Part shown: piece after piece, positions 1 through 64,000 of the stretch
How positions within the stretch are numbered: the stretch's first letter is position 1
Layout of the letters: every line of letters begins with the position of its first letter
Source: a virus
Taxonomy: Duplodnaviria; Heunggongvirae; Uroviricota; Caudoviricetes
Virus record (IMG/VR): IMGVR_UViG_2974696732_000001
Reading direction: 5' to 3' (one strand)
DNA: 64,000 nucleotides
Made by a program: the position numbers and the translations under genes
Notes under the pieces: model-generated
Told to the model about the DNA's origin: nothing
Databases searched by the model: none
The model's input: the letters and a program-made list of their open reading frames with translations, nothing else

Positions 1-2321
1 TGGAGGAAAAGGCCCGGCAGGGATTGAAGGACCGTGGCTTTGCAAACGACCCTAAGTATGTAGAGCGACTTGAAGAAGAACTCGACATCATCAAGTCAAA
101 GGACTTCTCTACGTACTTCCTCATCGTTGAGGACATGATTTCTTTCGCACGTCGAGAGGGAATCATGGTCGGTCCTGGTCGTGGCTCTGGCGCTGGCTCC
201 CTTGTGAACTATGCACTGAGAATCACTGAGATTGACCCGATTGCAGAGAATCTTCTGTTCTTCCGATTCATCAACCCTGAGCGAAACGACTTCCCTGACA
301 TTGACACTGACTTCGAGGATGCTCGTCGTGGTGAGGTCAAGGAATACCTTCGTAAGAAGTATGGTCATGTTGCATCTATTGCAACCTATGGCTACTTCAA
401 GGACAAGGCAGTAATCAAGGACGCAGCGCGTGTATTCTGTATCCCTGTGGGTGAGGTAAACCGAGCCCTCAAGTTTGTAGAAAAGTGGGAGCAGTTCCTT
501 ACTTCTCCTACGACTGAGGAATTTCGTAAGAAGTATCCAGAGGTCATCAAGCTGGCAGAGCGCCTTCGTGGTCGTATCCGTCAGTCTGGTATGCACGCGG
601 CCGGTGTGGTAATTGCGAATCAGCCTCTGGCCAACTTCGCACCCATCGAAACTGCAAAGGACCCTAACGACCCCAACGGTCCTAGGATTCCCCTTGTGGC
701 TATGGACATGGACCAGGCAGCAGACCTTGGCTTGGTAAAGCTTGACGCCCTTGGGCTTAAGGCTCTTTCCATTATCAAGGACACTCTTCGAATGATTGAG
801 CAGCGTCATGGCAAGGCCATCGACCTGAACACCATTCCTCTGACAGACAGTCGAGTGTACGCAATGCTCTCAGATGGATACACCAAGGGTGTTTTCCAGT
901 GTGAGGCGACCGCATATACAAAGCTGATTATCAAGATGGGTGGCGTCAAGAACTTCGATGAGCTTGCTGCTTCTAACGCTCTTGTCCGTCCTGGTGCCAT
1001 GAACACGATTGGTGCCGAGTACATTGCACGAAAGAACGGAAAGTCTCCTGTAAAGTACCACCACTTTGAGATGAAGCCATTCACCTCAGAGACCTATGGT
1101 GAGATTCTGTATCAGGAGCAGGTCATGCAGACGATGACTGAATTGGCCGGAATGAAGATGGCCACTGCCGATAAGGTACGTAAGATTATTGGTAAGAAGA
1201 AGGATGCCAGTGAGTTCGACGCCTATCGTGACGAATTCATGGAAGGTGCGAGTAAGAAGGTTCATCCTGCCGTTGCTGAAAAGCTCTGGCACGACTTTGA
1301 GGCTCACGCTGGCTACTCCTTCAACAAGTCTCACGCTGTGGCCTACTCACGACTCTCCTACTGGACTGCGTGGCTCAAGCGGCATTACCCACTTGAGTTC
1401 ATGTGTGCTACGCTCAGGAATGAGGGAGACAAGGACTCCCTTACGGAGTACCTGATTGAGACAAAGCGTATGGGTATCAAGATGCTTCTTCCACATGCTA
1501 ACGTCTCAGGTGTCAACTTCGAGATTGAGGGTGACGCCATTCGATTCGGCCTGTCAAACATCAAGTTCATTCGTGAGCCTGGTGCTCTGAGGCTAATCGA
1601 ATACCGTCCATTCACGTCCTACGCCGACCTTGAGTCTAAGGTCAAGGAGTCTGGTAACGGACTCAACGTGCGAGCACTTAATGCTATGAACCTCGTAGGG
1701 GCGGCAGCATTCGAGGACAATCCTCGTACAGGAAACGAACGAGAGAACTACTACGAATACCTTGGTATTCCTGCGTTTGAATTGAAGTTCATTCCACCAA
1801 AGGTCAGGGCACAGATGACTGACCTGGAAGACTACAAGGACAAGGGGGCGTTCTGCGTCCTTGCTATGGTCAAGGGAATCAAGCGTGGTGAGGGATGGGC
1901 ACGATTGGACTTGATTGATGAGACTGGCACCGCAGGTGTCTTTACGAATCCTGAGACTCCTATCGAGCCTGGCCAGATGTATGCTATCCTGGTATCTGAC
2001 AACCGTGTGGCGCGATACGCGACCATGGACGAACTGATTAACAGGATTCCTAACGGCTTCGTGGACTACCTCTACGCAAGTGAGTACGGTGACATTCCGG
2101 AAGGGATGTACAAGGTGCTTGCTTTCCAGAGGTACGTGACGAAGGCGAAGAAGACAATGGCGTACACGACTGTATGTGACTCTGAAAAGAATCTCTATCC
2201 AGTCATGGCCTTCCCAACCATGTTCCACAAGGCGTATGGCAAGTGCAAGGATGGCGCAGTAATCGATGCCATTCTCAAGCAGACACAGGAAGGTAGCTGG
2301 TTCTACGACAATATCCTGTGA
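1..2321 (+). CDS. dnaE: DNA polymerase III alpha subunit (DnaE-like), 5'-truncated at the window edge
   Basis: The frame is open from nt 3. It carries the GPGRGSGAGSLVNYAL motif and the FNKSHAVAY finger region typical of PolIIIalpha. Confidence 0.85.
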   Translation, partial: EEKARQGLKDRGFANDPKYVERLEEELDIIKSKDFSTYFLIVEDMISFARREGIMVGPGRGSGAGSLVNYALRITEIDPIAENLLFFRFINPERNDFPDIDTDFEDARRGEVKEYLRKKYGHVASIATYGYFKDKAVIKDAARVFCIPVGEVNRALKFVEKWEQFLTSPTTEEFRKKYPEVIKLAERLRGRIRQSGMHAAGVVIANQPLANFAPIETAKDPNDPNGPRIPLVAMDMDQAADLGLVKLDALGLKALSIIKDTLRMIEQRHGKAIDLNTIPLTDSRVYAMLSDGYTKGVFQCEATAYTKLIIKMGGVKNFDELAASNALVRPGAMNTIGAEYIARKNGKSPVKYHHFEMKPFTSETYGEILYQEQVMQTMTELAGMKMATADKVRKIIGKKKDASEFDAYRDEFMEGASKKVHPAVAEKLWHDFEAHAGYSFNKSHAVAYSRLSYWTAWLKRHYPLEFMCATLRNEGDKDSLTEYLIETKRMGIKMLLPHANVSGVNFEIEGDAIRFGLSNIKFIREPGALRLIEYRPFTSYADLESKVKESGNGLNVRALNAMNLVGAAAFEDNPRTGNERENYYEYLGIPAFELKFIPPKVRAQMTDLEDYKDKGAFCVLAMVKGIKRGEGWARLDLIDETGTAGVFTNPETPIEPGQMYAILVSDNRVARYATMDELINRIPNGFVDYLYASEYGDIPEGMYKVLAFQRYVTKAKKTMAYTTVCDSEKNLYPVMAFPTMFHKAYGKCKDGAVIDAILKQTQEGSWFYDNIL

Positions 2322-2509
2322 GGAGGATAATGGAAGAGGCAATCAGGCCAGAAGATATTCTGCGCCTGTTGCTTATCGCTAACGGCCCTGTCAAAATCTC
2401 TGCTGAGGAGATGGACAGGGCCCTTGGTGATGCAACACAGTATCAAGTAGCTGTAAGCTACGAACCATTCAAAGAAGAATTCACAATACACTTGGAGAGC
2501 AATGATTAG
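2318..2509 (+). CDS. hypothetical protein
   Basis: 63-aa ORF with an ATGA start/stop overlap onto dnaE, same orientation. Confidence 0.45.
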   Translation: MRRIMEEAIRPEDILRLLLIANGPVKISAEEMDRALGDATQYQVAVSYEPFKEEFTIHLESND

Positions 2510-2876
2510 CGGATTTGAAAACCTGGGCAATGACCTGAGCATCAACGACTACCAGCTCACGGCAAACGAGACTGCAATCTATCCTGACAATGGCGAGGCC
2601 AGTACAGCAGCAATCAATTACTGCGTGCTTGGACTGGTTGGTGAATCTGGTGAAATCGCAAACAGCTTCAAGAAGGCCATCCGTGACGAAAATGGCATCG
2701 TGACAGGAGAGAAGGCAAAGGCCCTGGCCGCAGAGCTTGGTGACGTGCTCTGGTACGCTGCAAATCTTGCCAGTGAGCTGGGCTATCCGCTCGAACTGAT
2801 TGCCAAGCAGAATCTACAGAAGCTCAAGTCTCGTCAGGCACGAGGCGTCATTGCTGGCAGTGGCGACAACCGCTGA
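2502..2876 (+). CDS. mazG: MazG-like nucleotide pyrophosphohydrolase
   Basis: Has the GESGEI..ELGDVLWY..NLQKLKSR motifs of the MazG/HisE fold. Confidence 0.7.
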   Translation: MISGFENLGNDLSINDYQLTANETAIYPDNGEASTAAINYCVLGLVGESGEIANSFKKAIRDENGIVTGEKAKALAAELGDVLWYAANLASELGYPLELIAKQNLQKLKSRQARGVIAGSGDNR

Positions 2877-2895
2877 CGCCTGATATACTGGGCCT

Positions 2896-3126
2896 ATGGC
2901 AACAGAAGCATATTTCCTCCGTGGAGTCGAAGACGAACACCTACTGGTATTCCGAGGCGACGATGCGGAGGAAATTTTGTTTATCATTAAGCGGTTGGCC
3001 GCCTGCCGCGACAAACAAATAAAGGCAATGGCACAAAAACTTGAAGAGGAATGGAACCAAAGAGAATATGGAAATCGAAGAGGAGATTCTAGCGAAGCTA
3101 AGCCCAAAGGTTCTGGCAAGAGCTAA
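2896..3126 (+). CDS. hypothetical protein
   Basis: 76-aa ORF whose tail overlaps the recA-like start. Confidence 0.3.
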   Translation: MATEAYFLRGVEDEHLLVFRGDDAEEILFIIKRLAACRDKQIKAMAQKLEEEWNQREYGNRRGDSSEAKPKGSGKS

Positions 3127-4072
3127 GATGGCTTCCGAAGTGCAATTGATGAAGCAGCCCACTCCAAGCACAGGGCTGAATTCTGCATTGCGTGGAGGCA
3201 TCGGATATGGCCGACAGACCCTTATCTGGGGTAGCAAGTCAGCAGGCAAGTCAACGTTCTGTCTGGGAACTCTCGGCATTGCACAAGCGGCCGGTAAGAA
3301 GGCGGCATTCATTGATGCAGAGCAGTCCTTTGACCCTGTATGGGCAGAGCGTCTAGGTGTAGACACAAGAAAGCTAGTCTATACCGATGTCAAAACAATC
3401 GAAGACATGGTAAGTGCAGGCGTAGAGTTCATGAAGGCTGGCATTGATATTGTCACCGTGGACTCAATTTCAGCACTTCTTTCATCAGCCTACTTTGAGA
3501 AGGACAAGAAGGGTGATGAACTAAAGGAACTCTCTGGCACAAAGCAGATTGGTTCCGAAGCACGAGAGCTTGCTAATGGCGTAAAGATGTTGAACTACGC
3601 TAACAAGCAGACTGCTCTGATTCTTATTTCTCAGGTGCGTAACAAGATTACCACCTATGGAGCCATGCACCAGGCAACTGGTGGACATGCGGTTGACTTC
3701 TTTAGCTCCACTGTTGTGAAGCTTTGGAGTTCTGCACGAGACGACGACCAGATTAAGGGAGAGGTCTACAACGGTGACCTTGTACTTAAGCAGCCAATTG
3801 GTCGTAAGGTCATCTGGAATGTTGACAAGAATAAGCTAGGTCCACCTAACAGGTCTGGTGAATACAGCCTGTTCTACGATGGCGACTTCATTGGAATTGA
3901 CAATGTTGGTGAGGCTGTAGACTTGGGTGTCGCCCTTGGCCTTGTTAACAAGTCTGGAAACTGGCTGACCTATGAAGACCTCAAGGTCAACGGTAAGGAC
4001 AGCTTTGCCATCCAGCTACGTCAGCGTCCTGAATTGGCCGAAAAGCTGGTGAAGGAGGTAGAGGCATCATGA
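3041..4072 (+). CDS. recA: RecA-like recombinase
   Basis: Walker A GSKSAGKST, plus FIDAEQSFDP, VDSISAL, LILISQVRNK and TGGHAV, which are RecA/UvsX-like. An alternative start is at 3128. Confidence 0.75.
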   Translation: MKRNGTKENMEIEEEILAKLSPKVLARAKMASEVQLMKQPTPSTGLNSALRGGIGYGRQTLIWGSKSAGKSTFCLGTLGIAQAAGKKAAFIDAEQSFDPVWAERLGVDTRKLVYTDVKTIEDMVSAGVEFMKAGIDIVTVDSISALLSSAYFEKDKKGDELKELSGTKQIGSEARELANGVKMLNYANKQTALILISQVRNKITTYGAMHQATGGHAVDFFSSTVVKLWSSARDDDQIKGEVYNGDLVLKQPIGRKVIWNVDKNKLGPPNRSGEYSLFYDGDFIGIDNVGEAVDLGVALGLVNKSGNWLTYEDLKVNGKDSFAIQLRQRPELAEKLVKEVEAS

Positions 4073-4269
4073 AAAACCCATTTCTAGAGCCTCCGAAGAA
4101 GCCTGTCGATGACCTTCCTGTGGGAATGGTCATCGATGGCACTTTCGTTTGCATGACATGTGGAGAGACTTGTGATGAGGCAGAGTATTTCCCAGTTGAG
4201 AAGATTCTCATCTGGTTCTGCTCTGCTGAGCACAGGTCAGCAATTGAAGGTTTCAGCCTAGGAGTATAA
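4069..4269 (+). CDS. small Cys-containing protein
   Basis: 66 aa with CMTCGETC and CSAEH motifs, ATGA overlap. Confidence 0.45.
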   Translation: MKNPFLEPPKKPVDDLPVGMVIDGTFVCMTCGETCDEAEYFPVEKILIWFCSAEHRSAIEGFSLGV

Positions 4270-4590
4270 ATGAGCGAACAGAACGAAATTAAAAGAGATG
4301 GTGGCAAGGCTCAGAAGAATTCTGGGCGAGGTCAGTATCAAAAAGGCGACGCAACGCTAGGTCCATTCTGTTATGACATCAAGGAGTACGCCAACTCTTT
4401 CAGTGTCAGCAAGACATCCTGGGGCAAAGTTTGCACAGATGCCTTCAAGTCTGGTAGGATGATACCTGCGCTAAAGCTAGTCCTAGGGGCTGGCAATCAG
4501 AAGGTGCGTCTCTGGGTTATTGGAGACGACATGTTCAGAGAAATGCTAGAAGCATGGGAGGAAAAGTATGGCAACGCTAGTGAGGATTGA
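4270..4590 (+). CDS. hypothetical protein
   Basis: 106-aa ORF. Confidence 0.45.
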   Translation: MSEQNEIKRDGGKAQKNSGRGQYQKGDATLGPFCYDIKEYANSFSVSKTSWGKVCTDAFKSGRMIPALKLVLGAGNQKVRLWVIGDDMFREMLEAWEEKYGNASED

Positions 4591-4762
4591 GTATATCCGT
4601 CGTGACAATGGCGGATGGCTGGCATATAAGAAGTATGACGATGGCAGCGAGTACGGTGGTCCAATTAGCAGGCAGGAAGTCGAGAACATGATTATGGAAA
4701 TGTTCGAAGACTTTGGTGGAGTTCAGATGCCTACCGATTTGGTTAAGGATGGCGATGACTGA
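4568..4762 (+). CDS. hypothetical protein
   Basis: 64-aa ORF. Confidence 0.4.
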   Translation: MATLVRIEYIRRDNGGWLAYKKYDDGSEYGGPISRQEVENMIMEMFEDFGGVQMPTDLVKDGDD

Positions 4763-5090
4763 CCAGACTCCTCTAGAGATGATTTCAAAGATTGGTGAAT
4801 TTCAGGACCTTCATGATTTCATGGAAGACCCGGAACTGGATGAGGCCCTTGCCATTATGGTACAGGTAATGGTTAATCCTAACCTCAAGCCAGAAACCAA
4901 TCAGCGACTCATCGTTCAGCTACAGGCGTATGCAGCCAAGTTCAGTATGCTTGCCTCAATCTATAGTACAATCAAGAAGGCACCTGCTGGCAGTCCAAAC
5001 AACTTCAAAAAGAATATCTATTACACAACAGCGGAGTCCCTGGACAAGTTGGTACAGGCATTGAAGTACACTTTCAAACTGCCTTACTGA
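4755..5090 (+). CDS. hypothetical protein
   Basis: ORF 4713..5090 trimmed to an ATG at 4755 that overlaps the upstream stop (ATGACTGA). Confidence 0.45.
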   Translation: MTDQTPLEMISKIGEFQDLHDFMEDPELDEALAIMVQVMVNPNLKPETNQRLIVQLQAYAAKFSMLASIYSTIKKAPAGSPNNFKKNIYYTTAESLDKLVQALKYTFKLPY

Positions 5091-5134
5091 TGTGATACAA
5101 TTATAGTCACTAAGAGAAACGGAAACCAACAACA

Positions 5135-5908
5135 ATGTCTGATGGACTACTAAAGATTGCTCGTCTGGGAAAGAAGGCGGACTTCGATATCAAGAAGCTG
5201 GTAACAGTTCTTGAGGAAGCCTACGTAAATTCCCGGCCGAAGGAAAGATATTCCAAGAAGGTCTCATTCAGTCCGTCCTCTCTTGGCTATGGTGCCGGTA
5301 CCTGTCCTAGGTACTGGTATCTGGCTTTTGAGGGCGGAACATTTGTCGATACCTTTGATGGACTGAGTGTCGCCAATATGGCAAACGGAACAGCAGCACA
5401 TACGCGCATCGAAAAGCTATTCGGAGATGCTGGAGTGCTTGACGAAGCAGAAAAGGAAATCACATACGCTAACCCGCCAATTCGTGGGTTCGTGGACGTA
5501 ATCGTAGACTTTGAGGGACGAAAGATTGTTGGTGAATTCAAGACTACTCGCCAGGAATCATATATCCATCGTGAGGTAAATGGAACTCCCATTGACTATC
5601 ACAAGGTGCAGGTTCTCATCTACATGAGAGTGCTCGGCCTGGACGATGGATTTGTCCTTTACGAGAACAAGAATACGCAGGAGCTATTCCTTGTCCCTAT
5701 CACAATGGACGAGGCAAATGGGGAATATACCGACTACCTGTTTGAGTGGATGCGTGAAACACGAAAGCTGTGGGAAGACCAGACTCTGCCTACCCGACCA
5801 TTTACCAAGAAGAGTCGAGCGTGCAAGTCATGTGCGCTATTCAATGTGTGTTGGAACGAATCTCCAGAAGGCGACATTACTAAGGCACCATTGGAGGTGA
5901 AGAAGTAA
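5135..5908 (+). CDS. Cas4/RecB-like PD-(D/E)XK exonuclease
   Basis: N-terminal Cys in GTCPRYWY and C-terminal CKSCALFNVC give a Cas4-like 4Cys cluster. Central D/E..K nuclease core. Confidence 0.65.
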   Translation: MSDGLLKIARLGKKADFDIKKLVTVLEEAYVNSRPKERYSKKVSFSPSSLGYGAGTCPRYWYLAFEGGTFVDTFDGLSVANMANGTAAHTRIEKLFGDAGVLDEAEKEITYANPPIRGFVDVIVDFEGRKIVGEFKTTRQESYIHREVNGTPIDYHKVQVLIYMRVLGLDDGFVLYENKNTQELFLVPITMDEANGEYTDYLFEWMRETRKLWEDQTLPTRPFTKKSRACKSCALFNVCWNESPEGDITKAPLEVKK

Positions 5909-6190
5909 TTGATTTGCGCCTATGGAGAATGCGGTAACATGTTTGAGCCCAAGACTCATAATCAGAAGTTTTGCAGCTCAGCATGTTGCCGTAAGGCGAC
6001 CAACGCAAGAATCATGGAGAAGTATTACGCTCGCCGTGCACGTCAGAAGGGAATTCAGAGGACGTGCAGCGAGTGCCCCACGGTACTATCCAGATACAAC
6101 AGCTCAGACAAGTGTGAGGGCTGTAAAGCGGAGCAGCGCCGTAGGGAACGAGTGGAACTATTGGAGTTGATTGGTAGTGCCTCTGTCTGA
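5909..6190 (+). CDS. zinc-ribbon protein
   Basis: Multiple CxxC pairs (CAYGEC..CSSACC..CSEC..CEGC) and a basic C-terminus. Confidence 0.5.
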   Translation: MICAYGECGNMFEPKTHNQKFCSSACCRKATNARIMEKYYARRARQKGIQRTCSECPTVLSRYNSSDKCEGCKAEQRRRERVELLELIGSASV

Positions 6191-6743
6191 TATACACAAG
6201 ACGAAGGCTCAGAGAGTCATGGGAATCGACTGCTCTACCAAATCCATAGCATTCACTATCTTTGACGGAGAAGATTTCTTGAAGTGTGGAGAAGTCTTTT
6301 TCAATGGAGCGACAGTGTTTGAAAGGGTGCATGATGCGAACGTAAAGACCCTAGCACTCTTCGAACATTTCTCTCCTGATTTTGTTGCAATTGAAGCGGC
6401 CATTATGGTTCGGAGTACATCAGTCGCTATTAAGATGGCTTATGTGTTCGGTGCCGTGATTGCCGCTCTCTTGAAAAAGGGAGCGACAGTAATTGAAGTA
6501 CCACCTATTTCATGGCAGTCATTCATTGGCAATAAGAACCTTACGAAGGCAGAGAAGGATGCTATAAAGGCAGAATTCCCCGGCAAGTCTGCGAGCTGGT
6601 ATCAGAACAAGGGCAGACTGATGAGGAAGCAGCGTACCATTGACTTTGCCAGACGAGAGTTTGGCGTAGAGCTTGAAAGCGATAACGTGGCAGATTCACT
6701 AGGCATTGCCTGGTGGGCTGTCAAGAATAAGACTAGGAGATAA
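6171..6743 (+). CDS. ruvC: RuvC-like Holliday junction resolvase
   Basis: MGIDCSTKSIAFTIF start motif (catalytic D in GIDxS) and a later acidic residue. A GTG start with a GGAG RBS is possible, or an ATG at 6219. Confidence 0.65.
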   Translation: MVVPLSDIHKTKAQRVMGIDCSTKSIAFTIFDGEDFLKCGEVFFNGATVFERVHDANVKTLALFEHFSPDFVAIEAAIMVRSTSVAIKMAYVFGAVIAALLKKGATVIEVPPISWQSFIGNKNLTKAEKDAIKAEFPGKSASWYQNKGRLMRKQRTIDFARREFGVELESDNVADSLGIAWWAVKNKTRR

Positions 6744-6745
6744 GC

Positions 6746-7207
6746 ATGATTGTTGCGGGAACGGGTCATAGAGATTTGAGGGACCGTGACTGGATTGCTG
6801 CCCAAACTGAGAAGGCCCTCATTGATATGGGGGCCTCTTTGGTTTATGTTGGCATGGCATCTGGTTTCGACCTACTATTGGCAAAAACAGCATGGGGTCT
6901 GGGGATTCCATTCATTGCTGCAAAGCCCTGGAGGGGTCATCAGCCACGTGTAGCAGACCAATATGACTACAACAGAGCACTACAGCTAGCGCAGGAAGTG
7001 GTTAATGTATTGCCAAATGACAGTTACCCTGGTGCGTGGGCTTATCAGAAGAGAAACGAATATATGGTTGACCAGGCAGAAGGTGTCCTAGCCCTGCTTG
7101 AGGCTGGAAAGACTGGTGGAACATATAATTGTTTGAAGTACGCCTCTGGTAAAATGCCTATAAGGATTATTGACCCACTTATGAGGGAGGTAAGAGATGT
7201 CGAATAA
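6746..7207 (+). CDS. Rossmann-like protein (SLOG/DprA-YpsA-like?)
   Basis: GTGHRD..YVGMASGFD..IAAKP pattern; tentative. Confidence 0.35.
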   Translation: MIVAGTGHRDLRDRDWIAAQTEKALIDMGASLVYVGMASGFDLLLAKTAWGLGIPFIAAKPWRGHQPRVADQYDYNRALQLAQEVVNVLPNDSYPGAWAYQKRNEYMVDQAEGVLALLEAGKTGGTYNCLKYASGKMPIRIIDPLMREVRDVE

Positions 7208-7349
7208 GCTGTACAAAAGCAAGGCGTGGCTCCAGTCAAAGTATCGAACAATGAATGCTGCCCAAATTGCTGAGGAATGTGGTGTATCAGAAATGACCAT
7301 CACGAGATACCTCAAGCTTTACAGAATAAAGATAAGGAGAAGCAGGTGA
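7197..7349 (+). CDS. small HTH DNA-binding protein (50 aa)
   Basis: Not in the ORF track. ATG overlaps the upstream stop. NAAQIAEECGVSEMTITRYLK is an HTH motif. Confidence 0.45.
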   Translation: MSNKLYKSKAWLQSKYRTMNAAQIAEECGVSEMTITRYLKLYRIKIRRSR

Positions 7350-8116
7350 AGTATTTCTCACGCGATGACGTGGAGAAAATCGGTAGGGCAGGCGCGATGT
7401 TCGAAGAGGACGAGCATGGAATAAGATTCCGTATGCTTGGAAGCTTCTGGATGTACGCTGAGGACGACGATGAGGCCATGACTCCTCACTTCAAGAATGG
7501 TCTGTGCTACTGGGAGAGCTGGGTTACAAAATACATTAGCGAGAGGGTTCCGACAGGAGCTGTATTCGTTGACGTAGGCGCAAACGTAGGCTACTATTCT
7601 TTGTGGGCTGCTGCCCACGGGTGTGAAGTGGTCGCATTTGAACCGAACAAGCATCTTGTTCAGATGATTGAGAATTCGGCAAAAGCAAATGGATTCTATA
7701 TAGAGGTCATGCCATGGGCTCTGTCTGACAAGAACGGCAAGATGAACTTGTATGTTCCAGAGCATCACTCAGGAGCTGCGAGTCTTCATCACAAGCTAGG
7801 TAAGAAGACTTCTGTAAGAGTCCAGAAGCTAGATGAGTCATATGGCTTCGAGCCTGGCAGCGATGTCTATATCAAGATTGATGCCGAAGGAGCAGAGCCT
7901 TTCATTTGGGCCGGAATGCAGAAGACATGGGAAACTTGTAATGTCGTGGTATTTATGGAATGGTCCAATGCAAGGTACTCAGACACCTTTGGCCATCGAC
8001 TGCTTGACGAAGCCAAGGTCAGTCTGATAGAGTACGATGGAACAGCTAGAGAACTGACCGAGCAGGAGTTGCTTGGCATCAGCGACGTAAGAATGATTGT
8101 TTTGGAGCGCAAGTGA
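7346..8116 (+). CDS. FkbM-family methyltransferase
   Basis: VFVDVGANVGYYSLWAA SAM-binding motif. GTG start with an AAGGAG RBS; the track ORF start 7277 overlaps the HTH ORF. Confidence 0.7.
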   Translation: MKYFSRDDVEKIGRAGAMFEEDEHGIRFRMLGSFWMYAEDDDEAMTPHFKNGLCYWESWVTKYISERVPTGAVFVDVGANVGYYSLWAAAHGCEVVAFEPNKHLVQMIENSAKANGFYIEVMPWALSDKNGKMNLYVPEHHSGAASLHHKLGKKTSVRVQKLDESYGFEPGSDVYIKIDAEGAEPFIWAGMQKTWETCNVVVFMEWSNARYSDTFGHRLLDEAKVSLIEYDGTARELTEQELLGISDVRMIVLERK

Positions 8117-8733
8117 TTAAGATTGGCATGATGGGCGCTCATGGAACAGGAAAGACTTCAATGGCAGAGGCTATGGTAAATAGCCCTGCCTTTAGTCTAT
8201 TTTCCCTCGTTCCATCAACGGCCCGGCAGATAAAAGCATATGGCTATCCCATCAATAGAGAGGCCACGGAGCTTAGCCAGATTCTTGTACCACTATTGCG
8301 TATGGTTGATGAGGGCGAAGCCTTCACAAATGGTCACAATCGACTCTACAAGCAAGGAATAATCTCAGACCGTACCCTGGTCGATTCACTTGCTTACACC
8401 ATGTATCAGAACGCTCATGTGTGGGAGAGCGGTGACCTTGTTGAGCATGTGACATTTCGTTTGACGCAAATGTACATGAATACCTACGCAGTCCTTCTCT
8501 ACTTCCCAATCTATTGGGGCAATGTGGATGATGGAGTAAGAGACCCTGACGAGAAGTATCGCAGGGCGATTGATTCAAATATCAAGACGATTCTGGACCT
8601 ACTTGGAGTCGAATATCTGACGGTACCAGATATCTCCCCGGAACTCAGAGTGTTTTGGCTTGCAGGTAAGATGCAAGAGTTCGATGACGAAGCGGCACGT
8701 TACTGGATGGAAGTTTTCCAGAACATGCTATAA
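8113..8733 (+). CDS. P-loop NTPase (AAA_28/NadR-kinase-like)
   Basis: Walker A GAHGTGKTS. Confidence 0.5.
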   Translation: MIKIGMMGAHGTGKTSMAEAMVNSPAFSLFSLVPSTARQIKAYGYPINREATELSQILVPLLRMVDEGEAFTNGHNRLYKQGIISDRTLVDSLAYTMYQNAHVWESGDLVEHVTFRLTQMYMNTYAVLLYFPIYWGNVDDGVRDPDEKYRRAIDSNIKTILDLLGVEYLTVPDISPELRVFWLAGKMQEFDDEAARYWMEVFQNML

Positions 8734-8757
8734 TTATCTTGAAAGTGAGGAGATACT

Positions 8758-9078
8758 ATGGGAACACCGACTAGACGACGCTCTAAGGAAAAGAATCCAG
8801 ATAGCTGGTGGCAAGGAGCGTACGCCGGAATCCCACACATCATCGCTTCATATGAGTTTGAAATTGATGGGGATACAGTGCTTCCAAAGGCTCTCATCAA
8901 GTTCAAAAATACCCGAGGCTCTTACAAGTTCCGATGTGTGGCAACCAATACAAAGACTGGAAAGACCTGGATTGACTGCATCAATGCAGACACAGGTGAA
9001 TGGAAGTCTTTCTATGTGGAGAAGCTTAAGGGACTGGTAAAGCCAAGGCGTCCACGTAGGAGAAGAAAGGTTGCCTAA
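8758..9078 (+). CDS. hypothetical protein with basic C-terminus
   Basis: 106 aa with a KPRRPRRRRK tail. Confidence 0.45.
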   Translation: MGTPTRRRSKEKNPDSWWQGAYAGIPHIIASYEFEIDGDTVLPKALIKFKNTRGSYKFRCVATNTKTGKTWIDCINADTGEWKSFYVEKLKGLVKPRRPRRRRKVA

Positions 9079-9595
9079 AGAAATAGATACGCTCGACCGC
9101 ATAGAACAAATGAACTCGGTCGTAGCGGCTCATCTAAAGGGCGACAATCCAACTGTCATTGCCCGGAACACGGGAATGAAGCGTGCTCAAGTCATTGAGT
9201 ATATCGATGAGTGGAAGCTGATAGCTCAGAACAGTAAAACAATTCAGGGTCGTGCCCAGGAAGCCTTGACAGGCATGGATGAGCACTACTCCATGATTAT
9301 CAGAGAACTCTGGGGAGTCCTAGAGGAAGCTGATATGAACAATGACCTCAAGACAAAGAACTCAGTTCTGAAAAACCTGGCTGACGTAGAAGGTAAGCGA
9401 GTTGACCTTTTGCAAAAGGCTGGTCTGCTGGACAATCAGCAGATGGGTGATGAGGTCGTGGAGATGGAGCGCAAGCACGAAATCCTGATTGGTATTCTGC
9501 GAGAAGTCACTTCCGAGTGTCCTCACTGTAAGGTAGAGGTCGCACGAAGGCTCAGTCGAGTAACCGGCGAAACAGAAACCATTGTCGTCAATTGA
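9071..9595 (+). CDS. putative terminase small subunit / HTH protein
   Basis: HTH-like N-terminus and a position immediately upstream of terL. TTG start with an AGGAGAAG RBS. Confidence 0.45.
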   Translation: MPKEIDTLDRIEQMNSVVAAHLKGDNPTVIARNTGMKRAQVIEYIDEWKLIAQNSKTIQGRAQEALTGMDEHYSMIIRELWGVLEEADMNNDLKTKNSVLKNLADVEGKRVDLLQKAGLLDNQQMGDEVVEMERKHEILIGILREVTSECPHCKVEVARRLSRVTGETETIVVN

Positions 9596-9597
9596 TT

Positions 9598-9637
9598 AAA
9601 TCCCTTCATGATATACTTTATATCAATGAAGGGATTT
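9598..9637 (+). terminator. long inverted repeat (12-bp stem) between terS-like and terL
   Basis: AAATCCCTTCAT..ATGAAGGGATTT, followed by TTTTG. Confidence 0.5.
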
Positions 9638-9641
9638 AGTT

Positions 9642-11462
9642 TTGTCTACTGATTTCACTGAGTTCTTCAATGCATTGTCTGACGATGACTTTGAGGAAAT
9701 TCCAGTTGATATTGAAGTCTTCGTGCAGAGCGAAGACTATCTTGGTATGCCTCATTTGTCTGAGTATCAGTACCAGCTTATTCGGGCATCAAGCCAGATT
9801 TACAAGCAGAGCACTCTGTACAACCTCTATGATGCCGAACGTGCAGAAAAGCGTTGGCGAGAAACATGCAATGAGGTAATTGCCTGTCTTGGTAAGGGAA
9901 GTGGTAAGGACTTTACTTCCACCATCGCTTGTGCGTATATCGTTTATCTCTTGCTGTGTCTACGTAATCCAGCAAAGTATTTTGGAAAGCCTGCTGGAGA
10001 CTCCATTGACATTCTCAACATTGCTATCAACGCAGCACAGGCTAACAACGTCTTCTTCAAGGGCTTCAAGAGCCGTATCGAAGGCTCTCCCTGGTTTGTA
10101 GGAAAATTCACCACGAAAGCAGGCCACATCGCTTTCGACAAAAACATCAACGTCTACTCAGGCCACTCAGAGCGTGAAGCTTGGGAAGGCTATAACCTCA
10201 TCTACTGCGTGCTTGACGAGATTTCTGGTTTTGCGCTAGACTCCACATCAGGTAACGAGCAGGCCAAGACCGCTGATGCTGTCTACAAGATGTATCGAGC
10301 ATCTGTTGACTCTCGATTCCCAGCAGAAGGAAAGGTAGTTCTTCTATCATTCCCTCGCTTCAAGAATGACTTTATCTCTCAGAGATATAACGCGGTAGTT
10401 GCAGAAAAGGAAGTAGTCGAGCGCAGCCATGTATTCAAGCTTGACCCTGAACTTCCTGACGAAATTGAGGAAAACAAGTTCACAATTAAGTGGGAAGAAG
10501 ACCATATCATCTCTTACCACGTTCCTCGCGTCTTTGCACTAAAGCGTCCTACTTGGGAAGTAAACCCAACAAGAGAGATTACAGACTTCACGACTGCATT
10601 CTTTACAGACCCAATCGACGCACTGTCACGATTTGCCTGTATGCCACCTGATGCAATTGACGCCTTCTTCAAGGACAAGGAGAAGGTTGAGGCGGCATTT
10701 GTAAAGCCAAATGGTGTAGACGAAGATGGCTCTTATCGTGCAGACTTTACACCAAAGGAAGGTGTGCGCTACTATGTACACGTAGACCTTGCGCAGAAGC
10801 ACGACCACTGTGCTGTAGCACTTGCGCATGTTGAAAAGTTTGTGCAGAAAAAAATTGGTGGTCAGCTTAATGAGGTGCTTCCTTATGTAGTCGTTGATGC
10901 TGTCCGATGGTGGACACCAAAGCCCGGCAAGGATGTTGACTTTGCCGATGTAAGAGACTATATTACAGGATTGAAGCGCAGAGGTTTTGACCTCCGCCTT
11001 GTTACCTTTGACCGCTGGAACTCTAATGACCAGATGAAGTATCTGCGAGGAGTCGGTATTAATTCCGAGGTTCTTTCAGTGGCAAAGAAACACTATGAAG
11101 ACTTGAGCTGGGTAGTTTATGACCAAAGACTTATTGGTCCAGATGTCCCACTTCTCAAGAAGGAGCTGTTGGCACTACGTATCATGCCAAATGACAAGAT
11201 TGACCACCCTAGAACGGGGTCAAAGGACTTGGCTGACGCTACGTGTGGAGCAGTTCACAATGCAATCACCTATACTCCACGAGATGACTTTGCTACCATT
11301 GAGGTACAAACATACGAGTCAATCCGAAGGGCTGAAATCCAGGCCCAGAAGGAGGAGCTTGACATGGCTCGTGAACGTGATAATGTGATTGAAGCACCAC
11401 GTGAGCAACGAGTGATGCCAGATGAGCTTCACGAATATCTCACGAAACTTGAAGTAATCTGA
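9642..11462 (+). CDS. terL: terminase large subunit
   Basis: Walker A LGKGSGKD, an ATPase followed by an RNaseH-like nuclease half, 606 aa. Confidence 0.8.
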   Translation: MSTDFTEFFNALSDDDFEEIPVDIEVFVQSEDYLGMPHLSEYQYQLIRASSQIYKQSTLYNLYDAERAEKRWRETCNEVIACLGKGSGKDFTSTIACAYIVYLLLCLRNPAKYFGKPAGDSIDILNIAINAAQANNVFFKGFKSRIEGSPWFVGKFTTKAGHIAFDKNINVYSGHSEREAWEGYNLIYCVLDEISGFALDSTSGNEQAKTADAVYKMYRASVDSRFPAEGKVVLLSFPRFKNDFISQRYNAVVAEKEVVERSHVFKLDPELPDEIEENKFTIKWEEDHIISYHVPRVFALKRPTWEVNPTREITDFTTAFFTDPIDALSRFACMPPDAIDAFFKDKEKVEAAFVKPNGVDEDGSYRADFTPKEGVRYYVHVDLAQKHDHCAVALAHVEKFVQKKIGGQLNEVLPYVVVDAVRWWTPKPGKDVDFADVRDYITGLKRRGFDLRLVTFDRWNSNDQMKYLRGVGINSEVLSVAKKHYEDLSWVVYDQRLIGPDVPLLKKELLALRIMPNDKIDHPRTGSKDLADATCGAVHNAITYTPRDDFATIEVQTYESIRRAEIQAQKEELDMARERDNVIEAPREQRVMPDELHEYLTKLEVI

Positions 11463-11470
11463 CAGAAAGG

Positions 11471-12013
11471 GTGTATGCCATGCCCGGTTTAAGGAAGCCA
11501 AAGAACATCTCTCGCAAGGAAATCGGTGATTTGCTTGCTGCACGAGATGGCTTCATTTGCCAGTACCCAGGCTGTGACCTTCCGTTCACGAAGGATAACG
11601 GACCTACCATCGACCACTGGATTCCATTGAGCGGTGGAGGTACATGGGACCTTGACAACTTGAAGTTGATGCACAAGAAGTGTAACTCTGCCAAGGGTGA
11701 CAAGCTGCCGCTTGACGACGGTACGTTGCCTGTGGTACCAAAGAAGGAGAGGGTCAGCCGAGCTGTAAAGCGGAGCGAGCGTCCCGAAGTTTGTGAGCGC
11801 TGTCAGTCTGGCAGAATGCTCGGACCAGACGAGGAATGTGACCAATGTGGTAGCGGTCCTATGCCACCACGTTATCCTCAATGGGCTAAGATGAAGCCGA
11901 ACGATTGTACGCACGAAGGCATCTGGTGGTGCTGGTGCTGCATGAGCGGTGTAGTTGACAGAGTGCCCGCTTCTAGGATAGTGTTTGATGGAGGAGAGCC
12001 GGGGATAGACTAG
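11471..12013 (+). CDS. HNH endonuclease
   Basis: DHWIPLSGGGTWDLDNLKLMHKKCN. Confidence 0.75.
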   Translation: MYAMPGLRKPKNISRKEIGDLLAARDGFICQYPGCDLPFTKDNGPTIDHWIPLSGGGTWDLDNLKLMHKKCNSAKGDKLPLDDGTLPVVPKKERVSRAVKRSERPEVCERCQSGRMLGPDEECDQCGSGPMPPRYPQWAKMKPNDCTHEGIWWCWCCMSGVVDRVPASRIVFDGGEPGID

Positions 12014-12038
12014 TCCCCGGCACGATAAAGGAGTCAGA

Positions 12039-12290
12039 ATGCGTTACGAGGGCATTATTGAAGAGTATGAAAACCTTCGTGAAAAGTGTTACAGAGCCAT
12101 CAAGCGTGGCGACAGAAAGTTGCTCGGTAGTGATTATTGGCTTCGGGCAGCGATTCAGGAAACTGATATCCAGATGATTGTCCACGACAACGGTATCGAG
12201 TGCTATGGCTCTTGTTATACCATGCAGACGATGGATACTGAACACTTCAGCATTCTGATTCCTTTCTCAGAATTGGAGAGTAATGACTGA
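12039..12290 (+). CDS. hypothetical protein
   Basis: 83-aa ORF. Confidence 0.45.
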   Translation: MRYEGIIEEYENLREKCYRAIKRGDRKLLGSDYWLRAAIQETDIQMIVHDNGIECYGSCYTMQTMDTEHFSILIPFSELESND

Positions 12291-12894
12291 CGTAGATGTA
12301 GATATCGTTCTTATCGTTGACCGCTCTGGTAGCATGTCACGCATCAAGGACGAGGCAGAAGGTGCCCTCAACAGGTTCCTTGAGGACCAGAAGAATGTTG
12401 AAGGCGACGTTTTTGTCACCTACGTGCAGTTTGATGATGTATATGAGACCAAGTTCGAGAAGGTTGGTCTTGCCAATGCGGCTGGTACAGTAAGTATTGA
12501 GCCACGCGGCATGACTGCCCTTCTCGACGCAATCGGTAAGACCGTAGTAAACTATGTACCACAGACAAAGAAGACAATCTATGTCATCATGACTGATGGC
12601 CTGGAAAATGCTTCAAAGGAGTGGACTGTAGAGACGGTCAACCGACTCATTACTGAGTCAAAGCAGCACGGTGACGAGTTTGTCTATCTTGGTGCCAATC
12701 AGGATGCTATTGCGGTAGGGTCTAAGCTGGGAATCCCTGTGGCTTCCAGCCTTACCTTCGCCGCAGACAAGGCAGGACTTGACGCGGTATCAAGAAGTAT
12801 GACAAGCTATGTAACAGCTACTCGCTCTGGTCTGGCCTACGAGTTCACGGACGAAGACCGCAAGAACGCAACGGGCTTGACAGACGGCGAGTGA
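12283..12894 (+). CDS. von Willebrand factor A domain protein
   Basis: MIDAS motif VDRSGSMS, then T and D sites later. Confidence 0.7.
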   Translation: MTDVDVDIVLIVDRSGSMSRIKDEAEGALNRFLEDQKNVEGDVFVTYVQFDDVYETKFEKVGLANAAGTVSIEPRGMTALLDAIGKTVVNYVPQTKKTIYVIMTDGLENASKEWTVETVNRLITESKQHGDEFVYLGANQDAIAVGSKLGIPVASSLTFAADKAGLDAVSRSMTSYVTATRSGLAYEFTDEDRKNATGLTDGE

Positions 12895-12912
12895 GCTGAT
12901 AAAGTAGTAAAT

Positions 12913-12999
12913 GTGGGTCGAAAGAGACATCGGTTATCTTTCAATAATGGTGAATACGCTCCGATAGGGGCTCTCCGATTCTCACCAACTTATCCACAC
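12913..12999 (+). ncRNA. noncanonical tRNA-like element (family A: GTGGGTCGAAAGAG..CGGTTATC..tail CTCACCAACTTATCCACAC)
   Basis: 5'/3' long-range complementarity TGTGG-GTCGAAAGAG with CTCTCCGA..CCACA. It does not fold as a tRNA. Sits directly upstream of tRNA-Gly. Confidence 0.3.
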
Positions 13000-13002
13000 T
13001 CT

Positions 13003-13073
13003 GCATCGGTAGTTTAATGGTAGAACGTCTGACTTCCAATCAGACAGCGCGGGTTCGATTCCCGCTCGGTGCT
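13003..13073 (+). tRNA. tRNA-Gly(TCC)
   Basis: Acceptor GCATCGG/TCGGTGC, anticodon loop CTTCCAA, T-arm GCGGGTTCGATTCCCGC. Confidence 0.8.
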
Positions 13074-13080
13074 CTCTCAT

Positions 13081-13154
13081 TCCCCCGTGGTCCGTGTGGC
13101 TGGCCACTGAGACTCTGAATCTCAGGTACGTAGGTTCGACTCCTGCCGGGGGAG
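13081..13154 (+). tRNA. tRNA-Gln(CTG)
   Basis: Acceptor TCCCCCG/CGGGGGA, anticodon loop CTCTGAA, T-arm GTAGGTTCGACTCCTGC. Confidence 0.7.
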
Positions 13155-13242
13155 CTGTGAAGGTGAGCAGGTCGCAATACTAGTTAGTGTAATCGCCCCC
13201 TGCGTAAATAAATGGGGTCGTTCATAATCTCCTTCACTTCAT

Positions 13243-13315
13243 GCATCCTTAGTGTAATGGTTTAGCACACGAGCTTCCAAACCTCTTAGAGTGGGTTCGA
13301 TTCCTACAGGATGTG
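13243..13315 (+). tRNA. tRNA (anticodon CCA, Trp?)
   Basis: Acceptor, D and T arms fold. The anticodon stem is weak, loop TTCCAAA. Confidence 0.5.
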
Positions 13316-13516
13316 CTTTGACGAATCTCGCCTTAGCAGATTGAAAAATGGTGGTCAGCATAAACCATTGAGTAAATCCGAGAGAACTATCAAAAGACAA
13401 AGGCCATGCTGAGGTCTGTCGAGTAGAGAAGTAGGGGATAAGGTCCCGAATGGCGTCAAAACCAATTAAAATAGCCCCCGGCAATGTCCGGGGGCACAAT
13501 CATATCTGGAGGAAAT

Positions 13517-13969
13517 GTGGGATACTACACTGACTTTACGCTAAGTGCTGAGGGTCGTGGCCCAATCTACGATAAGATGATGAAGCAGAAGGATAAGATT
13601 GTTTTCTCACAGGGAGACTACGATTTCATCCTCGGAGAGTGGCTTGACAGAGGCTACTCCCAGAACCTAAAGTGGTATGACTGGGAGAAGGACATGAAGC
13701 AGCTTTCCCGCGAATGGCCAAACGTTCTCTTTATCCTTGAGGGTGATGGAGAAGAGACCGGTGACCTCTGGAAGGCATGGTTCCGAAATGGAGAAATGCA
13801 CAAGCTAGAGGCCAAGATTGTCTTTGAGACAATCAAGCCTGACCTAGACAAGCACCTTCCATACGACAAAGACCTTGACAAGCGTCTGGGTGAACAGTAC
13901 AAGAAGGAACTTGCAGCCGAAATCGCCAAGCTACAGGCTCAGCTTGACGAACTAAGCCAGGAGGAGTAA
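13517..13969 (+). CDS. hypothetical protein
   Basis: ORF 13484.. trimmed to GTG 13517 with a GGAGGA RBS. The ATG at 13484 lies inside a hairpin. Confidence 0.45.
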   Translation: MGYYTDFTLSAEGRGPIYDKMMKQKDKIVFSQGDYDFILGEWLDRGYSQNLKWYDWEKDMKQLSREWPNVLFILEGDGEETGDLWKAWFRNGEMHKLEAKIVFETIKPDLDKHLPYDKDLDKRLGEQYKKELAAEIAKLQAQLDELSQEE

Positions 13970-14128
13970 AGTGGCTCTTACAGGCAACAAAGGACAGTGT
14001 TGGTTCCAAAGATGTTCTCGTAAGGCGACGACGACAATCAGGTACTACAACAAGTCAGTCGTTGTCTGTGATGGACACAAGAACCTTGATGGTGTAGGCT
14101 GTCCATCAAGTAGGCGGAGACCAAAGAG

Positions 14129-14157
14129 TTGACACTACTCAGAGGGTCTGCTAAGAT
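14129..14157 (+). promoter_or_regulatory. sigma70-like promoter TTGACA-N17-TAAGAT
   Basis: Upstream of the tRNA block at 14185. Confidence 0.5.
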
Positions 14158-14184
14158 TAAGTACAACGGCAGGGAAACCTGCTA

Positions 14185-14257
14185 TCAGGCACGGGGAAGA
14201 TGGTAATCCGTTGGCTTTGGAAGCCTAAGAAACTCGGTTCGATTCCGAGGTGCCTGA
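14185..14257 (+). tRNA. tRNA-like (TGG loop, imperfect stems; possible degenerate Pro copy)
   Basis: Acceptor TCAGGCA/TGCCTGA perfect, T-arm CTCGGTTCGATTCCGAG. The D and anticodon stems are imperfect. Confidence 0.45.
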
Positions 14258-14261
14258 CTTC

Positions 14262-14336
14262 CGGGATATAGCTCAGCTTGGTCAGAGCGCTGCATTTGGG
14301 ATGCAGAAGTCGCTGGTTCGAATCCAGTTATCCCGA
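14262..14336 (+). tRNA. tRNA-Pro(TGG)
   Basis: Acceptor CGGGATA/TATCCCG, anticodon stem CTGCA/TGCAG with loop TTTGGGA, T-loop TTCGAAT. Confidence 0.8.
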
Positions 14337-14338
14337 CT

Positions 14339-14416
14339 AGCCCCATAGGATAATGACTAATCCGCCTGTACGTGGAGTACAGGTAATACCGGTTAAATTC
14401 CGGACTAGGGGCTCCA
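14339..14416 (+). ncRNA. tRNA-like element with atypical T-loop (TTAAATT) and encoded CCA
   Basis: Acceptor-like AGCCCC/GGGGCT-CCA, hairpins CCTGTAC..GTACAGG and CCGG-TTAAATT-CCGG. Confidence 0.3.
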
Positions 14417-14421
14417 AACTT

Positions 14422-14485
14422 TTGGGTCGATTGAGACACGGTTATCTTACACAATGGATACTAGGTTCGATTCCTAGGGGTGCCG
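14422..14485 (+). ncRNA. noncanonical tRNA-like element (family member B)
   Basis: GGGTCGATTGAGACACGGTTATCTT plus a perfect T-arm CTAGGTTCGATTCCTAG, with no matching acceptor. A tail motif lies at 14546-14570. Confidence 0.3.
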
Positions 14486-14584
14486 TAAAAAGCGCTCTGT
14501 AAAGTCATCTCAGATGTGTGTGGTAGGATGACATAAGGTACTACACTCTCTCCGTTCTCGCCACTTACCTAAAGGAACTTTCTT

Positions 14585-15106
14585 ATGACGGTACTTCTAC
14601 GGACAATCCACGGAAGCCATCTGTATGGCCTTGCGCACGCAGGTTCAGACCGAGACATTTACGAAGTAATTGCCACGAAGCGAACCAAGCGAAAGCGCAA
14701 CATTAAGCAGACCATCGTGAATGGAGTTGACAAGACGGTCGTTGACCTCTCAACATTCATGCATATGGTTAATGAATGCGTACCTCAAGCACTTGAAGCG
14801 CTATGGACGCCGGTAGCGGAAGTTGATAAACTTCACGAATTCCGGACACAATATCGAGTGAATCGCGCCAAGATGAAGGAAGTATACATTCGAACCGCTC
14901 TGAACTTCGCCAAGAACGATGGAGTAAAGCAAAAGCGTCACGCTATTCGCCTGCTTCTCAATCTCGGTGCAGCTCTGGAGTATGGTAAATTCAATCCCCA
15001 GCTTTCCAATATGGACAAGTTCATCATAAACTCTTCCATGGGTGAAACTGGAGCATACGAGGATGTCTTCCTAGGCGTCCTTGATGAAGTACAAAAGTGG
15101 GTCTGA
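14585..15106 (+). CDS. putative minimal nucleotidyltransferase (Pol-beta superfamily-like)
   Basis: HGSHLYGLAHAGSDRDIY resembles the GS-x9-13-D-x-D NTase motif. Confidence 0.4.
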   Translation: MTVLLRTIHGSHLYGLAHAGSDRDIYEVIATKRTKRKRNIKQTIVNGVDKTVVDLSTFMHMVNECVPQALEALWTPVAEVDKLHEFRTQYRVNRAKMKEVYIRTALNFAKNDGVKQKRHAIRLLLNLGAALEYGKFNPQLSNMDKFIINSSMGETGAYEDVFLGVLDEVQKWV

Positions 15107-15200
15107 TGGCTCACGCCAATGGGGCGTATACCCTCACTCTGATAAAGTGTAGAAAGGTTAATCGGTTACATGTGGGTTCAATTCCCACCGTCCCAACTGG
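15097..15200 (+). ncRNA. noncanonical tRNA-like element (family member)
   Basis: GTGGGTCTGA..AATCGGTTACA..T-arm GTGGGTTCAATTCCCAC. Overlaps the stop of the upstream gene. Confidence 0.3.
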
Positions 15201-15235
15201 CTCTCATTGGAGGGCAATCCTAGAAACCTAAAACA

Positions 15236-17053
15236 ATGGTAGATTTCGACAAGAGACATTCCAAAGAACTTGTGAAACGCCCTGACACAGACCTGGATAC
15301 TTCCAGGTCTTTTCGGTCTTCCGGTCAGGGTGTATTTTCGCATGTCCGGAAGGGTGTCAAAATAACGAGTAAAGCCATTCTGGATTGGGTCTACCTGAAT
15401 GACTATAAGGAAGAGATTGCAAAGGCGCGAAGCGAAGGCAATCTAGAAAAGGCCCGGAAGTTGAAGATAGAGCAGGAAAAGCGTAGCGAACCAAGGCGCA
15501 AGCGCTTCTACTCTGTCCTTGCTGTACTGATTGCAATAACGGGATGGGCCTATGTCACCTGGCAGATTGTTCCAATAGCTGTCATCCTAGGCACGGTCCT
15601 TGTGGCCATGTGGTTCGTAGGCAGCGGCTTTAAGCCGAAGGACGCCTTCTCTGCCATTACTGGAAATGGTGATGAGCAGGATGACCCCATGGAACCTTTT
15701 CCTATTGCTGACGCTCGCAACAGAGACGAGGCTCAGGAGTGCTTGAGACGAGCACTACTGGCTGAGGGAATCACTCCCAGGGTTATCTTGGAACCAACTC
15801 GTTACAATTGGGGTTGGGAAATCCCAGTAGTATTGAGAAAGGGTACTCCTGATGATGTAATGGCTAAGGCCAAGAAGATGGAAACACTACTAAGACTTCC
15901 TACAGATGGAATGCTAGTAGCTGCTACCAGATTCCGGGCCGAAGTTGTTATCAGACTTATGCAGACTGACCCATTTGCTGATATGGCTCCAGAGCCAAGA
16001 GCAGAACCTTTGTCTCGTTCTATCAAGAACAAGTACAAGATTGCTCAGCGAATGGATGGTTCCCCTCTCGAAATCAGTTTGCTAAGAAATCACGCAGTTG
16101 TTATTGCTGCACCTGGTGGTGGAAAGTCTATGTTCATGCGTAAGCTTGCAGACATCACTACTAGCTGTAGAGACTGTGTAACTTGGGACATTGACCCTGG
16201 TGGCAATGGACTCGAAGTCTTCGGAAGGGCCATCGCAAGACGTGGTAGGACCGAAGAGGAAATTGAAGAAATGCTAACCGAGGCTCTGGAGTACACGAAA
16301 ATTCGTGCAAAGAAGCTGACGAAGCTAGGAATGGGTGACAATTGGCAGCCAACCAAGGACCACCCTGCCCTTATCATCTTCATTGACGAGTTCATTCAGC
16401 TCAACAAGAAGTGCAAGGATTTGGCAATCCAGATTATCCGCAATGGACGTAAGTCTGCTATTACTGTCGTGCTAGCTGCACAGCAGGCCACAAAGGACAC
16501 TCTTGGTGCCGCCATTGCAGATGCAGTCAGCATCAAGGTAATGTTTGCTTCTCGTCACGCTGACGTTCCTCTCGTGTTCGGAGAGGGCATGTTGTCACAG
16601 GGCTGGAGACCTGATAAGCTACATCCAGCATCAGGTGAGGACGTGGAAGACGCTGGTAAGTGCTACATTTTGGGCGGTGGCTCAAGAGAGCCTTACTTGT
16701 ACAAGGTCTTCCCAATCGAACCAGATGAGGCAATCGAGATGGGTGATGAGCGTGAAGCAGAGGGTATGCCCGAGCTTGACACAGACACCTACCTAGATGT
16801 TACAGTGACAGACACAACCGACAAGCGACTGCTTGAGGACGTGCTTGACATCTTTGAGAACTTTGACGAGCATGACTGGCTACCAGCCAGCATCTTGGTC
16901 AAGGAACTCAAGGGCTACGGCCACACCTTGACAGCTCGTCAGTTGCATGAGATTCTAGGGGATACCGGCCGAGAGAGCCGTATTTGGGAAGGGTCCAAGT
17001 ACAAGGTGGCTGGTTACTTCCGAAAGAACATCGAGAAGCAATTGGAGAAGTGA
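15236..17053 (+). CDS. FtsK/SpoIIIE-like membrane P-loop ATPase
   Basis: Two N-terminal TM helices, Walker A AAPGGGKSM and Walker B IIFIDEF. Confidence 0.6.
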   Translation: MVDFDKRHSKELVKRPDTDLDTSRSFRSSGQGVFSHVRKGVKITSKAILDWVYLNDYKEEIAKARSEGNLEKARKLKIEQEKRSEPRRKRFYSVLAVLIAITGWAYVTWQIVPIAVILGTVLVAMWFVGSGFKPKDAFSAITGNGDEQDDPMEPFPIADARNRDEAQECLRRALLAEGITPRVILEPTRYNWGWEIPVVLRKGTPDDVMAKAKKMETLLRLPTDGMLVAATRFRAEVVIRLMQTDPFADMAPEPRAEPLSRSIKNKYKIAQRMDGSPLEISLLRNHAVVIAAPGGGKSMFMRKLADITTSCRDCVTWDIDPGGNGLEVFGRAIARRGRTEEEIEEMLTEALEYTKIRAKKLTKLGMGDNWQPTKDHPALIIFIDEFIQLNKKCKDLAIQIIRNGRKSAITVVLAAQQATKDTLGAAIADAVSIKVMFASRHADVPLVFGEGMLSQGWRPDKLHPASGEDVEDAGKCYILGGGSREPYLYKVFPIEPDEAIEMGDEREAEGMPELDTDTYLDVTVTDTTDKRLLEDVLDIFENFDEHDWLPASILVKELKGYGHTLTARQLHEILGDTGRESRIWEGSKYKVAGYFRKNIEKQLEK

Positions 17054-17054
17054 C

Positions 17055-17273
17055 ATGTGGACAGCGGGTGTAATCTTTTACCTCGCAGTCTGTGCGTACC
17101 TTTGCAAGAAGAAGGGGTGGCAGATTCACTACCTTCTTTGGGGAGCAGTTGGCGGGCTTATGCTTGCTACGCTGGTTCCTAGCTTGCCAGCGCAGACGAA
17201 GCAGACAATGGAAAACATGGGTAACGCTGTGGTCTCCATTGTTCAGAGTGCAGACATCGGTGGGCAGGGTTGA
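17055..17273 (+). CDS. small membrane protein (two TM helices)
   Basis: 72-aa hydrophobic ORF. Confidence 0.45.
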   Translation: MWTAGVIFYLAVCAYLCKKKGWQIHYLLWGAVGGLMLATLVPSLPAQTKQTMENMGNAVVSIVQSADIGGQG

Positions 17274-17298
17274 CAGTAACCCTGCTCCGCTGTAAGAT
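17270..17298 (+). promoter_or_regulatory. sigma70-like promoter TTGACA-N17-TAAGAT
   Basis: Upstream of tRNA-Ile(TAT). Confidence 0.5.
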
Positions 17299-17330
17299 AG
17301 ACTTAAACCTACTCCTTCCGGGGTAGATGA

Positions 17331-17404
17331 GCGCCAGTAGCATAACGGTTCAATGCAGTAGGCTTATATCCTACCGAGAGAAGGTTCAATTCCTTCCTGG
17401 CGTA
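17331..17404 (+). tRNA. tRNA-Ile(TAT)
   Basis: Acceptor GCGCCAG/CTGGCGT, anticodon stem GTAGG/CCTAC with loop CTTATAT, T-arm GAAGGTTCAATTCCTTC. Confidence 0.75.
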
Positions 17405-17407
17405 CTT

Positions 17408-17471
17408 GTGGGTCGAAGATGATTGTTTATCTTCAAATCAGCGTGTTGGGGGTTCGAATCCTCCCTGGGGA
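17408..17471 (+). ncRNA. noncanonical tRNA-like element (family member C; tail to about 17553)
   Basis: GTGGGTCGAAGAT, a 6-bp hairpin GAAGAT/ATCTTC and T-arm GGGGGTTCGAATCCTCC. No acceptor partner. Confidence 0.3.
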
Positions 17472-17579
17472 CTTTATTGTCCTCGGTAACTCAATGGCAG
17501 AGTAGCTGACATTGCCCGAATGGGCTAAACGATTGTCACGCCATATCCACATCATATAACTACTACTTAAGGACAAATA

Positions 17580-17756
17580 GTGGCTGCGCTATCACACGCG
17601 GTTGGTACGAGGGTAAGGGTTACAAACGGTAGCTACCGTAACAAGACCGGCACTGTTGGAGTTCAGGATGGCCACAAGGTTATCTACATCGACAACAACA
17701 GTGGACAGAAGCCGGTTCTGTATGGAGCTAGCGATTCCATGGTTGAAAGGCTGTAA
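17580..17756 (+). CDS. small protein (58 aa), KOW/SH3-like
   Basis: Not in the track. GTG start. GTRVRVTNG..GTVGV pattern, one of several paralogous small ORFs. Confidence 0.35.
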   Translation: MAALSHAVGTRVRVTNGSYRNKTGTVGVQDGHKVIYIDNNSGQKPVLYGASDSMVERL

Positions 17757-17915
17757 ATGGCATACTTTGAGGGCCAGAAGGTTTGGGTAAACGGAGAGCC
17801 TGGTATCTATGTCAGGGATTCTGACAATCCAACCTTGGCAAAGGTAGAAGTACCAGAGGGCTCCGGAAACGTGATGCTCTGTGTAAAGAAGCAAATCAGC
17901 GTTCGGAATGACTGA
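17757..17915 (+). CDS. small protein (52 aa)
   Basis: Not in the track. Ends inside the terminator hairpin. Confidence 0.3.
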   Translation: MAYFEGQKVWVNGEPGIYVRDSDNPTLAKVEVPEGSGNVMLCVKKQISVRND

Positions 17916-17924
17916 ACGCTTTTT
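17898..17924 (+). terminator. rho-independent terminator
   Basis: AGCGTTC-loop-GAACGCT + TTTT. Confidence 0.6.
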
Positions 17925-18009
17925 GGAAAGTAAGCGATTGGCTAGCAGGTATCTTGGAACGGTACCAAGGGTGTTACAGCCCGGCTGGGTTCGATTCCCA
18001 GGCTTTCCG
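17925..18009 (+). tRNA. tRNA-Ser(GGA), type II
   Basis: Anticodon stem GTATC/GGTAC with loop TTGGAAC, long variable arm, T-arm CTGGGTTCGATTCCCAG. Confidence 0.6.
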
Positions 18010-18022
18010 CAGGAGGTGCAAT

Positions 18023-18241
18023 ATGATAATCTGTGGAGACACAGTTGAAGTAAAGCACGACCGTCCAAATGTTGACCCCGCCTATTACGGCAAGCGTGGT
18101 AGGATTCACAAGAGGACTCGTATTCTCGGAAAGCTCGGTGCTGGAGACTACGAAATTATGTTCTTCGAAAGAGAACTCAATCACCCTATCATGGGTGTAA
18201 TGGGTGGCTTCAACGAAGACGACCTGGAAGTTGTACGCTAA
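18023..18241 (+). CDS. small protein (72 aa), KOW-like
   Basis: Track ORF 17954.. overlaps the tRNA-Ser; trimmed to ATG 18023. Confidence 0.45.
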   Translation: MIICGDTVEVKHDRPNVDPAYYGKRGRIHKRTRILGKLGAGDYEIMFFERELNHPIMGVMGGFNEDDLEVVR

Positions 18242-18250
18242 CTTCCCCAT

Positions 18251-18336
18251 GGAGGCACGCATTGGTGGGCTTATCGGTCTTGAAAACCGTGATGGCGTAG
18301 TGATATGCCGTGGGAGTTCGAATCTCTCTGTCTCCG
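18251..18336 (+). tRNA. tRNA-Ser(TGA), type II
   Basis: Acceptor GGAGGCA/TGTCTCC, anticodon loop CTTGAAA, long variable arm, T-loop TTCGAAT. Confidence 0.65.
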
Positions 18337-18344
18337 CTCAAAGA

Positions 18345-18371
18345 CCCGGTACAAAAGTACCGGGCATTTTT
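18345..18371 (+). terminator. rho-independent terminator after tRNA-Ser
   Basis: CCCGGTAC-AAAA-GTACCGGG + CATTTTT. Confidence 0.65.
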
Positions 18372-18385
18372 GTATAGGAGGAAAA

Positions 18386-18598
18386 GTGAATCCAGAAGAG
18401 GAGCTTCGTTTCTACGAGAACTTGAAGCGTGACCTTCCAGACAAGGAGAGGCAGCTCAAGGAAATGGAGAAAAGTATGCGCGGCAAGAAGGGCGACGAAC
18501 TTCTTGCAATTAAGCGCAGGGCAGCTACTCTAGCGATGGAAATTGGTGGCATGAAAAACACCATTAAGGCCATCAAGGGCAAGCGTGGTCTTAAGTGA
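18386..18598 (+). CDS. hypothetical coiled-coil protein
   Basis: Track ORF 18305.. overlaps a tRNA; GTG 18386 with an AGGAGG RBS. Confidence 0.45.
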   Translation: MNPEEELRFYENLKRDLPDKERQLKEMEKSMRGKKGDELLAIKRRAATLAMEIGGMKNTIKAIKGKRGLK

Positions 18599-18987
18599 GC
18601 GCTGTTCTTCTCGGTGTGCTTATGCACTTCATCGGTGACTATCTGATTCAGACGGATTGGATGGCACAGTTGAAGACAAAGAAATGGCTGCCAGCCATCG
18701 TCCACGGTGTCACCTATGGTGTCCCGTTTGTCTTTGTCACCACGTCACTACCGGCTTTGTTTGTCATCATCGTGACACACATTGTCATTGACCATTACCG
18801 CCTAGCACGACATGTCGTCTGGGCAAAGAATCAACTGGCACCAAGGGAATGGCGCTATTCATGGTCTGAGGGAAACCTCACTGGATATCGCAATGACGCC
18901 CCACCTTGGTTGACAACTTGGTTGATGATTATTGCGGACAACACAATCCACATCATCATCAACACTCTGGCCATCCTCTATCTATGA
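18595..18987 (+). CDS. membrane protein
   Basis: 130 aa with several hydrophobic helices and conserved H/D residues. Confidence 0.45.
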   Translation: MSAVLLGVLMHFIGDYLIQTDWMAQLKTKKWLPAIVHGVTYGVPFVFVTTSLPALFVIIVTHIVIDHYRLARHVVWAKNQLAPREWRYSWSEGNLTGYRNDAPPWLTTWLMIIADNTIHIIINTLAILYL

Positions 18988-19024
18988 GGATGGCTTTTTG
19001 TGTTTTCAGTGATAAAATGAATGC

Positions 19025-20977
19025 ATGGCTAATTCAACACCCTTGCTAGGAGCAGGAAATGTCACCACAGCAAGCAATTCAAATGCGACGTCTGTAACCG
19101 TCAACAAGCCAGCTAATCTGGCAGACGGTCATTACATGTTTGCAGCTATCCTTCAAAGGAATGCAGCCGGTACGTGGACTGTTCCTTCCGGCTGGACAGA
19201 AGTTGGCGTAACTCAGCAAGATTACGTTGACTGCAAGGTGTACTACAAGGCAGTCCCATCAGCGGCAGCAGAGTCCGCTTCAAACTATACCTGGACGACC
19301 AACAAGACGGCTGAGAGAATTGTAGCAATCCTATGGCTACAAACTAGCGTCAACGCTTCTCCAATTGACGCGCTGGGCTCTGGAACGGCCACAGCACCTA
19401 ATCGTACAAGCATGAACTTTGCATCCGTGACGGCAGTAAGCTCTCACGCTACCCTGATGACTATTGGATACAGCACTATTGCAGGTGGCTCTACTGCACC
19501 AGTCGGCTCCACTCCAAGTGGAATGACGGAGATTGCCAACGTCAATATTGCCAACTCTGTTCCAAATGCATTGAATCTCAAGGTAAGTTATCAGGTTCTC
19601 AATGTAACAGGAGCTACTGGCACAAGGGCGACCACTTTCTCCCCGGCCGCTTCTGGTTCTGGTGGATTCACGTTCACTATCAATCCAGCAGGAGACCCAC
19701 CACCAACTGTCATTGCATTGAGACAAGGGCTATGTGACAGGGACAAGGTACGTGTCCTCAGCAGGACAAGCTTTGCGACATCTGTCCGCCTGGCTGTCTC
19801 ATTGTCCAGTGACATGTCTTCACCTGTGTATTCATCCCCAGTGACACCAGACAGTGATGGTTATTCTAAACTAACTGTCACTGGTTTGTCACCAGACACC
19901 AAGTATTACTTCGCCCTGGAGATGAATGGTGTCATCGACATGTCACTGACAGGACAGACAAGGACATTCCCTGTGACGGGCTCTTTCAGCTTTCTTGCTG
20001 CGTCATGTTCATTCACTGCATCCAATCATGCAGTATTCGACGCAATGCGAACTCGCGTTGGTCCAGATGGATTGCCTGCAAGATTCTTTGCTCATCTTGG
20101 AGACGTTCATTATGAACACGCTAGCTATCAGCCTCAGCCAATCGCTCCAAATGACCCGGCAGAGCATCGTACAAATTATGAAAATAGTTTGATGACGGCC
20201 AGACAGTCTGCTCTTTGGCGCAATATTCCTGTGAGCCATACGTACTCAGACAATGATTTCTGTGGTAGTAACTCTGATAGCACATATGCTGCTCGTCCAG
20301 CTATCATTGCTGTTAGGCATCAGGTCATGATTGACCCGCCTCTTCCTGACTCTCAGGGAAATGGTCTTTGGCGAAGTTGGGTGGTTGGTCGAGTTCGTTT
20401 TATACAAACGGACAGCCGAACCTACATGAGCGCAAAGGGGTCTACAGACAATAGCTCTAAGACTATGCTGGGGGCAGAACAGAAAGCATGGCTCAAGAGT
20501 CAGCTTCTACAACCAGAGATTCTTAAGGTGTGGCTACATGACCAAGCGTGGGGAGGAATAGCAACAAATCCCGGCACAAATGATACTTGGCAGGCATTCA
20601 ATACTGAAAGAGTAGAGATAGGAAACTTCATTTCTACTAACAAGGTGAAGGTGGTTTACATTCATGGCGACAGCCATCGCCTTTCTGCTGATAACGGAAT
20701 TCTTAACACAAGAGGGGGATTCCCAACAATCTCTTGTGCTCCTATGGACCAATCAGCTCAAGGAGGAGATTCGTCAGGAGAAGCAAATTCAGCAGGAGTT
20801 TATCCTGCCTATGGAATAACACAACAAGGTAATCACTACGGATGGTTTGATGTTAATGACAATGGGTATCAGCTCTCTTTGACATTCAAGGGATACGATT
20901 CTGGAGGAACGCAAAGAGTCACCATGACAGTTACTGTCAGTCCTGAAACATCTACAGGCTGGGGCTACCCTCTCTAA
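19025..20977 (+). CDS. PhoD-like metallophosphatase with N-terminal Ig/FN3-like region
   Basis: GDVHYE, SDNDF and HGDSHR metallophosphatase motifs, with an N-terminal beta-rich region of about 230 aa. Confidence 0.55.
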   Translation: MANSTPLLGAGNVTTASNSNATSVTVNKPANLADGHYMFAAILQRNAAGTWTVPSGWTEVGVTQQDYVDCKVYYKAVPSAAAESASNYTWTTNKTAERIVAILWLQTSVNASPIDALGSGTATAPNRTSMNFASVTAVSSHATLMTIGYSTIAGGSTAPVGSTPSGMTEIANVNIANSVPNALNLKVSYQVLNVTGATGTRATTFSPAASGSGGFTFTINPAGDPPPTVIALRQGLCDRDKVRVLSRTSFATSVRLAVSLSSDMSSPVYSSPVTPDSDGYSKLTVTGLSPDTKYYFALEMNGVIDMSLTGQTRTFPVTGSFSFLAASCSFTASNHAVFDAMRTRVGPDGLPARFFAHLGDVHYEHASYQPQPIAPNDPAEHRTNYENSLMTARQSALWRNIPVSHTYSDNDFCGSNSDSTYAARPAIIAVRHQVMIDPPLPDSQGNGLWRSWVVGRVRFIQTDSRTYMSAKGSTDNSSKTMLGAEQKAWLKSQLLQPEILKVWLHDQAWGGIATNPGTNDTWQAFNTERVEIGNFISTNKVKVVYIHGDSHRLSADNGILNTRGGFPTISCAPMDQSAQGGDSSGEANSAGVYPAYGITQQGNHYGWFDVNDNGYQLSLTFKGYDSGGTQRVTMTVTVSPETSTGWGYPL

Positions 20978-21095
20978 GTTGACAGGTCTCCTTGAAGCTG
21001 CTACCGTAGAATTACACTAGAAAATATAAAGAAAAAGATGTTGAAAAACATCTAGAATTGGTTAGAAACCGGATAGTAATTAATTAGAAGGAAGT

Positions 21096-21383
21096 ATGAG
21101 ACTCTTTGAACTCCATAGAGACATCGATGAATCTGGTGTCTCTGGAACAGGAAAGGTCACTCAGGGAGTACAGTTTGACGATGGTCAGGTCTGTATGCTA
21201 TGGTTGACCGCATTGAAGGGGTATCCTCAAGTCTATCCACACATCGAACGAGTCCTTGAGATTCATGGACATGATGGTAAGACTCGTGTAGTATGGCTTG
21301 ATGAGAAGCCCGGCAGGACTGTGAAGGTTGCTGGTAAGGAAGTTCCAGTCCACACAGTTGACAGGTTCTCTGAGAACCGCTAA
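21096..21383 (+). CDS. hypothetical protein
   Basis: 95-aa ORF. Confidence 0.45.
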   Translation: MRLFELHRDIDESGVSGTGKVTQGVQFDDGQVCMLWLTALKGYPQVYPHIERVLEIHGHDGKTRVVWLDEKPGRTVKVAGKEVPVHTVDRFSENR

Positions 21384-21464
21384 AGTAGAACGTAGAGCAG
21401 GTCGGCAAGCAGGTAAGTGAGGAACACAGGAGCTTGAGCCACAACCCCTCCGCCTAGCTCTCTT

Positions 21465-21540
21465 GCGTCTGTAGTATAGTCTGGTCCAATGCACCTGATT
21501 GTCAATCAGGAAATCGCGGGTTCAAATCCCGTCAGGCGCG
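21465..21540 (+). tRNA. tRNA-Asp(GTC)
   Basis: Anticodon stem CCTGA/TCAGG with loop TTGTCAA, T-arm GCGGGTTCAAATCCCGT. Confidence 0.75.
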
Positions 21541-21570
21541 CTCCCAACAATCTCTTAGGAGAACAAGTAA

Positions 21571-21801
21571 ATGAAGTGGTACCGAGTTGTCCTCCAGTCT
21601 TGGCGTGGAAACTACAGGTCTGCCTACCATGGTGACCAGCATGGAACGTCTCTTGCTGATGCCAAGCGTCGGGTAGAACTTTCTTTTCAGCGAAATGGCT
21701 GGCTGGACGATGAAGTCACGAAGTTCAGCATTGAGCTGGAATTCGATGAGAAGCGTACGAAGCACTTTGACGACAATGACCTTTGGGGGCCTTATATCTG
21801 A
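21571..21801 (+). CDS. hypothetical protein
   Basis: 76-aa ORF. Confidence 0.45.
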   Translation: MKWYRVVLQSWRGNYRSAYHGDQHGTSLADAKRRVELSFQRNGWLDDEVTKFSIELEFDEKRTKHFDDNDLWGPYI

Positions 21802-21965
21802 TGACCATCAGATTTTGTCCATCATGTATGCAAAACGTAGTTACTCTGGTGCAGAAGGCAAACTGTAAGCACTGTGGTACAGTAACTAAGCCAGTAGATG
21901 AGAAACTTCCTTTGCCTGATGAGGGTGAGAGGAACGACCTTACTGGCAAGCACAAAAAGAAGTAA
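21801..21965 (+). CDS. zinc-ribbon protein
   Basis: CPSC..CKHC; ATGA overlap. Confidence 0.45.
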   Translation: MTIRFCPSCMQNVVTLVQKANCKHCGTVTKPVDEKLPLPDEGERNDLTGKHKKK

Positions 21966-21980
21966 GCCCTTCGGGGTTAT

Positions 21981-22051
21981 CCCGGCGTGGTGTAATGGTA
22001 ACATACTGCGTTGTCAGCGCAATGTCGAGGGTTCGATTCCCTTCGTCGGGA
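21981..22051 (+). tRNA. tRNA-Asp(GTC), second copy
   Basis: Acceptor CCCGGCG/CGTCGGG, anticodon loop TTGTCAG, T-arm GAGGGTTCGATTCCCTT. Confidence 0.65.
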
Positions 22052-22055
22052 CAAA

Positions 22056-22167
22056 GTGGGTCGAAAGAGCAAGTCGGTTATCATCCCTTGAAATGAATGA
22101 ATAGTAGGTTCGACTCCTACATTGGCCAGGGCTAGGCCACCTCCGACTCTCACCAACATATCCACCA
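22056..22167 (+). ncRNA. noncanonical tRNA-like element (family member D with tail CTCTCACCAACATATCCACCA)
   Basis: GTGGGTCGAAAGAGCAAGTCGGTTATC and T-arm GTAGGTTCGACTCCTAC. The 3' ATTGGCC finds no 5' partner. Confidence 0.3.
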
Positions 22168-22170
22168 ATT

Positions 22171-22500
22171 ATGAACACAGAAGAAAGAATTGAGAAGCTA
22201 AAGGAACTCTGGAAAGACGGCTGGTATCTTGAGGATGCCATCGGAGAAATCGAAGACCATCTTTCTGAGGATGAGTTCAAGCCAAAGCTGGTAGACTCCG
22301 TAGAGGAGCATGAGTCACGATGGATGATTCACACTCTTGACATCGCTGAGATTGACGAAGGTGTATACGTTGGTGTACGCTGGGAGCGAGGTAAGACAGA
22401 GATGCAAGAGCACATCTTCGATGACAAGAACGTTTATCTTCTCGAAAGAGTCGAGAAGGTTGTCACTACAGTCGATTGGAATGACAAGAAAAAGCTATGA
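22171..22500 (+). CDS. hypothetical protein
   Basis: 109-aa acidic ORF. Confidence 0.45.
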   Translation: MNTEERIEKLKELWKDGWYLEDAIGEIEDHLSEDEFKPKLVDSVEEHESRWMIHTLDIAEIDEGVYVGVRWERGKTEMQEHIFDDKNVYLLERVEKVVTTVDWNDKKKL

Positions 22501-22919
22501 GAAACTGGCTCGGTCATGAAATCGAGGTTGGCGCAGTAGTCTTTCGCGGCGGAAAGCAGGGCACATCGTCCTCTTTCCGCGTCGGCGTTGTAGACGACAT
22601 TGACGAACAGAAGCAGAATGCCCGTGTTGTCTGGCATTGGGTTCCAAGTAATAGAACTATTTGGGATAAGGACCAGTATCAGTATTCACACATGGACGAC
22701 AATCGCTACTACGTCTCTGGACCTGCAAAGGCCAGCACTCAACGAACTCGCTACCCTATCAATGACCTTGCGAGGCTTGATGACGGTATGCTAGAGTACC
22801 TACAGAAGCGATACCAGCTCATCGAGGCTGCTATCCACTACAAGATTCGTGAAGAAGACTTTGCTCAATTCGAGCGAGACTTTGATATGGGACTAGTTCC
22901 CGAAATTCCTATGCCTTAG
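22497..22919 (+). CDS. hypothetical protein
   Basis: 140-aa ORF. Confidence 0.45.
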   Translation: MRNWLGHEIEVGAVVFRGGKQGTSSSFRVGVVDDIDEQKQNARVVWHWVPSNRTIWDKDQYQYSHMDDNRYYVSGPAKASTQRTRYPINDLARLDDGMLEYLQKRYQLIEAAIHYKIREEDFAQFERDFDMGLVPEIPMP

Positions 22920-22936
22920 AAAGGGCCGGTAGTAAA

Positions 22937-24580
22937 ATGTCTAATGCACTTAACAACGCAGCTAAGGGTCTCAACAAGACTCCTCAGTCTGTCAAGGCCA
23001 AGGCAGGACAGGTCAAGAACAACGCTGGTGGATTCGTCTTCCAGGTTTCTGACCAGGCTCGCCTTGAGCGATTCCTTATCCTTGGTGTTGATGGTGGAAC
23101 CTATTACGTAAAGGAAGCCGACCACGCGCGTTCCAACGTACAGTTCCTCAATGACATGATTGAGCGAGACGAAGCCTCTGTACTGAACACAATCGTTGAT
23201 GTATCTGTCAATGGTCGTGCGTACAAGCAGTCTCCAGTCCTGTTCGCACTAGCCTCTGTCATTGTCCACGGACGTGACAAGCAGTCCGTCAAGGCTGTAT
23301 TTAATCGTGTTGTTCGTACTGGTACACACCTCTACGAGGTTGTGAACTACCTGAACACCATGGGTGGATGGGGTCGAGCAAAGCGTGAAATCGTTGCTAG
23401 TTGGTTCGAGCGCGATGCCGATAAGCTTGCTTACCAGATGGTCAAGTACCGTTCTCGTGAGTTTGCTGGCAACCGTTGGACCATGCGTGACGTAATGCGC
23501 AAGGCTCACCCACAGAACATGAACACTTCCGCTGCTGACTTTGCCCTCGGCAAGGAGCACGATGCTGTTGATGACCTTCGGGTTATTGAGGGTTTCAAGC
23601 TCATGCAGAAAGCTCAGTCTGTTGAAGACGTGCACAATGTTCTTCGGGCGTACGAGATGCTTCCTTGGGAGACTATCCCAACTCAGTTCCTCAAGGATTT
23701 GAGTGTCTGGAAGCGAATCTTCGCCAACGGTCAGCTTCGTGGTCAGGCTCTTGTCCGAAACATCACCCGTCTCGCACGGCTTGGTGCTTTCCAGGACATG
23801 CGTTTTGCTGCTGCTTATGCAGGACAGCTCACGAATCAGGAGATGATTGCGCAGACTCGTCTGCACCCAATCAACTTCCTGAACGCGACTGTTGTGTATA
23901 ACGATGGTCAGCTAAAGCGTGCCAAGGACCGCTGGGGCTACGAGAGTGAGCAGCGCGTAAAGGATTGGACGACTGAAAGTGTCATTGTCGATGCTCTCGA
24001 TGAGGGTTTCCACAAGGCATTCAAGACCGTCCAGCCTGCCGGTAAGCGAACGATGCTTGCTATTGATGTGTCAGGTTCCATGAGTGCAAAGGCTAACGGT
24101 CTCGACCTTAGCTGTGCTCAGGTTTCTGCTGCAATGGCAATGACCATCGCTCGTACCGAGCCAGCTCACATCATCCGTGGATTCACGTCTGATGGCTATG
24201 GTTGGAGGAACAGTGGTCTGACTGACCTCGGCATCTCCGCTCGTACAAACCTTGCTACGGCAATGCGTAATGTACAGCGAAGCAACTGGGGCGGCACAGA
24301 TTGTTCCCTCCCAATGCGTTGGGCTCTTGAGAACAAGGTAGAGGTTGACACCTTCGTGGTTATCACTGATAACGACACGTGGGCTGGCGACGTTCACCCA
24401 TTCCAGGCGCTCAAGGAGTACCGTAAGAAGACCGGAATCGACGCTCGCATGGCAGTTCTGGGAGTTCAGGCAACTGAATTCACCATCGCTGACCCAAGCG
24501 ACCGTGGAATGATGGACTTCGTAGGGTTTGACAGCAATGCACCTCGTGTGCTCGCTGACTTCTCCGCAGGTCGCATCTGA
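22937..24580 (+). CDS. rsr: Ro60/Rsr-like ribonucleoprotein (TROVE domain + vWA)
   Basis: 547 aa with an N-terminal TROVE-like region and a C-terminal vWA MIDAS motif AIDVSGSMS, matching the Ro60 architecture. Confidence 0.65.
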   Translation: MSNALNNAAKGLNKTPQSVKAKAGQVKNNAGGFVFQVSDQARLERFLILGVDGGTYYVKEADHARSNVQFLNDMIERDEASVLNTIVDVSVNGRAYKQSPVLFALASVIVHGRDKQSVKAVFNRVVRTGTHLYEVVNYLNTMGGWGRAKREIVASWFERDADKLAYQMVKYRSREFAGNRWTMRDVMRKAHPQNMNTSAADFALGKEHDAVDDLRVIEGFKLMQKAQSVEDVHNVLRAYEMLPWETIPTQFLKDLSVWKRIFANGQLRGQALVRNITRLARLGAFQDMRFAAAYAGQLTNQEMIAQTRLHPINFLNATVVYNDGQLKRAKDRWGYESEQRVKDWTTESVIVDALDEGFHKAFKTVQPAGKRTMLAIDVSGSMSAKANGLDLSCAQVSAAMAMTIARTEPAHIIRGFTSDGYGWRNSGLTDLGISARTNLATAMRNVQRSNWGGTDCSLPMRWALENKVEVDTFVVITDNDTWAGDVHPFQALKEYRKKTGIDARMAVLGVQATEFTIADPSDRGMMDFVGFDSNAPRVLADFSAGRI

Positions 24581-24614
24581 CAACAACCCCTCTTCGGAGG
24601 GGTTTTGTTGTTTA
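24581..24614 (+). terminator. rho-independent terminator after the Ro60-like gene
   Basis: CAACAACCCCTC-TTCG-GAGGGGTTTTGTTG + TTTAT. Confidence 0.65.
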
Positions 24615-24766
24615 TGATACGATTAATAGATGATATCTAAAGAAGAAAGAAAACAACTAAAGCTAGCAAGGTCAAAAGCAGAACTAGTAAGAACCGTGGC
24701 AGCACTATTTCAAATGGTGATGGCTACCGCAACTCTCTGCATCCTAGTCTACGTAAACTTCATGCG

Positions 24767-24795
24767 TTGACAGGACGCTCGGCAGGGTGTAGAGT
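24767..24795 (+). promoter_or_regulatory. promoter TTGACA-N17-TAGAGT
   Basis: Consensus family member. The HNH gene ATG follows 8 nt after the -10, so the mRNA is near-leaderless. Confidence 0.55.
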
Positions 24796-24802
24796 CTTAC
24801 TC

Positions 24803-25183
24803 ATGGGAACGAAGATTTCTATCGAAGAACTGTACGAACGTGACAAGGGTATGTGCGGCATCTGTGGAAATCGCGTGACTCGCAAGCAGCTCATCAAGGG
24901 CCTTGCAAATCGTGACCACATCGTTCCAGCCTCTCTAGGCGGAACGAATCACCGCAGCAATCTACGTCTTGCTCACTATTGGTGCAATATTCGACGTGGC
25001 AATGACCTTCCTAATAATGGACAGCCTTCTCATGATGAAAAGATGCTGACGGCATTTGAGAATCAAGAGGGTTTGTGTCCTCTGTGTGACGAAGCCCTTG
25101 CTCTTGATAGGAAGGCAGAGGGTTTTATTCGCCAGAAGGATTTGGCTCATCGAGTCTGCATCCGTCGTGATAGAGGGATGTAA
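24803..25183 (+). CDS. HNH endonuclease
   Basis: DHIVPASLGGTNHRSNLRLAHYWCN. ATG 24803 lies just downstream of the promoter -10 at 24790. Confidence 0.7.
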   Translation: MGTKISIEELYERDKGMCGICGNRVTRKQLIKGLANRDHIVPASLGGTNHRSNLRLAHYWCNIRRGNDLPNNGQPSHDEKMLTAFENQEGLCPLCDEALALDRKAEGFIRQKDLAHRVCIRRDRGM

Positions 25184-25368
25184 TGAATAATGATGAGCCA
25201 GGCGTAACGATTCTCAGTTTGCTGAGAATGCTGAAACGTAAACGCAAAAATCGGCCGGTAGTCGAGATGTCTACTTGTGGCCATTGTAAGACCAAGTACG
25301 ATATCCACAAAGGACATATGTGTCCTTACATCAAGAAACTCTACGAGGGGTTGAAAGATAATGGCTGA
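25183..25368 (+). CDS. small Cys/His-rich protein
   Basis: CGHC..HKGHMCP. Confidence 0.4.
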   Translation: MNNDEPGVTILSLLRMLKRKRKNRPVVEMSTCGHCKTKYDIHKGHMCPYIKKLYEGLKDNG

Positions 25369-25576
25369 CTACGTAACTCGTCACTACACTTTCAAGGGCA
25401 GCAACAAGTTGGCTGATGAGATTGCCTATCTTGCTGTGAAGAATCACTGTCGAGTCTCCAACCGAACCACTACAGGCGTGTTCACAAAGGAGCACCGCTT
25501 TGAGGTTTTTGGTGACGTGACTGGCATGGACCGTTTCGAAACTGAAATGGCTGATGCCAAGCGGAGGCTTTCGTGA
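25361..25576 (+). CDS. hypothetical protein
   Basis: 71-aa ORF. Confidence 0.4.
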   Translation: MADYVTRHYTFKGSNKLADEIAYLAVKNHCRVSNRTTTGVFTKEHRFEVFGDVTGMDRFETEMADAKRRLS

Positions 25577-25965
25577 GCAATAGTTTTTACCATGCTCAAA
25601 GTTCAGCCCGGAAATGGGGAGGTGTGCCAGAGGACTACATTGCCATTCATGAATGGATTGATGGGTCCAAGGCACACTTTGGCGATGCTCGACACAGAGC
25701 CCTACGTCATCACACAGAGGGTTGTTGGGAGGCAGAGCGAGTTTTCGGTCTGACCATCACAGTAAAAAAGAAAAACGGCATGGGTGAAGTACGTGTTCCA
25801 GTTCGTGAAATTGCTGAACAGCACGTATTTGAAGACCTTGGGCACATTCCCAGTCTTGCTGATTGGCTTGAGAACATGACCCTCAAGACATGGATGGGCG
25901 GTAAGGTAAAGAAATTCGTAGGACGCGAGGACGTTCTTAACACTGTCAAGAAAGAAGCAAAGTGA
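25573..25965 (+). CDS. hypothetical protein
   Basis: 130-aa ORF. Confidence 0.45.
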   Translation: MSNSFYHAQSSARKWGGVPEDYIAIHEWIDGSKAHFGDARHRALRHHTEGCWEAERVFGLTITVKKKNGMGEVRVPVREIAEQHVFEDLGHIPSLADWLENMTLKTWMGGKVKKFVGREDVLNTVKKEAK

Positions 25966-26492
25966 CTAACGAAGTATTTGGTCGTCCAATCAAGGGTGAC
26001 ATCAATCACTATACTGGCGCTCTCCCTGAGCAAGAAGACCCTGCTAAGTTCATCGAAGCTCTGGATAAGCTACTTGACCACCCACAGGTTGCCAAGGTAC
26101 GCTGGACACAGTACACTCCATACTTCAATGATGGCGAAGCATGTGAATTCGAAACTCATGGGGCTGAGGTTTCTCTAGTCAATCTTACAACGGCCGACAC
26201 TGGCCTTGAAGTTGGTGAGGACCGGTGGTACGATGAGGGCGAAGAGGTATTTCTTGGTGAATACGACATGTACACCTACGAGTATGGTGATGATGGCCGT
26301 ATTGACTGGGACAAGGGTAAGCGCTATGTTGTAGGTGGAGTTGATACCGAAGACGTGGCTGTAGCCCTTGCTCAATTTGAGATGGCTCTCAATTCAAAGC
26401 ATTACGTATGGCTCAATGAGACATTTGGTGACCCGGCAGAAGTGACGGCAACCAAGGAGGGTTTCATGGTCGAGCACTACGAGCACGATTAA
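25962..26492 (+). CDS. hypothetical protein
   Basis: 176-aa acidic ORF. Confidence 0.45.
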   Translation: MTNEVFGRPIKGDINHYTGALPEQEDPAKFIEALDKLLDHPQVAKVRWTQYTPYFNDGEACEFETHGAEVSLVNLTTADTGLEVGEDRWYDEGEEVFLGEYDMYTYEYGDDGRIDWDKGKRYVVGGVDTEDVAVALAQFEMALNSKHYVWLNETFGDPAEVTATKEGFMVEHYEHD

Positions 26493-26500
26493 GGAGATAA

Positions 26501-26686
26501 ATGTCTTTGGAGCACATTGATGCCGAACGTATCCTTGACCTCATCTCTGGCACCATTGATGGTGGCTGGAATGATGGGATTGAGGCTTTCGTAGGTGCGT
26601 CTAATGATGGAGAAATTCTTCAAGTGGAAGTCGAAGATGACGATGGCCACAAGAAGAAGTTCTATCTGAGCATAGAGGAAGTATAG
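26501..26686 (+). CDS. hypothetical protein
   Basis: 61-aa ORF. Confidence 0.4.
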   Translation: MSLEHIDAERILDLISGTIDGGWNDGIEAFVGASNDGEILQVEVEDDDGHKKKFYLSIEEV

Positions 26687-26741
26687 GCCAAAGCCTTCAT
26701 AATCATTCGTCAGATATAATGATTGTGAAGGGAGGATAAAA

Positions 26742-27023
26742 ATGGCCTATTACCCAATCAACCAGTTCTTCTACGACTCAGAAACCAACAACATCATCGT
26801 TCAGTTCGCTGTATATACTGAAAAGACTTATGAAACAGCCGAAATGGACGACCCATATGATGTCATTGAGGCAGAACTCTTCCTGGATGCAGGTAAGTTC
26901 AAGATTGGTGAATACCGTCCAGCAGCGCTAGATGGTAGTGTAACTCAGGAGTTCATCGGTCGTGACCTTGGTCAGGCACCTAGCGTAACTCCACCAAACC
27001 CAGTCCCAGAAGAACCAGCTTGA
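26742..27023 (+). CDS. hypothetical protein
   Basis: 93-aa ORF. Confidence 0.45.
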   Translation: MAYYPINQFFYDSETNNIIVQFAVYTEKTYETAEMDDPYDVIEAELFLDAGKFKIGEYRPAALDGSVTQEFIGRDLGQAPSVTPPNPVPEEPA

Positions 27024-27048
27024 CAGACAAGTCTAGCCACGCTAGACT
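27020..27048 (+). promoter_or_regulatory. promoter TTGACA-N17-TAGACT
   Basis: Upstream of tRNA-Glu(CTC). Confidence 0.45.
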
Positions 27049-27089
27049 AGCACTACAGCGCAGGACGGAGCGCTAACAAATCCGTTCAA

Positions 27090-27160
27090 GCTCCTATAGT
27101 CTAAGGGTAGGATACAAGATTCTCAATCTTGTGGTCGGAGTTCAATTCTCCGTAGGAGTA
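27090..27160 (+). tRNA. tRNA-Glu(CTC)
   Basis: Anticodon stem CAAGA/TCTTG with loop TTCTCAA, T-arm CGGAGTTCAATTCTCCG. Confidence 0.75.
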
Positions 27161-27161
27161 C

Positions 27162-27410
27162 GTGCCACCAAAAATACCAACTCAAATCGAAGCTAGAATT
27201 GTTGTAGGTATCCTCTGTGGAATCATTGGATGCCTCTTCGCCAGCTTCATTATGGTAGGGTGTATCTCAGAAAGCAACGAGACAAGCAAGATGAAAGCCT
27301 GCGTCTCTAAGCAGATGGAATGGGTAAACGCGCCCGGTGGTCCAGAGTGCAGGAAGCCGCTTGACAGACTTCCTCAGCCAAGCTACAGTAGTAGTACAGA
27401 GAAACAGTAA
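27162..27410 (+). CDS. small membrane/lipoprotein-like protein
   Basis: GTG start. Hydrophobic N-terminus with an MVGC lipobox-like motif. Confidence 0.4.
   Translation: MPPKIPTQIEARIVVGILCGIIGCLFASFIMVGCISESNETSKMKACVSKQMEWVNAPGGPECRKPLDRLPQPSYSSSTEKQ
27361..27389 (+). promoter_or_regulatory. promoter TTGACA-N17-TACAGT
   Basis: Upstream of tRNA-Glu(TTC). Confidence 0.45.
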
Positions 27411-27414
27411 ACAT

Positions 27415-27488
27415 GCCCCGTTGGTCTAGCGGTTAGGATACCGGACTTTCAATCCGTGTGAACGTCGGTTCGAATCCGACACGGGGTA
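27415..27488 (+). tRNA. tRNA-Glu(TTC)
   Basis: Acceptor GCCCCGT/ACGGGGT, anticodon loop CTTTCAA, T-arm GTCGGTTCGAATCCGAC. Confidence 0.7.
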
Positions 27489-27520
27489 CTCCAAAAACAA
27501 CAAGCCGAAGGGCACAAGAA

Positions 27521-27727
27521 ATGTCTGCTCGTATTACTGTTCTCGTTCGTAACCATCCGAATGGTGGGATTCCGGTCGTCGCTCCTGGCGACCGAGATGA
27601 ATACCAGTCTCAGTTCACTAACGCCATCATGTCCAAGATGCCACTGGTCAGCGTTGTTGACGAGGATGGTGACCACTTCAACTTCGTGGTTGACGACATC
27701 CAGGGATTCATGGTAGAGTCTCTGTAA
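27521..27727 (+). CDS. hypothetical protein
   Basis: Track ORF 27458.. overlaps tRNA-Glu; trimmed to ATG 27521. Confidence 0.45.
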   Translation: MSARITVLVRNHPNGGIPVVAPGDRDEYQSQFTNAIMSKMPLVSVVDEDGDHFNFVVDDIQGFMVESL

Positions 27728-27747
27728 GAAGAGGCCGAAAGGCCCAA

Positions 27748-27818
27748 GCCCGGTTAGCTCAATGGGAGAGCGGCGGTTTTACACACCGTATACGGGGGTT
27801 CGATTCCCTCACTGGGTA
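27748..27818 (+). tRNA. tRNA-Val(TAC)
   Basis: Anticodon stem GCGGT/ACCGT with loop TTTACAC, T-loop TTCGATT. Confidence 0.75.
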
Positions 27819-27931
27819 CGTTGGAAGGTGTTAAGGTGAGAGAAAAGTTGGTCACTCAGTATCTCTGCTTATTGTGTAAGGTCTAACCAACCATCACACC
27901 GGGCACGAATCCGGCCCTTCCTCAGACTTAT

Positions 27932-27998
27932 GGGTTTGATTGGTATAAGGTCAGTGAAAGCCGACAATGGACCGCTGACTGTAGAGGGTTCGAATCCC
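27932..27998 (+). ncRNA. tRNA-like element (acceptor and T-arm present, no anticodon arm found)
   Basis: GGGTTTG/CAAATCC acceptor pairing and T-arm GAGGGTTCGAATCCCTC. The interior holds a GTCAG..CTGAC stem with a 20-nt loop. Confidence 0.3.
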
Positions 27999-28080
27999 TC
28001 CAAATCCACTTGGTGATAAAGCTCCCCAAGCTGATATTCCATATCAGCCGGACACTTGGCGGTGACGCCCTTCACCTTAT

Positions 28081-28154
28081 GCGCCGTTGACGGGAACTGG
28101 CATACCTAGTTGACTTAGAATCAACTGCTTGGGAGTTCGACTCTCCCACGGCGT
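28081..28154 (+). tRNA. tRNA with anticodon TAG (Leu-type anticodon, short variable arm)
   Basis: Acceptor GCGCCGT/ACGGCGT, anticodon stem GTTGA/TCAAC with loop CTTAGAA, T-arm GGGAGTTCGACTCTCCC. Confidence 0.6.
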
Positions 28155-28294
28155 ACTCCACAACTACAAACAAAGGATACACTTGAGCGTCTGTCCAAAG
28201 GGCGGTAAGCACGACTGGAAGATATGGTCTGGTAAGTATCGTTGTCGCAAGTGTGGTGAAACAAGTAAGATTCAGCCTACGTAGTAGGTGTTAT

Positions 28295-28368
28295 GCGTCG
28301 GTAGCCCAATGGCAGGAGGCACCAGTCTTAGGAACTGGACAGTGTGAGTTCGAGTCTCACCCGGCGTA
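28295..28368 (+). tRNA. tRNA with anticodon TAG (second, distinct sequence; type I)
   Basis: Anticodon stem CCAGT/ACTGG with loop CTTAGGA, T-arm GTGAGTTCGAGTCTCAC. Confidence 0.6.
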
Positions 28369-28421
28369 CTTTGACTAGCATCCGGAGTTAGTCAAATGCA
28401 TATCAGGTCGCTCCTGGTATG

Positions 28422-28549
28422 AGGAGTATAGTTTAATTGGCAAAACCGTGAAATGCGCTGTCGAACGAGAGATGCTGCCGAGCTAAAGGCGGGTTCTCTA
28501 CTAGTAGATATCAGAGTAACAGTTGTCGGTTCGAATCCGGCTGCTCCGC
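28422..28549 (+). ncRNA. tRNA-like element with an insertion of about 50 nt (about 128 nt)
   Basis: 5' AGGAGTA pairs 6/7 with 3' TGCTCCG. D-arm-like GTTT/AAAC. T-arm GTCGGTTCGAATCCGGC. Far too long for a tRNA. Confidence 0.3.
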
Positions 28550-28692
28550 TAGCCTGCGCTAGATGCAGGAATGTAAGTCGGCAAGGGAGTGTACAATCCC
28601 AAACCGCATTTCTCAACGGCCTTGCAAGGGGCATCGAAGCTACAAGGTGAGAGCGTCTTGGCTGTTCCGGCTCATAACAGGAACCTCCACAA

Positions 28693-28763
28693 TCCGTAGT
28701 GGTGTAGTGGTAACATACCTCCTTGCCAAGGAGGCGTTGCGAGTTCGATTCTCGTCTACGGGA
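28693..28763 (+). tRNA. tRNA-Gly(GCC)
   Basis: Anticodon stem CCTCC/GGAGG with loop TTGCCAA, T-arm GCGAGTTCGATTCTCGT. Confidence 0.8.
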
Positions 28764-28765
28764 CT

Positions 28766-28899
28766 GGTGAATAAACTGGGTGGTATGCTGGTTCGACTCC
28801 AGCCTAGGTGATGGTCACGTGCGGTTCGAGTCCGCGTAATAAAATATTGGGTCAAATAGGGTAGCTCCCGCCGCAAGGTTCGATTCCTTGATATTCACC
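28766..28899 (+). ncRNA. compound tRNA-like element: terminal 8-bp stem enclosing three T-arm-like hairpins
   Basis: GGTGAATA..TATTCACC closing stem. Internal hairpins GCTGGTTCGACTCCAGC, TGCGGTTCGAGTCCGCG and CAAGGTTCGATTCCTTG. Confidence 0.35.
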
Positions 28900-28904
28900 T
28901 TCAT

Positions 28905-28977
28905 GCCCTGGTAGCGTAGTGGATAACGCGGCTGTCTTCTAAACAGTTACAGGCAGGTTCGATTCCTGTCCAGGGTA
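28905..28977 (+). tRNA. tRNA-Arg(TCT)
   Basis: Acceptor GCCCTGG/CCAGGGT, anticodon loop CTTCTAA, T-loop TTCGATT. Confidence 0.75.
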
Positions 28978-29060
28978 CGTTATGAAAATGCTCGGTAGAA
29001 AAGTCTGGAGAGGCCAGACGTTCGAAGACTCTCCAGTCAAAAACAAAATTTGGAGGCGTC

Positions 29061-29252
29061 GTGAACGAAGAGAATGGCACCGAGAATGGGATAATGACAG
29101 AGCTGATTCTGCAAGGAATCCTACAGATTCAGGAAGTTGATGAGAATGGGGATGTTCTTCTCTCGCTAGACTGGGATGCTCTGTACGAATACAATCCAGA
29201 TGTTTACCTGTATCTCAAGACTGCTGAACTGAACGGTCAGATGATACAATAA
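29061..29252 (+). CDS. hypothetical protein
   Basis: 63-aa ORF. Confidence 0.4.
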   Translation: MNEENGTENGIMTELILQGILQIQEVDENGDVLLSLDWDALYEYNPDVYLYLKTAELNGQMIQ

Positions 29253-29256
29253 GGGC

Positions 29257-29412
29257 ATGAAGACATATACAATCGCAGTCAGCCTTCTGCTGTCGGTAGA
29301 AGCTCCCGACCAATCCGACGCTCTTGAAGCAGTCAAGGACACTTTCGGTGAAGGCGAAATCTGCGGAATAGATATCAAAGATGTCGAGGTTGAAGTAATC
29401 GATGAACTTTGA
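29257..29412 (+). CDS. small protein (51 aa)
   Basis: Not in the track. Confidence 0.3.
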   Translation: MKTYTIAVSLLLSVEAPDQSDALEAVKDTFGEGEICGIDIKDVEVEVIDEL

Positions 29413-29590
29413 TATGCTGTCTAATGTTCCTGGAGTTGAGTTCTTCCTCAAGTGCACATTTTGCCCGGAAGAAGCAGACGGAGACTTGACAGTAGAGCTT
29501 GAGCCTGGTATGTTTGTACCAATGCCGATATGTGAATCATGTCTGGCAGAGCAGGCTAAAAACTTCAATATGATTGAAGGCCCGGAATAA
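29402..29590 (+). CDS. hypothetical Cys-containing protein
   Basis: 62-aa ORF with CTFCPEE..CESC. Confidence 0.4.
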   Translation: MNFDMLSNVPGVEFFLKCTFCPEEADGDLTVELEPGMFVPMPICESCLAEQAKNFNMIEGPE

Positions 29591-29599
29591 ACGGGCTAT

Positions 29600-29671
29600 G
29601 GGCGATTAGTGTTAATGGTAGCACGTCAGTTTTGCACACTGATAGAGGGGGTTCGAGTCCCCCATTGTCCA
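29600..29671 (+). tRNA. tRNA-Ala(TGC)
   Basis: Anticodon stem TCAGT/ACTGA with loop TTTGCAC, T-arm GGGGGTTCGAGTCCCCC. Confidence 0.8.
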
Positions 29672-29697
29672 CAACTCCTGCGCAGGGAGGTGTTAAA

Positions 29698-29772
29698 ATG
29701 AGAGGCGATAGTGTAATTTGGACTATCGTGGGAATCCTGCTCATCGTGGCGCTAGTTCTATGGATTCTCTAA
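29698..29772 (+). CDS. tiny hydrophobic peptide (24 aa)
   Basis: MRGDSVIWTIVGILLIVALVLWIL, lying between tRNA-Ala and tRNA-Lys. Confidence 0.25.
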   Translation: MRGDSVIWTIVGILLIVALVLWIL

Positions 29773-29837
29773 GAAGTATTGGCTGGCCGATACGAACCCC
29801 ATCGTATCCTTTGCCCGAGGGTTAGGGACCAGCACTT

Positions 29838-29911
29838 GATTCAGTCGCAGAATTGGTACTGCAAAAGACTCTTAATCTTTGAGGATGTGGGTTCGAGTCC
29901 CACCTGAATCA
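29838..29911 (+). tRNA. tRNA-Lys(CTT)
   Basis: Acceptor GATTCAG/CTGAATC, anticodon stem AAAGA/TCTTT with loop CTCTTAA, T-arm GTGGGTTCGAGTCCCAC. Confidence 0.75.
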
Positions 29912-29968
29912 CGTTGGGTTAGGGGACGCACACCTGGCGAGGTGCCCGCCCAGCTCTACGCATAAACC

Positions 29969-29995
29969 ACCCCAGTCCTTGTGGCTGGGGTTTTT
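29969..29995 (+). terminator. rho-independent terminator
   Basis: CCCCAG..CTGGGG + TTTTTT. Confidence 0.65.
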
Positions 29996-30015
29996 TATAT
30001 GCTACAATTATTGAT

Positions 30016-30567
30016 ATGACTACACCAAAGAAGTACACCCCAAGACCAGGCGACATCGGACTAACCAGAATCGGGGGCCTCACAGGCGTCCTGGTGGGTC
30101 TAGGTCAATTCATCTTGAGGGATGCGAGCAGATACACTCACGTCTTTGTTGTTTTGGACAACGAGGAAGCCATAGAAGCTATGCCAGGTGGAGCAATCAT
30201 CAGCCCACTGGACAAGTATGCTGGAACTACCAAGTATGGAAGTCCACTGGCAGCTTATCTAGACATCAAGTTGACACAAGAGCAGCGAGACGCTATCGTA
30301 AGAGAAGCCCGGCAGCTAGAGGGAGTCCCATACAGCTTCCTTGACTACGTTGCCTTGGCACTAGAACGAGTAGGCTTGCATTGGAAGTGGATTGAGAATA
30401 GAGTCACTTCTAGCAAGCACATGATATGCTCTCAGCTAGCTGATGAGGCTTACAAGAGAGCTGGCGTCCATCTCTTTGAAGATGGTAGACTGTCCCAGAA
30501 GGTGACCCCAGGAGATTTGACTTATGTCGGGTTTGACCAGCGGTACGATGAAGTGTCTGGGCTGTAA
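30016..30567 (+). CDS. papain-like (permuted NlpC/P60-type) hydrolase
   Basis: His precedes Cys (HVFVV..CSQL), the circularly permuted papain-fold arrangement. Confidence 0.4.
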   Translation: MTTPKKYTPRPGDIGLTRIGGLTGVLVGLGQFILRDASRYTHVFVVLDNEEAIEAMPGGAIISPLDKYAGTTKYGSPLAAYLDIKLTQEQRDAIVREARQLEGVPYSFLDYVALALERVGLHWKWIENRVTSSKHMICSQLADEAYKRAGVHLFEDGRLSQKVTPGDLTYVGFDQRYDEVSGL

Positions 30568-30748
30568 CAAAGATAAGCCCAAGAGTGACTTCGGAACGAC
30601 AGGCAACGCGAGGGCCTTGTGCTCACGCTGTAGGTCTGGTAGAGTAATAAACACAAGCCGAGGAAGCGCCCGGAAGTCAAGTAGTGGCAACTGGGTTGGA
30701 GACCTCTTCGAAGGTATTGCTGACGCAATCGGAAGTATCTTCGACTAA
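30524..30748 (+). CDS. zinc-ribbon protein
   Basis: CLGC..CSRC. Confidence 0.4.
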   Translation: MSGLTSGTMKCLGCNKDKPKSDFGTTGNARALCSRCRSGRVINTSRGSARKSSSGNWVGDLFEGIADAIGSIFD

Positions 30749-30770
30749 GCAAGACGCCCGAAAGGGCTAT

Positions 30771-30846
30771 TCCGGTGGGGCTACTATTGGCAGTAGCGAC
30801 GAGCTGTTAACTCGTTTCCCTGTAGGTTCGATTCCTGCCTCCGGAG
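30771..30846 (+). tRNA. tRNA-Asn(GTT)
   Basis: Anticodon stem ACGAG/CTCGT with loop CTGTTAA, T-loop TTCGATT. One acceptor mismatch. Confidence 0.65.
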
Positions 30847-30893
30847 CCTAAGCGACAACTTGACACTCCAACAACATCTGCTAGGATGAACAC

Positions 30894-31064
30894 ATGACAG
30901 AGAACGAAGCGTGGTTGGTTACAGGAACAACTCTTCTCCACGGCAAGTACAGGGATGAAGTTGTGGTTCGAAATGGCCGACTGTGGGTATGGTTCAAGAG
31001 TGATTCTGGAAATGAATGGACTCTACAGTGTCCTAGCCAGATTGTAGTTGACGAGGAGCAGTAA
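30894..31064 (+). CDS. small protein (56 aa)
   Basis: Not in the track. Confidence 0.3.
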   Translation: MTENEAWLVTGTTLLHGKYRDEVVVRNGRLWVWFKSDSGNEWTLQCPSQIVVDEEQ

Positions 31065-31286
31065 ATGCCCTACGATGAAGAACTCGGATGCGTTCAAGAG
31101 ACAAAGAAGTTCAAAGTAACGCTTAAGGAAGCTGCTTGGGACAACAAGGAACACACTGGTCCTCAGCCTGGCCTTAAGGGTGAATGCTTCGAACAGAGGC
31201 TTATCGATGGAGACTGGTTCTACTACATCAAGTTTCCAGGATGGCCAGGTTTTCATATCGCATACGCTCATCAGGTGAGCAAATAA
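31065..31286 (+). CDS. hypothetical protein
   Basis: 73-aa ORF. Confidence 0.4.
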   Translation: MPYDEELGCVQETKKFKVTLKEAAWDNKEHTGPQPGLKGECFEQRLIDGDWFYYIKFPGWPGFHIAYAHQVSK

Positions 31287-31492
31287 GCTTTACTCACGAC
31301 ACGTAGATTCACTAGCTTGATGGGGTTTTACGTCTTTCCCAGCCCCGGCGGCGGTGATGAAGAAGGGTTTAGCGGCCCTACTTGTACAAGAGGAAGACGT
31401 TGAGTACAATCGTGTTAGAGTAAATAAGCGGATGTTGGGACCGCTTCAAGCAAGAGACACCGCTCAAAGGTGGAGTGCTGCATCCCTTCCTA

Positions 31493-31564
31493 TGGCCTAT
31501 AGCTTAACGGCAGAGCGATTGACTGTTAATCAATTAGGTGCTGGTTCGAATCCAGCTAGGTCAG
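31493..31564 (+). tRNA. tRNA-Asn(GTT), second copy
   Basis: Anticodon stem ATTGA/TCAAT with loop CTGTTAA, T-arm GCTGGTTCGAATCCAGC. Confidence 0.7.
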
Positions 31565-31597
31565 CTCCAAAGCACAACCCAACAACAAAGGAAAACA

Positions 31598-32467
31598 ATG
31601 ACATATCTTGTTATTGCAGGTCTCCTCCTGCTCGTTCTGCTCGTCGCAGTCGCTTTCAGCGTCGTAACTAAGCAGAAGGGTGGATACCTCGTTGCTGTTG
31701 GTGTCGGTCTGCTGCTTGCCGTGTTCACTCTCTTCAACTCAGTAACCTCTGTTGGAGCGCGTAACGTCGGTATTCAGACGGCCTTCGGTCGATACCAGGG
31801 AAACCTTGACAATGGCCTCCAGGTCATTGCTCCTTGGTCAGAGCATGAGGACTTCTCAACTCAGGTTCAGTACCTTGACCTTGATGGTGAGAAGTGGGAT
31901 GAAGGCGCAACGGTTACCTTCGATGGTGGCGGTCGTGGTGTGGTTTACGCTACTCCTCGCTGGCGCATCAATGAGGGTATGGCTGGTGAACTGTGGAAGA
32001 AGTACAAGAACTTCGACAATGTTCGTGACCAGCTCGTTAAGTCTTCTGCCAAGGATTCATTCCGTGCAGTTCTGACGGAGTACACTCCTAACGACGCTCG
32101 TACCAAGGTCCGTGAGGTGGCTGCTAAGGTTCAGAGTGACCTGGCCTCCAGCCTCAAGGATGATGGAATCATCATCGATTCCATCAGCATCAAGGACATC
32201 AAGCTGGACGACCGTACCCAGTCTTCACTTGACAAGATTGTTCAGGCCAACAACGACATCGAGCGTTCAAAGGCTGAGCAGGAGCGAGCGAAGATTGACG
32301 CCGAGACTGCCAAGATTCGTGAGAAGACTGGTGCTCTCAAGCCCGAGGCTCTACAGCGTTACTGCCTTGAGGTTGTCAACAACTGGGATGTGAAGAAGAA
32401 CGGTAGCCTGCCTGCTGGCTTCAACTGCAATGGGACTAACGTACCCTTCACGGTCACCAACAAGTAA
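31598..32467 (+). CDS. SPFH/band-7 (prohibitin-like) membrane protein
   Basis: N-terminal TM helix, an SPFH-like core and a C-terminal coiled coil. Start trimmed from 31538 to clear the tRNA-Asn. Confidence 0.55.
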   Translation: MTYLVIAGLLLLVLLVAVAFSVVTKQKGGYLVAVGVGLLLAVFTLFNSVTSVGARNVGIQTAFGRYQGNLDNGLQVIAPWSEHEDFSTQVQYLDLDGEKWDEGATVTFDGGGRGVVYATPRWRINEGMAGELWKKYKNFDNVRDQLVKSSAKDSFRAVLTEYTPNDARTKVREVAAKVQSDLASSLKDDGIIIDSISIKDIKLDDRTQSSLDKIVQANNDIERSKAEQERAKIDAETAKIREKTGALKPEALQRYCLEVVNNWDVKKNGSLPAGFNCNGTNVPFTVTNK

Positions 32468-32510
32468 TAAACACTTTGCAGTGAGATGACTTCAATCTGC
32501 TCTCGCCGTG

Positions 32511-32535
32511 CCCCCGACTTCGGTTGGGGGTTTTC
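32511..32535 (+). terminator. rho-independent terminator after the SPFH gene
   Basis: CCCCCGAC-TTCG-GTTGGGGG + TTTTC. Confidence 0.6.
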
Positions 32536-32562
32536 GGCGTTGAAGGGCCCGGTAGTGAGGGG

Positions 32563-32591
32563 TTGACACCACTCCTTGCTTCCAGTAGAGT
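32563..32591 (+). promoter_or_regulatory. promoter TTGACA-N17-TAGAGT
   Basis: GGTTGACACC..TAGAGTAGTAAC, nearly identical to the 35340 and 45093 copies. Confidence 0.6.
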
Positions 32592-32650
32592 AGTAACAAG
32601 CGAACAGCACAAAAGTATGCTATCCTATTGAAACAAATAGGAGGCAAACA

Positions 32651-32815
32651 ATGAGGTTCGCTTTTGGACTAAGACCAGGACATGTGACCAAGCATGGTAG
32701 GGTTGTAGCAGTGCAGAAGACCTTTGATGGTAAGCACATGCAGTTGACACTAGCTGGTCGGTCAGATAATGTAGTCATAAGCAAGTACACACTTCTACGA
32801 ACGCGGAGAAAATAA
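32651..32815 (+). CDS. small protein (54 aa), KOW-like
   Basis: Not in the track. GHVTKHGRVVAV pattern. Confidence 0.3.
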   Translation: MRFAFGLRPGHVTKHGRVVAVQKTFDGKHMQLTLAGRSDNVVISKYTLLRTRRK

Positions 32816-33211
32816 GTGTCTGAAAACGTTGGCGACAGCGAAGAGACTAAGGCTGAGGCTGAGGTAACCCAGGATGACCGTCCTATTAAGGAAATCATCA
32901 AGGACTCCGCCAAGGCATACGCTCGTGCCAAGGGCCGTCAGGCTTTCTTCTGGGCAGTGAAGAACATGAAGGCTCAGGCGAAGGACAAGGGCAAGGACCC
33001 TAAGTCTGTCAAGGTTCCTACGAAGAAGGCTTCTGCCCTTCGTATCGGTGACCTGACCGCAAAGGGTGAACTTAAGAACAGTCAGGTATCTCCTATCGAC
33101 CGAAAGAAGATGGAGCTGACATTCATCGGTGACTCTGGTGTTGTCTTCGAGACTGTTGACAAGAACACCTCCTACAAGGTAGTATCCCGTAGGGAAGTCA
33201 AGGAACGCTAA
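32816..33211 (+). CDS. hypothetical protein
   Basis: 131-aa lysine-rich ORF. Confidence 0.45.
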   Translation: MSENVGDSEETKAEAEVTQDDRPIKEIIKDSAKAYARAKGRQAFFWAVKNMKAQAKDKGKDPKSVKVPTKKASALRIGDLTAKGELKNSQVSPIDRKKMELTFIGDSGVVFETVDKNTSYKVVSRREVKER

Positions 33212-33230
33212 GCAAGGGCCTTCGGGCCAA

Positions 33231-33302
33231 GTCTCCATAGTTCAAGGGACAGAACAAGACTCTCCTAAAGTCTAGATGCAGGTTCGAATCCTGCTGGGGA
33301 TA
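33231..33302 (+). tRNA. tRNA-Arg(CCT)
   Basis: Anticodon stem AGACT/AGTCT with loop CTCCTAA, T-arm GCAGGTTCGAATCCTGC. Confidence 0.75.
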
Positions 33303-33305
33303 CGG

Positions 33306-33334
33306 TTGACGCGAAGCCCGGTAGGGTATAGAGT
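33306..33334 (+). promoter_or_regulatory. promoter TTGACG-N17-TAGAGT
   Basis: Upstream of tRNA-Ile(GAT). Confidence 0.5.
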
Positions 33335-33348
33335 AGTCAACAGAACGA

Positions 33349-33423
33349 GGGAGCGTAGCTCAGTCTGGTCGGAGCAATGCACTGATAATGCATCGGTCGC
33401 TGGTTCAAATCCAGCCGTTCCTA
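33349..33423 (+). tRNA. tRNA-Ile(GAT)
   Basis: GGGAGCGTAGCTCAGTCTGGTCGGAGC, anticodon stem ATGCA/TGCAT with loop CTGATAA, T-loop TTCAAAT. Confidence 0.8.
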
Positions 33424-33496
33424 CGTAGCAAGGAGTCCATCGCTGTAACCGATGGAATTAAATGCCCGCAATTCAGGAAGGGGCGTCCTAGCTTAT

Positions 33497-33568
33497 GGGG
33501 TCGTAGCATAACGGTAATGCACTTGTATGGCATACAAGCGATTGTGGGTTCAAATCCCATCGACTCCA
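33497..33568 (+). tRNA. tRNA-Ala(GGC)
   Basis: Acceptor GGGGTCG/CGACTCC, anticodon stem CTTGT/ACAAG with loop ATGGCAT. Confidence 0.65.
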
Positions 33569-33792
33569 CGCAGTTTTATCAGTTTCTGGCACAACATGAA
33601 ACTGAACGAGGCAGGTTCTAGCAGACCTTATTCGGATGCAAGGTATAGCCCGTATACCCCTTGCAGCGTACAGACCACATGTGCTAGCATGGTACGTAAT
33701 TGAGGGAGTGCGAGGCTGGTCACCAAACACTCCTATATCATATAAATGAAGAACAAATAATAAATAATGTCCCAGGATATCTTGGGACTCAT

Positions 33793-33865
33793 GCTCCGGT
33801 AGCTCAGTTGGCAGAGCAGGGGACTCTTAATCCTCGTGTCGCTGGTTCAAGTCCAGTTCGGAGTA
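33793..33865 (+). tRNA. tRNA-Lys(CTT), second copy
   Basis: GCTCCGGTAGCTCAGTTGGCAGAGC, anticodon loop CTCTTAA, T-loop TTCAAGT. Confidence 0.7.
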
Positions 33866-33921
33866 CAAAGCGTCATTGCAAGGGCGCTCAATCACATTGG
33901 GGTTCGATTCCCTCTGGTGAA
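33866..33921 (+). ncRNA. tRNA minihelix-like element (acceptor-like stem + T-arm only)
   Basis: TCAC..GTGA stem flanking TGGGGTTCGATTCCCTC, preceded by hairpin AGCG..CGCT. Confidence 0.3.
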
Positions 33922-33992
33922 ACAATGTGGTGTAATTGAGAGGAAAAGGCGGAGGCACATAACAAAGCCTTGCTGTCTAGCCGCTCTCTTAT

Positions 33993-34067
33993 GGTCCAGT
34001 CGCACAGTCTGGTAGTGCAATTGACTTTTAATCTTTGTGGACGTGGGTTCGAATCCCACCTGGACCA
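33993..34067 (+). tRNA. tRNA (anticodon unclear; TTT/Lys or TTA-like loop CTTTTAATC)
   Basis: Acceptor GGTCCAG/CTGGACC perfect, D-arm GCAC/GTGC, T-arm GTGGGTTCGAATCCCAC. The anticodon stem pairs poorly. Confidence 0.5.
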
Positions 34068-34068
34068 C

Positions 34069-34221
34069 ATGAAGCAATGGAATAAGGGCGAGCGAGTGAT
34101 TCGTAACAACAACACCGAGCCCGGAACTGTTGAAAAGCAAGAAGGCAAGAATGTCACTGTCAATCTAGACAGTGGTGGACAGAAGGTATTCGGAGCAAAC
34201 GACCTCAAGCGAAGGCGTTGA
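34069..34221 (+). CDS. small protein (50 aa)
   Basis: Track ORF 33970.. overlaps a tRNA; trimmed to ATG 34069. Confidence 0.35.
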   Translation: MKQWNKGERVIRNNNTEPGTVEKQEGKNVTVNLDSGGQKVFGANDLKRRR

Positions 34222-34391
34222 TGACAACCTACAAAACACATGATAGGGTAGTCGTAACGGCTGGCGTTCACAAGGACAAGCACGGTTCCATAGTCTTTGT
34301 GTCTGGTCAGACTGCCTCAGTAAAATTTGATGACAAGTACCATGGTGGTACCTACTACATTGGTCTTGACATCATACAGCCAGAGAAGTAA
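34221..34391 (+). CDS. small protein (56 aa), KOW-like
   Basis: Not in the track. HDRVVVTAGVHKDKHGSIVFV pattern. Confidence 0.3.
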   Translation: MTTYKTHDRVVVTAGVHKDKHGSIVFVSGQTASVKFDDKYHGGTYYIGLDIIQPEK

Positions 34392-34402
34392 GCTGGCTAC
34401 AT

Positions 34403-34475
34403 GCCCTTTTAGCTCACTGGATAGAGCGATGGTCTTCGAAGCCATGCGTAGGGAGTTCGATTCTCTCAAGGGGCA
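34403..34475 (+). tRNA. tRNA-Arg(TCG)
   Basis: Anticodon stem ATGGT/GCCAT with loop CTTCGAA, T-arm GGGAGTTCGATTCTCTC. Confidence 0.75.
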
Positions 34476-34677
34476 CTTGACATAGCCAAGATGGCATGTC
34501 ATTGTTAAGGACACAGCGGACAAGGCTTAGGCGGATGAAACAAGCCGGTGGGATGCGAGTGGCTGACCAGTCCTTGACACAAGCGGGGAACGTTGAGTAT
34601 GCTAACCTCATAGAGGAACGACGACTAACAAGTTCCCCGCTTTTTAATAAACAACTATAGTAACTAGGAGTTACACA

Positions 34678-35343
34678 ATGGGTCTTTTCGGTAAGAAGGA
34701 CAACAAGGGCACTACGTCTGACGGAGCATCTGCGACTCAGGCTGCGCCTGCGGTCTCTACCGGTAAGCTCAATCTGAGTAAGGGTGGCAGCTCTGCTTTC
34801 AGCCTGGAAAAGGGCACGCGAGTCACTGCTACTCTTGAGTGGGATGGCGGAAGTTCAGCCCGTCGTGCTCGTGGTGCAGACCTTGAGCTTTATGCCCTGT
34901 ATGTTACTAAGGGCAAGGCAAACAAGATGCGCAAGGATGCTGGTGGCGCAGTCTATTGGAACAACCTGGCAGCAGATGGCATCCGTCATCTTGGTGACTC
35001 CCTTGTTCCTGGCAAGGAGACTGTTGTCATTGAGCGTACTGACAACATTGCGTACGTTCTCATCGTTGCCTACTCTGCTGTAAGCAATGGTCCTGGTTCC
35101 TTCAAGTCTTTCGGGGCTAAGGCTGTTGTCACTGATGGCAAGGGTCAGACTGTGACGGCTCCTCTGTATAACGACAATCACGGCAGCTACTGGGTAGCCA
35201 TCGCGCTTGTTGATTTCACTGTAGAGGGACAGGTTGCCATCAAGCACGTTGAAGATTACTCTCGTGGTGGTGAGCGTCGTCCGGTTCTGTATTCTGACGG
35301 TTCTCACAAGATGGATGTTGGCCCGGTCGAGTTCAAGAGTTGA
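34678..35343 (+). CDS. TerD-like stress-response domain protein
   Basis: Diverged TerD-type pattern (ELYALYV..HLGDSL..ETVVIER); tentative. Confidence 0.4.
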   Translation: MGLFGKKDNKGTTSDGASATQAAPAVSTGKLNLSKGGSSAFSLEKGTRVTATLEWDGGSSARRARGADLELYALYVTKGKANKMRKDAGGAVYWNNLAADGIRHLGDSLVPGKETVVIERTDNIAYVLIVAYSAVSNGPGSFKSFGAKAVVTDGKGQTVTAPLYNDNHGSYWVAIALVDFTVEGQVAIKHVEDYSRGGERRPVLYSDGSHKMDVGPVEFKS

Positions 35344-35368
35344 CACACTCGACAGGATGATGTAGAGT
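35340..35368 (+). promoter_or_regulatory. promoter TTGACA-N17-TAGAGT
   Basis: GTTGACAC..TAGAGTAGTAAAC, upstream of the tRNA-Met pair. Confidence 0.6.
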
Positions 35369-35576
35369 AGTAAACATCAGGGAAACCCGCTCAAACTTGG
35401 CCTAAAAAGCCCGGTGGCGTTCAGGGAAGCGGGGATGTGTGGTAGAGTGAACGTACCCACACAACAGCAAAGACTAAAATCCCAGTCCGAGGCTGATTAT
35501 GATAGGGTAGTGCTACAGGTAAAGAGGTGGAGGCGAAAGCCAGAGAAGCTGATGACTTACCCTAAAGCACTATAAT

Positions 35577-35648
35577 GGCAGTGTGGTGAAACGGCTATCA
35601 CGTTCCCCTCATAAGGGAAAATCGAAGGTTCGATTCCTTCCATTGCTA
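35577..35648 (+). tRNA. tRNA-Met(CAT)
   Basis: Anticodon stem TTCCC/GGGAA with loop CTCATAA, T-arm GAAGGTTCGATTCCTTC. Confidence 0.75.
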
Positions 35649-35649
35649 C

Positions 35650-35719
35650 TTGCAGGTTAGTGAAACGGTATCACGTAGGGCTCATAATCCTAAATTCCTG
35701 TTCGAATCAGGGCCTGCCC
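35650..35719 (+). tRNA. tRNA with anticodon CAT (second; fMet, Met or Ile2)
   Basis: Anticodon stem TAGGG/TCCTA with loop CTCATAA, T-loop TTCGAAT. The acceptor is only partly paired. Confidence 0.55.
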
Positions 35720-35770
35720 CCACGTAACACAAACAAACAATCAAGCAGTACACAACAAGGAGAAAATAAC

Positions 35771-35902
35771 ATGCCTGGTCCTCTTTCTACCCCTGGTGCC
35801 GTCAAGCGTCCTACGGTTGCGGAGCAGATGAAGCGAGTTGCTGACCTCATGAAGGGTAAGACTCCTCGCACGGGTAAGACTGCGAAGAAGCGCGGTCACT
35901 GA
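35771..35902 (+). CDS. small basic protein (43 aa)
   Basis: Trimmed from track ORF 35660.., which overlaps two tRNAs. Confidence 0.3.
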   Translation: MPGPLSTPGAVKRPTVAEQMKRVADLMKGKTPRTGKTAKKRGH

Positions 35903-35917
35903 CCTCTCGGAGGTTAA

Positions 35918-36092
35918 ATGGCAAAGCGAGAACTTGTTGGAACGGCATTCACGACTGCTGAACGGGATAGAGTAAAGAAAAGTCTAGAAGGACTGCTAGA
36001 GGCTCGGAAAGCAAAGGGAAAGCTGGAAGTCAAGCACTTCACCAAAGGCAAGAACAGTCATCGGTGGGAATTCTGGTATGTGGAGGACTGAT
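35918..36092 (+). CDS. small protein (58 aa)
   Basis: Not in the track. Confidence 0.3.
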
Positions 36093-36330
36093 GGAATTCA
36101 CAATGGAAGAAGTTCTGGAAGCTATCGAAACTCTCGATGGTCTCCAGCCGAGCTACTACCGAGACATCCTGGAACTTGGTCCTGATGGAACCGAGGAATA
36201 CACAATCCATGGCGATGACCTTGGGAGCATGATTCATGCAATCCATGTTCTCAAGACTCACTTCGGCATTGTGGGGAACACTCCCCGAACTGGTCCGCTT
36301 GCTTCGCCCAATCGGACCGTGATAGACTAA
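36091..36330 (+). CDS. hypothetical protein
   Basis: ORF 36064.. trimmed to ATG 36091. Confidence 0.4.
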   Translation: MEFTMEEVLEAIETLDGLQPSYYRDILELGPDGTEEYTIHGDDLGSMIHAIHVLKTHFGIVGNTPRTGPLASPNRTVID

Positions 36331-36350
36331 GGCGAGCCCTTCGGGGCAAT

Positions 36351-36432
36351 GCATGAGCGGCGAAGTTGGAGAGTCGCGGCGGTCTGTAAAACCGTTCTCT
36401 AGGGTGAGTCAGTTCGAATCTGACCTCATGCA
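36351..36432 (+). tRNA. tRNA-Tyr(GTA), type II
   Basis: Acceptor GCATGAG/CTCATGC perfect, anticodon loop CTGTAAA, long variable arm, T-arm GTCAGTTCGAATCTGAC. Confidence 0.75.
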
Positions 36433-36488
36433 CGTACAGTATAATAGAAAGAAGAGGTTGTAGCAGCTCCTCTGGAAAAGCTGCCTAT

Positions 36489-36560
36489 GCATGTAAGCCA
36501 GGGATAAGCTAGGCGGGCCTGTAAAGCCCTACCTCGATGGTTCGAATCCGTCTACATGCA
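36489..36560 (+). tRNA. tRNA with anticodon GTA, type I (second Tyr-type)
   Basis: Acceptor GCATGTA/TACATGC perfect, anticodon loop CTGTAAA, short variable arm. Confidence 0.6.
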
Positions 36561-36592
36561 CTCGGGTTATATCCTACCTGAAAGCCTACAGC

Positions 36593-36621
36593 TTGACTTC
36601 TTGGCTATGGACGCATAGACT
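36593..36621 (+). promoter_or_regulatory. promoter TTGACT-N17-TAGACT
   Basis: Upstream of tRNA-His. Confidence 0.45.
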
Positions 36622-36758
36622 GAACAAGAAGCCCAGCCGAGGGGCAAAGGATATCCTATGGTGGCTGTATCATAAAAGTAATGTACTAGGCTGTGAACCT
36701 AGGTAAGAGGGGGCGGTACCCTCCAGTCACCCCAAGTAGGTCAAAACCTACATCGATG

Positions 36759-36833
36759 GGGTTGGTAGCTCAATTGGATTAGAGCGCTGCGTTGTGGTCG
36801 CAGTGGTTGAGGGTTCGAGTCCCTTCCTTCCCA
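36759..36833 (+). tRNA. tRNA-His(GTG)
   Basis: TAGCTCAATTGGATTAGAGC D-arm, anticodon stem CTGCG/CGCAG with loop TTGTGGT. Two acceptor mismatches. Confidence 0.55.
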
Positions 36834-37015
36834 CTTGTTAGTCACCTGTGCTGCTAGGGATAATGGGCAGCCTCGCATAGGGTGCAAGGATTGCAGGAAA
36901 CTCGGCGCGCAGAGACCAGCAATCTCGTAAAAAGCTATCCCGGAAACTTGGGTGGCTGTACGGCAAAAGGTCCGTATGGTGATATCTCTCCAAACTCCCT
37001 AAAGGTTTGGCGCAA

Positions 37016-37087
37016 GGGCATGTAGCTCAGTTGGTAGAGCTTCGGTGTGAAGTACCGAGTGCGAGGGTTCGATTCCCTACTTGCCCA
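37016..37087 (+). tRNA. tRNA-Phe(GAA)
   Basis: GCTCAGTTGGTAGAGC D-arm, anticodon stem TCGGT/ACCGA with loop GTGAAGT. Confidence 0.75.
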
Positions 37088-37088
37088 C

Positions 37089-37421
37089 ATGAATAGAATG
37101 AGAAAGGTGGCCAGTGTTGCTAGCCTTCTTCTCGTTCTTGTTGGTTGCGGTTCTAGTGAAGACGAAAACAAGCTTACAACAAAGGACAAGGCTTATATCA
37201 AAGTCGTACGAGAAGAGATTACTGGCGTTCAAGACATGAGTGACGAAAAGTTGGTAGCGCTAGCAATCACAGCTTGTGAAGTCTCCAGTAGCGGGGAAAA
37301 CTTCTTTGAAACTGTCAGGAAGATTAGTAATTACAACCTGACTGAAAGCGATGCCTCTTATCTGACAGGAGCCGCATTCGCAGCTTACTGTCCAGAAAAT
37401 CTAGAGAAACTTGACCAGTGA
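37089..37421 (+). CDS. lipoprotein
   Basis: Signal peptide with an LVGC lipobox. Trimmed from 37047 to clear tRNA-Phe. Confidence 0.5.
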   Translation: MNRMRKVASVASLLLVLVGCGSSEDENKLTTKDKAYIKVVREEITGVQDMSDEKLVALAITACEVSSSGENFFETVRKISNYNLTESDASYLTGAAFAAYCPENLEKLDQ

Positions 37422-37662
37422 CATGATGCAGATAGAGATACACTACTCCTTCGGAGAAGGTCCCTTCATAGTAGGAGGGGAGATTGACGAAATTCCCTTC
37501 GAACTTAAATACTACAATGGAGAGGCTGAACTCGTCGTTCTCACAAGCAGTTTTGTTCTCTACACTGGTGCAACGTACAATCCGTTGCTTGGCAAGCTTG
37601 ACCATCTTATGACTGGTCAGTTGATTTTCAATCTAGCCCGGCAACTTGACAGCGAGTTCTGA
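37411..37662 (+). CDS. hypothetical protein
   Basis: 83-aa ORF. Confidence 0.4.
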   Translation: MTSDMMQIEIHYSFGEGPFIVGGEIDEIPFELKYYNGEAELVVLTSSFVLYTGATYNPLLGKLDHLMTGQLIFNLARQLDSEF

Positions 37663-37674
37663 TTGCTGTAATGT
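37646..37674 (+). promoter_or_regulatory. promoter TTGACA-N17-TAATGT
   Basis: Upstream of tRNA-Cys/Thr; overlaps the end of an ORF. Confidence 0.4.
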
Positions 37675-37681
37675 AGTCATT

Positions 37682-37756
37682 GGGGTAGATGTAGCGGGTG
37701 CTGCCGACAGTCTGCAAAACTGTTCGTATATTGGAGTTCGACTCTCCTCTATCCCT
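37682..37756 (+). tRNA. tRNA-Cys(GCA)
   Basis: Acceptor GGGGTAG/CTATCCC, anticodon stem ACAGT/ACTGT with loop CTGCAAA. Confidence 0.75.
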
Positions 37757-37772
37757 CTGGTATAATAACAAT

Positions 37773-37847
37773 GCCACCTTAGCTCATTTGGTGTAGAGCG
37801 ACGCTCTTGTAAAGCGTAGGCGAAGAGTTCGAAACTCTTAGGTGGCT
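37773..37847 (+). tRNA. tRNA-Thr(TGT)
   Basis: Acceptor GCCACCT/AGGTGGC, anticodon stem ACGCT/AGCGT with loop CTTGTAA, T-loop TTCGAAA. Confidence 0.8.
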
Positions 37848-37888
37848 CTTGATTTGCATTGTAATACGAATGACTTTACAATACAGGT

Positions 37889-38332
37889 ATGAAGATATGC
37901 ACTGGTTGTAAAGAATCCAAGCCTCTCAATGAGTTTGGTAATTGGAAGCGTAGCAAGGACGGAAAGTATCCAAGATGCATTCTGTGTAAACGAGACTACG
38001 ACAAAGAGTATTACAAGACAAATAGCAATCGTGCTGGATATTTGAAGGTCGCTGCGAAAGCCTTGACTGACAGAAATCAGCAATGGGTATGGGATTATCT
38101 ACTCAGCCATCCATGTGTTGACTGTGGAGAGCCTGACCCAATCGTTCTAGAGTTTGACCATGTTCGAGGAGAAAAGCATAGCAATATCTCCAAGATGATT
38201 AGAGTCAACAGTCTAGAAATGATTCAGACGGAGATTGCGAAGTGTGAAGTAAGATGTGCCAACTGTCATCGTCGTGTAACGTATAAACGTGCGGGATGGT
38301 TCGTAGGCACAGCCACTAATATTGGAATGTAA
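37889..38332 (+). CDS. HNH endonuclease
   Basis: EFDHVRGEKHSN..CANCHRR, with an N-terminal zinc ribbon. Confidence 0.65.
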   Translation: MKICTGCKESKPLNEFGNWKRSKDGKYPRCILCKRDYDKEYYKTNSNRAGYLKVAAKALTDRNQQWVWDYLLSHPCVDCGEPDPIVLEFDHVRGEKHSNISKMIRVNSLEMIQTEIAKCEVRCANCHRRVTYKRAGWFVGTATNIGM

Positions 38333-38450
38333 AGCGGTTCGAAACCGACAGGTGGCTCAATGGAAAGATATGGTGGGGAGAATGCAACCGAACCATCCTC
38401 TATCAATTCAGGACGGTCTAGTAGCTAGTTGCAGGTGAACGGCCTTTAAT

Positions 38451-38522
38451 GCCCCCATAGTGCTAGTGGTAACACATATCCTTGGTACGGATATATCGTC
38501 AGTTCGATTCTGACTGGGGGAT
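38451..38522 (+). tRNA. tRNA-Thr(GGT)
   Basis: Anticodon stem TATCC/GGATA with loop TTGGTAC, T-arm GTCAGTTCGATTCTGAC. Confidence 0.7.
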
Positions 38523-38652
38523 TCGAAAGGATGTGTTGTTGTGAGTGCACTAACACTTAGGCTAAAGGCCCTGTTTCTAAAGGCTAAGCCATATATTCCA
38601 CTGGCCCTAGCTTGGTGGAAGTCACGCAAGAACAAGGCTCGTTAAGAGCTAT

Positions 38653-38725
38653 CTCTCCATAGGCTAATTGGACAAACCAGAGTGCTACGAACGCTCAATT
38701 GTGGGTTCGAGTCCCGCTGGAGAGA
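38653..38725 (+). tRNA. tRNA-Arg(ACG)
   Basis: Acceptor CTCTCCA/TGGAGAG, anticodon stem GAGTG/CGCTC with loop CTACGAA, T-arm GTGGGTTCGAGTCCCGC. Confidence 0.7.
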
Positions 38726-38727
38726 CT

Positions 38728-38756
38728 GGCCCAAGTCAATAAGACTTGGGCCTTAA
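38728..38756 (+). terminator. hairpin terminator after tRNA-Arg(ACG)
   Basis: GGCCCAAGTC-AATAA-GACTTGGGCC + TT. Confidence 0.5.
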
Positions 38757-38778
38757 TTCATGTTGAAGGTGATTTAAC

Positions 38779-39012
38779 ATGCACGAAATCGACCGGTGGG
38801 AAGGAGAGGGAGGCCACTTGCATTACGACCTAACTCATAGAGAGAGAATAATGAAAATTCTCAAAGAGGCCGGTATTCGTTTTGAAGAAGATACATTTGG
38901 AGAGGAAGGAACAGACCAAGATATCACTGTCTATCCCAACAACGATGAGAGAGTCTACTTCTCCTTTCATCCAGATGGGTTTCTAGACAATATCAACGTC
39001 TTTTATTCATGA
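38779..39012 (+). CDS. hypothetical protein
   Basis: 77-aa ORF. Confidence 0.4.
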   Translation: MHEIDRWEGEGGHLHYDLTHRERIMKILKEAGIRFEEDTFGEEGTDQDITVYPNNDERVYFSFHPDGFLDNINVFYS

Positions 39013-39566
39013 AGATTTTTTACGACACAGAGTTCTTTGAGTGTGGACCCAAGCACCCAATCAGATTCATCAGTCTTGGGGCAGTACGTGACGACGGCAA
39101 CGAGCTGTATCTCATCACGAACAACCTCTACACGCTCAACAGAGCAAACCAGAATCCATGGCTGGCCGAGAACGTCATCAAGCATTTGCCGGTAAAGCAG
39201 AACAAGGATGGAAGGCTTGCATGGGACATCCAGCATCCTGACTATGCTCGCGTTCTGCCGAACGAGGTGATTGCTGGACTATGGAGAGATTTCGTTCTGG
39301 ACTACGATGCCGAGTACGAGTTTGACAAGCCTGAGCTATGGGGCTACTATCCTTCATATGACCACGTAGTCATCAGCCAGCTCTTTGGCAGGATGATTGA
39401 CTTGCCAGAAGGCCATCCTATGTATACAATGGACATCAAGCAGCGCTGGCACAATGAAGGTCGGCCTGGCCTGCCTGTGCAAGAAGCCAATGCTCACAGA
39501 GCACTTGACGACGCACGATGGAACAAGGTAGCATATGAGTACCTTGATGAGTACGCCAATAAGTGA
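39009..39566 (+). CDS. DEDDh 3'-5' exonuclease (DnaQ/RNase T-like)
   Basis: Exo I IFYDTEF, Exo II YDHVVI, Exo III HRALDDA. Sits immediately upstream of the tmRNA. Confidence 0.65.
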   Translation: MKIFYDTEFFECGPKHPIRFISLGAVRDDGNELYLITNNLYTLNRANQNPWLAENVIKHLPVKQNKDGRLAWDIQHPDYARVLPNEVIAGLWRDFVLDYDAEYEFDKPELWGYYPSYDHVVISQLFGRMIDLPEGHPMYTMDIKQRWHNEGRPGLPVQEANAHRALDDARWNKVAYEYLDEYANK

Positions 39567-39576
39567 CTCATCGCCT

Positions 39577-39842
39577 GGGGATGCCTTGGTTTCGACTGGG
39601 GTGGATGACATTAGTTTGCAGCCCGACATTGAGGAGATGTCGTTAAAGAGCCTCAAACCCATAAATGCCAACTCTAAGTTCGCATTCGCTCTTGCTGCCT
39701 GACGGTAGCTGAGCGGGGCTAGTGGGCGGCCTGGCAACAGAATAGCCCACCACAAACTTTCTTGTAACACCCCTTGACACATGGCTGTGTATAGACTACT
39801 GTTTGAAGCATCAGGACGCGGGTTCGACTCCCGCCATCTCCA
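39577..39842 (+). ncRNA. ssrA: tmRNA (SsrA), tag peptide ANSKFAFALAA
   Basis: 5' end GGGGATGCCTTGGTTTCGACTGGGG resembles the bacterial tmRNA 5' end. Tag ORF GCC AAC TCT AAG TTC GCA TTC GCT CTT GCT GCC TGA at 39667-39702. 3' T-arm GACGCGGGTTCGACTCCCGCC. Acceptor pairing GGGGATG/CATCTCC. Confidence 0.8.
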
Positions 39843-39914
39843 CGTGGATTACGAAACACTAATGAACAAGTGGATGAAAGTAATCAGAGATAAGAAAGGT
39901 TCTGTTACAGAATC

Positions 39915-39943
39915 TTGACACAGAACACTCGATACAGTACAGT
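39915..39943 (+). promoter_or_regulatory. promoter TTGACA-N17-TACAGT
   Basis: Upstream of the NlpC/P60 gene. Confidence 0.45.
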
Positions 39944-40083
39944 TGAATGCACGTGAGCCTACCGACCTATTAGGAGGAATCTATTCCTCCAACAGAAAGA
40001 AAGCTCAAGCACAACTCAATAGGACAAAATTAGGATTCCCGATGAATACCTAGTTGCGTAGGCTCCACTAACATTGGAGTTAT

Positions 40084-40542
40084 ATGTATAAGTCAGCGAT
40101 AGCTGCGATACTGGTCGCCTCTGCTATTGTGGTGGCAACGCCCGGTCAGTCAGAGGCAGCAACATTGAAGTCAAAGGCCCTTGCTGTTGCTAAGGCGCAG
40201 AAGGGAGATAGATATCAATACGGTGCTGAGGGACCAAATGCTTTCGATTGTTCCGGACTCTCTTGGTATTCATACAAGAAGGCTGGCAAGACAGTCAAGC
40301 GCGTAGCTAATGACCAGTACAACGCTTCTAAGCACATCAGTGCAAGCGCTGCACAGCCAGGAGACCTTGTATTTTTCAAGTACAAGTCTGGTGGTAAGGT
40401 CTTTCACATGGGCATTGTGTCCAAGAAGGGGTACATGGTCCATGCAAATGCTGGTGGATACTATGGCAAAAAGGTAATTGAGGAGAAGATTGCTCCATAT
40501 TGGGGTAAGAATTACAGAGTCTACTACGGCTCTGTCAAGTAG
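40084..40542 (+). CDS. NlpC/P60 peptidoglycan endopeptidase (endolysin-like)
   Basis: Signal peptide, catalytic Cys in DCSGLSWY and downstream His residues. Confidence 0.7.
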   Translation: MYKSAIAAILVASAIVVATPGQSEAATLKSKALAVAKAQKGDRYQYGAEGPNAFDCSGLSWYSYKKAGKTVKRVANDQYNASKHISASAAQPGDLVFFKYKSGGKVFHMGIVSKKGYMVHANAGGYYGKKVIEEKIAPYWGKNYRVYYGSVK

Positions 40543-40544
40543 GA

Positions 40545-40874
40545 GTGAAAATGGCTCGTGAGTACAAGATTTGGGTTGACGATGAGCGACCCAAGCCTGA
40601 CGACAGTTGGACACCAATGAAGAACAGCACAGTTGCGATTCTTCTGTTGAAAGCCCTCAAGCGTCGTGGTATTGTACCACGGGCCATTTCGCTTGACCAT
40701 GACCTTGGATTGTCCAGGGTTACAGGGCTTGAGGACACGACTCGTTCCGTGGTACTGTGGATGTGCGAGAACGACTTCTGGCCGACAGAGGTCTACGTTC
40801 ACACTGCCAATCCTGTTGGTCGTGAGTGGCTTGAAGGCATGGTTGACAGATACGGACCTGGAGTGTCACGATGA
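40545..40874 (+). CDS. hypothetical protein
   Basis: 109-aa ORF. Confidence 0.45.
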   Translation: MKMAREYKIWVDDERPKPDDSWTPMKNSTVAILLLKALKRRGIVPRAISLDHDLGLSRVTGLEDTTRSVVLWMCENDFWPTEVYVHTANPVGREWLEGMVDRYGPGVSR

Positions 40875-41041
40875 GAGAGTACGAAGCGGACGAATGGACG
40901 CTTGAGATGGCTCTTGGACGGGCCATGGATAATGATGGCTTGACCTTCGGCGAAGTCTGTGCCATGATTCTTATCACAGAGGGACAAGTTCCCTGGAACA
41001 ACAACCCCGGTGTATTTGAGGGGTTTCAGCCCAAGGAGTAG
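40871..41041 (+). CDS. small protein (56 aa)
   Basis: Not in the track; ATGA overlap. Confidence 0.3.
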   Translation: MREYEADEWTLEMALGRAMDNDGLTFGEVCAMILITEGQVPWNNNPGVFEGFQPKE

Positions 41042-41042
41042 G

Positions 41043-41450
41043 ATGCGTACCAAAACAGTTATCAAACTGGTGCGTAATCTCACCCCGGCAGAATATCGCA
41101 AATGCTATAGCCTTAACCTAAGATGGGGTGGCTATATGCAGGAGGAGCTGATGTTCGCCCGGCGCGGTGAGAGAGGCGATGCAAAGGCCGTGTTGATTAT
41201 GGAGTCTGAGACTGATAGACTCATCGCATGGTCGCTGCTTCTTCCCAAGGATGAGCAAATGATTGCTCATTACTACACCAGGGCCTCTTGCAGACGGCAG
41301 GGCTTCGGTGATAGACTGATGAAGTCAGTGCAGAAGATTGCGCCAAAGCCAATCGTTGTACCTGGCGAAGATATTCAGAGTCAGCGTTTCTTTGGAAAGC
41401 ACAAGGAAAACCTGACCATCACAAACGTTTACTCACTCTACGAAAGTTGA
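41043..41450 (+). CDS. GNAT N-acetyltransferase
   Basis: RRQGFGDRLM motif A. Trimmed to ATG 41043 with an AAGGAG RBS. Confidence 0.55.
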   Translation: MRTKTVIKLVRNLTPAEYRKCYSLNLRWGGYMQEELMFARRGERGDAKAVLIMESETDRLIAWSLLLPKDEQMIAHYYTRASCRRQGFGDRLMKSVQKIAPKPIVVPGEDIQSQRFFGKHKENLTITNVYSLYES

Positions 41451-41677
41451 TAAAAACAATGGCTACTAAGACCAAGGCGTTCGAGCTTCGTTCCACCGAC
41501 AAGGCTGACACTTTCAACCTGTTCATCAAGGGCAAGTGGGTCGGTCTGGTCGAGACGAGCAAGGCTCCCAACCGTAAGACCAACTTCCGTCTGCACGGTG
41601 GACGTGGTAACTGGGAGGATGTTGTCGGCACGAAGAAGGACTTCGAGACCTTCGCTAAGGACAAGTTCTCCAAGTAA
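41447..41677 (+). CDS. hypothetical protein
   Basis: 76-aa ORF. Confidence 0.45.
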   Translation: MIKTMATKTKAFELRSTDKADTFNLFIKGKWVGLVETSKAPNRKTNFRLHGGRGNWEDVVGTKKDFETFAKDKFSK

Positions 41678-41699
41678 AAGCCCGGCCCGAAAGGGTCAT

Positions 41700-41773
41700 T
41701 GTCACGTAATTCAATTGGCAGAATCAATGCCCTTGGCCAGGGTAGGTTAGAGGTTCGAGTCCTCTCGTGACAG
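41700..41773 (+). tRNA. tRNA (anticodon undetermined; loop region CCTTGGCCA)
   Basis: Acceptor TGTCACG/CGTGACA perfect, D-stem ATTC/GAAT, T-arm AGAGGTTCGAGTCCTCT. Confidence 0.5.
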
Positions 41774-41851
41774 CAAGTCAATTAGACTTCATAACCTTCC
41801 TCCTGCTATACTAAGACTGCCTAATCCATCAGAGGCAGGAGGATTGAAAAT

Positions 41852-42310
41852 ATGGATTTTGTAGAACATTTGGGCTACCAATACCTAACTGACCTTCTGA
41901 CGGAAATCCGCGTAGGCCAGCAGGGATTGGAGGAACAAATGGCAGACCTAACAACCGAGGTTGCAAACCTCCGTGAGGCAGTAAGCGGTGTCAGTGCACG
42001 TGTTGACGCACTTGTTGGACCACTTACGGATGCCGTTAGAGAGGCACAGGATGCCCTTGCAGCAGAGCGTGAAGCAGCAGCTAATCTAGCAGCCGCAGAA
42101 GACGCTGAGGACGTTGAGCAGAACCGTCAGCTAGATGAGGCTAAGGCCGCTACTGACGCAGCTCTGGCAAATGCTCAGAGCGCAGCAGACGAAATCAGCA
42201 ATGAGACAGCACGTCTTAACTCTATTGCAAAGCCAGCCGAGGAGCCTACTCCAGAGCAGCCAACAGAGCCAACGCCAGATGAGCCATCTGGCCCATCAGT
42301 ACAGCTCTGA
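41852..42310 (+). CDS. Ala/Glu-rich coiled-coil protein
   Basis: 152-aa low-complexity coiled coil. Confidence 0.45.
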   Translation: MDFVEHLGYQYLTDLLTEIRVGQQGLEEQMADLTTEVANLREAVSGVSARVDALVGPLTDAVREAQDALAAEREAAANLAAAEDAEDVEQNRQLDEAKAATDAALANAQSAADEISNETARLNSIAKPAEEPTPEQPTEPTPDEPSGPSVQL

Positions 42311-42426
42311 GTTTGACCCCCCTTGACAACCAGCTTAGCCAAGTGTTAGGCTGGTTGTCTCATGCCGGGGAAGTTCTTTGGTAAGAACAGTCTCTCTATA
42401 GTGTTCATTTGATTGTGCACGGTCTC

Positions 42427-42455
42427 TTGACACCTCCTAGTAGCGCTGCTAGGAT
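42427..42455 (+). promoter_or_regulatory. promoter TTGACA-N17-TAGGAT
   Basis: Followed immediately by the minihelix at 42458. Confidence 0.45.
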
Positions 42456-42457
42456 GA

Positions 42458-42494
42458 CAGAGTAGAAAGGTTGGAGGTTCGATTCCTCCCTCTG
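42458..42494 (+). ncRNA. tRNA minihelix-like element directly downstream of a promoter
   Basis: CAGAG..CTCTG stem enclosing GGAGGTTCGATTCCTCC. Begins about 3 nt after the -10 at 42450-42455. Confidence 0.3.
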
Positions 42495-42590
42495 GCACTT
42501 AATGAAAACTATCAATTCGAAGAGTGGAAGGAGCGTAATGATTTACGACCCTGGTTAGTGTAGTCACTAACTTTGAAGGAGTGAATTATT

Positions 42591-42878
42591 ATGGCAACTG
42601 GCAAGGAGCGCGGCTACAAGGACTGGAAGCTTTCCAAGAACTTCAAGCGCAGCGCTCGAAACTACACTGAGTCCGACACCATTACTCGTGGTCGCAAGAA
42701 GAAAAACACGCGCAAGTGGTGCAAGGGCGTTGAGGGAAGGAAGCACACTCTCGCGCTTTACAACAAGTATTCCTGGAGCCACAGCCACAAGTGTGTTAAG
42801 TGTGGCAAGGAAATCTGGGGACCTGTTAATCGTGATGAGTTTGAGTTCGTTCCCATGCGTTGGGAAGACTTCCACTGA
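42591..42878 (+). CDS. small basic zinc-binding protein
   Basis: HKCVKCGKEIWG. Confidence 0.4.
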   Translation: MATGKERGYKDWKLSKNFKRSARNYTESDTITRGRKKKNTRKWCKGVEGRKHTLALYNKYSWSHSHKCVKCGKEIWGPVNRDEFEFVPMRWEDFH

Positions 42879-43063
42879 TGCAACTCAAGATGTACGCAAT
42901 TGCCTGTGACCAAGCAGAAGCTATCAAAAACTGCTACACAGGCAAGTACACAAATCAACCATTTTGGCCAGAGCACAAAACTCTGGTTCCATATCTAGAA
43001 AAGGCCAGGGAGGAAAACCCTGACCTTCCACTAAAAATCTTTGTCATTAAGGTGAGTGGATAA
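42860..43063 (+). CDS. hypothetical protein
   Basis: 67-aa ORF. Confidence 0.35.
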   Translation: MGRLPLMQLKMYAIACDQAEAIKNCYTGKYTNQPFWPEHKTLVPYLEKAREENPDLPLKIFVIKVSG

Positions 43064-43328
43064 ATTGGCCGGAAACAAGAACAGCCGTAAGAAGTGGCTT
43101 TGCCTTGACTGTGGTGTTGACACTGGCAAGATTGGCGAACACTTCTTTCTCGACATGAAGGTCTGGTCCTTGACAGGGCTTGGGCACGAAGGTATGCTTT
43201 GTGTAGAGCACGTTGAGGAGCGAATCGGCAGGCGTCTTGTTCCGGCCGATTTTACTTCTGCCTACATCAACCGCTTGAACTTCGGGTTCAAGTCTGATAG
43301 GCTCATCTCACGAATCAAGAACAACTAG
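43056..43328 (+). CDS. hypothetical zinc-ribbon protein
   Basis: CLDCGVDTGK..CVEH. Confidence 0.4.
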   Translation: MDKLAGNKNSRKKWLCLDCGVDTGKIGEHFFLDMKVWSLTGLGHEGMLCVEHVEERIGRRLVPADFTSAYINRLNFGFKSDRLISRIKNN

Positions 43329-43336
43329 GAGGACCG

Positions 43337-44434
43337 ATGAAGTTCACCAAGATTTTCTCTCAGGACTTGCTTGACCAGATGGTCAACGAGGGTTTTGTTC
43401 GGGTGCAGACTCATCCGGTTCTCCCTCTGCGAATTCTGAACTACTCTGAGAAGGCTCAGTTTGCGGGTCGATGGAACGCCTGCACGCTTGCGTGCCGTGG
43501 TCTCATCATCGACCAGGACGACAATGTAATTGCTCGTCCTTTCGAGAAGTTCTTCAACATGGGGGACTCTCACGCTGCTGACATCGACTGGGATGCTCCG
43601 GTTGAGGTGACGGACAAGAAGGATGGCTCCATGGGCATCCTTTACTCGATTCGTCCTTACAACCCTGACATGCCGCCTTACGGTCACGAGTACAGCTTTG
43701 CTACCCGTGGTAGTTTTGCTTCTGACCAGGCAATTCACGCTACTAAGCTTTGGCTTGAGCGTTACAAGAACACTGCCGTGCCTCATGACTGGACGTTCAT
43801 TTTCGAGATTGTCTACCCTGACAACCGAATCGTCCTGGATTACGGAGACATGGACGACCTTATCCTTCTGGGTGCGGTCAACAAGGAGCACGGTTACGTG
43901 TACGGTCCTCGTGAGGCTGCGGCTTTGCTGGATTGGCAGGGGCCGGTAACCGAGGTGTTCGATTACAAGAACATTCACGAGGCTGTTGGTGCACCTTACC
44001 GCAGCAACGCTGAGGGTCTTGTTATTCGTTCTGGTGGCAAGATGGTCAAGCTCAAGCAGGCTGATTACATTGAGCTTCATCGACTCATTTCAATGCTTTC
44101 AGAGCGCTCTGTATGGAGTCAGCTCACTGAGGGCAAGACGATTCTGGAGATTTGTGAGGCTCTGCCTGACGAGTTTCACCAGTTCGTCAAGGATGTCGGT
44201 GGCAAGTTGCTCAGTGACTTCGAGCGCATTGAGATTGAGGTGCGTGGAATCTTCCACAACCTTCTTTCTTCAATGGACGAGGGGTTCACTCGACGCGATT
44301 TCGCAATGAAGGCCAACGGAGTTGACCACTACCGCAGCCACATGTTCAACCTGCTTGACGGGAAGGACATCAGTGAGCTAATCTGGAAGCAGTTGAAGCC
44401 CGCAGCCAAGAGTGAGGATGGATACCCGCAGTGA
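43337..44434 (+). CDS. RNA ligase, T4 Rnl1-like
   Basis: ACRGLII and EKFFNMGD match the Rnl1 N-terminal region. Motif I is KKDGSMG (the KxDG lysine adenylylation site). Confidence 0.75.
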   Translation: MKFTKIFSQDLLDQMVNEGFVRVQTHPVLPLRILNYSEKAQFAGRWNACTLACRGLIIDQDDNVIARPFEKFFNMGDSHAADIDWDAPVEVTDKKDGSMGILYSIRPYNPDMPPYGHEYSFATRGSFASDQAIHATKLWLERYKNTAVPHDWTFIFEIVYPDNRIVLDYGDMDDLILLGAVNKEHGYVYGPREAAALLDWQGPVTEVFDYKNIHEAVGAPYRSNAEGLVIRSGGKMVKLKQADYIELHRLISMLSERSVWSQLTEGKTILEICEALPDEFHQFVKDVGGKLLSDFERIEIEVRGIFHNLLSSMDEGFTRRDFAMKANGVDHYRSHMFNLLDGKDISELIWKQLKPAAKSEDGYPQ

Positions 44435-44631
44435 AGCTTTACTTCGTAAGCATCGTTCTGGTAGACGAGCAGAGGCGGGAATACTCTTTCTCGATGACCA
44501 TTCCGGCTACCAGCCGTGAAGCAGCCAAGGCTGCCGTTATCGGAATCGGAATGGAAATCAACGAAGCTACTGGCCACAAGTTGAAGGTCAGTAATGAATC
44601 TCACGCGACAGACACAGGTCGCACAATCTAA
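44431..44631 (+). CDS. hypothetical protein
   Basis: 66-aa ORF. Confidence 0.4.
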   Translation: MKLYFVSIVLVDEQRREYSFSMTIPATSREAAKAAVIGIGMEINEATGHKLKVSNESHATDTGRTI

Positions 44632-44640
44632 GGTGGAAAA

Positions 44641-44778
44641 TTGTCTGACACTACTCGTACTGCCGATGAGGCCGTTTCCAACGCGAAGGTCATTGCGGTT
44701 GCTGTGTGGAGCTGGCTTGCCAGTCATCCTGCGGTGCTTGCCGTTGTGTTCTTCCTGCTTGGCTTCCTCATTGGCTAA
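44641..44778 (+). CDS. small membrane protein (45 aa)
   Basis: Not in the track. TTG start with an AAGGTGGA RBS. Confidence 0.3.
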   Translation: MSDTTRTADEAVSNAKVIAVAVWSWLASHPAVLAVVFFLLGFLIG

Positions 44779-44781
44779 GTC

Positions 44782-44973
44782 ATGAGGAATGTATTTCGGG
44801 CGGCAGCTCAAAAGGCTGTACGTGAAGGTATATGCACACCTGGTATAGGGTGTGGACAACCCATAAGAGAGGAAGACTTCACAGATGATGTTTCTCGTAG
44901 AGAGTCAAAAATCTCAGGTCTCTGCCAGTCCTGTCAAGATAGGGTCTACGCAGACGACCCCGAAGATGGGTGA
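44782..44973 (+). CDS. hypothetical protein
   Basis: 63-aa ORF. Confidence 0.35.
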   Translation: MRNVFRAAAQKAVREGICTPGIGCGQPIREEDFTDDVSRRESKISGLCQSCQDRVYADDPEDG

Positions 44974-45059
44974 AGAAGCATTCAGGTGTTCTGAGTGCCA
45001 GTACCAGTTTCCGTATCATGCGGACAACTGTTCGTACAATATGAACAACAAGTGACACT

Positions 45060-45080
45060 GGGCCCTCCGGGGCCCTTTGT
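45060..45080 (+). terminator. terminator hairpin
   Basis: GGGCCC-TCCG-GGGCCC + TTTGTTG. Confidence 0.5.
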
Positions 45081-45092
45081 TGCGTCTAGGGG

Positions 45093-45121
45093 TTGACACC
45101 ATCCTGGGCATCGACTAGAGT
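45093..45121 (+). promoter_or_regulatory. promoter TTGACA-N17-TAGAGT (pnk)
   Basis: GGGGTTGACACC..TAGAGTAGAGC, consensus family. Confidence 0.6.
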
Positions 45122-45149
45122 AGAGCTAACAACAACGAAGGGAAACAAG

Positions 45150-46055
45150 ATGGCTCAGCTTCTCATCCTCCGGGGCGTTCCTGGATGTGGAAAGTCCACT
45201 TTCGCTCACCAGTGGCTCAAGGAAGGTGAGCGGCGTGCTCGTGTAAACCGTGACGACATCCGTATGCAGTTCTTCGGTAAGGAGACTGGTGTGGATGAAG
45301 ACATGGTTACCAAGATTGAGCACCAGCAGGTAGACATGCTTCTCAAGTCTGGATACTCTGTGGTTGTCGATGACACCAACATCAGGTTCCAGTACATCAC
45401 AGCTTTCGTTAAGATTGCTGCGAAGCATGGCGTGCCTGTTGCAGTAAAGCAGTTCGATGTGGACCTCAAGACTGCCATTGAGCGCAATGCACACCGTGCT
45501 TCTCAGGGTGGTCGTGATGTCCCTACGCACGTCATCGAGAGGATGCACAAGTCTCTCAAGTCTTCTGGTCAGTACACTCGGAAGCACATCGAAGATGCTT
45601 GGGGAACTTCTCAGTCTGTGCAGCCTTACGTTCGGCCAGTAGGCAAGCGAAAGGTTTACCTCTTTGACATTGATGGCACTCTTGCCCAGATGTCTGACAG
45701 GTCTCCTTTTGAGTGGAACAAGGTTGGCAATGACGACCCCCGTCGTCAGGTTGTTCTGACTGCTCAGGCGCTTGCTGAGGCGGGCTACGAGATTGTTGTA
45801 ATGAGCGGTCGAGACTCTGTCTGCCGTGATGAGACAATTGCGTGGCTGGAGTTCTATGACATCCCCTTTGTTGACCTCTTCATGAGGGCAGAGGGTGACA
45901 TGCGTAAGGACAACATCGTTAAGCAGGAGCTGTTTGACAAGCACATTCGTGACTTCTACGATGTTGTGGCCGTCTTTGACGACCGGCAGCAAGTGGTTGA
46001 CATGTGGCGTGCGATGGGCGTAGACTGCTTCCAGGTCGCGCCTGGAGATTTCTGA
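45150..46055 (+). CDS. pnk: polynucleotide 5'-kinase/3'-phosphatase (T4 Pnk-like)
   Basis: P-loop GVPGCGKST kinase plus a HAD phosphatase DIDGTLA..SGR. Start trimmed to ATG 45150, downstream of the promoter at 45093-45121. Confidence 0.8.
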   Translation: MAQLLILRGVPGCGKSTFAHQWLKEGERRARVNRDDIRMQFFGKETGVDEDMVTKIEHQQVDMLLKSGYSVVVDDTNIRFQYITAFVKIAAKHGVPVAVKQFDVDLKTAIERNAHRASQGGRDVPTHVIERMHKSLKSSGQYTRKHIEDAWGTSQSVQPYVRPVGKRKVYLFDIDGTLAQMSDRSPFEWNKVGNDDPRRQVVLTAQALAEAGYEIVVMSGRDSVCRDETIAWLEFYDIPFVDLFMRAEGDMRKDNIVKQELFDKHIRDFYDVVAVFDDRQQVVDMWRAMGVDCFQVAPGDF

Positions 46056-46059
46056 GACT

Positions 46060-46086
46060 GGCGGACCTTCGGGTCCGCCCTTCTTG
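46060..46086 (+). terminator. terminator after pnk
   Basis: GCGGACC-TTCG-GGTCCGC + CCTTCTTG. Confidence 0.5.
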
Positions 46087-46097
46087 GGTAGAAGGGC

Positions 46098-46126
46098 TTG
46101 ACAGCACAGACTGAGCCCGATAGAGT
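46098..46126 (+). promoter_or_regulatory. promoter TTGACA-N17-TAGAGT
   Basis: Upstream of the lipoprotein gene at 46163. Confidence 0.6.
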
Positions 46127-46162
46127 AGTACCAACAACAACGACGAAGGGTCGAAACAAATA

Positions 46163-46639
46163 ATGCGTTCCAACATCCTGGTTCCGGTCGTCCTCGCTGG
46201 TTCAGTGGTTGGTGCTCTGGCACTGACTGGCTGTGCCAATGAGCCGAGTGACGGCTTCAAGGACCGATGCAAGAAGGCTGGCGGTACCATCGAGCGTGAG
46301 AACGACAATACGCTCGGAATGGCTCCTATGGCTTTCTCAAAGCCCGGTGTGCCTGCTCCGCCTAAGCCTGCGGCTCCTGCTGCTAAGGCTCCGACTGCGC
46401 CGAAGGCACCGAAGGTCGAGATTCCCAAGACTCCGAAGCTTCCGAAGAACGACGCTCCGAAGTCTGTGAAGACTCCTTCTGCTCCTCGCACGCCTTCAAA
46501 GGTGAACCCTACCTCTGGAAACGGCCTGGCGCTGGGAAGTGTCACAAAGGGAAAGACCAAGAAGAAGAAGTCAAAGCACGATGACAATGACTTCCTCTGC
46601 GTCAAGGACGGCGAGCTGCTGTTCGAAGAGGATGAGTGA
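46163..46639 (+). CDS. Pro/Ala/Lys-rich lipoprotein
   Basis: Signal peptide with an LTGC lipobox, then low-complexity PKxP repeats. Confidence 0.5.
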   Translation: MRSNILVPVVLAGSVVGALALTGCANEPSDGFKDRCKKAGGTIERENDNTLGMAPMAFSKPGVPAPPKPAAPAAKAPTAPKAPKVEIPKTPKLPKNDAPKSVKTPSAPRTPSKVNPTSGNGLALGSVTKGKTKKKKSKHDDNDFLCVKDGELLFEEDE

Positions 46640-46679
46640 TTGACAGAGTGCGTGCCTTAGTGATAAACTAAGTGCACAA

Positions 46680-46761
46680 GCGCCCATGGTGGAATGGTAG
46701 ACACACTGGACTGAGACTCCAGGCTCGAATGAGCGTCCGGGTTCGACTCCCGGTGGGCGTA
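46680..46761 (+). tRNA. tRNA-Leu(GAG), type II
   Basis: Anticodon stem CTGGA/TCCAG with loop CTGAGAC, variable-arm hairpin GCTCGAATGAGC, T-arm CCGGGTTCGACTCCCGG. Confidence 0.75.
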
Positions 46762-46768
46762 CGTGAAG

Positions 46769-46960
46769 ATGGGAAGCAGAATTCAGGTCAAATATTTCGT
46801 TGACACGAAGACCATGACCGACTATTCTGGCAAGAAAGGTCAGGCGCTCACAAGAGAGCGCGGTGGTAAGTGGGGAGTAAGGATTGATGGTCGAGAAGGG
46901 CCCAATCTAATCATCCCTGAAAGTCAGCTCAAGGAAGTTTCCTGGGAAGAAGGAGAATAA
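46769..46960 (+). CDS. hypothetical protein
   Basis: ORF 46763..; KOW-like. Confidence 0.4.
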   Translation: MGSRIQVKYFVDTKTMTDYSGKKGQALTRERGGKWGVRIDGREGPNLIIPESQLKEVSWEEGE

Positions 46961-46961
46961 A

Positions 46962-47192
46962 TTGCCTGACATGCCTTACATGGAACGAGTCGGACGACAG
47001 TTCGTCTCTGACATGACCGAGGTTCTGACTGGTATCGAACGAATAAATACTCTTCGAGCGGTGGCAAAGCCTACCAATCGAGAGAAGGCTGATAAGTATC
47101 TCAAGCTGTACACTGAGCAGAATCTTCCGCCAAAGACCATGGCGGAGTGGCGAGTGCTCCGTGACGGAATGATTAAAAGGCTTCGAGGCTGA
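46962..47192 (+). CDS. hypothetical protein
   Basis: 76-aa ORF. Confidence 0.4.
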   Translation: MPDMPYMERVGRQFVSDMTEVLTGIERINTLRAVAKPTNREKADKYLKLYTEQNLPPKTMAEWRVLRDGMIKRLRG

Positions 47193-47199
47193 GGCCCCA

Positions 47200-47270
47200 A
47201 CCCGCTTAGCTCAATGGTAGAGCGCTTGCTCGACACGCAAGAGACGTGAGTTCAATTCTCTCAGTGGGTA
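47200..47270 (+). tRNA. tRNA-Val(GAC)
   Basis: GCTCAATGGTAGAGC D-arm, anticodon stem CTTGC/GCAAG with loop TCGACAC. Confidence 0.7.
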
Positions 47271-47290
47271 CTCCCAAGGTAAGGAATGAA

Positions 47291-47491
47291 ATGGCTCTAG
47301 GTGATGCGGTGCAAATTGCGATGGCGAGCTACCAGCTTGTCTATCCTGATGCACCATATGAGTGGCTTGAGAAGGCTGCTAAGGAAACGCTCTATTGGAG
47401 CGCTCGGGTAACCAACCCGACTCTTGAGCAAATGGAAGCTCACGAGGCTCGTGTCCGTCACATGTGTACGACTGGAGAGTGGAATGTTTGA
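47291..47491 (+). CDS. hypothetical protein
   Basis: Trimmed from 47246 to clear tRNA-Val. Confidence 0.4.
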   Translation: MALGDAVQIAMASYQLVYPDAPYEWLEKAAKETLYWSARVTNPTLEQMEAHEARVRHMCTTGEWNV

Positions 47492-47687
47492 CAGTGATAG
47501 CGTCAAGGTTGGGATTCTGGTTCTGCTAGGATTCCTTGGCTTCGTCTTCGCCATCTCTGGCGGAATCGTTGCCAACACTTACCTTGAGAATCAGAAGGTA
47601 AGTAAGTGTATCTCTGCAAACAAGATTTGGGCAGAGGGTGCATGTGTGAACAACATCAACGAACTTCGGTACGTTGACAACGACTGA
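47484..47687 (+). CDS. small membrane protein
   Basis: Trimmed to the internal ATG; one TM helix. Confidence 0.35.
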   Translation: MFDSDSVKVGILVLLGFLGFVFAISGGIVANTYLENQKVSKCISANKIWAEGACVNNINELRYVDND

Positions 47688-47700
47688 CTTGTCAGTCCCT

Positions 47701-47776
47701 GGCTCTGTAGCAGAATTTGGTATATGCGCTGGTCTCAAAAACCGGGTCAATGCGGGTTCGAGTCCCGTCAGGGCTA
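47701..47776 (+). tRNA. tRNA with anticodon CAA (Leu-type anticodon, short variable arm)
   Basis: Acceptor GGCTCTG/CAGGGCT, anticodon stem CTGGT/ACCGG with loop CTCAAAA, T-arm GCGGGTTCGAGTCCCGT. Confidence 0.55.
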
Positions 47777-47777
47777 C

Positions 47778-48002
47778 ATGGAATATCAACTATCAGAGGC
47801 TCCAGAAGGTTATACCTGGGAGCTACAGACGACAGATGGTCCGTTCATGGGCACAGAAGGCGTGAACTACGAGCTGAACCTTTCAAAGAATGGAAGGGTC
47901 GTAGATACACGAGGAGTGTTTGTTCCAAAGGCGAAAGAGGCAGATACAGTCTCTTTCATCAAGGCTATGGAGCAGAGCATTCGAATGAGCCTCGATAACT
48001 GA
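47778..48002 (+). CDS. hypothetical protein
   Basis: Trimmed from 47724 to clear a tRNA. Confidence 0.4.
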   Translation: MEYQLSEAPEGYTWELQTTDGPFMGTEGVNYELNLSKNGRVVDTRGVFVPKAKEADTVSFIKAMEQSIRMSLDN

Positions 48003-48010
48003 GGCTTTAT

Positions 48011-48093
48011 GGAAGGTGAGCGAGAGGTCTCGCAGGTAGTTTGCTAAACTGCTGGGCTGTAAAAGGTTCGGGGTTCGAATCCTCCTCCTTCCG
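48011..48093 (+). tRNA. tRNA-Ser(GCT), type II
   Basis: D-stem GCG/CGC, anticodon stem GTAGT/ACTGC with loop TTGCTAA, long variable arm, T-loop TTCGAAT. Confidence 0.7.
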
Positions 48094-48110
48094 CATAGTA
48101 TAATAACCAT

Positions 48111-48419
48111 ATGGAAATCAATAAGCACAGAAAAGAGGGGAGCTTCGTCAGGCGTCACAGCTTGTCGCTAGCTCTCCTCTTTGTTTTTCTGGTTCAATGT
48201 GTCATTGTATGGTTCACTGGTTATTCAGACTGGAGAGCCGACCAACTGATACAGCACGCATCTGTTGCCATCTGGCCAGACTACCTGATACACTGGGTCT
48301 ACGAGATGGCAGTAAGCTTGGTTGCAGACACCTATGGTGCATTGCTTCTAGTGCTGTTTGCCAAATGGTTTTATGAAAAGGGTAGCCCAGAGAGCGGAGA
48401 TGAAAATGACTCTGATTAA
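48111..48419 (+). CDS. membrane protein
   Basis: 102 aa, hydrophobic. Confidence 0.45.
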   Translation: MEINKHRKEGSFVRRHSLSLALLFVFLVQCVIVWFTGYSDWRADQLIQHASVAIWPDYLIHWVYEMAVSLVADTYGALLLVLFAKWFYEKGSPESGDENDSD

Positions 48420-48606
48420 TTGTTCTCAGTGTGGCGCTCGAATGGCAGAGGACGACTACATGGAAGATGGTGTATGCGGCCTCTGCCTTCTTGTTGCTAT
48501 TACTGAGGAGCTGGGACTTTATGACGACCGAGGAGGTGTAAATGAAGAAGAAGTGGATTTCGCCCGGAACCAGACTGATGGACCGAGCGTACATGAGGGA
48601 CCGTAG
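48406..48606 (+). CDS. zinc-ribbon protein
   Basis: CSQCG..CGLC. Confidence 0.35.
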   Translation: MTLINCSQCGARMAEDDYMEDGVCGLCLLVAITEELGLYDDRGGVNEEEVDFARNQTDGPSVHEGP

Positions 48607-48740
48607 TGGAAATGTACATACGGGAGAAGCCCTCCTGCTAGCCCTGCTACTACATGCAAAGGGCAAGACGAAGCGTAGTCAGGATGAACTGACTGACGTT
48701 AGCAAGATTATGAAGGACAGAAACCTACCAAAGGAGAAGC

Positions 48741-49100
48741 GTGGCAACGGGCGAAGGGCCAGTCGAGGTAACCAGGCTTGAGTGGCATTACCTTGAACTG
48801 CAAGAGTTTGTAAAGAATCTCTGGGGCGTAGAATGGGAGGGTGGAGCTGCAATGGGCTTCCCTGCTCAAGATACGTATTACGATGTCGAAGTAGACTATG
48901 GCGTCCAAGAAGGTGACGAACTCAAACTATGGATTGATGACTACACCTTCGAAGAAGCCAAGGCAGCTATTGAAAAGTTCAAGGCTGAGGGTATGCCTCG
49001 TGAAGAGTATGCCGAGCCTGGCGCTCAACTTCTGCTTAATTGGCTAAGCTACGAGGGGCACATTCCTGCTGGCAATTACCGCATTTTGGTGTGGTGGTAA
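48741..49100 (+). CDS. hypothetical protein
   Basis: 119-aa ORF. Confidence 0.45.
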   Translation: MATGEGPVEVTRLEWHYLELQEFVKNLWGVEWEGGAAMGFPAQDTYYDVEVDYGVQEGDELKLWIDDYTFEEAKAAIEKFKAEGMPREEYAEPGAQLLLNWLSYEGHIPAGNYRILVWW

Positions 49101-49357
49101 TGGGCTGGGCAGGAGGAACAAGCTACTTTGACGGACCTCTAGACCTCATGCTAGAGTATGTCCCAGAAGACAAGCGCAAGGAAGTCATTGAGAAGCTGTA
49201 CCGCACCATCAGAGATGGTGACTGGGATACAGTGGATGAGTCTTCCTACTTCAACTTGCTTGTGAAGTATGATATTGATGGGTATGGTGAATACAAAACC
49301 GACCCTGACTATCTTGCTGAACTCACAGAAGAAGAATTGGCAGAGCTAAATGACTAA
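49100..49357 (+). CDS. hypothetical protein
   Basis: Trimmed from 49040. Confidence 0.4.
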   Translation: MGWAGGTSYFDGPLDLMLEYVPEDKRKEVIEKLYRTIRDGDWDTVDESSYFNLLVKYDIDGYGEYKTDPDYLAELTEEELAELND

Positions 49358-49661
49358 CTATGTACAGCAGATTAAGGACGCTCTCAAAGAGTTGCATCCA
49401 CGGATGGACTCAGAGCTGCTTGACGTGTATGCTTTGCTTGTGCTGGTAAAAGGAGAGGACGTTACTCTTAAGGACGTTCACGATGCGTGGTCAGTCTGGA
49501 AGAATAACACCCGTCCAGACCACCGTTCATTGATTGAATTCGATGAATTGACTCCAGAAGTACAGGCTCTTGACCAGAAGTATGCTGACAGCATCAGACT
49601 GGTTGCAAAAATCAAGGAGGCTGTGAGTGCGTACAAGGCAAAGGAATCTGGCACGCTGTAG
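49350..49661 (+). CDS. hypothetical protein
   Basis: 103-aa ORF. Confidence 0.45.
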   Translation: MTNYVQQIKDALKELHPRMDSELLDVYALLVLVKGEDVTLKDVHDAWSVWKNNTRPDHRSLIEFDELTPEVQALDQKYADSIRLVAKIKEAVSAYKAKESGTL

Positions 49662-50029
49662 ATGTGGGAGGCCAATTCTTATTGGCCACCTGCGCAAGTA
49701 CAACGGCAATGACATCAAACTTTGCCCGGCATGTAATGCTGAGGCCATGATTGAGGAGATTAGGAATCGTGACAGGTCCGAGGGCCTTGACAGCACTGAT
49801 TCTGACGGGTACGATTCTTAACATAGTGTTCCTCGCACTCGCTGCACAGGCAATTAATAGCACGATAGAAGAAATCGGCAATGACATACAGCGAAATGCG
49901 TGTAGACATGCGAATCCGGAACTTGAAGACTGGTCTCAAAGCGACTATTGCAACCCTTGAAAAGGGTAAGTTTCGGATTGTAGATGAGAACGGTCATGTA
50001 GAAGATTTCGACCGGTACGATGCCGGAGA

Positions 50030-50437
50030 ATGGGAAAAGATACAGTAATGGGATTCTGGTCAGCAGTCAAGGATATCAAGACCATCGTGGCTCTTGAGGA
50101 GGCTGCCAAGAAGAATGACAGTGCTGCTCGCTACCTGGTGAATGTTCAGGAGTGGGACTGTTTCGAAGACCTCGTTCAGGAGTGGAAGCGTTATTTCGAG
50201 CAGTATGCTCGTAAGAACAAGGTGAAGCCTGCCGACCTCCAATTCGGAGGAAGTGTATTCGATTCAGCAATGAATCTGGATGGCTCTACTCCACCTGCCA
50301 AGCGAAGTGGTGGAAACGCAACCGCTCGTGCAAAGTATCTTTGTGATAAGTACGGTCGTGGTGATGGGCCTTCCTTCGGTGCCGCAATGGCTGAGGGCCT
50401 GCACCTTGCCAAGGGTGGCCGTAGCAACTACAGGTGA
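50030..50437 (+). CDS. hypothetical protein
   Basis: 135-aa ORF. Confidence 0.45.
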   Translation: MGKDTVMGFWSAVKDIKTIVALEEAAKKNDSAARYLVNVQEWDCFEDLVQEWKRYFEQYARKNKVKPADLQFGGSVFDSAMNLDGSTPPAKRSGGNATARAKYLCDKYGRGDGPSFGAAMAEGLHLAKGGRSNYR

Positions 50438-50443
50438 GTTGAC

Positions 50444-50683
50444 ATGACTGACATGAAGCGATACGATGTGATGGTTCGGGTTGAGTTCACCTGGGAAAAT
50501 GAATACGGTGATGAACGAACAACCTGGGCCACAAACATCGGTCAGTATACGTCAAACAATCCTGACTCACTGCCTGAGTACGTGGCAGCACACCACATAA
50601 AGTTTGAACCTCCTGGAGGGGAAAACGTAAGGCGAGTGCTGTTCTCAGAAATCACACAATATACTCTCAACGAGGTGGACTAA
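50444..50683 (+). CDS. hypothetical protein
   Basis: 79-aa ORF. Confidence 0.45.
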   Translation: MTDMKRYDVMVRVEFTWENEYGDERTTWATNIGQYTSNNPDSLPEYVAAHHIKFEPPGGENVRRVLFSEITQYTLNEVD

Positions 50684-50702
50684 TGTTCAAAGGAGAAGCT
50701 TA

Positions 50703-50733
50703 CCGGTCTTTCTAACAAAGACCGGGCTTTTCT
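50703..50733 (+). terminator. rho-independent terminator
   Basis: CCGGTCTTT-CTAAC-AAAGACCGG + GCTTTTCTG. Confidence 0.6.
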
Positions 50734-50743
50734 GTCTCTAGCC

Positions 50744-51058
50744 ATGGAACTTAGTTTGAAGAGTAACATGAAGCAGAGGCATGGAGCTGTCGTAGTAAAG
50801 GGAGGTCGAGTCCTCTCACGTGGCTGGAACATATTGAAGAATGACCCGAACAACGTGAGCCACGAACACATTACCCGTTTTTGCTCGGTACATGCTGAGC
50901 GCATGGCGCTGGCACGCTGCAAGAACGCTGTTGGTGCTACTGTTTACGTGGCACGAAACAAGTCCGGCAGAGCATGTCACTCCAAGCCTTGTGATGCATG
51001 TCATGCTGCTCTCGAAGCGGCCGGTGTTGCAAGGGTTGTGTACACGACTGGGCTCTGA
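50744..51058 (+). CDS. cytidine/deoxycytidylate deaminase-like zinc enzyme
   Basis: HAERMAL and PCDACHAAL form the CDA-fold zinc ligand pattern H(A/C)E...PCxxC. Confidence 0.6.
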   Translation: MELSLKSNMKQRHGAVVVKGGRVLSRGWNILKNDPNNVSHEHITRFCSVHAERMALARCKNAVGATVYVARNKSGRACHSKPCDACHAALEAAGVARVVYTTGL

Positions 51059-51104
51059 TAGACTCAACTACGTAAGCGGCTCACAACTACCAAGGAGATG
51101 AATC

Positions 51105-53015
51105 ATGGAGCCTACTGCTATTTACGCCGAGCGCAAGGGTAACCTTGCTGGTGAGACCGTCGCAATGAGCGTTGATGCTGCAAGCATGGCGCACGTCATG
51201 AGCATCCTGACCGACCTCTATTCAGACCCTGTTCTGGCTGTCATTCGGGAATACAGCACCAATGCCTTTGACTCTCACGTTGAGGCTGGTGTCAGTAAGC
51301 CCATCGAGGTCTCTCTTCCCAATGCAATGTCTCCCTTCTTCAAGGTTCGAGACTACGGTGTTGGACTGTCTGTTGAAGACATTCGCAATGTCTATTCCAA
51401 GTACGGTGCTTCCACCAAGCGTTCCACCAATGAGCAGGTTGGTATGCTTGGCCTGGGATGCAAGTCTGCATTGACCTACACTCAGCAGTTCACTGTTCGT
51501 TCTGTCAAGGATGGGCAGATGGCTCACGTTGCCATTTCTCGTACTGAGGATGGCTCTGGTGTCATGCAGGTTGTTCACACTCAGGAGGTGGACGAGCCGA
51601 ATGGTGTGGAGATTTCTGTTCCTGTCCACCGTCAGAACGATTTCGAATGGAAGGCCAAGGAATTCTTCAAGTTCTGGGAGCCTGGCACCGTTCTGATTGA
51701 TGGTGTTGAGCCTGCCCGATTTGATGGTCTCAAGCTGAGCGAGAACATCACCCTTGTTGAAGGCAGCAATACGGATTACATTGTCATGGGCAATGTTGGC
51801 TATCGAGTCAGCAATGAACATACTCTGTATCGACCCCAGAATGGCTATTACTACAGCCGTAACTTTGGCATCATTGCCAAGGTTGCCATTGGTTCTGTGA
51901 ACTTCACGCCTTCTCGTGAAGACCTTCACTACACCGAGCACACTTTGAAGACGCTTGAGGGTGTTCGTGAGGAAATCAAGAATGCTTTCGTTGACACCAT
52001 TCAGGCTGCCGTTGATGCAAAGCCTGACCACCCTTCTGCTCGTGCTGAGTGGGAGAAGTGGCGTCAGCTTTCTGGCCTCAATCAGGATGCCATCACCTAC
52101 AAGGGTGAGCGCATTCCGACTGAAATTTCTCAGCCTCACATTCGGTACCGACAGGACTACGGCCGGAATTCTGTGAATTTTCATCACAGCATTCGTTTCA
52201 ATGAGGTCAGTCGATACGTCCTTATTAGCGGATATGAAGGAGAGCCCTCTACTGCTCACCGTGCCAAGATGCGTCTGTGGGCAGAGCAGAACAATGTAAG
52301 GCTTGGTGGCTTCATCATTACCAAGTCTGTCATTGAGCAGAAGTGGTTTAAGGCCGAGCACTCTGTCACGTGGGAAGAGGTTTTTGCTACAAAGAAGCCT
52401 CGTGTTCCTCGTACAGAGTCTGTTGAAACTTTCTCTGTCCTGTCTTCTGGTCAGCGCTATGCGCAGATGCAGCGAATCGCTGACCTTGACAAGACGAAGA
52501 CCATCATCGTATGGTCTAATGGTGACGACAGGTACGAGGACGTGATTGGCCAGATTGTCAGGCTTCACGGCAATGCACATGCTGTTCGTCTTCCCAAGAA
52601 TCGCTGGGACAAGTTCCTGCGTGAGAACGCAAATGCGGTAAAGGTTGATGACGCAGTTTCCTCCATGGTTAAGAAGGCTTTTGACAAGCTCTCTGACGAT
52701 GAAAAGCTGAGCATGAGCATCGACTACTACGACCGTGGTACGCTGATGCGACTCGATGCCAAGCGCATTGACGACCCTGAGCTTGCGCGGTACACTAGGG
52801 TGGTACAGAGCATCCGCAAGTCAGACGCTATCGACAACTTCAACGAGATTGTCGGCGTCTGCTCTCGACTGCACATCGACCGTCCTACGGTTGACAAGGT
52901 GGAGAGTCCCAAGGTAAAGTATCCTCTACTGGCTGCGGTTGACAGCGCGCTTGGTCTTGCGGCCGAGCATTTCTACCTCTACGCAAACACTCTCTACTCC
53001 AAGGAGAACAACTAA
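51105..53015 (+). CDS. rIIA: rIIA-like protein (N-terminal GHKL ATPase)
   Basis: Bergerat-fold N box EYSTNAFDS and G1 box DYGVGL. 636 aa, immediately followed by a gene of about 320 aa, as in T4 rIIA-rIIB. Confidence 0.5.
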   Translation: MEPTAIYAERKGNLAGETVAMSVDAASMAHVMSILTDLYSDPVLAVIREYSTNAFDSHVEAGVSKPIEVSLPNAMSPFFKVRDYGVGLSVEDIRNVYSKYGASTKRSTNEQVGMLGLGCKSALTYTQQFTVRSVKDGQMAHVAISRTEDGSGVMQVVHTQEVDEPNGVEISVPVHRQNDFEWKAKEFFKFWEPGTVLIDGVEPARFDGLKLSENITLVEGSNTDYIVMGNVGYRVSNEHTLYRPQNGYYYSRNFGIIAKVAIGSVNFTPSREDLHYTEHTLKTLEGVREEIKNAFVDTIQAAVDAKPDHPSARAEWEKWRQLSGLNQDAITYKGERIPTEISQPHIRYRQDYGRNSVNFHHSIRFNEVSRYVLISGYEGEPSTAHRAKMRLWAEQNNVRLGGFIITKSVIEQKWFKAEHSVTWEEVFATKKPRVPRTESVETFSVLSSGQRYAQMQRIADLDKTKTIIVWSNGDDRYEDVIGQIVRLHGNAHAVRLPKNRWDKFLRENANAVKVDDAVSSMVKKAFDKLSDDEKLSMSIDYYDRGTLMRLDAKRIDDPELARYTRVVQSIRKSDAIDNFNEIVGVCSRLHIDRPTVDKVESPKVKYPLLAAVDSALGLAAEHFYLYANTLYSKENN

Positions 53016-53981
53016 ATGTCCAACCTCCAGTACAGCCTGATTCGCAACTCTGGTGGAGAGGTCATCACCGTTTTCGCAAACGGCGAGATGTACTCTGCAC
53101 TGGATACTCACCCGAACTGGGCTGGCATCAAGGCTGGTGCCGAGGCTGATGACCCTACGGTCATTGACCTTTTCGACATCGGCCGTACTGCTCAGATTCG
53201 CTTCGAGCGTCTTTCTGAGCGAGTCACTGTTCGAAATGGCAAGGTTCACTGGGACAACGTTCCTGTGCATTCTGCCCTGACCGAGCAGGTTGTCCGATTC
53301 ATCGAGAATGGCCAGGAAGACTTCGGTCCTCTCGTCGCCTTCTTCGAGAAGATTCAGACGAACGAGAACGAGCATAGCCGTGAGCAGCTTTTCGACTGGC
53401 TCAAGATTCATGACTTCACGATTCTTCCCAACGGTAACTTCATTGGTTACAAGGGTGTTCGTGTAGTTGGTGACTCTTACGAGAGCATCAGCCACGGTAC
53501 TGCAATCAGCAATGATGTGGAGTACACTGGTGCCATTCCTAACCCGATTGGTGCTGTCGTGGAGATGCCTCGTGACCAGGTTCAGCATGACCCTGCCGTG
53601 GGGTGCCACGCTGGTCTGCATGTTGGTACCTGGGAGTACGCCTCTGGGTTCGCTCAGGGTGCTGTGCTCAAGGTCGAGGTGAATCCTCGTGACGTTGTTT
53701 CTGTTCCTACCGATTGCGGTTGGCAGAAGCTTCGTACCTGCCGATACACTGTTCTTGAGGTCATTGACGCTCCTGTTGATGGTCCTCTGGACATGGACCC
53801 TGCGATTGCCGATGATGGCGGTCAGGCTCTTTGGGCGGAAGCTGAGGAGCACTACGCTGACATGGCTGCGCAGAGCACCAATCCCATCGTGAAGACGATG
53901 GCTGGAGTGGTCGATACCCGTTTCAACCACCTTCGTCAGAAGCGTGATGCAAACGGCCGATTCATTCCTAAGAGCAAGTGA
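53016..53981 (+). CDS. rIIB: rIIB-like protein
   Basis: Called from size and position after the rIIA-like gene; no motif. Confidence 0.4.
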   Translation: MSNLQYSLIRNSGGEVITVFANGEMYSALDTHPNWAGIKAGAEADDPTVIDLFDIGRTAQIRFERLSERVTVRNGKVHWDNVPVHSALTEQVVRFIENGQEDFGPLVAFFEKIQTNENEHSREQLFDWLKIHDFTILPNGNFIGYKGVRVVGDSYESISHGTAISNDVEYTGAIPNPIGAVVEMPRDQVQHDPAVGCHAGLHVGTWEYASGFAQGAVLKVEVNPRDVVSVPTDCGWQKLRTCRYTVLEVIDAPVDGPLDMDPAIADDGGQALWAEAEEHYADMAAQSTNPIVKTMAGVVDTRFNHLRQKRDANGRFIPKSK

Positions 53982-53985
53982 TGTT

Positions 53986-54005
53986 GGGCCCCTTCGGGGG
54001 CCTTT
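53986..54005 (+). terminator. terminator after the rIIB-like gene
   Basis: GGGCCCC-TTCG-GGGGCC + TTTCG. Confidence 0.5.
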
Positions 54006-54014
54006 CGTCGTCTC

Positions 54015-54044
54015 TTGACATGGTGCTCTACAAGATGTTAGAGT
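54015..54044 (+). promoter_or_regulatory. promoter TTGACA-N18-TAGAGT
   Basis: Upstream of the metallophosphoesterase gene. Confidence 0.5.
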
Positions 54045-54075
54045 TAGTACAACGACGAACGAAAGGAAGGGCGTC

Positions 54076-54843
54076 ATGAAGATTGTCATCGCAGGTGACT
54101 GGCATGGTGACACGAATCACGCTCGAAAGGTTGTCCGTCTCGCTGCTGAAAATGGCGTAAAGGTCATCATGCAGGTTGGTGACTTTGGCTACTGGGAGCA
54201 CGAAGTTGACGGATTCAACTATCTTGACGCTCTGAATGATGAGTGTCGTAAGCATGGTGTCAAGGTCTACTTCGTGGCCGGAAACCATGAGAACTGGGAC
54301 CGTCTAGACTGGATGGAGAAGAATAACCCAAAGACCTATGCAGGACTGACGGTTATCCGTTCCCACATTCGCTACACAGGGCGTGTGAAGCGCTGGAGCG
54401 TAGACGGAAAGTGGTTCCAGGCTGTTGGTGGTGCAGTCAGCATTGACAAGGCACATCGAAAGCTTGGTAAGTCTTGGTGGGCTCAGGAGGCTGTTCCTGA
54501 GCGTGTGGTAAAGGGTCTGGAGAATGCAGGTCGTCAGTCTGACTACCTTCTGACTCATGATGCTCCCACATGTGCGCCGTTTCGATTCCGGCTCAAGAAT
54601 GACCCTGACTCTCAGATGCATCGAGAATTGATGAATCGAATCGGCCGAGTCGTGAAGCCAAAGATTTGGTTCCACGGACACTACCACACATGGATGGAGA
54701 ACTACTCTTTCATGCACCAGACAGGCTACAGCAGCGTGTACGGTCTTGAAATGAATGGTGACTTCTACCACTGTGTTGTCCTTGACACCGAGAACGATTC
54801 GGTGCAGACTAGGACTGGTAAGGTCATCGAGCTTGAGCAGTAA
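54076..54843 (+). CDS. calcineurin-like metallophosphoesterase
   Basis: GDWHGD, GDFGYW, GNHEN and GHYH motifs. Confidence 0.75.
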   Translation: MKIVIAGDWHGDTNHARKVVRLAAENGVKVIMQVGDFGYWEHEVDGFNYLDALNDECRKHGVKVYFVAGNHENWDRLDWMEKNNPKTYAGLTVIRSHIRYTGRVKRWSVDGKWFQAVGGAVSIDKAHRKLGKSWWAQEAVPERVVKGLENAGRQSDYLLTHDAPTCAPFRFRLKNDPDSQMHRELMNRIGRVVKPKIWFHGHYHTWMENYSFMHQTGYSSVYGLEMNGDFYHCVVLDTENDSVQTRTGKVIELEQ

Positions 54844-54931
54844 CCTCCGCTTCATAATCAAGTCTGTGTTACTCTTTTAGAGAATTCTTCAAGAATGCGC
54901 AGACTTGAGGAGAAGGAGGTGAAATCAAAAA

Positions 54932-55288
54932 ATGGCAGAATACAAGTACGAGCCAAAGACTTCTCAGGACGTTGTTGCTCCACACCTTGACCCACTAGCG
55001 GACGAGGATGCAAAGCGTGCTGAGGATGCAGGCGTAAAGGACTCAGCTTTTGTTGACTATGAGGCTGCTCTAGAGAATTACCAGAGCCGTTCAGACGTAG
55101 AGACTCTAGCTGCCCGTCGTGCCCGTGAGGGTGGATGGAAGTTCGAAGACGCTGCATTCCGTCGTTCTGCAAAGGACGATGAGCTAACCGGTGGTGGTGT
55201 TGTCACCTCTGACCAGGCAACCGATAAGGCACCTGAACAGCAGAAGGAAGTAAAGGACACCGCAACCGCACGCAAGTCAAGCAAGTAA
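54932..55288 (+). CDS. hypothetical acidic protein
   Basis: 118-aa ORF. Confidence 0.45.
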   Translation: MAEYKYEPKTSQDVVAPHLDPLADEDAKRAEDAGVKDSAFVDYEAALENYQSRSDVETLAARRAREGGWKFEDAAFRRSAKDDELTGGGVVTSDQATDKAPEQQKEVKDTATARKSSK

Positions 55289-55307
55289 GCATAGACTTAA
55301 TAATTGA

Positions 55308-55337
55308 ACAGGGAGGTTAATAGCCTCCCTGTTCTGT
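55308..55337 (+). terminator. rho-independent terminator
   Basis: ACAGGGAGG-TTAATAG-CCTCCCTGT + TCTG. Confidence 0.6.
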
Positions 55338-55368
55338 CATCAGCAAAACAAGAAAAGAGAAAGCGATT

Positions 55369-55608
55369 ATGTCTGTTGTTCTAGACTACAACTCAGTGGA
55401 CCAGTTCGTTGAATCTCAGCAGAAGGCTGGGAATGATGTACGCTGGGAGGGCTGGGACCTGGTGTTTTTCCGTAAGAGCAAGAATCAGTCCGGTTGGTCA
55501 AAGCGTGACGGTGCTTACCGTAACGCCAACTGGGGATTCCAGACTCGCATTGCGGTTGGCAACGATGGAAAGTGGAGGGTTCCTAACCGTAATGTCAAGC
55601 ATTCTTGA
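55369..55608 (+). CDS. hypothetical protein
   Basis: 79-aa ORF. Confidence 0.4.
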   Translation: MSVVLDYNSVDQFVESQQKAGNDVRWEGWDLVFFRKSKNQSGWSKRDGAYRNANWGFQTRIAVGNDGKWRVPNRNVKHS

Positions 55609-55900
55609 GCAAAGGGGCATAAGTCCAGAGGAAGTGGAGTGGGAAGACCTGGCTTTGTGTCGTGGTCTTCCCACTTCTTTCTTCTTTGAGACTTACGAGC
55701 AGGACAAAATTTCTGCTCGGTATGTAGATGAGATGTGCCTTCGCTGTCCTGTCATGAAGCAGTGTGCAATGGCAGCCAAGGATAACAATGGCTTTGGAGT
55801 ATGGGGCGGCGTTTATTGGAATGGCGCTAAGGTAGATACCTACCGCAATGCTCATAAAACTCCAGAGGTATGGAAGAGAATCAAGGAGAGATTGTCGTGA
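55592..55900 (+). CDS. whiB: WhiB-like (Wbl) Fe-S transcription factor
   Basis: Cys pattern LALCRG..CLRCPVMKQC plus GVWGG, the actinobacterial WhiB signature. Trimmed from track ORF 55409... Confidence 0.7.
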   Translation: MSSILEQRGISPEEVEWEDLALCRGLPTSFFFETYEQDKISARYVDEMCLRCPVMKQCAMAAKDNNGFGVWGGVYWNGAKVDTYRNAHKTPEVWKRIKERLS

Positions 55901-56205
55901 GTGTAGAGAACGCATACGCTCTCTTGCAGGTAGAGAACGTCAGGAAGGCGTTCAGGGAATTCAAGTTTGAACCTGGTACAGGATTCACCTGCGACCTTGT
56001 ACAATACCCTGCAACGCAGCACGACGTTCCCAACTTCGCACTATGGGCATACAAGAACACCTTCGACAATCTTACTGAGCACCAAAAGCTGCTCATCACT
56101 GAACAGATAAGTCGTCTGATTCAATTGATTCGTTCCCTTGGTGTAAACTGTATATTGGAGGTCCATGATGCACCGGGAAAGTCAGGTAGTACGAGTAGAA
56201 ACTGA
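55897..56205 (+). CDS. hypothetical protein
   Basis: GTG start overlapping the whiB stop. Confidence 0.4.
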   Translation: MSVENAYALLQVENVRKAFREFKFEPGTGFTCDLVQYPATQHDVPNFALWAYKNTFDNLTEHQKLLITEQISRLIQLIRSLGVNCILEVHDAPGKSGSTSRN

Positions 56206-56350
56206 CGAAGGTCTTGCCTTTGGAATAATCAAAGAAGTCCTGGCGTTCCATTGTAAGGTTGATTACTTCATCAATGGAAGCTGGGACAGTGATTATTTCG
56301 AGCATGATGATGTCGAAGTCATTGGCGAAATAGGATATGAGGTAGAGTGA
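56165..56350 (+). CDS. hypothetical protein
   Basis: 61-aa ORF. Confidence 0.35.
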   Translation: MMHRESQVVRVETDEGLAFGIIKEVLAFHCKVDYFINGSWDSDYFEHDDVEVIGEIGYEVE

Positions 56351-56577
56351 GAGAACTAGTTTGTGATAGCTGTGGGGGTCAGAGGTTCAGCCTAACCTCT
56401 GTGCAGTCAAAACTACTCGAAACCATGACCTTCAATCTATGTAATGATTGTAAGGATGATGGCAAGGAGCCGCGTTGGCTCATCGTTTTGGCGGCTCGGA
56501 ACGGTCAGGATGTGAATCACTGGCTTTCAAACCAGCTATACGAGGGAACAGAAATCAAGCAGGAGGATTTGAATTAA
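56347..56577 (+). CDS. zinc-ribbon protein
   Basis: CDSCGG..CNDC. Confidence 0.4.
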   Translation: MRELVCDSCGGQRFSLTSVQSKLLETMTFNLCNDCKDDGKEPRWLIVLAARNGQDVNHWLSNQLYEGTEIKQEDLN

Positions 56578-56583
56578 GCCTCC

Positions 56584-56651
56584 AGGCCGGGTATACTAGG
56601 CACATCTAGGGAACTATGGGGTTCGAATCCCTACCGGCCGCAATAAATCCC
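56584..56651 (+). ncRNA. armless tRNA-like element (acceptor + one hairpin + T-arm)
   Basis: GGCCGG/CCGGCC stem, CTAG..CTAG hairpin and T-arm TGGGGTTCGAATCCCTA. 32 nt precede the T-stem, too few for a tRNA. Confidence 0.3.
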
Positions 56652-56668
56652 CTTGAGGGGAGGATAGG

Positions 56669-56917
56669 TTGTACGTTGAGAACGACACAGAAGTATCGCA
56701 CTGCATCAAAGAATTGACGAGAGAGATATGGGTGACCATTAAAATGGTCTTGAGGTCCGAGGCTACAGTAGAGCAAATTTACGATGCAGCTTCTAGGGCC
56801 AAGTTTCTGCGTCTCTATATTGATAGATACCGTGTCAAGGAATTCACTTCCCTCACAGAAACCGAGCTATGGCTAGCTCAGGAAGTAGCAGATGCAGTAG
56901 AAGACTTGATTGATTGA
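56669..56917 (+). CDS. hypothetical protein
   Basis: 82-aa ORF with a TTG start. Confidence 0.35.
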   Translation: MYVENDTEVSHCIKELTREIWVTIKMVLRSEATVEQIYDAASRAKFLRLYIDRYRVKEFTSLTETELWLAQEVADAVEDLID

Positions 56918-56948
56918 CTTTTAACTCATCTGTGATTACAATTCAGGT

Positions 56949-57350
56949 ATGTCCAGGATATCAACAGCTCTAGTCAAATTGTTCAAGCACCCTCTAGTGG
57001 TTGTAGAGGTGATTATTGCTGTCGGTTTGCTGGTCTCAGGATTGTACACAGTAGGCCCATGGTATGTTACTAACGCAACGACTCCTATCGGTCAGGCGAT
57101 TGACTCCACACTCGTCAGAATGGCAATAGGAGCTTTTTATACACTCAGCGCTTTGACTTCACTATGGGGAGGATTTAAGGATTGGGACGAAAGCAGGTCA
57201 ATTGGTCTGTTCATGATGTTCCTCTCCTACTCATTCATCACTATTCTTAGATGGATGGCGATTGGCTTTGTTCCTCTGACTTGGGTATTCAGCCTTACCT
57301 TGGCCCTTATTGTGGCATTCCTATACTTTAGGATAAGGTTGCTGAAATAA
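56949..57350 (+). CDS. membrane protein (4 TM helices)
   Basis: 133-aa hydrophobic ORF. Confidence 0.45.
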   Translation: MSRISTALVKLFKHPLVVVEVIIAVGLLVSGLYTVGPWYVTNATTPIGQAIDSTLVRMAIGAFYTLSALTSLWGGFKDWDESRSIGLFMMFLSYSFITILRWMAIGFVPLTWVFSLTLALIVAFLYFRIRLLK

Positions 57351-57656
57351 ATGCCCGAGATTACTACGGCTTGGATAGCCTTGATTGGTACAGTGCTGGG
57401 TGGGGTTGGACTAAAGTTTGTCGAACACTGGCTCAGCCGTAGCAAGGTTCGGGATGACACAGCCGCTCAGCTCAGAAATGAATTGAGAACTGAAATTCAG
57501 GGACTCAAGCAAGAGCTGAACAATGTTGAAACCGACCTAGACAAGTGGCGTGGAAAGTATTACGAATTGATGGACAACTTTATCAAAGTCAAGAGTGAGC
57601 TTGAGACGGCCATGCGGCAGCTACAAAATCAACAGAACAACAACACAAACCCCTAG
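57351..57656 (+). CDS. membrane-anchored coiled-coil protein
   Basis: N-terminal TM helix plus a coiled coil. Confidence 0.45.
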   Translation: MPEITTAWIALIGTVLGGVGLKFVEHWLSRSKVRDDTAAQLRNELRTEIQGLKQELNNVETDLDKWRGKYYELMDNFIKVKSELETAMRQLQNQQNNNTNP

Positions 57657-57673
57657 CCGATGCTAGGGGTTCT
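57650..57673 (+). terminator. terminator
   Basis: CCCCTAGC-CGAT-GCTAGGGG + TTCT. Confidence 0.55.
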
Positions 57674-57690
57674 GTGCTAGAGTAAGGAGC

Positions 57691-57888
57691 ATGACGATGG
57701 AAGCAGTGATGGAACGTCCTCTTCGTAAGACTGAGGACAGATGTGACAGATGCAACGCTCAGGCGTTTGTGATTGCAGAGAAGGGTGACATGGCCCTGCT
57801 ATTCTGTGGACATCATGGCAAGCAGTACAAGCAAGCACTTGAGATGCAGGGCTGGGGACTGCTTGACTTCACCGACGAGATTGGCTAG
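57691..57888 (+). CDS. small zinc-binding protein
   Basis: CDRC..CGHH. Confidence 0.4.
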   Translation: MTMEAVMERPLRKTEDRCDRCNAQAFVIAEKGDMALLFCGHHGKQYKQALEMQGWGLLDFTDEIG

Positions 57889-57897
57889 AGTAGAGAC

Positions 57898-58131
57898 ATG
57901 GACACAGAGAAGCGGTTCTTCGTAGGAGACGTTGTTCGTATCACTGCCTCTGAAAGTGGGCGTAGTGAATGGATTGACTTCCTTGCCATGGTTGAACCGT
58001 GGCCGGAAGGTGAGGAGCAGTGGGTGGATGGGATGCTGCACAACTGGCTTCTTCCTCTTTATCGGCGTCCTGACGGGTTTGAGTACAGCCCGTTCATGTG
58101 GCCCACTCGCAATCTCGAAAAGGTCAGCTAG
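57898..58131 (+). CDS. hypothetical protein
   Basis: 77-aa ORF. Confidence 0.4.
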   Translation: MDTEKRFFVGDVVRITASESGRSEWIDFLAMVEPWPEGEEQWVDGMLHNWLLPLYRRPDGFEYSPFMWPTRNLEKVS

Positions 58132-58141
58132 TCTGACCCAT

Positions 58142-58221
58142 TCCCCAGTTGCTCTGTTTGGTAGGGGCCGCCTGACTTTGAATCAGGACTAGCGACGTAG
58201 GTTCGAATCCTGCCTGGGGAG
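58142..58221 (+). tRNA. tRNA-Gln(TTG)
   Basis: Acceptor TCCCCAG/CTGGGGA perfect, anticodon stem CCTGA/TCAGG with loop CTTTGAA, 9-nt variable loop. Confidence 0.6.
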
Positions 58222-58222
58222 C

Positions 58223-58459
58223 ATGTTTAATGAAGAGAACAACATCGAGTACGACAACGTAGACGTTTCGGCTGAGAACGGTATGCTTGTTCTCATCTAC
58301 AAGAAGGGCAGTAAAGCTGTCTTTCGTACTCGTATCGACGGGCCCAATCGAGGTAAGCTCATCTGGGCAATGTGGAAGAAGCACAGGGAGGCCAAGAAGT
58401 GGCGGATTATTCCTTCACTGACCACCGAGGGCGACGGGTCAACAAAGGAGACCGAGTAA
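58223..58459 (+). CDS. hypothetical protein
   Basis: 78-aa ORF after tRNA-Gln. Confidence 0.4.
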   Translation: MFNEENNIEYDNVDVSAENGMLVLIYKKGSKAVFRTRIDGPNRGKLIWAMWKKHREAKKWRIIPSLTTEGDGSTKETE

Positions 58460-58671
58460 AGGTATTCCGAGCCCCACAGGGCAAGGAAGACTGGATTGGC
58501 TGTACAGCCACGGTAACCAGCGTTGTTCTGCCTTACAAAAGTCTGGTCCAATTGATGGACCTAAAGGACCAGCCCTCAAGCTACAAAGACCGATTCGTGT
58601 ATCATCCTCACGAATATTTGGAGAAGGCATAGCCAGGACCAGTTCCTGGCTATTGCCATGTAAGGAGACAA

Positions 58672-59271
58672 ATGAAGTTTGAAGAACTGAATAATTCTAT
58701 TCCATACGTAATTGGAGGGAAGAAGCATATTCTTTCTACCAGTCCTTACGATGGAGTGACACTGCGAATGCCTGGCAGGCATGAGAATGACACTGAAAAG
58801 CCTGGTGGAGATTTCGTAGTAGAAATCACGGATGACACCACAAGCTGGGAGTCAAAGCAGTTCACTCACCAGCACATCTTCGATGACTTCCAAGACAAGC
58901 TAGAACTTGACGAGGAAGCCACCAAGAAGCTTATGAGCCTTTACGCAAAGGTAGTGCTGGGCGAGGACCCAGACGATTTCTTCAAATATGGATACCCCAA
59001 GTCTGAGGCTTGGGAGGGCACCGTTAAGGTTGACACCCTACTTGCTGCGTTGCAGTGTCTTGCGGTTGCTGAGCACAGACGCTATGCTAGGTATGAAGCA
59101 AAGATGGGTGGACGATTCCTTCCTGCTCGCTTCACTGCTGGCATCGTCTATGGACTTTGGACCGCTGATGATGCTAAGATGGTTGTACGAAAGGGAAGGC
59201 CCGGTGTTGAGATGCTTGAGCGTCTTAATGGCAAGCCTCCCACACTACAAGAACTAGCCGACATCGAATAG
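58672..59271 (+). CDS. hypothetical protein
   Basis: 199-aa ORF. Confidence 0.45.
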   Translation: MKFEELNNSIPYVIGGKKHILSTSPYDGVTLRMPGRHENDTEKPGGDFVVEITDDTTSWESKQFTHQHIFDDFQDKLELDEEATKKLMSLYAKVVLGEDPDDFFKYGYPKSEAWEGTVKVDTLLAALQCLAVAEHRRYARYEAKMGGRFLPARFTAGIVYGLWTADDAKMVVRKGRPGVEMLERLNGKPPTLQELADIE

Positions 59272-59279
59272 GAGGAACG

Positions 59280-59468
59280 GTGGCTGAACCACGTAGGCCA
59301 CGAGTGGACTTCACTGCGAACGAGCGTCGAACAGAAATCAATCTGTTGAACGACCTCAAGACTGCAAAGAGGTTCAAGGACGTGTATCCTGCACGTCTTG
59401 CGGAAGCTGAGCAGAACCTTGCTGAACTTTACGCTCTCGTTGAAGCACGGTATCGCGCCGAAAAGTAA
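59280..59468 (+). CDS. hypothetical protein
   Basis: 62-aa ORF. Confidence 0.35.
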   Translation: MAEPRRPRVDFTANERRTEINLLNDLKTAKRFKDVYPARLAEAEQNLAELYALVEARYRAEK

Positions 59469-59710
59469 TGGAAGAAAGAGAGTCTTTTGTACTGACGACT
59501 GATTCTGCAATCATTGATTCCGTTGAGGAAGCTGTGAGAAATGTAAATATTTCAGTCTCACTTCTATCAGCGATTCTTCAAGAGGCTTTGGCTAAGGCAA
59601 AGATTCCTCTGGATGATGACACGATAGATGCTTTTGGAATCATTGAGCAGAGTACAGCGTCAGTCAATATGTACCTTGAGAGGCTAGGTCTGTGGAATTC
59701 AAAGAACTAG
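59468..59710 (+). CDS. hypothetical protein
   Basis: 80-aa ORF. Confidence 0.4.
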   Translation: MEERESFVLTTDSAIIDSVEEAVRNVNISVSLLSAILQEALAKAKIPLDDDTIDAFGIIEQSTASVNMYLERLGLWNSKN

Positions 59711-59964
59711 CCAAAGAAATCAAGGAAGTCTTTGATGCTAAGGGATACACGTGGAAGGTTGCGGAGGTCTCGACTGTCCCAACCGAACATGATATCCTTG
59801 AGACGATGCAGCAGATGGCCAAGCGACTTGACCAAGAGCCTGATGGTTCGTGGCTTGAGCTTGGTCGGCTCATCTTTATCAAGACTGGAAGTCTCATTGA
59901 TGTATACGTACTTCATGGGACGGTAAGGAACAATGAACAACCCACTCAGGAGCCTGTACTTTAG
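59692..59964 (+). CDS. hypothetical protein
   Basis: 90-aa ORF. Confidence 0.4.
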   Translation: MEFKELAKEIKEVFDAKGYTWKVAEVSTVPTEHDILETMQQMAKRLDQEPDGSWLELGRLIFIKTGSLIDVYVLHGTVRNNEQPTQEPVL

Positions 59965-60005
59965 GCTTCGCAAAGCAATTTACAATCACTTGTGAGGAAT
60001 CATCC

Positions 60006-60422
60006 ATGGACTTCATTTACAGCAATTCTATCGCCACGAATTCCAGTGCCCTACAGGGTGTATACTGGAACAAGAACTCTGAGGAACTGGTCGTTCAGTT
60101 CTGGGGCGGAAGTGTCATCAAGTACATTGGCTTCAATGAGGACGACTATCGTGCCTTTGCCAGTGCGCTGAGCAAGGGTCGCTTCTACTCTCAGTACGTG
60201 AAGGGTAACTTCCGTGGTGAGAAGATGGACAACGAAACCAACTTCGTTCACGAGCAGGACGTAGTTACTCCGTTCTCTCAGGTTCAGGAGCTTGAGGCTG
60301 AGGTCGGTCCTTCTGTCCAGGTGACCGTAAACATTTATGTAAACGGTGACCCCGAGCAGATTGCCAAGGCTGTCGAGCGTCTTGCTCCGAGCATTCGCGC
60401 GGTACAGAATTGGAGGGGATGA
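60006..60422 (+). CDS. hypothetical protein
   Basis: 138-aa ORF. Confidence 0.45.
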   Translation: MDFIYSNSIATNSSALQGVYWNKNSEELVVQFWGGSVIKYIGFNEDDYRAFASALSKGRFYSQYVKGNFRGEKMDNETNFVHEQDVVTPFSQVQELEAEVGPSVQVTVNIYVNGDPEQIAKAVERLAPSIRAVQNWRG

Positions 60423-60727
60423 GAATCCTAGTAAAGGTAGATGAACTCAAGGATTTTGAGTCATACACCGAACGTAAGGCAGTCGTTGTTTTCTCTGCAC
60501 CTGAATGGTGCGTGCCTTGTCAGAGACTACAGCCACACATCGAGAAGCTAGCTGACAAGCTAGACTATCCTGTCGTGTATGTGGATATCGATAAGGCAGA
60601 GGAAATCAAGAATACACAGCAGGTCATGTCTGTTCCACAGGTTTACGAATTTGTGGAGGGCAAGCCTGTTCGTGCTCTTGGTGGACGCACTGTCCTTGCG
60701 CTTGAACGGGAACTAGCCGCTGAGTAA
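60410..60727 (+). CDS. thioredoxin
   Basis: WCVPC active-site motif in a thioredoxin-sized protein. Confidence 0.7.
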   Translation: MEGMRILVKVDELKDFESYTERKAVVVFSAPEWCVPCQRLQPHIEKLADKLDYPVVYVDIDKAEEIKNTQQVMSVPQVYEFVEGKPVRALGGRTVLALERELAAE

Positions 60728-60739
60728 TCAGCGGCTTTT
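60716..60739 (+). terminator. rho-independent terminator after the thioredoxin gene
   Basis: GCCGCTGA-GTAA-TCAGCGGC + TTTT. Confidence 0.65.
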
Positions 60740-60857
60740 GCCGTATCACTTGACTTTGATAAGTGATGAGCGTAACATGGCACCATGGAAACGGTGCTGA
60801 TGTACGCAGTAGGATTGCTGCTAGGTCTCATAGGGATAGGTCTGGCAGAGCTGTCTT

Positions 60858-61043
60858 ATGTTTTCATCAAGCGCTACGATATCCCTGGCTTCTATTGGCC
60901 AGATACCGAAGAGGATGAGGAACGTGACGTGTGAACAGTGTGGTTCGACGTGCGATGACAGCGTAAGCTTCGATACGCTCGTAAAGAGAGTATTCTTCTG
61001 CTGCCTATCACACCGGGCAGCCTGGTTTTTCGGATGGCTGTGA
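60858..61043 (+). CDS. hypothetical Cys-containing protein
   Basis: 61-aa ORF. Confidence 0.3.
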   Translation: MFSSSATISLASIGQIPKRMRNVTCEQCGSTCDDSVSFDTLVKRVFFCCLSHRAAWFFGWL

Positions 61044-61117
61044 AATGTTGTTTTTGATTGGAGGGCTCCTGTGGGTCCTCCTCATTCTTTTTATTTGTCG
61101 ATGGTTCTACGTAATCA

Positions 61118-61612
61118 GTGAAAGGCGAGAACATGACACCAGTACAACCAATCGTAAGGTTTGATGGCGAACACAGATGGCTGTCAAACTTCTATGAGAT
61201 TCCTGTACGAGTAGGCAACCTGACGTTTGCGAATAACGAGGCGGCGTTCCAGGGTGCCAAGTACAAAGCTGCAAAGTGTGACCAGGCAGAGCAGTACAGG
61301 TACCTTGAGAAAATGGTACAGGCCGACCCACAGACTGCTAAGAACATGGGCAGACGCATCCCCATAGACCTTGACAAGTGGGAGTCCATCAAGGTAACGT
61401 GTATGAGAGAGGTAGTCAAGGCGAAGTTCGACCAACACGAAGACCTCAGAATCAAGCTTATTGAAACTGGCGCTGCCCTGCTTGTTGAGGGCAATCATTG
61501 GGGAGATAAGTTTTGGGGCCGGTGTGATGGAAAGGGACTGAACGTCCTTGGCTCTATTCTCATGGAACTTAGAGGCTATTACTTCTGGAAGGAATACCAG
61601 AGCATATGGTAA
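61118..61612 (+). CDS. NADAR (YbiA-like, DUF1768) domain protein
   Basis: FDGEHRWLSNFY and FANNEAAFQGAKY conserved NADAR motifs. Confidence 0.65.
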   Translation: MKGENMTPVQPIVRFDGEHRWLSNFYEIPVRVGNLTFANNEAAFQGAKYKAAKCDQAEQYRYLEKMVQADPQTAKNMGRRIPIDLDKWESIKVTCMREVVKAKFDQHEDLRIKLIETGAALLVEGNHWGDKFWGRCDGKGLNVLGSILMELRGYYFWKEYQSIW

Positions 61613-61770
61613 AGAAGATTCGAGTTCATTACGTTGGTGGCAGCTCTCAAGAAATCACCTTCGTAAAGCAGACTCCCATTCCTCGGAACAAGGAACTCAT
61701 TTACACCAAGCCTGACGGCAAGAAGGTGCATGTGAACCTTGACAACGTTCTGAGCGTGGAGGAGCTGTGA
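61606..61770 (+). CDS. small protein (54 aa)
   Basis: Not in the track. ATG overlaps the NADAR stop. Confidence 0.3.
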   Translation: MVKKIRVHYVGGSSQEITFVKQTPIPRNKELIYTKPDGKKVHVNLDNVLSVEEL

Positions 61771-62264
61771 CGGTAATCAGCGATATCAGGCGTATGCGTG
61801 ATTTGCCTGATGCAGAGGTGTCATCCAAGTTCAAGGGACTTGTTGATGGCTACGTAAAGGACTTGACCAAGAGCAAGTCAAAGGGCAATCCTGGTGCTGG
61901 CTCAATCCCTTCTGTGCGCGTCGGTAAGATTCGCAGAAAGAAGGGGCAGCTCATTCCCTCAGAGATTCTTTTCGCAATGCGTCAGAGCCTCTGGAAGATG
62001 GGCTGGACACAGGGCGTACTGCAAAACGCAGAAGGTCACATGTGTTTGCGTGGTGCCATGGTTTATATCAATCTCAAGGGTCACGCTCACAACGATGACT
62101 TGCAGATTGCTGCCCAATACCTACATGATGAGGTGAGGCGAAAGAATGGTGATGCTCGCCAGTACAATTTCATTTACTGGAACAACGAGCCTCGTCGCAC
62201 TCTCGCTGAAATCCTCAAGATTCTAGAGGATTGTGGTAATCGTGCCAAACTCGCAGGAGAATGA
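61767..62264 (+). CDS. hypothetical protein
   Basis: 165-aa ORF. Confidence 0.45.
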   Translation: MTVISDIRRMRDLPDAEVSSKFKGLVDGYVKDLTKSKSKGNPGAGSIPSVRVGKIRRKKGQLIPSEILFAMRQSLWKMGWTQGVLQNAEGHMCLRGAMVYINLKGHAHNDDLQIAAQYLHDEVRRKNGDARQYNFIYWNNEPRRTLAEILKILEDCGNRAKLAGE

Positions 62265-62694
62265 GTGGCAGGACGTTGGTCATACGACCGATGAAGGACT
62301 CAGTGTAAACATCCCAGAGATTGACTGGGAAGCAATGGCTGAGGCTCTTAGAGACCTTACTGAGGCATTCAGGGCAATTCGTCCACAGATGGAAGAGAAC
62401 TTCCGACGAATCGACCCGGAATTCAGTGGGGTTCATCCTCTCCATTATGAAAACCAAGTAAGGCGAATCAGAGAGACAGAAGACATGGCAGTTGATATCA
62501 GGCATGGCGAATACCCTCGTCGTGATGGTGATGGAACCTATTGGTATGACCCATCAACCTTGCACACTGATGAGCCGGGTGTTTGCTTTATGTGTAAGAC
62601 GCCAACCCACCGCCTTGACATTGACTATCATGGTCACTTCTGTGGCTCTGATGAATGCAATGAGGCAATCCGTCGAGACCTTGAGGCTCTGTGA
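62233..62694 (+). CDS. hypothetical Cys/His-rich protein
   Basis: CFMC..HFCGSDEC. Confidence 0.45.
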   Translation: MVIVPNSQENEWQDVGHTTDEGLSVNIPEIDWEAMAEALRDLTEAFRAIRPQMEENFRRIDPEFSGVHPLHYENQVRRIRETEDMAVDIRHGEYPRRDGDGTYWYDPSTLHTDEPGVCFMCKTPTHRLDIDYHGHFCGSDECNEAIRRDLEAL

Positions 62695-62915
62695 TGAAGA
62701 GATATCGAATTCACATCAGCCTCATGTCTGGCAAACTCATTTACTCCGACCCACTTGATGTGGGAAGTATGGACCATGATGAGATTGTCAGTCATCTTGA
62801 CCAGATTGTAGAAATTGTCAGCACTGGAGGTAGCCTCACTCTTTTGCTCAATGGGCAGAAGAAGACGTATCTCAATCACGCCATTGAATCTATTTGGTGG
62901 ACTGACGGTAGTTGA
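62691..62915 (+). CDS. hypothetical protein
   Basis: 74-aa ORF. Confidence 0.4.
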   Translation: MMKRYRIHISLMSGKLIYSDPLDVGSMDHDEIVSHLDQIVEIVSTGGSLTLLLNGQKKTYLNHAIESIWWTDGS

Positions 62916-62950
62916 CAATCTCGTAATCCATGCTTTAGCATGAGAGCATT

Positions 62951-63187
62951 ATGAGATATACAATCGTAAAGGAACCCCTCAAACGGGGACGGATTGTGGA
63001 GGGCTACAACTGGGCAATTACTGATACCAAAGTAAACAAGGTTGTAGTCCGCTACGGCAATGAATTCAAGGCTGAGTTCGTCAAGGACTCCTTCAATGAA
63101 GCAAACGTAAGCAGCAGATTCGAATTTGAAATCCCTGGCGACGAGACCATTGAAGACCTCGATGAGTCAGCATTCAAAGGGGAGTAA
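62951..63187 (+). CDS. hypothetical protein
   Basis: 78-aa ORF. Confidence 0.4.
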   Translation: MRYTIVKEPLKRGRIVEGYNWAITDTKVNKVVVRYGNEFKAEFVKDSFNEANVSSRFEFEIPGDETIEDLDESAFKGE

Positions 63188-63466
63188 GTGCTAGAGAAAT
63201 GGGCGTGGTGGATTCTCGCCCGGCAGATGGAGAAGCATCGTAAAGCCAAGAGACACCACTGTGCAGACCACATTAGAGCAGCGCTAGCAACAAGGCCACA
63301 AAAGCAATGTGCCCTCTGCTGTATCCTTGAGAATACAGACTGGCTAGCATGGGCGACACGGTTCGACCCAACGTCCGATATGGACAAGGATAGTGAGCTA
63401 TATGCAGGTGTTATTGAAGATGAATCCCGGTTTGGAGATGTGGTTCGGAGAACCGGTCTGGACTGA
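63188..63466 (+). CDS. hypothetical protein
   Basis: 92-aa ORF. Confidence 0.4.
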   Translation: MLEKWAWWILARQMEKHRKAKRHHCADHIRAALATRPQKQCALCCILENTDWLAWATRFDPTSDMDKDSELYAGVIEDESRFGDVVRRTGLD

Positions 63467-63549
63467 CGAAGACTGGGAAGAGTGGGAAGACGATGAGGAC
63501 TGGCCAGATGACGGCTGGTCCTTTTCGTTTTTGGTAGGTGGTATCTGGA

Positions 63550-63650
63550 GTTCGGATTTTTTAGTCGCAATTGCCTAGGCCGATTTTTTTAGTCAGCAGA
63601 TGGTTGTCTGACTTTTTAGTCGGCAGAGCCGACTGCCAGCGCAGCGAAAA
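63550..63650. repeat. three direct repeats of T5-7-AGTC(R)GCA with a period of about 28 nt, each followed by a short palindrome
   Basis: TTTTTTAGTCGCAATTGC, TTTTTTTAGTCAGCAGATGGTTGTCTGAC and TTTTTAGTCGGCAGAGCCGACTGCC. Confidence 0.5.
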
Positions 63651-63908
63651 AGGCCCGGCAGTAATAAGCCCATCATCCCCATATACATTAACCACTACTA
63701 CCATATACACCTACTACATATACCCAATAGACAGAAGGGCATGTAGCCTATGTCTTGAGCATAGCAAGCAAGGAGTATCCATTGAGGATGAGATGCAGTG
63801 AAGGTGGTGGTGCAATCCGTCTTGCATATCGTAAGACAGAGGCTTATCAGCCTGTCAGACATGTCCTTGAGTGTGCTCATGCAGGAAAGTTATTGTCTAC
63901 TGCGTAGA

Positions 63909-63939
63909 CTATCCACATGTTGATGTTGCCTGTGGATAA
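63909..63939. repeat. inverted pair of DnaA-box-like 9-mers (CTATCCACA ... TGTGGATAA) with a 13-nt spacer
   Basis: The second 9-mer is the exact reverse complement of the TTATCCACA consensus. A TTGTGCACAA palindrome lies at 63964-63973. Confidence 0.4.
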
Positions 63940-64000
63940 CTATTGTGTATAAAGCATATTAGGTTGTGCACAATATAGTAGTGCATGATAGGTGTGTAAT

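Follow-up and report, generated by a model that had tools for sequence, protein, structure and literature searches.

What is the long run of tRNA genes in this 64,000-nt window (the whole stretch of phage DNA analysed here) for, and how far does it make the phage independent of its host? A comparison over 13 kb showed 100% identity between the window and Streptomyces phage Paradiddles (MF347637.1, cluster BE1, Samistivirus). GenBank annotates 45 tRNAs and one tmRNA across the array stretch of this record, and a 46th tRNA, Thr-CGT, lies on the opposite strand beyond the window. The region is described in PMC5764925, and 43–48 tRNAs, which together serve all 20 amino acids, plus one tmRNA were reported for cluster BE1 (Hughes et al. 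2018). The scattered layout, already in Morgado & Vicente 2019, is conserved in, and characteristic of, the Streptomyces phages of cluster BE (PMC5764925, PMC6409571, PMC7650747), and Coruscant and metagenomic relatives are syntenic with Paradiddles in it. Thus, the region, which is the tRNA/tmRNA-rich non-structural arm of Paradiddles and is transcribed rightward, is real but already known. The first-pass annotation had called the array rare and its dispersal unusual; this holds among phages generally, but the array is not new because it was published for Paradiddles and is conserved in cluster BE.

ARAGORN called 42 tRNA genes and one tmRNA, all on the plus strand, from 13003 to 58222, in agreement with the ~43 tRNAs first claimed over 12900–58230. 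Rfam gave 38 tRNA matches at gathering score, of which 34 coincided with ARAGORN calls, two were additional GenBank-annotated genes (Tyr-GTA, 36489–36560; His-GTG, 36661–36734) and two were unannotated tRNA-like elements (15120–15196 and 42364–42497). Eight ARAGORN calls had no Rfam gathering match (four long-arm Ser/Tyr genes, Gln-CTG, Leu-TAG at 28081, Asn-GTT at 30771 and Cys). Credible tRNA genes numbered 44, with 35 distinct anticodons for all 20 amino acids, confirming the near-complete decoding set proposed earlier. The hand-read anticodons were nearly all right, but Lys-TTT (33993), the second Pro-TGG (14186), the second Ala-GGC (41700), the second His-GTG and the tmRNA (39577–39843) had been overlooked. 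The interleaved small ORFs are indeed annotated CDSs, of 46–150 aa. The tRNA and tmRNA genes are as follows.

13003..13074 (+), tRNA-Gly (TCC); ARAGORN, Rfam 70.1 bits, GenBank
13081..13155 (+), tRNA-Gln (CTG), atypical; ARAGORN, GenBank
13243..13316 (+), tRNA-Trp (CCA); ARAGORN, Rfam 49.6 bits
14186..14258 (+), tRNA-Pro (TGG), copy 1; ARAGORN, Rfam 48.8 bits
14262..14337 (+), tRNA-Pro (TGG), copy 2, 62% identical to copy 1; ARAGORN, Rfam 69.4 bits
17331..17405 (+), tRNA-Ile (TAT), reads AUA; ARAGORN, Rfam 65.3 bits
17925..18010 (+), tRNA-Ser (GGA), long variable arm; ARAGORN, GenBank
18251..18337 (+), tRNA-Ser (TGA), long variable arm; ARAGORN, GenBank
21465..21541 (+), tRNA-Asp (GTC), copy 1; ARAGORN, Rfam 64.9 bits
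21981..22052 (+), tRNA-Asp (GTC), copy 2, 66% identical; ARAGORN, Rfam 57.8 bits
27090..27161 (+), tRNA-Glu (CTC), then directly the GTG start of an 82-codon ORF; ARAGORN, Rfam 64.3 bits
27415..27489 (+), tRNA-Glu (TTC); ARAGORN, Rfam 60.1 bits
27748..27819 (+), tRNA-Val (TAC); ARAGORN, Rfam 65.6 bits
28081..28156 (+), tRNA-Leu (TAG), short-arm (type I), copy 1; ARAGORN, GenBank, sequence
28295..28369 (+), tRNA-Leu (TAG), short-arm (type I), copy 2; ARAGORN, Rfam 55.2 bits
28693..28764 (+), tRNA-Gly (GCC); ARAGORN, Rfam 59.7 bits
28905..28978 (+), tRNA-Arg (TCT); ARAGORN, Rfam 61.2 bits
29600..29672 (+), tRNA-Ala (TGC); ARAGORN, Rfam 58.2 bits
29838..29912 (+), tRNA-Lys (CTT), copy 1; ARAGORN, Rfam 62 bits
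30771..30848 (+), tRNA-Asn (GTT), copy 1, atypical; ARAGORN, GenBank
31493..31565 (+), tRNA-Asn (GTT), copy 2; ARAGORN, Rfam 69.4 bits
33231..33303 (+), tRNA-Arg (CCT); ARAGORN, Rfam 63.8 bits
33349..33424 (+), tRNA-Ile (GAT); ARAGORN, Rfam 67.1 bits
33497..33569 (+), tRNA-Ala (GGC), copy 1; ARAGORN, Rfam 65.9 bits
33793..33866 (+), tRNA-Lys (CTT), copy 2; ARAGORN, Rfam 59.9 bits
33993..34068 (+), tRNA-Lys (TTT); ARAGORN, Rfam 56.9 bits
34403..34476 (+), tRNA-Arg (TCG); ARAGORN, Rfam 57.9 bits
35577..35649 (+), tRNA-Met (CAT), elongator-like (G1:U72); ARAGORN, Rfam 62.8 bits, sequence
35650..35721 (+), tRNA-Met (CAT), initiator-like; ARAGORN, Rfam 40.7 bits, sequence
36351..36433 (+), tRNA-Tyr (GTA), long-arm; ARAGORN, GenBank
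36489..36560 (+), tRNA-Tyr (GTA), short-arm, low-scoring; Rfam 32 bits, GenBank, no ARAGORN call
36661..36734 (+), tRNA-His (GTG), low-scoring, the sole one with an encoded CCA; Rfam 40 bits, GenBank, sequence
36759..36834 (+), tRNA-His (GTG); ARAGORN, Rfam 57.4 bits
37016..37088 (+), tRNA-Phe (GAA), then directly ATG; ARAGORN, Rfam 54.8 bits
37682..37757 (+), tRNA-Cys (GCA); ARAGORN, GenBank
37773..37848 (+), tRNA-Thr (TGT); ARAGORN, Rfam 61.6 bits
38451..38522 (+), tRNA-Thr (GGT); ARAGORN, Rfam 45 bits
38653..38726 (+), tRNA-Arg (ACG); ARAGORN, Rfam 48.9 bits
39577..39843 (+), tmRNA, tag ANSKFAFALAA*, G3:U70 present; ARAGORN, Rfam RF00023 103.8 bits, GenBank
41700..41774 (+), tRNA-Ala (GGC), copy 2, 56% identical; ARAGORN, Rfam 41.1 bits
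46680..46762 (+), tRNA-Leu (GAG), long-arm, then directly a GTG start; ARAGORN, Rfam 56.4 bits
47200..47271 (+), tRNA-Val (GAC); ARAGORN, Rfam 64.6 bits
47701..47777 (+), tRNA-Leu (CAA), short-arm (type I); ARAGORN, Rfam 52.4 bits
48011..48094 (+), tRNA-Ser (GCT), long-arm; ARAGORN, GenBank
58142..58222 (+), tRNA-Gln (TTG), then directly an ATG start; ARAGORN, Rfam 39.9 bits

For the atypical Gln-CTG gene an E-value scan gave just Rfam tRNA-Sec at 22.3 bits. By reading of its sequence, the tRNA-Met at 35650 appears initiator-like (1:72 mismatch, GGG in the anticodon stem).

Most of these calls could have been decayed, non-functional tRNA-like sequences, as the eight genes lacking a gathering match, two GenBank calls of just 32–40 bits, a GenBank “tRNA-Ser” that is not a tRNA and several tRNA-like fragments in the gaps of the array might suggest. 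But the 34 calls backed by both programs mostly scored 45–70 bits, and relatives kept gene order and anticodons, across genera, while their Ro60 proteins were just 54–80% identical. The tRNAs were also better conserved than the adjoining CDSs (83–89% versus 75–83% identity). Because of these scores and this conservation, the array is not a product of chance nor its genes pseudogenes; the decay explanation is largely refuted and exceedingly improbable, and the set is not far smaller than first counted.

The motif TTGACA-N16-18-TANNNT was found at 40 sites on the plus strand and none on the minus strand (shuffles: mean 0.75, maximum 4).

11359..62941 (+), span with 40 promoter-like sites, all rightward; motif search against shuffles

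Sites with no more than one mismatch to TTGACA lay within 150 nt upstream of 13 of the 24 RNA blocks. Terminator-like hairpins numbered 26, 18 and 24 against ~15 expected from shuffles, at most a marginal excess, and came after just ~2 blocks. Of the claim that each block has its own promoter and terminator, the promoter part therefore stands for 13 blocks and the terminator part falls. Many sigma-70-like promoters would drive short units of tRNA genes and small ORFs, from which host RNase P and 3′ processing would excise the tRNAs. None of the 42 ARAGORN tRNA genes encoded a CCA end, and neither an aminoacyl-tRNA synthetase nor an SmpB to go with the tmRNA was annotated in MF347637.1, indicating that host RNase P/Z, CCA-adding enzyme, synthetases and modification enzymes are needed; the set is not “host-independent” as first proposed. 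CCA ends, since none is encoded, would be added post-transcriptionally, and charging would fall to host synthetases; Streptomyces LeuRS can charge type I tRNA-Leu (PMC6614811).

The anticodon supply was compared with phage and host codons, as the first-pass annotation had suggested. ORFs of the window had a GC3 of 0.53 and structural genes one of 0.48, versus 0.88 in a Streptomyces proxy, which comprised 15 ORFs of a plasmid from a Streptomyces strain other than S. griseus ATCC 10137. Seventeen host-rare codons made up 2.8% of proxy codons versus 21–22% of phage codons, and all but UUA (16/17) had a phage tRNA reader. G34 and U34 decoders occurred in nearly every four-codon box and C34 in none of them. 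The set fits the codon usage of the phage itself almost exactly. The queuosine-family tRNAs (Asp, Asn, His and Tyr) are each present twice; queuosine is absent from streptomycetes, in which NAU codons are poorly read (PMC9262613). CCU and CCC (20 per 1000 codons) had no simple-wobble phage reader and need host tRNAs or four-way reading by tRNA-Pro(UGG).

UUA was the sole sense codon that no phage tRNA could read, whichever wobble rule was applied. Its reading in Streptomyces relies on bldA, a tRNA under developmental regulation. Paradiddles avoids this codon: ORFs of ≥60 aa had 1337 Leu codons, 12 of them UUA, ORFs of ≥150 aa had 728, 2 of them UUA, and the 6300 structural-gene codons included none. 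Coruscant, unlike Paradiddles, carries tRNA-Leu(TAA) and uses TTA at 2.1–2.6 versus 0.3–0.7 per 1000 codons, and BE1-like loci with this tRNA use it at 2.5–3.2 versus a median of 0.9, a correlation that is clade-structured and not phylogenetically independent. Three loci (L017, L019 and L020) had 1.9–4.2 TTA per 1000 with no TAA tRNA detected in the 21 kb examined.

Low G+C and the tRNA set might instead be a legacy of a lower-G+C ancestral host, kept mainly so that the phage can infect many hosts of differing codon preference, and not tuned to Streptomyces. The Coruscant authors proposed “a recent adaptation to Streptomyces” (PMC7650747). Metagenomic relatives with Ro60 in a tRNA array reach GC3 of 0.28–0.37 with heavy TTA use. 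However, all 123 of 123 records with the region came from Streptomyces hosts, and TTA avoidance, type I tRNA-Leu and the FALAA-type tmRNA tag, which we presume to be like actinobacterial tags, resemble Streptomyces-specific tuning. We consider such a legacy improbable.

Protein genes for RNA repair and processing lie within the array and, like the tmRNA and the Ro60 gene, had been overlooked.

14585..15106 (+), RlaP-family (RNA-repair-associated pol-beta-fold) nucleotidyltransferase; Pfam PF10127, 26.1 bits against a cutoff of 23
22937..24580 (+), Ro60 ortholog (TROVE and vWA_Ro60); Pfam, PDB 2NVO (D. radiodurans Rsr) E=4e-99
39009..39566 (+), Rv2179c-like 3′-5′ exoribonuclease, directly upstream of the tmRNA; Pfam PF16473, 29.1 bits
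43337..44434 (+), T4 Rnl1-type RNA ligase; Pfam PF09511, PDB 2C5U E=4e-11
45150..46055 (+), T4 Pnkp-type polynucleotide kinase-phosphatase; Pfam HAD_PNKP and AAA_33, PDB 1LTQ E=2e-44, full length

The T4-type Pnkp/Rnl1 repair pair is new here. With the RlaP-family and Ro60 genes it speaks for counter-defence as the main function, one of two hypotheses of the original authors (PMC5764925): phage tRNAs would replace host tRNAs cut by anticodon nucleases or by other defence or toxin systems aimed at tRNAs, or lost to phage-driven host RNA degradation, and the nearby Pnkp/Rnl1, RlaP and Ro60/Y-RNA genes would repair or triage damaged RNAs. Evasion of tRNA-targeting defences by phage tRNAs is known (PMC10264068, PMC11464382 and PMC11555353). 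Same-anticodon duplicates were just 56–67% identical, indicating distinct isodecoders rather than dosage copies, and the set includes tRNAs for host-abundant codons. The duplicated Asp, Asn, His, Tyr, Ala-GGC and Lys-CTT tRNAs also read host-common codons, something not needed for codon compensation alone. However, no particular countered nuclease was identifiable within the window, and counter-defence alone does not predict the close fit to phage codon usage (G34/U34 in nearly every four-codon box, no C34, UUA omitted and avoided). Counter-defence as the main function is thus possible but rather unlikely, although it and codon compensation are not mutually exclusive.

Also new are four Y-RNA-like genes around the Ro60 gene, one of them annotated as a tRNA-Ser in GenBank.

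12911..12998 (+), short Y-RNA-like gene, no T arm; model R1 58.6 bits, E=1e-11
14420..14514 (+), weaker Y-RNA-like paralog, T arm at 14461–14477; R1 26.4 bits, E=0.003
17406..17551 (+), Y-RNA-like gene directly after tRNA-Ile, with T arm, acceptor-like stem-loop and D arm; Rfam, R1, fold
22054..22166 (+), Y-RNA-like (YrlA-type) gene, 0.8 kb upstream of Ro60; motif, arms, synteny, covariation

The last bears a GUCGAAAG motif, a T arm and a stem-loop at the acceptor position. Relatives have it at a syntenic position, and its closing helix, T arm and acceptor-position stem show covariation; R1 was built on it, and its 116 bits there are by construction. Its 5′ part is the GenBank “tRNA-Ser (tga)” (22059–22128), which was absent from ARAGORN and from Rfam tRNA at E≤1. 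The gene at 17406 matched Rfam YrlA (RF02553) at 34.8 bits (E=5.9e-5), under the gathering score of 69, and R1 at 32.6 bits (E=7e-5). The gene at 12911 begins 6–8 nt past a TTGACA-N17-TAAAGT promoter-like site (12877–12905), and that at 14420 has the common TGGGTCGA..GGTTATC motif.

The two unannotated tRNA-like RNAs are the following.

15120..15196 (+), tRNA-like element directly 3′ of the RlaP-type nucleotidyltransferase gene; Rfam tRNA 30.8 bits
42364..42497 (+), 134-nt tRNA-shaped RNA; Rfam tRNA 32.8 bits, RNAalifold

The former was found in 79 phage records, with a compensatory change in Coruscant. The latter, conserved, covarying and new here, has acceptor, D and T arms and a ~72-nt structured insertion replacing the anticodon loop; RNAalifold on seven versions gave 36 pairs, 17 with compensatory double changes.

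The best explanation, to which we give a probability of about 0.65, is a codon-compensating tRNA/tmRNA arm, host-processed and host-charged, with an RNA-maintenance kit. Its main job would be to supply decoders for A/U-ending codons, frequent in the 49% G+C phage and rare in the ~72% G+C host, and the kit (Pnkp and Rnl1, the RlaP-family protein, the exoribonuclease, Ro60 with about four Y-like RNAs, and tmRNA) probably maintains the RNA pool under host attack.

Positions 27000–40000 of the window were 100% identical at the nucleotide level to 85707–98707 of the genome of Streptomyces phage Paradiddles (MF347637.1/NC_042010.1, 133,486 bp), and further regions matched MF347637.1 at the expected offsets (window coordinate = record coordinate − 58707). 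The region was common to 123 phage records, with Streptomyces as host in 123/123. GenBank lists 45 tRNAs and a tmRNA inside the window; a 46th annotated tRNA, Thr-CGT, lies outside it on the opposite strand (record 14347–14418). In a genome announcement covering Paradiddles and seven relatives (Hughes et al. 2018, PMC5764925), cluster BE1 phages were described as having 43–48 tRNAs, one tmRNA, all 20 amino acids and a G+C content of ~50%, that of the host being ~20 points higher, and two hypotheses were put forward, countering of tRNA-degrading defences or optimisation of codon usage. Streptomyces phages were reported to carry ~42 tRNAs, 16–17 of them outside the main cluster (Morgado & Vicente 2019, PMC6409571), and the same reading recurs in the Coruscant paper (PMC7650747). 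In the window we found 42 tRNAs by ARAGORN plus two more, one tmRNA, 20 amino acids and a G+C content of 0.49, as in BE1. Since it has been published in these three papers (PMC5764925, PMC6409571 and PMC7650747), the array as stated in the first-pass annotation was already known and adds nothing to Hughes et al. 2018; among BE1/Samistivirus phages (Paradiddles, NootNoot, Samisti12, Jay2Jay, Mildred21 and others) the window is Paradiddles itself, with no difference for the array as stated. Neither that paper nor the GenBank record covers the Y-like RNAs, a tRNA-shaped RNA of 134 nt, the count of promoter motifs, the UUA gap or the 3′ ends with C74 only.

Run over the whole window, ARAGORN placed one tmRNA and 42 tRNA genes between 13003 and 58222, each of them on the + strand. 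Rfam at gathering thresholds gave the tmRNA (103.8 bits) and 38 tRNA matches; 34 of these coincided with ARAGORN genes, two were extra genes also present in GenBank (Tyr-GTA, 36489–36560, 32 bits; His-GTG, 36661–36734, 40 bits) and two had no annotation (15120–15196 and 42364–42497). The accepted set comprised 44 tRNA genes with 35 distinct anticodons for 20/20 amino acids. The RF00005 gathering score (at least 29 bits) was reached by 36 of the 44; the remaining eight were found by ARAGORN only, and four of them were long-arm Ser/Tyr genes, a type given poor scores by the general tRNA model. We did not count as tRNAs two low-stringency ARAGORN calls, “tRNA-His(atg)” at ~27932–28009 and one of undetermined type that overlaps the 15120 element.

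The first-pass annotation had counted about 43 tRNA genes for all 20 amino acids, and the 42 ARAGORN genes with the added Tyr and His genes bore this out; it had correctly rediscovered a phage tRNA set that ranks among the largest. Almost all of its hand-read anticodons were right, but Lys-TTT, one Pro-TGG, a second Ala-GGC, a second His-GTG and the tmRNA had been missed. Its description of the set as host-independent did not hold, as CCA was encoded by 0/42 ARAGORN tRNA genes and no synthetase or SmpB was annotated. C74 was present without C75-A76 in 41 of these 42 genes and in the tmRNA (e.g. 13073–13076 and 39842–39845). Such C74-only ends hint at a particular pathway of 3′-end maturation; nearby genes encode an Rv2179c-like exoribonuclease and an RlaP-family nucleotidyltransferase.

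The tmRNA (39577–39843) scored 103.8 bits with RF00023 against a cutoff of 47 and encodes the tag ANSKFAFALAA*; its acceptor (GGGGAUG/CAUCUCC) contains the G3:U70 alanine identity pair. Tags in IMG/VR relatives (loci L023–L025, L029–L032 and L045) varied and all ended in (F/Y)ALAA, e.g. ANSNFALAA and ANTQTAFALAA. Locus L031 also had a tRNA with a CTA (amber-reading) anticodon, labelled Pyl by ARAGORN.

Third-position G+C was 0.53 in window ORFs and 0.48 in ten structural genes, against 0.88 in a host proxy. This proxy consisted of 15 ORFs, chosen by their third-position G+C, from 40 kb of an unannotated plasmid of Streptomyces sp. NBC_01340, and is a stand-in for the host only; when the phage WhiB was used as query against genome contigs in search of a host codon table, no relative was found. 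Seventeen codons rare in the proxy (each <3 per 1000, 2.8% in total) made up 21–22% of phage codons. The first-pass annotation had proposed comparing tRNA supply with phage and host codon usage, and by this comparison 16 of the 17 proxy-rare codons had a phage tRNA reader. Four-codon boxes were served by G34 plus U34 anticodons, except Pro (UGG twice) and Arg CGN (ACG and UCG), while C34 anticodons were confined to Trp, Met, UUG, AGG and the Gln/Glu/Lys boxes; the C34 four-codon-box tRNAs, which serve a G+C-rich host, were absent from the set. By simple wobble only UUA, CCU and CCC had no phage reader. The decoder set is close to a minimal complete one.

Among sense codons, UUA alone could not be read by any phage tRNA. 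It is the bldA codon of Streptomyces. Of the Leu codons, UUA accounted for 12 of 1337 in ORFs ≥60 aa and 2 of 728 in ORFs ≥150 aa, and it was not used in 6300 structural-gene codons (counted from locus L060), despite CTA, TTG and CTT being common in the phage. Coruscant, which has a tRNA-Leu(TAA), used TTA 2.1–2.6 times per 1000 codons versus 0.3–0.7 in Paradiddles. Likewise, three loci with tRNA-Leu(TAA) (L016, L018 and L046) had 2.5–3.2 TTA per 1000, the median for BE1-like loci lacking this tRNA being 0.9 (one-sided Mann-Whitney p = 0.03, the loci not being phylogenetically independent). We consider codon supply to be the main function of the array, with a probability of about 0.65.

Same-anticodon duplicates were 56–67% identical and are therefore old, distinct isodecoders. 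Asp (21465/21981), Asn (30771/31493), Tyr (36351/36489) and His (36661/36759) each had two divergent copies (59–66% identical), so that all four queuosine-family tRNAs were duplicated (post hoc hypergeometric P = 0.0024). According to one report (PMC9262613), streptomycetes are without queuosine and read NAU codons inefficiently. NAU codons made up 36–47% of the phage codons for Asp, Asn, His and Tyr, which fits the duplication, and the second G34 copies may offset poor NAU reading in a queuosine-less host.

Some individual tRNAs were of unusual form. The tRNA-Ile at 17331–17405 has a UAU anticodon and can read AUA without a lysidine-modified CAU tRNA (the TilS route); it was kept in BE relatives. 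Three tRNA-Leu genes (TAG, 28081–28156; TAG, 28295–28369; CAA, 47701–47777) and the tRNA-Tyr at 36489–36560 had no long variable arm. The short-arm tRNA-Leu genes match host biology.

Five genes for putative RNA-maintenance proteins were detected by Pfam among the tRNAs, three of them with further support as given.

14585–15106, + strand, RlaP-family “RNA repair pathway” nucleotidyltransferase (26.1 bits, cutoff 23)
22937–24580, + strand, Ro60 ortholog (PDB 2NVO, E = 4e-99)
39009–39566, + strand, Rv2179c-like 3′-5′ exoribonuclease, directly upstream of the tmRNA
43337–44434, + strand, T4 Rnl1-type ligase (PDB 2C5U, E = 4e-11, residues 41–329)
45150–46055, + strand, full-length T4 Pnkp-type kinase-phosphatase (1LTQ, E = 2e-44, residues 2–301 to 2–301)

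By these sequence searches, full-length homologs of both T4 repair enzymes, Pnkp and Rnl1, are encoded in one genome. In T4, Pnkp and Rnl1 repair tRNA-Lys cut by the anticodon nuclease PrrC. Paradiddles resembles T4 in carrying tRNAs together with this pair; unlike T4, whose eight tRNAs form one tight cluster, it has 44 interspersed with ORFs along 45 kb, as well as a tmRNA and Ro60. The main rival to codon supply is that the array serves counter-defence. Phage tRNAs escape tRNA-targeting defences, according to three recent reports (PMC10264068, PMC11464382 and PMC11555353). Given the role of the T4 enzymes, the putative Pnkp/Rnl1 pair inside the array supports counter-defence as a second function, one compatible with codon supply. 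We regard counter-defence as unlikely to be the main function and retain codon supply.

The annotated RNAs formed 24 blocks separated by annotated CDSs, mostly of 46–150 aa; 39 of the 45 annotated tRNAs lay within 13003–38726 and six more were spread out to 58222. Coruscant (Coruscantvirus, PMC7650747) had a syntenic dispersed array with 41 tRNAs and 48% G+C, sharing with Paradiddles the order Gly-Gln-Trp-Pro-Pro-NTase-FtsK-Ile ... Ro60 ... Glu-Glu-Leu. It differed in having tRNA-Leu(TAA), with TTA 3–7 times commoner, and no Val tRNA; no tmRNA was found by ARAGORN in the 50 kb examined. As a phage of another genus keeps the same order, the layout is inherited, not accidental. Of 43 IMG/VR loci fetched by the Ro60 protein, all those whose Ro60 was ≥43% identical carried 10–29 tRNAs within 10 kb, invariably on the same strand as Ro60, while most loci with a more distant Ro60 (34–38%) were without tRNAs. 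Between Paradiddles and four relatives the tRNAs were 83–89% and the CDSs 75–83% identical, and only 8–14 of 24 small ORFs were detectable at the DNA level, indicating that the tRNAs are more stable and the small ORFs turn over. Cluster C (Bxz1-type) mycobacteriophages carry a tmRNA. They too are actinobacteriophages and have tens of tRNAs; in mycobacteriophages the tRNAs lie mostly in clusters (55–97%), whereas in Streptomyces phages 16–17 of ~42 lie outside the cluster (PMC6409571).

The motif TTGACA-N16-18-TANNNT occurred 40 times on the + strand and 0 times on the − strand (11359–62941), giving ~1 promoter-like site per 1.3 kb in this arm; dinucleotide shuffles averaged 0.75 and never exceeded 4. 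Predicted transcription starts fell at or a few bases before the 5′ ends of tRNA-Cys (37682), tRNA-Leu (46680) and a Y-like RNA (12911). The first-pass annotation had assigned each block its own promoter and terminator. For the promoters this was half right, as 13 of the 24 blocks had a TTGACA-like site (at least 5/6 bases) within 150 nt upstream. The terminators had to be given up: terminator-like hairpins (26, 18 and 24, against ~15 expected from shuffles) were at most in marginal excess, and only about two blocks were followed by one (18345–18364 and 29969–29991). With so few terminators, most tRNAs would be cut from longer transcripts that also carry ORFs. An ATG or GTG lay directly 3′ of 6 of the 44 tRNAs, opening ORFs of 50–110 codons (background 3.8%, binomial p = 0.006).

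27162, + strand, ORF start abutting a tRNA 3′ end
34069, + strand, ORF start abutting a tRNA 3′ end, ORF absent from the annotation
37089, + strand, ORF start abutting a tRNA 3′ end
46763, + strand, ORF start abutting a tRNA 3′ end
47778, + strand, ORF start abutting a tRNA 3′ end, ORF absent from the annotation
58223, + strand, ORF start abutting a tRNA 3′ end

This arrangement suggests that tRNA excision creates leaderless mRNAs for the abutting ORFs.

Outside the annotated tRNAs there were a dozen T-arm hairpins, 11 of them on the + strand and a couple probably due to chance. A T-arm and motif scan together with a purpose-built covariance model revealed four Y-like elements, which share a 5′ TGGGTCGA(A/T)..GGTTATC motif and a 3′ AUCCAC strand.

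12911–12998, + strand, Y-like RNA without T arm, acceptor-like stem-loop or D arm, resembling YrlB
14420–14514, + strand, Y-like RNA
17406–17551, + strand, Y-like RNA with T arm, acceptor-like stem-loop and D arm
22054–22166, + strand, Y-like RNA with T arm and acceptor-like stem, 0.8 kb upstream of Ro60 on the same strand

All four have an end stem with a CGAA motif, and three have a tRNA-like T arm. GUCGAAAG or GUCGAAG was found at 12917, 17412 and 22060, corresponding to the GNCGAAN0-1G motif in the 5′ strand of the stem formed by the ends; this GNCGAAN0-1G/CGAA motif is a feature of bacterial and phage Y RNAs (PMC4201824; PMC12135203). The closing helix covaried (UA in 7, CG in 2 and AU in 1), as did the T arm and the acceptor-position stem of the Ro60-proximal element in relatives, and at least 20 related loci had an element at its position. 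With a covariance model made from the Ro60-proximal element we recovered the other three copies of the window (E = 1e-11, 7e-5 and 3e-3) and 2–6 copies just upstream of Ro60 in phages with a Ro60 43–63% identical. The best match to Rfam YrlA (RF02553), at 17422–17536, scored 34.8 bits (E = 5.9e-5), below the gathering score of 69, and around Ro60 (20900–25700, including 22054–22166) no YrlA match was found at E ≤ 1; we therefore call these RNAs Y-RNA-like and not YrlA members. The GenBank “tRNA-Ser (tga)” at 22059–22128 was matched by neither ARAGORN nor Rfam and is probably the 5′ part of the Y-like RNA at 22054–22166.

As in known Ro60/Yrl modules (Chen et al. 2014, PMC4201824; Thermus phage phiLo, PMC12135203), small RNAs lie just upstream of Ro60 on the same strand, and the CGAA-motif end stem, the tRNA-like T arm and the acceptor-like stem-loop are common to both. 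The Paradiddles RNAs differ from those modules in their YrlA score (34.8 vs 69) and in being four copies over 10 kb between tRNAs, one of them annotated as a tRNA in GenBank; judged from sequence, they are candidate partners of Ro60.

The unannotated Rfam tRNA match at 42364–42497 (+ strand) is a 134-nt element that has the acceptor, D and T arms of a tRNA and, in place of the anticodon loop, 72 inserted nucleotides, lying upstream of the Pnkp/Rnl1 repair genes. It is conserved (loci L053–L059, L005 and L007), and RNAalifold of seven versions predicted 36 pairs, of which 17 showed compensatory double changes. The insertion is a three-helix module with an invariant GUGCAC...CUAGUAGCGCUGCUAG-GAUGA core, which also reads as a TTGACA-N17-TAGGAT promoter; the core may be an RNA motif, a promoter or both. 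Two other identities were rejected. The element was not an intron-containing tRNA, the ARAGORN intron search being empty and no U33 or anticodon being conserved across the seven versions. Nor was it a mini-tmRNA: it had no G3:U70, the tags ended unlike degradation tags, and the frame of seven codons from GCA to UAGUAG, open in four sequence types, was interrupted by an earlier in-frame TGA in the LilMartin version. In NootNoot and Mildred21 a second, different ~130-nt element follows the 134-nt RNA and is annotated “tRNA-OTHER” in Mildred21. Stable tRNA-like RNAs are found in the tRNA cluster of T4 as well.

The other unannotated match, at 15120–15196 (+ strand, 30.8 bits), lies directly 3′ of the RlaP gene, has the hairpin loop CUGAUAA and was kept in 79 records; in Coruscant its stem showed a compensatory change from CACU/AGUG to CUCC/GGAG. 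More unannotated tRNA-like fragments were seen in gaps on the + strand (14339–14415, 27932–28009, 28525–28541, 28787–28890 and 56586–56640), including a pseudo-cloverleaf with a 5-nt “anticodon” loop, acceptor plus T-arm minihelices and, within a single gap of 140 nt, three T-arm hairpins. Such fragments could represent tRNAs in decay or signals for processing.

A tentative joint reading, which we hold somewhat less probable than not, is that the array is a tRNA-punctuated expression system that also encodes unrecognised RNAs. The multi-copy Y-like family would be partners of Ro60 and the ~134-nt tRNA-shaped RNA would represent a new class; tRNA 3′ ends would be processed to C74 and completed by the nucleotidyltransferase, and tRNA excision would release leaderless mRNAs of the ORFs abutting tRNA 3′ ends.

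The interest of the region rests on the unannotated RNAs and the UUA gap, not on the tRNA array itself. The practical gain is in corrections to the annotation: one “tRNA-Ser” of the GenBank record probably belongs to a Y-like RNA, and no fewer than five conserved structured RNAs (three more Y-like genes, the 134-nt RNA and the tRNA-like element after RlaP) lack an annotation. Paradiddles offers a good natural system in which to ask why phages carry tRNAs, as it combines a phage-host G+C gap of 23 points, a decoder set tuned to the phage's own codons that omits exactly the bldA codon, and a T4-type RNA-repair kit with a Ro60/Y-RNA module in the same arm.

Follow-up and report, generated by a model that had tools for sequence, protein, structure and literature searches.

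Y RNAs adjoining a phage Ro60 gene have already been described, in 2014 and again in 2025. For bacteria, the reference is the YrlA/YrlB class of Salmonella Typhimurium, Mycobacterium smegmatis and mycobacteriophages (Chen et al. 2014, PMC4201824; Rfam RF02553), in which the Rsr-binding motif GNCGAAN0-1G lies near the 5' end, YUAY marks the start of the variable loop, and proximity to Ro60 means within 4 kb of it (PMC4201824). In Salmonella and M. smegmatis, the 5' strand alone of the Ro-binding helix is recognisable (Chen et al., PMC4201824). Thermus phage phiLo encodes two Y-like RNAs, Yrl1 and Yrl2, upstream of a phage Ro60 (NAR 2025, PMC12135203); they were recognised by a 5'-3' stem around an internal bulge with CGAA (that is, a stem-bulge-stem), they bind the phage Ro60, and ternary complexes with the host PNPase have been assembled in vitro (PMC12135203).

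We analysed a 64,000-nucleotide stretch of Streptomyces phage Paradiddles (the window; record position equals window position plus 58707) and consider it very likely that four of its loci, numbered Y RNA 1 to 4 in Table 1, are genes for Y RNAs, the class bound by Ro60/Rsr. They are interspersed in the phage tRNA cluster and are unannotated as small-RNA genes; they would add members to a known RNA class and do not constitute a new kind of element. Like YrlA/YrlB, they have a 5' GNCGAAN0-1G and a YUAY that opens the variable loop, and they lie in several copies per genome on the Ro60 strand, upstream of Ro60. Y RNA 3 orders T arm, acceptor-like hairpin and D arm as YrlA does, and Y RNA 1 recalls YrlB as the shorter partner without a full tRNA domain. 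In contrast to YrlA/YrlB, the Ro-binding helix in Paradiddles is recognisable on both strands (GGGU-C-G / U-AUCC), the terminal stem is short, at 6 bp and one G.U pair, and the genes alternate with tRNA genes along 10 kb, where those of YrlA/YrlB form a tandem no more than 4 kb from Ro60. Unlike in YrlA, the tRNA-like domain is partial in two copies, and the Rfam score falls under the gathering threshold. As for phiLo, its Ro60-Yrl-PNPase complex is the mechanism that we propose for Paradiddles; phiLo belongs to a different host lineage and has two copies with no tRNA-like domain described, whereas Paradiddles has four, three of them with T arms.

More distant likenesses also exist. The ends of metazoan Y RNAs and of Deinococcus radiodurans Yrn1 form a bulged helix in which an unpaired C is followed by a G.U pair (GGUCCGA / UUGACC in vertebrates, GGGUCGA / UAUCC in Paradiddles), and the loops of human Y1 and Y4 start with GGUUAUC, as the Paradiddles loop does. 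However, metazoan Y RNAs have no tRNA-like module and the T and D arms of Yrn1 are ordered differently; the likeness consists of short motifs only and therefore does not show common descent. With canonical tRNAs, t-elements and mascRNA-type minihelices, the Paradiddles loci share the perfect T arm (GGUUCGANUCC, 5-bp stem) and the tRNA-operon setting, and Y RNA 3 has a D arm and an acceptor-like helix as tRNAs do. Unlike tRNAs, the four loci have no anticodon arm (neither ARAGORN nor the Rfam tRNA model found a complete cloverleaf there), the acceptor-like helix is a closed hairpin, and the RNA ends are predicted to build the Ro-binding stem.

Four candidate Y RNA genes and their Ro60 linkage

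Table 1. Coordinates of the features discussed, in window positions.
Feature	Position	Strand	Remarks
Promoter-like site	12877..12905	+	TTGACA-17-TAAAGT, TG upstream; predicted start ~12912-12913
Candidate Y RNA 1	12913..12997	+	85 nt, YrlB-like
Promoter-like site	14129..14157	+	TTGACA-17-TAAGAT; heads two tRNA-Pro, cloverleaf-like element, Y RNA 2
Cloverleaf-like element	14338-14415		Between tRNA-Pro pair and Y RNA 2
Candidate Y RNA 2	14422..14572	+	151 nt; stem extendable to 14419-14575
RlaP-like nucleotidyltransferase gene	14585..15106	+	RNA-repair-pathway Pol-beta family, PF10127
tRNA-Ile(GAU)-like gene	15120-15196		Conserved, without D arm
Promoter-like site	17270..17298	+	TTGACA-17-TAAGAT; heads tRNA-Ile(tat), Y RNA 3
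Candidate Y RNA 3	17408..17550	+	143 nt, YrlA-type
Promoter-like site	21358..21386	+	TTGACA-17-TAAAGT; upstream of two tRNA-Asp, Y RNA 4
Candidate Y RNA 4	22056..22165	+	110 nt
Ro60/Rsr gene	22937..24580	+	TROVE and Ro60 vWA domains, PF05731, PF25045
tRNA	36489-36560		Rfam 32 bits; tRNA-Tyr in sister-phage annotation; holds 36539 motif
Orphan GGTTCGANTCC motifs	14464, 17451, 22107, 27987, 28528, 28790, 28823, 28877, 33901, 36539, 42476, 56620	+	

The original prediction of a phage Ro60/Rsr-like protein holds: judging from its two domains and its structure matches (2nvo Rsr, E 4e-99; Ro60 chains 9nen, E 1.5e-79, and 1yvp, E 8.6e-77), the gene product is a full-length Rsr homologue, and it is the presumed protein partner of the four Y RNAs. 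Partners of this kind had been proposed for at least 12 loci with a T arm; the proposal stands for the four, on the basis of the Rsr-binding motif, covarying helices and YUAY, and is not supported for the rest, in which every Y RNA hallmark is missing. A signature, GGGTCG-N8-20-TTATC, has four occurrences in the window, each on the + strand (12915, 14424, 17410 and 22058); the expected number is 0.21. When mismatches were tolerated but the 3' tail and complementary ends were demanded as well, a search of the window yielded these four loci and no others. With a 5'-motif profile built solely from distant phages, the four take ranks 1-4, at E-values that are weak (0.007-0.35), as expected for a motif of 25 nt.

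A fifth proposed member of the shared-motif group, 15097, drops out. Its 'GTGGGTCTGA' closes the coding sequence of the upstream gene, and GGGTCTGA at 15097 includes the stop codon, TGA; no TTATC, tail or end pairing was found at this locus. The 27-nt 3' tail quoted for the group, starting CTCTCCGA, is complete at Y RNA 1 only: Y RNA 4 has it apart from the first two bases, here CCTCCGAC, and Y RNAs 2 and 3 keep just its last part, as CACTTACCTAA and CCATATCCAC, respectively.

Linkage to Ro60 extends well beyond Paradiddles. Across the window and 47 related loci, the signature matches 107 times, in 105 cases on the Ro60 strand. In distant phages, tandem arrays of four or five copies directly precede Ro60, at 0.3-2.6 kb, and the Chthonomonas, Poribacteria and Fimbriimonadia MAGs examined have one or two copies each, also upstream. 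Mycobacteriophage Dandelion has three tandem copies upstream of Ro60 in the same layout (stem / GNCGA / CGGUUAYC ... CACCAUGU / stem). In Paradiddles, Y RNAs 1-3 lie about 9.9, 8.4 and 5.4 kb upstream of Ro60 on the same strand, and only Y RNA 4, 772 nt upstream, is within 4 kb.

The immediate neighbours are tRNA genes. The start predicted for the first promoter-like site coincides with the first base of Y RNA 1, a 'taaatG' upstream of which is kept in orthologues, and the 3' end of this RNA is 5 nt ahead of tRNA-Gly (13003). Y RNA 3, a homologue of which is present in the related locus L026, begins 2 nt past the end of tRNA-Ile (17405), and Y RNA 4 begins 3 nt past tRNA-Asp (22052). Part of Y RNA 4 (22059-22128) is tRNA-Ser(tga) in GenBank. 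Neither ARAGORN, with introns allowed or not, nor the Rfam tRNA model makes a call at any of the four loci, and the GenBank tRNA-Ser is thus a misannotation.

Architecture, covariation and match to published Y RNAs

In each of the four copies, a terminal stem is formed by NN-GGGU pairing with AUCC-NN, followed by an unpaired C and a G.U pair, which places G-U-C-G-A-A-(N)-G in an internal loop. The GNCGAAN0-1G motif reads GUCGAAAG in Y RNAs 1 and 4 (12917 and 22060) and GUCGAAG in Y RNA 3 (17412); Y RNA 2 has GUCGAUUG (14426), one mismatch, and its orthologues carry GUCGAAAG or GUCGAAUG. Helix 2 comes next, 8-11 bp whose sequence varies among copies with pairing always kept, and it opens into a variable module at a conserved UUAUC (YUAY), which is invariant in 4/4 window copies and in 52 distinct copies in related loci. 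It is the module that differs. Y RNA 3, with an 11-bp helix 2, has a full tRNA-like domain (T arm, an 8-bp acceptor-like hairpin and a D arm, ACUCAAUGGCAGAGU). Y RNA 2 has a similar domain in which a long D-like hairpin with a GUGGUAG loop follows the T arm and acceptor-like hairpin, and Y RNA 4, with helix 2 GAG..UCGG/CCGA..CUC, has a T arm and one hairpin, without a D arm. Y RNA 1 has a plain loop with a small hairpin; the T arm once assigned to it is absent, as is any tRNA-like domain. Its helix 2 (GAGAcAUCGG/CCGAUUCUC) covaries, with GAAAGUUGG/CCGACUUUC in the related locus L003.

In 69/87 sites, we found Watson-Crick complementarity between the dinucleotide that precedes GGGU and the one that follows the first tail motif (permuted mean 27.4, permuted maximum 44), with eight pair types among the terminal dinucleotides of the tested sites. 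The duplex that helix 2 forms with its own partner averages -9.2 kcal/mol, against a mean of -5.4 and a best permutation of -6.2 for permuted partners. For this energy test and the terminal pair counts, elements were picked partly by requiring terminal pairing; the 69/87 complementarity test alone is free of that selection. Alignments of orthologues contain 5 compensatory pairs of 22 for Y RNA 4 and 6 of 35 predicted pairs for Y RNA 2, and the YrlA-type alignment (the type of Y RNA 3), which took in phages with Ro60 43-62% identical, contains 10 of 23 and recovers the T and D arms. The covariation named earlier as a check is seen in the terminal stem and helix 2 of the Y loci, and 15097 is without end pairing.

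The motifs agree with published GNCGAAN0-1G and YUAY and with the CGAA stem-bulge-stem of phiLo, and the predicted sizes (Table 1) fit the 80-150 nt range of Y RNAs. The Rfam YrlA model (RF02553), proposed earlier as a check, gave a divided answer in a local search. Y RNA 3 aligns end to end, at 34.8 bits and E 2e-6, and this full-length alignment places T arm, acceptor-like hairpin and D arm in the YrlA order; Y RNAs 1, 2 and 4 have no match, and the gathering score of 69 is reached by none of the four. Nor is this peculiar to Paradiddles: a Y RNA upstream of Ro60 in a mycobacteriophage, whose genus is listed among reported Y RNA hosts (PMC12135203), has merely 36.1 bits, and six other Ro60 phage loci have nothing at the Rfam YrlA threshold, which therefore excludes phage members generally.

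Proposed mechanism and alternative explanations

By analogy with other systems, from which the effector and the biological role are taken, we posit that the terminal stem and loop would dock onto the outer surface of the phage Ro60 ring, and that the variable module would recruit or gate another factor. In Deinococcus and Salmonella, the factor recruited by the Y RNA module is polynucleotide phosphorylase. As in the family at large, the Ro60-Y RNA particle might then handle structured or damaged RNA during infection. The gene layout further suggests that the Y RNAs would be co-transcribed with neighbouring tRNAs from the TTGACA-17-TAAAGT/TAAGAT promoters, the first copy starting at the predicted transcription start, and that RNase P and 3'-end processing, in maturing these tRNAs, may also free the Y RNAs, since three copies have a tRNA gene 2-5 nt away. 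Directly downstream of Y RNA 2 is the RlaP-like gene (PF10127, E 8e-6; 26.1 bits, cutoff 23), and the phage further encodes an Rnl1-like RNA ligase and Pnkp. This set of genes echoes the bacterial rsr-yrlBA-rtcBA repair operon and points to quality control of tRNA or RNA as a possible role.

Could the four loci instead be decayed tRNA genes or duplication debris, without a function of their own, in a fast-evolving tRNA array? They do lie within a dense array in which atypical tRNA-like loci occur, three have perfect T arms, and a GenBank tRNA-Ser covers part of one. However, the conserved parts (GGGUCGAA, UUAUC and the CAAYWUAUCC tail) are not tRNA parts, one copy is wholly without a T arm, compensatory changes keep the terminal stem and helix 2 paired between phages in which Ro60 is only 43-62% identical, and the copies follow the Ro60 gene and strand in 105/107 cases; we regard decay as extremely improbable. 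The copy without a T arm would also go unexplained, together with the conserved Ro-binding motif and tail and the strict association with the Ro60 gene across phages and bacteria, if the tRNA-like modules were processing punctuation (t-elements) that solely attracts RNase P/RNase Z to cut polycistronic tRNA/mRNA transcripts. The short distances to tRNA genes at three copies, the 8-bp acceptor-like hairpin of Y RNA 3, the intergenic position of the minihelices 33867-33990 and 56584-56640, and the cleavage of M. smegmatis YrlA by RNase P (PMC4201824) are consistent with punctuation, which as the sole function we consider very unlikely. Release of a Y RNA needs processing anyway, and the two readings are therefore not exclusive.

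There is a similarly slight chance that these are cis-acting leaders, Y RNA 2 for the RlaP-like nucleotidyltransferase and Y RNA 4 for two small ORFs and Ro60. In Y RNA 2, the 3' strand of the terminal stem enters the AAAGGA ribosome-binding region of the gene starting at 14585, and through this overlap the locus could also, or instead, be an mRNA leader; Y RNA 4 precedes the Ro60 operon, and no terminator-like site separates the two. Against this, tRNA genes follow Y RNA 1, the RNAs are built like trans-acting Y RNAs, and the copies in distant phages are in tandem and thus a poor fit with leaders.

The remaining T-arm loci

The T-arm motif GGTTCGANTCC occurs 38 times in the whole window, on the + strand only, where shuffles give 0.07 expected. 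ARAGORN predicts 42 tRNAs and one tmRNA, and 12 occurrences fall outside its tRNAs, the number previously given for loci; these 12 amount to 10 loci because the element at 28766-28899 alone carries three. One of the 12, the 36539 motif, sits within a tRNA. Resolution as ordinary tRNAs, which would have spoken against the original prediction, is clear for 36489-36560 and weak for 15120, 28421, 36661 and 42364. The orphan loci are a mixed set, not one family: besides the Y RNAs, it comprises minihelices, atypical tRNAs, tRNA-like RNAs that contain inserts, one tmRNA-like tRNA domain and one RNA with three T arms. The earlier description is confirmed for 28422-28549, with its 50-nt insertion, and for 28766-28899, where an 8-bp stem closes three T arms. 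The supposed minihelix at 42458 has a T-arm motif (42476) and actually belongs to a larger tRNA-like locus (42364-42497), of which it is the 3' part and which has a promoter-like site in a 60-nt insert. At 27932-28011, a tmRNA was considered and rejected; only the ends of the locus are tRNA-like, with G3:U70, A73 and a T arm, and the match has 34.7 bits where the gathering score is 47. Between the ends lies a 30-nt hairpin that contains no reading frame. RNase P/Z processing signals, the other earlier suggestion, are plausible for the minihelices 33867-33990 and 56584-56640, and such processing is compatible with the likely origin of the Y RNA ends.

We speculate, while thinking it rather unlikely, that the phage has a larger toolkit of tRNA-elbow mimics, adaptors or decoys acting with Ro60, of which the Y RNAs are just the members that can be recognised. 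Its members may include 28421-28550, which is tRNA-shaped with a Y-like GYCGAA module in place of the anticodon arm; 27932-28011, whose tmRNA-like tRNA domain bears the alanine identity pair; and 28766-28899. If such a toolkit exists, its partners would be Ro60, the RlaP-like nucleotidyltransferase, the RNA ligase and Pnkp, and its targets would be host tRNA-binding enzymes or tRNA-targeting defence nucleases.

Another phage (L039) has permuted tRNA-Y chimeras directly upstream of Ro60; such fusions therefore exist.

Four elements on a common plan

Four intergenic elements of this phage, Y1 to Y4, are in all likelihood Y RNAs, the presumed partners of its Ro60 homologue. When read as sequence, the loci at 12913, 14422, 17408 and 22056 have in common a 5' end (NN-GGGTCGA(A/T)...), an internal (C/T)G(G/T)TTATC and a 3' end (...CA(A/C)(C/T)(A/T)TA(T/C)C(C/T)-NN). 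The combination GGGTCG-N8-20-TTATC has exactly four matches in the 64 kb, on the + strand only, versus 0.21 expected, and a search allowing one mismatch per block and requiring the tail and end pairing recovered the same four loci only. A fifth locus that the original prediction had grouped with these by its ends, at 15097, was rejected as a family member: its GTGGGTCTGA closes the upstream coding sequence, and it has neither TTATC nor the tail.

Based on alignments and folding, all four RNAs can be drawn on one plan: a terminal stem of six pairs between the RNA ends (NN-GGGU with AUCC-NN); inward of it an unpaired C and then an invariant G.U pair; an internal loop with CGAA on the 5' side; helix 2, the second paired region, of 8-11 bp; and an invariant UUAUC, which opens a variable module that differs from copy to copy (see the table). 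The conserved TGGTAGGAT inside Y2 resembled an internal promoter, yet the promoter scan made no call there; it falls within a covarying hairpin, in the loop and the 3' side of the stem.

Bases 20000-30000 of the window are 100% identical to Streptomyces phage Paradiddles (MF347637.1 / NC_042010), so that record position equals window position plus 58707; the region is common to ~108 related Streptomyces phage records, and GC content is ~49% throughout the window. ARAGORN called 42 tRNAs and one tmRNA in the window, every one on the + strand. The T-arm motif GGTTCGANTCC occurs there 38 times, exclusively on the + strand, where chance would give 0.07. Twelve of these motifs lie outside ARAGORN genes (14464, 17451, 22107, 27987, 28528, 28790, 28823, 28877, 33901, 36539, 42476 and 56620), which bears out the raw observation, but they make ten loci, not at least twelve, because three of them share one element. 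The Rfam tRNA model reached threshold, weakly in every case, at 36489-36560, 36661-36731, 15120-15196 and 42364-42497, and was borderline at 28422-28549. At the level of sequence, the original observation is confirmed in part, and its interpretation is likewise supported in part.

Pairing beyond chance and likeness to known Y RNAs

The plan was examined in a comparison set of 43 IMG/VR loci around Ro60 homologues and four annotated phage regions, which yielded 107 signature matches (105 on the Ro60 strand) and 78 distinct copies. Choosing copies by end pairing would bias pairing counts; therefore, the test was made with the 3' end set by the tail motif alone. The two bases before GGGU and the two after the first tail motif were Watson-Crick complementary at 69 of 87 distinct sites, whereas permuted partners gave a mean of 27.4 and a maximum of 44 in 2000 trials; eight dinucleotide pair types occur at the terminal stem among these sites. 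Helix 2 is likewise diverse in sequence (e.g., GAGAcAUCGG/CCGAUUCUC, GAAUUCAG/CUGAAUUC and UUAGUUCGG/CCGAACUAA), and its mean duplex energy was -9.2 kcal/mol with its own partner versus -5.4 with permuted partners (best permuted, -6.2). RNAalifold found compensatory changes in 5/22, 6/35 and 10/23 pairs of three orthologue sets (22056, 14422 and YrlA-type, respectively). A MAFFT alignment of all full-length paralogues misaligned the 3' strand of helix 2, so no covariance model was built from it, and spliced-core and per-copy duplex tests were used instead; a profile restricted to the 3' tail was uninformative owing to its shortness.

Bacterial and phage Y RNAs have been defined by a 5' GNCGAAN0-1G that overlaps the Rsr-binding site, with a conserved YUAY opening the variable loop; the YrlA type carries a T arm, an acceptor-like stem-loop and a D arm (Chen et al. 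2014, PMC4201824). In Mycobacterium smegmatis YrlA, RNase P cuts within the acceptor-like hairpin. The copies at 12913, 14422, 17408 and 22056 read GUCGAAAG, GUCGAUUG, GUCGAAG and GUCGAAAG, each followed by UUAU, and so, as far as sequence goes, their features match the published definitions. In Thermus phage phiLo, Yrl1 and Yrl2 were identified in 2025 by a 5'-3' stem around a bulge with CGAA, and were shown to bind both the phage's Ro60 and the PNPase of the host (PMC12135203).

At Rfam gathering thresholds, no Y RNA family matched the window, and in E-value mode YrlA matched at 17408 only, where the model aligned over its whole length to 17422-17536 with 34.8 bits, below the gathering score of 69. 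This shortfall is uninformative, because in mycobacteriophage Dandelion, which belongs to a phage genus named among earlier-reported Y RNA hosts (PMC12135203), the YrlA that lies upstream of Ro60 scores just 36.1 bits, and six other Ro60 phage loci gave only tRNAs at threshold; the Rfam library is thus unusable as a negative test. Dandelion itself has three tandem RNAs on the same plan (e.g., GGGGAGGCAG-G-CCGAGAG..UCGGUUACC...CACCAUGU-CUGCCUCCCC). Directly upstream of Ro60, a relaxed scan found tandem copies in two further phage-like contigs (five and four, respectively) and one or two copies per metagenome-assembled genome (MAG) in Chthonomonas, Poribacteria and Fimbriimonadia (e.g., CACGGGCCGAAG...GGGUUAUC...CACUUGCCCGUG). 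A genome scan for Ro60 relatives returned only seven loci, no Streptomyces genome among them.

Gene arrangement and possible role

The product of 22937-24580 aligns end to end with Deinococcus radiodurans Rsr (E 4e-99) and also with Ro60 chains 9nen and 1yvp. Distant relatives (Ro60 54-62% identical) have four to five Y RNA copies at 0.3-2.6 kb upstream of the Ro60 gene. The four copies of Paradiddles and its close relatives are scattered among tRNA genes over a stretch of 10 kb. A similar promoter-like site is predicted upstream of each Y RNA unit, and we infer that the Y RNAs are co-transcribed with tRNAs and released by tRNA end processing. The four loci are unannotated intergenic DNA, apart from a GenBank tRNA-Ser(tga) label at 22059-22128 (MF347637.1 80766-80835) that covers the 5' two-thirds of Y4 and has no support from ARAGORN or Rfam.

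Features of the window
Feature	Position	Strand	Description
Y1	12913-12997	+	variable module: small hairpin alone; 5' end at predicted start of TTGACA-17-TAAAGT promoter, 3' end 5 nt before tRNA-Gly
Cloverleaf-shaped element	14338-14415	+	between tRNA-Pro and Y2; unusual T loop (CCGG-UUAAAUU-CCGG); 8-bp "anticodon" stem, 5-nt loop; MFE z-score -4.1; called by no tRNA finder
Y2	14422-14572	+	variable module: T arm, hairpin, long D-like hairpin with GUGGUAG loop
RlaP-like nucleotidyltransferase gene	14585-15106	+	PF10127; directly after Y2
tRNA-Ile(GAU)-like gene	15120-15196	+	conserved; no D arm
Y3	17408-17550	+	variable module: T arm, 8-bp acceptor-like hairpin, D arm; starts 2 nt after tRNA-Ile
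Y4	22056-22165	+	variable module: T arm and one hairpin; starts 3 nt after tRNA-Asp
Ro60 gene	22937-24580	+	gp120; TROVE and Ro60 vWA domains
80-nt element	27932-28011	+	7-bp acceptor stem, T arm; covarying hairpin with conserved 20-nt loop
tRNA-shaped element	28421-28550	+	covarying acceptor stem, conserved A1.G72 mismatch, D arm, T arm
Triple T-arm element	28766-28899	+	~135 nt; three perfect T arms inside one terminal stem
Structured spacer	33867-33990	+	conserved, between two tRNA-Lys genes
tRNA-Tyr	36489-36560	+	by annotation in sister phages
tRNA-His-like gene	36661-36731	+	
tRNA-like element	42364-42497	+	acceptor, 6-bp D arm, T arm; ~60-70-nt insert replaces anticodon arm
T4 Rnl1-like RNA ligase	43337-44434	+	
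Pnkp (polynucleotide kinase-phosphatase)	45093-46055	+	
Minihelix	56584-56640	+	acceptor-like stem, small hairpin, T arm; nearly invariant, unannotated, between two hypothetical ORFs

These comparisons establish the plan of the sequence, as well as its conservation and its link with Ro60. By analogy with Xenopus, Deinococcus, Salmonella and phiLo, we posit that the stem and loop would attach to the Ro60 ring on its outer face and that the variable module would tether or gate an effector such as PNPase. The region of Ro60 and the Y RNAs also encodes an RNA repair set (RlaP-like protein, ligase and Pnkp), which recalls the bacterial rsr-yrlBA-rtcBA repair operon; this context points to a possible role in quality control of RNA or tRNA during infection. 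Because the 3' strand of Y2 extends into the ribosome-binding site of the nucleotidyltransferase gene, that copy may have a role in cis.

Phage Y RNAs as such are not new. They have been described beside phage Ro60 genes since 2014 (PMC4201824), binding was demonstrated in 2025 (PMC12135203), and two to four per species is normal (PMC4201824, PMC12135203); thus, the Paradiddles set, judged by its sequences, adds further members to a known class. Earlier work listed 22 phages, and the open-access papers that we found contain no mention of Y RNAs in Streptomyces phages. Three minor points of sequence are new: the Ro-binding helix keeps both of its strands, the Y RNA genes are dispersed into tRNA operons, and the four copies form a graded series in their tRNA-like modules.

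Four intergenic elements, conserved but unannotated in a Streptomyces phage group with >100 sequenced genomes, thereby gain a probable function, and at least one false tRNA annotation, of a kind that inflates reported tRNA counts, is corrected. The simple search signature (stem / G-N-CG-R / helix / GGUUAYC ... tail / stem) works in phages and bacterial MAGs and picks up Y RNAs that stay below the threshold of the Rfam YrlA model. Paradiddles and Streptomyces griseus, which it infects, form a genetically tractable pair with four Y RNAs bearing graded tRNA-like modules, one phage Ro60 and the RNA repair set, a system that could help test the purpose of the Y RNA tRNA-like domain.

The remaining T-arm loci

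By sequence, the other T-arm loci are heterogeneous and lack the Y hallmarks. The tRNA-Ile(GAU)-like gene is the conserved part of the locus predicted at 15097; it has a long variable region with a conserved GG, its anticodon and acceptor stems covary across phages, and it scores 30.8 bits with the Rfam tRNA model, with no ARAGORN call. The element at 27932-28011 carries the alanine identity set, G3:U70 with discriminator A73. It is similar to the tRNA-like domain of the tmRNA that the phage itself encodes (39577-39845), and it matches the Rfam tmRNA model at the model's ends only (34.7 bits). At least 18 related loci conserve the element, and its acceptor stem shows a compensatory change.

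With introns allowed, ARAGORN reads 28421-28550 as a tRNA-Arg(gcg) containing a 34-nt intron. In place of an anticodon arm, the element has a long interrupted arm, in which GYCGAA and AGAUAWCAG flank a covarying hairpin of variable length. This layout is Y-like, and the element may be a fifth Y RNA, but a compensatory change in two sequences supports the register UGUC/GAUA and not the bulged-C register.

The proposal that 28766-28899 encloses three T arms in a terminal stem was borne out: the pairing is kept across phages despite replacement of the sequence (GGUGAAUA/UAUUCACC versus ACAGAG/CUCUGU). This element matches no Rfam family, is partly annotated as tRNA-Ser in phage Comrade and is patchily distributed, with 26 Streptomyces phage records and 96% identity in otherwise distant phages. 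The spacer at 33867-33990 combines a covarying hairpin, a 7-bp covarying stem (CACAUUG/CAAUGUG) around the T-arm hairpin and a further long-range helix. The insert of 42364-42497, an element 99% conserved in Samisti12, contains a strong promoter-like site (TTGACA-17-TAGGAT, 42427-42455). The minihelix at 56584-56640, found in 86 phage records, is a candidate RNase P/Z processing site; downstream of it, a CCCCU/GGGG hairpin abuts the ribosome-binding site of the next gene.

In another Ro60 phage locus (L039, IMG/VR contig 3300017527_000512, 9546-9905), two tRNA-like genes of 120-130 nt lie directly upstream of Ro60, with a circularly permuted Y RNA stem (..CACAUUACC-GCAA-GGUACGGAG..GAUUAUC..) as their anticodon arm. 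We found no earlier description of such a tRNA-Y chimera arrangement. Two simple Y RNAs come after the chimera genes. Based on these permuted genes, some of the other T-arm loci may also be Ro60 ligands.
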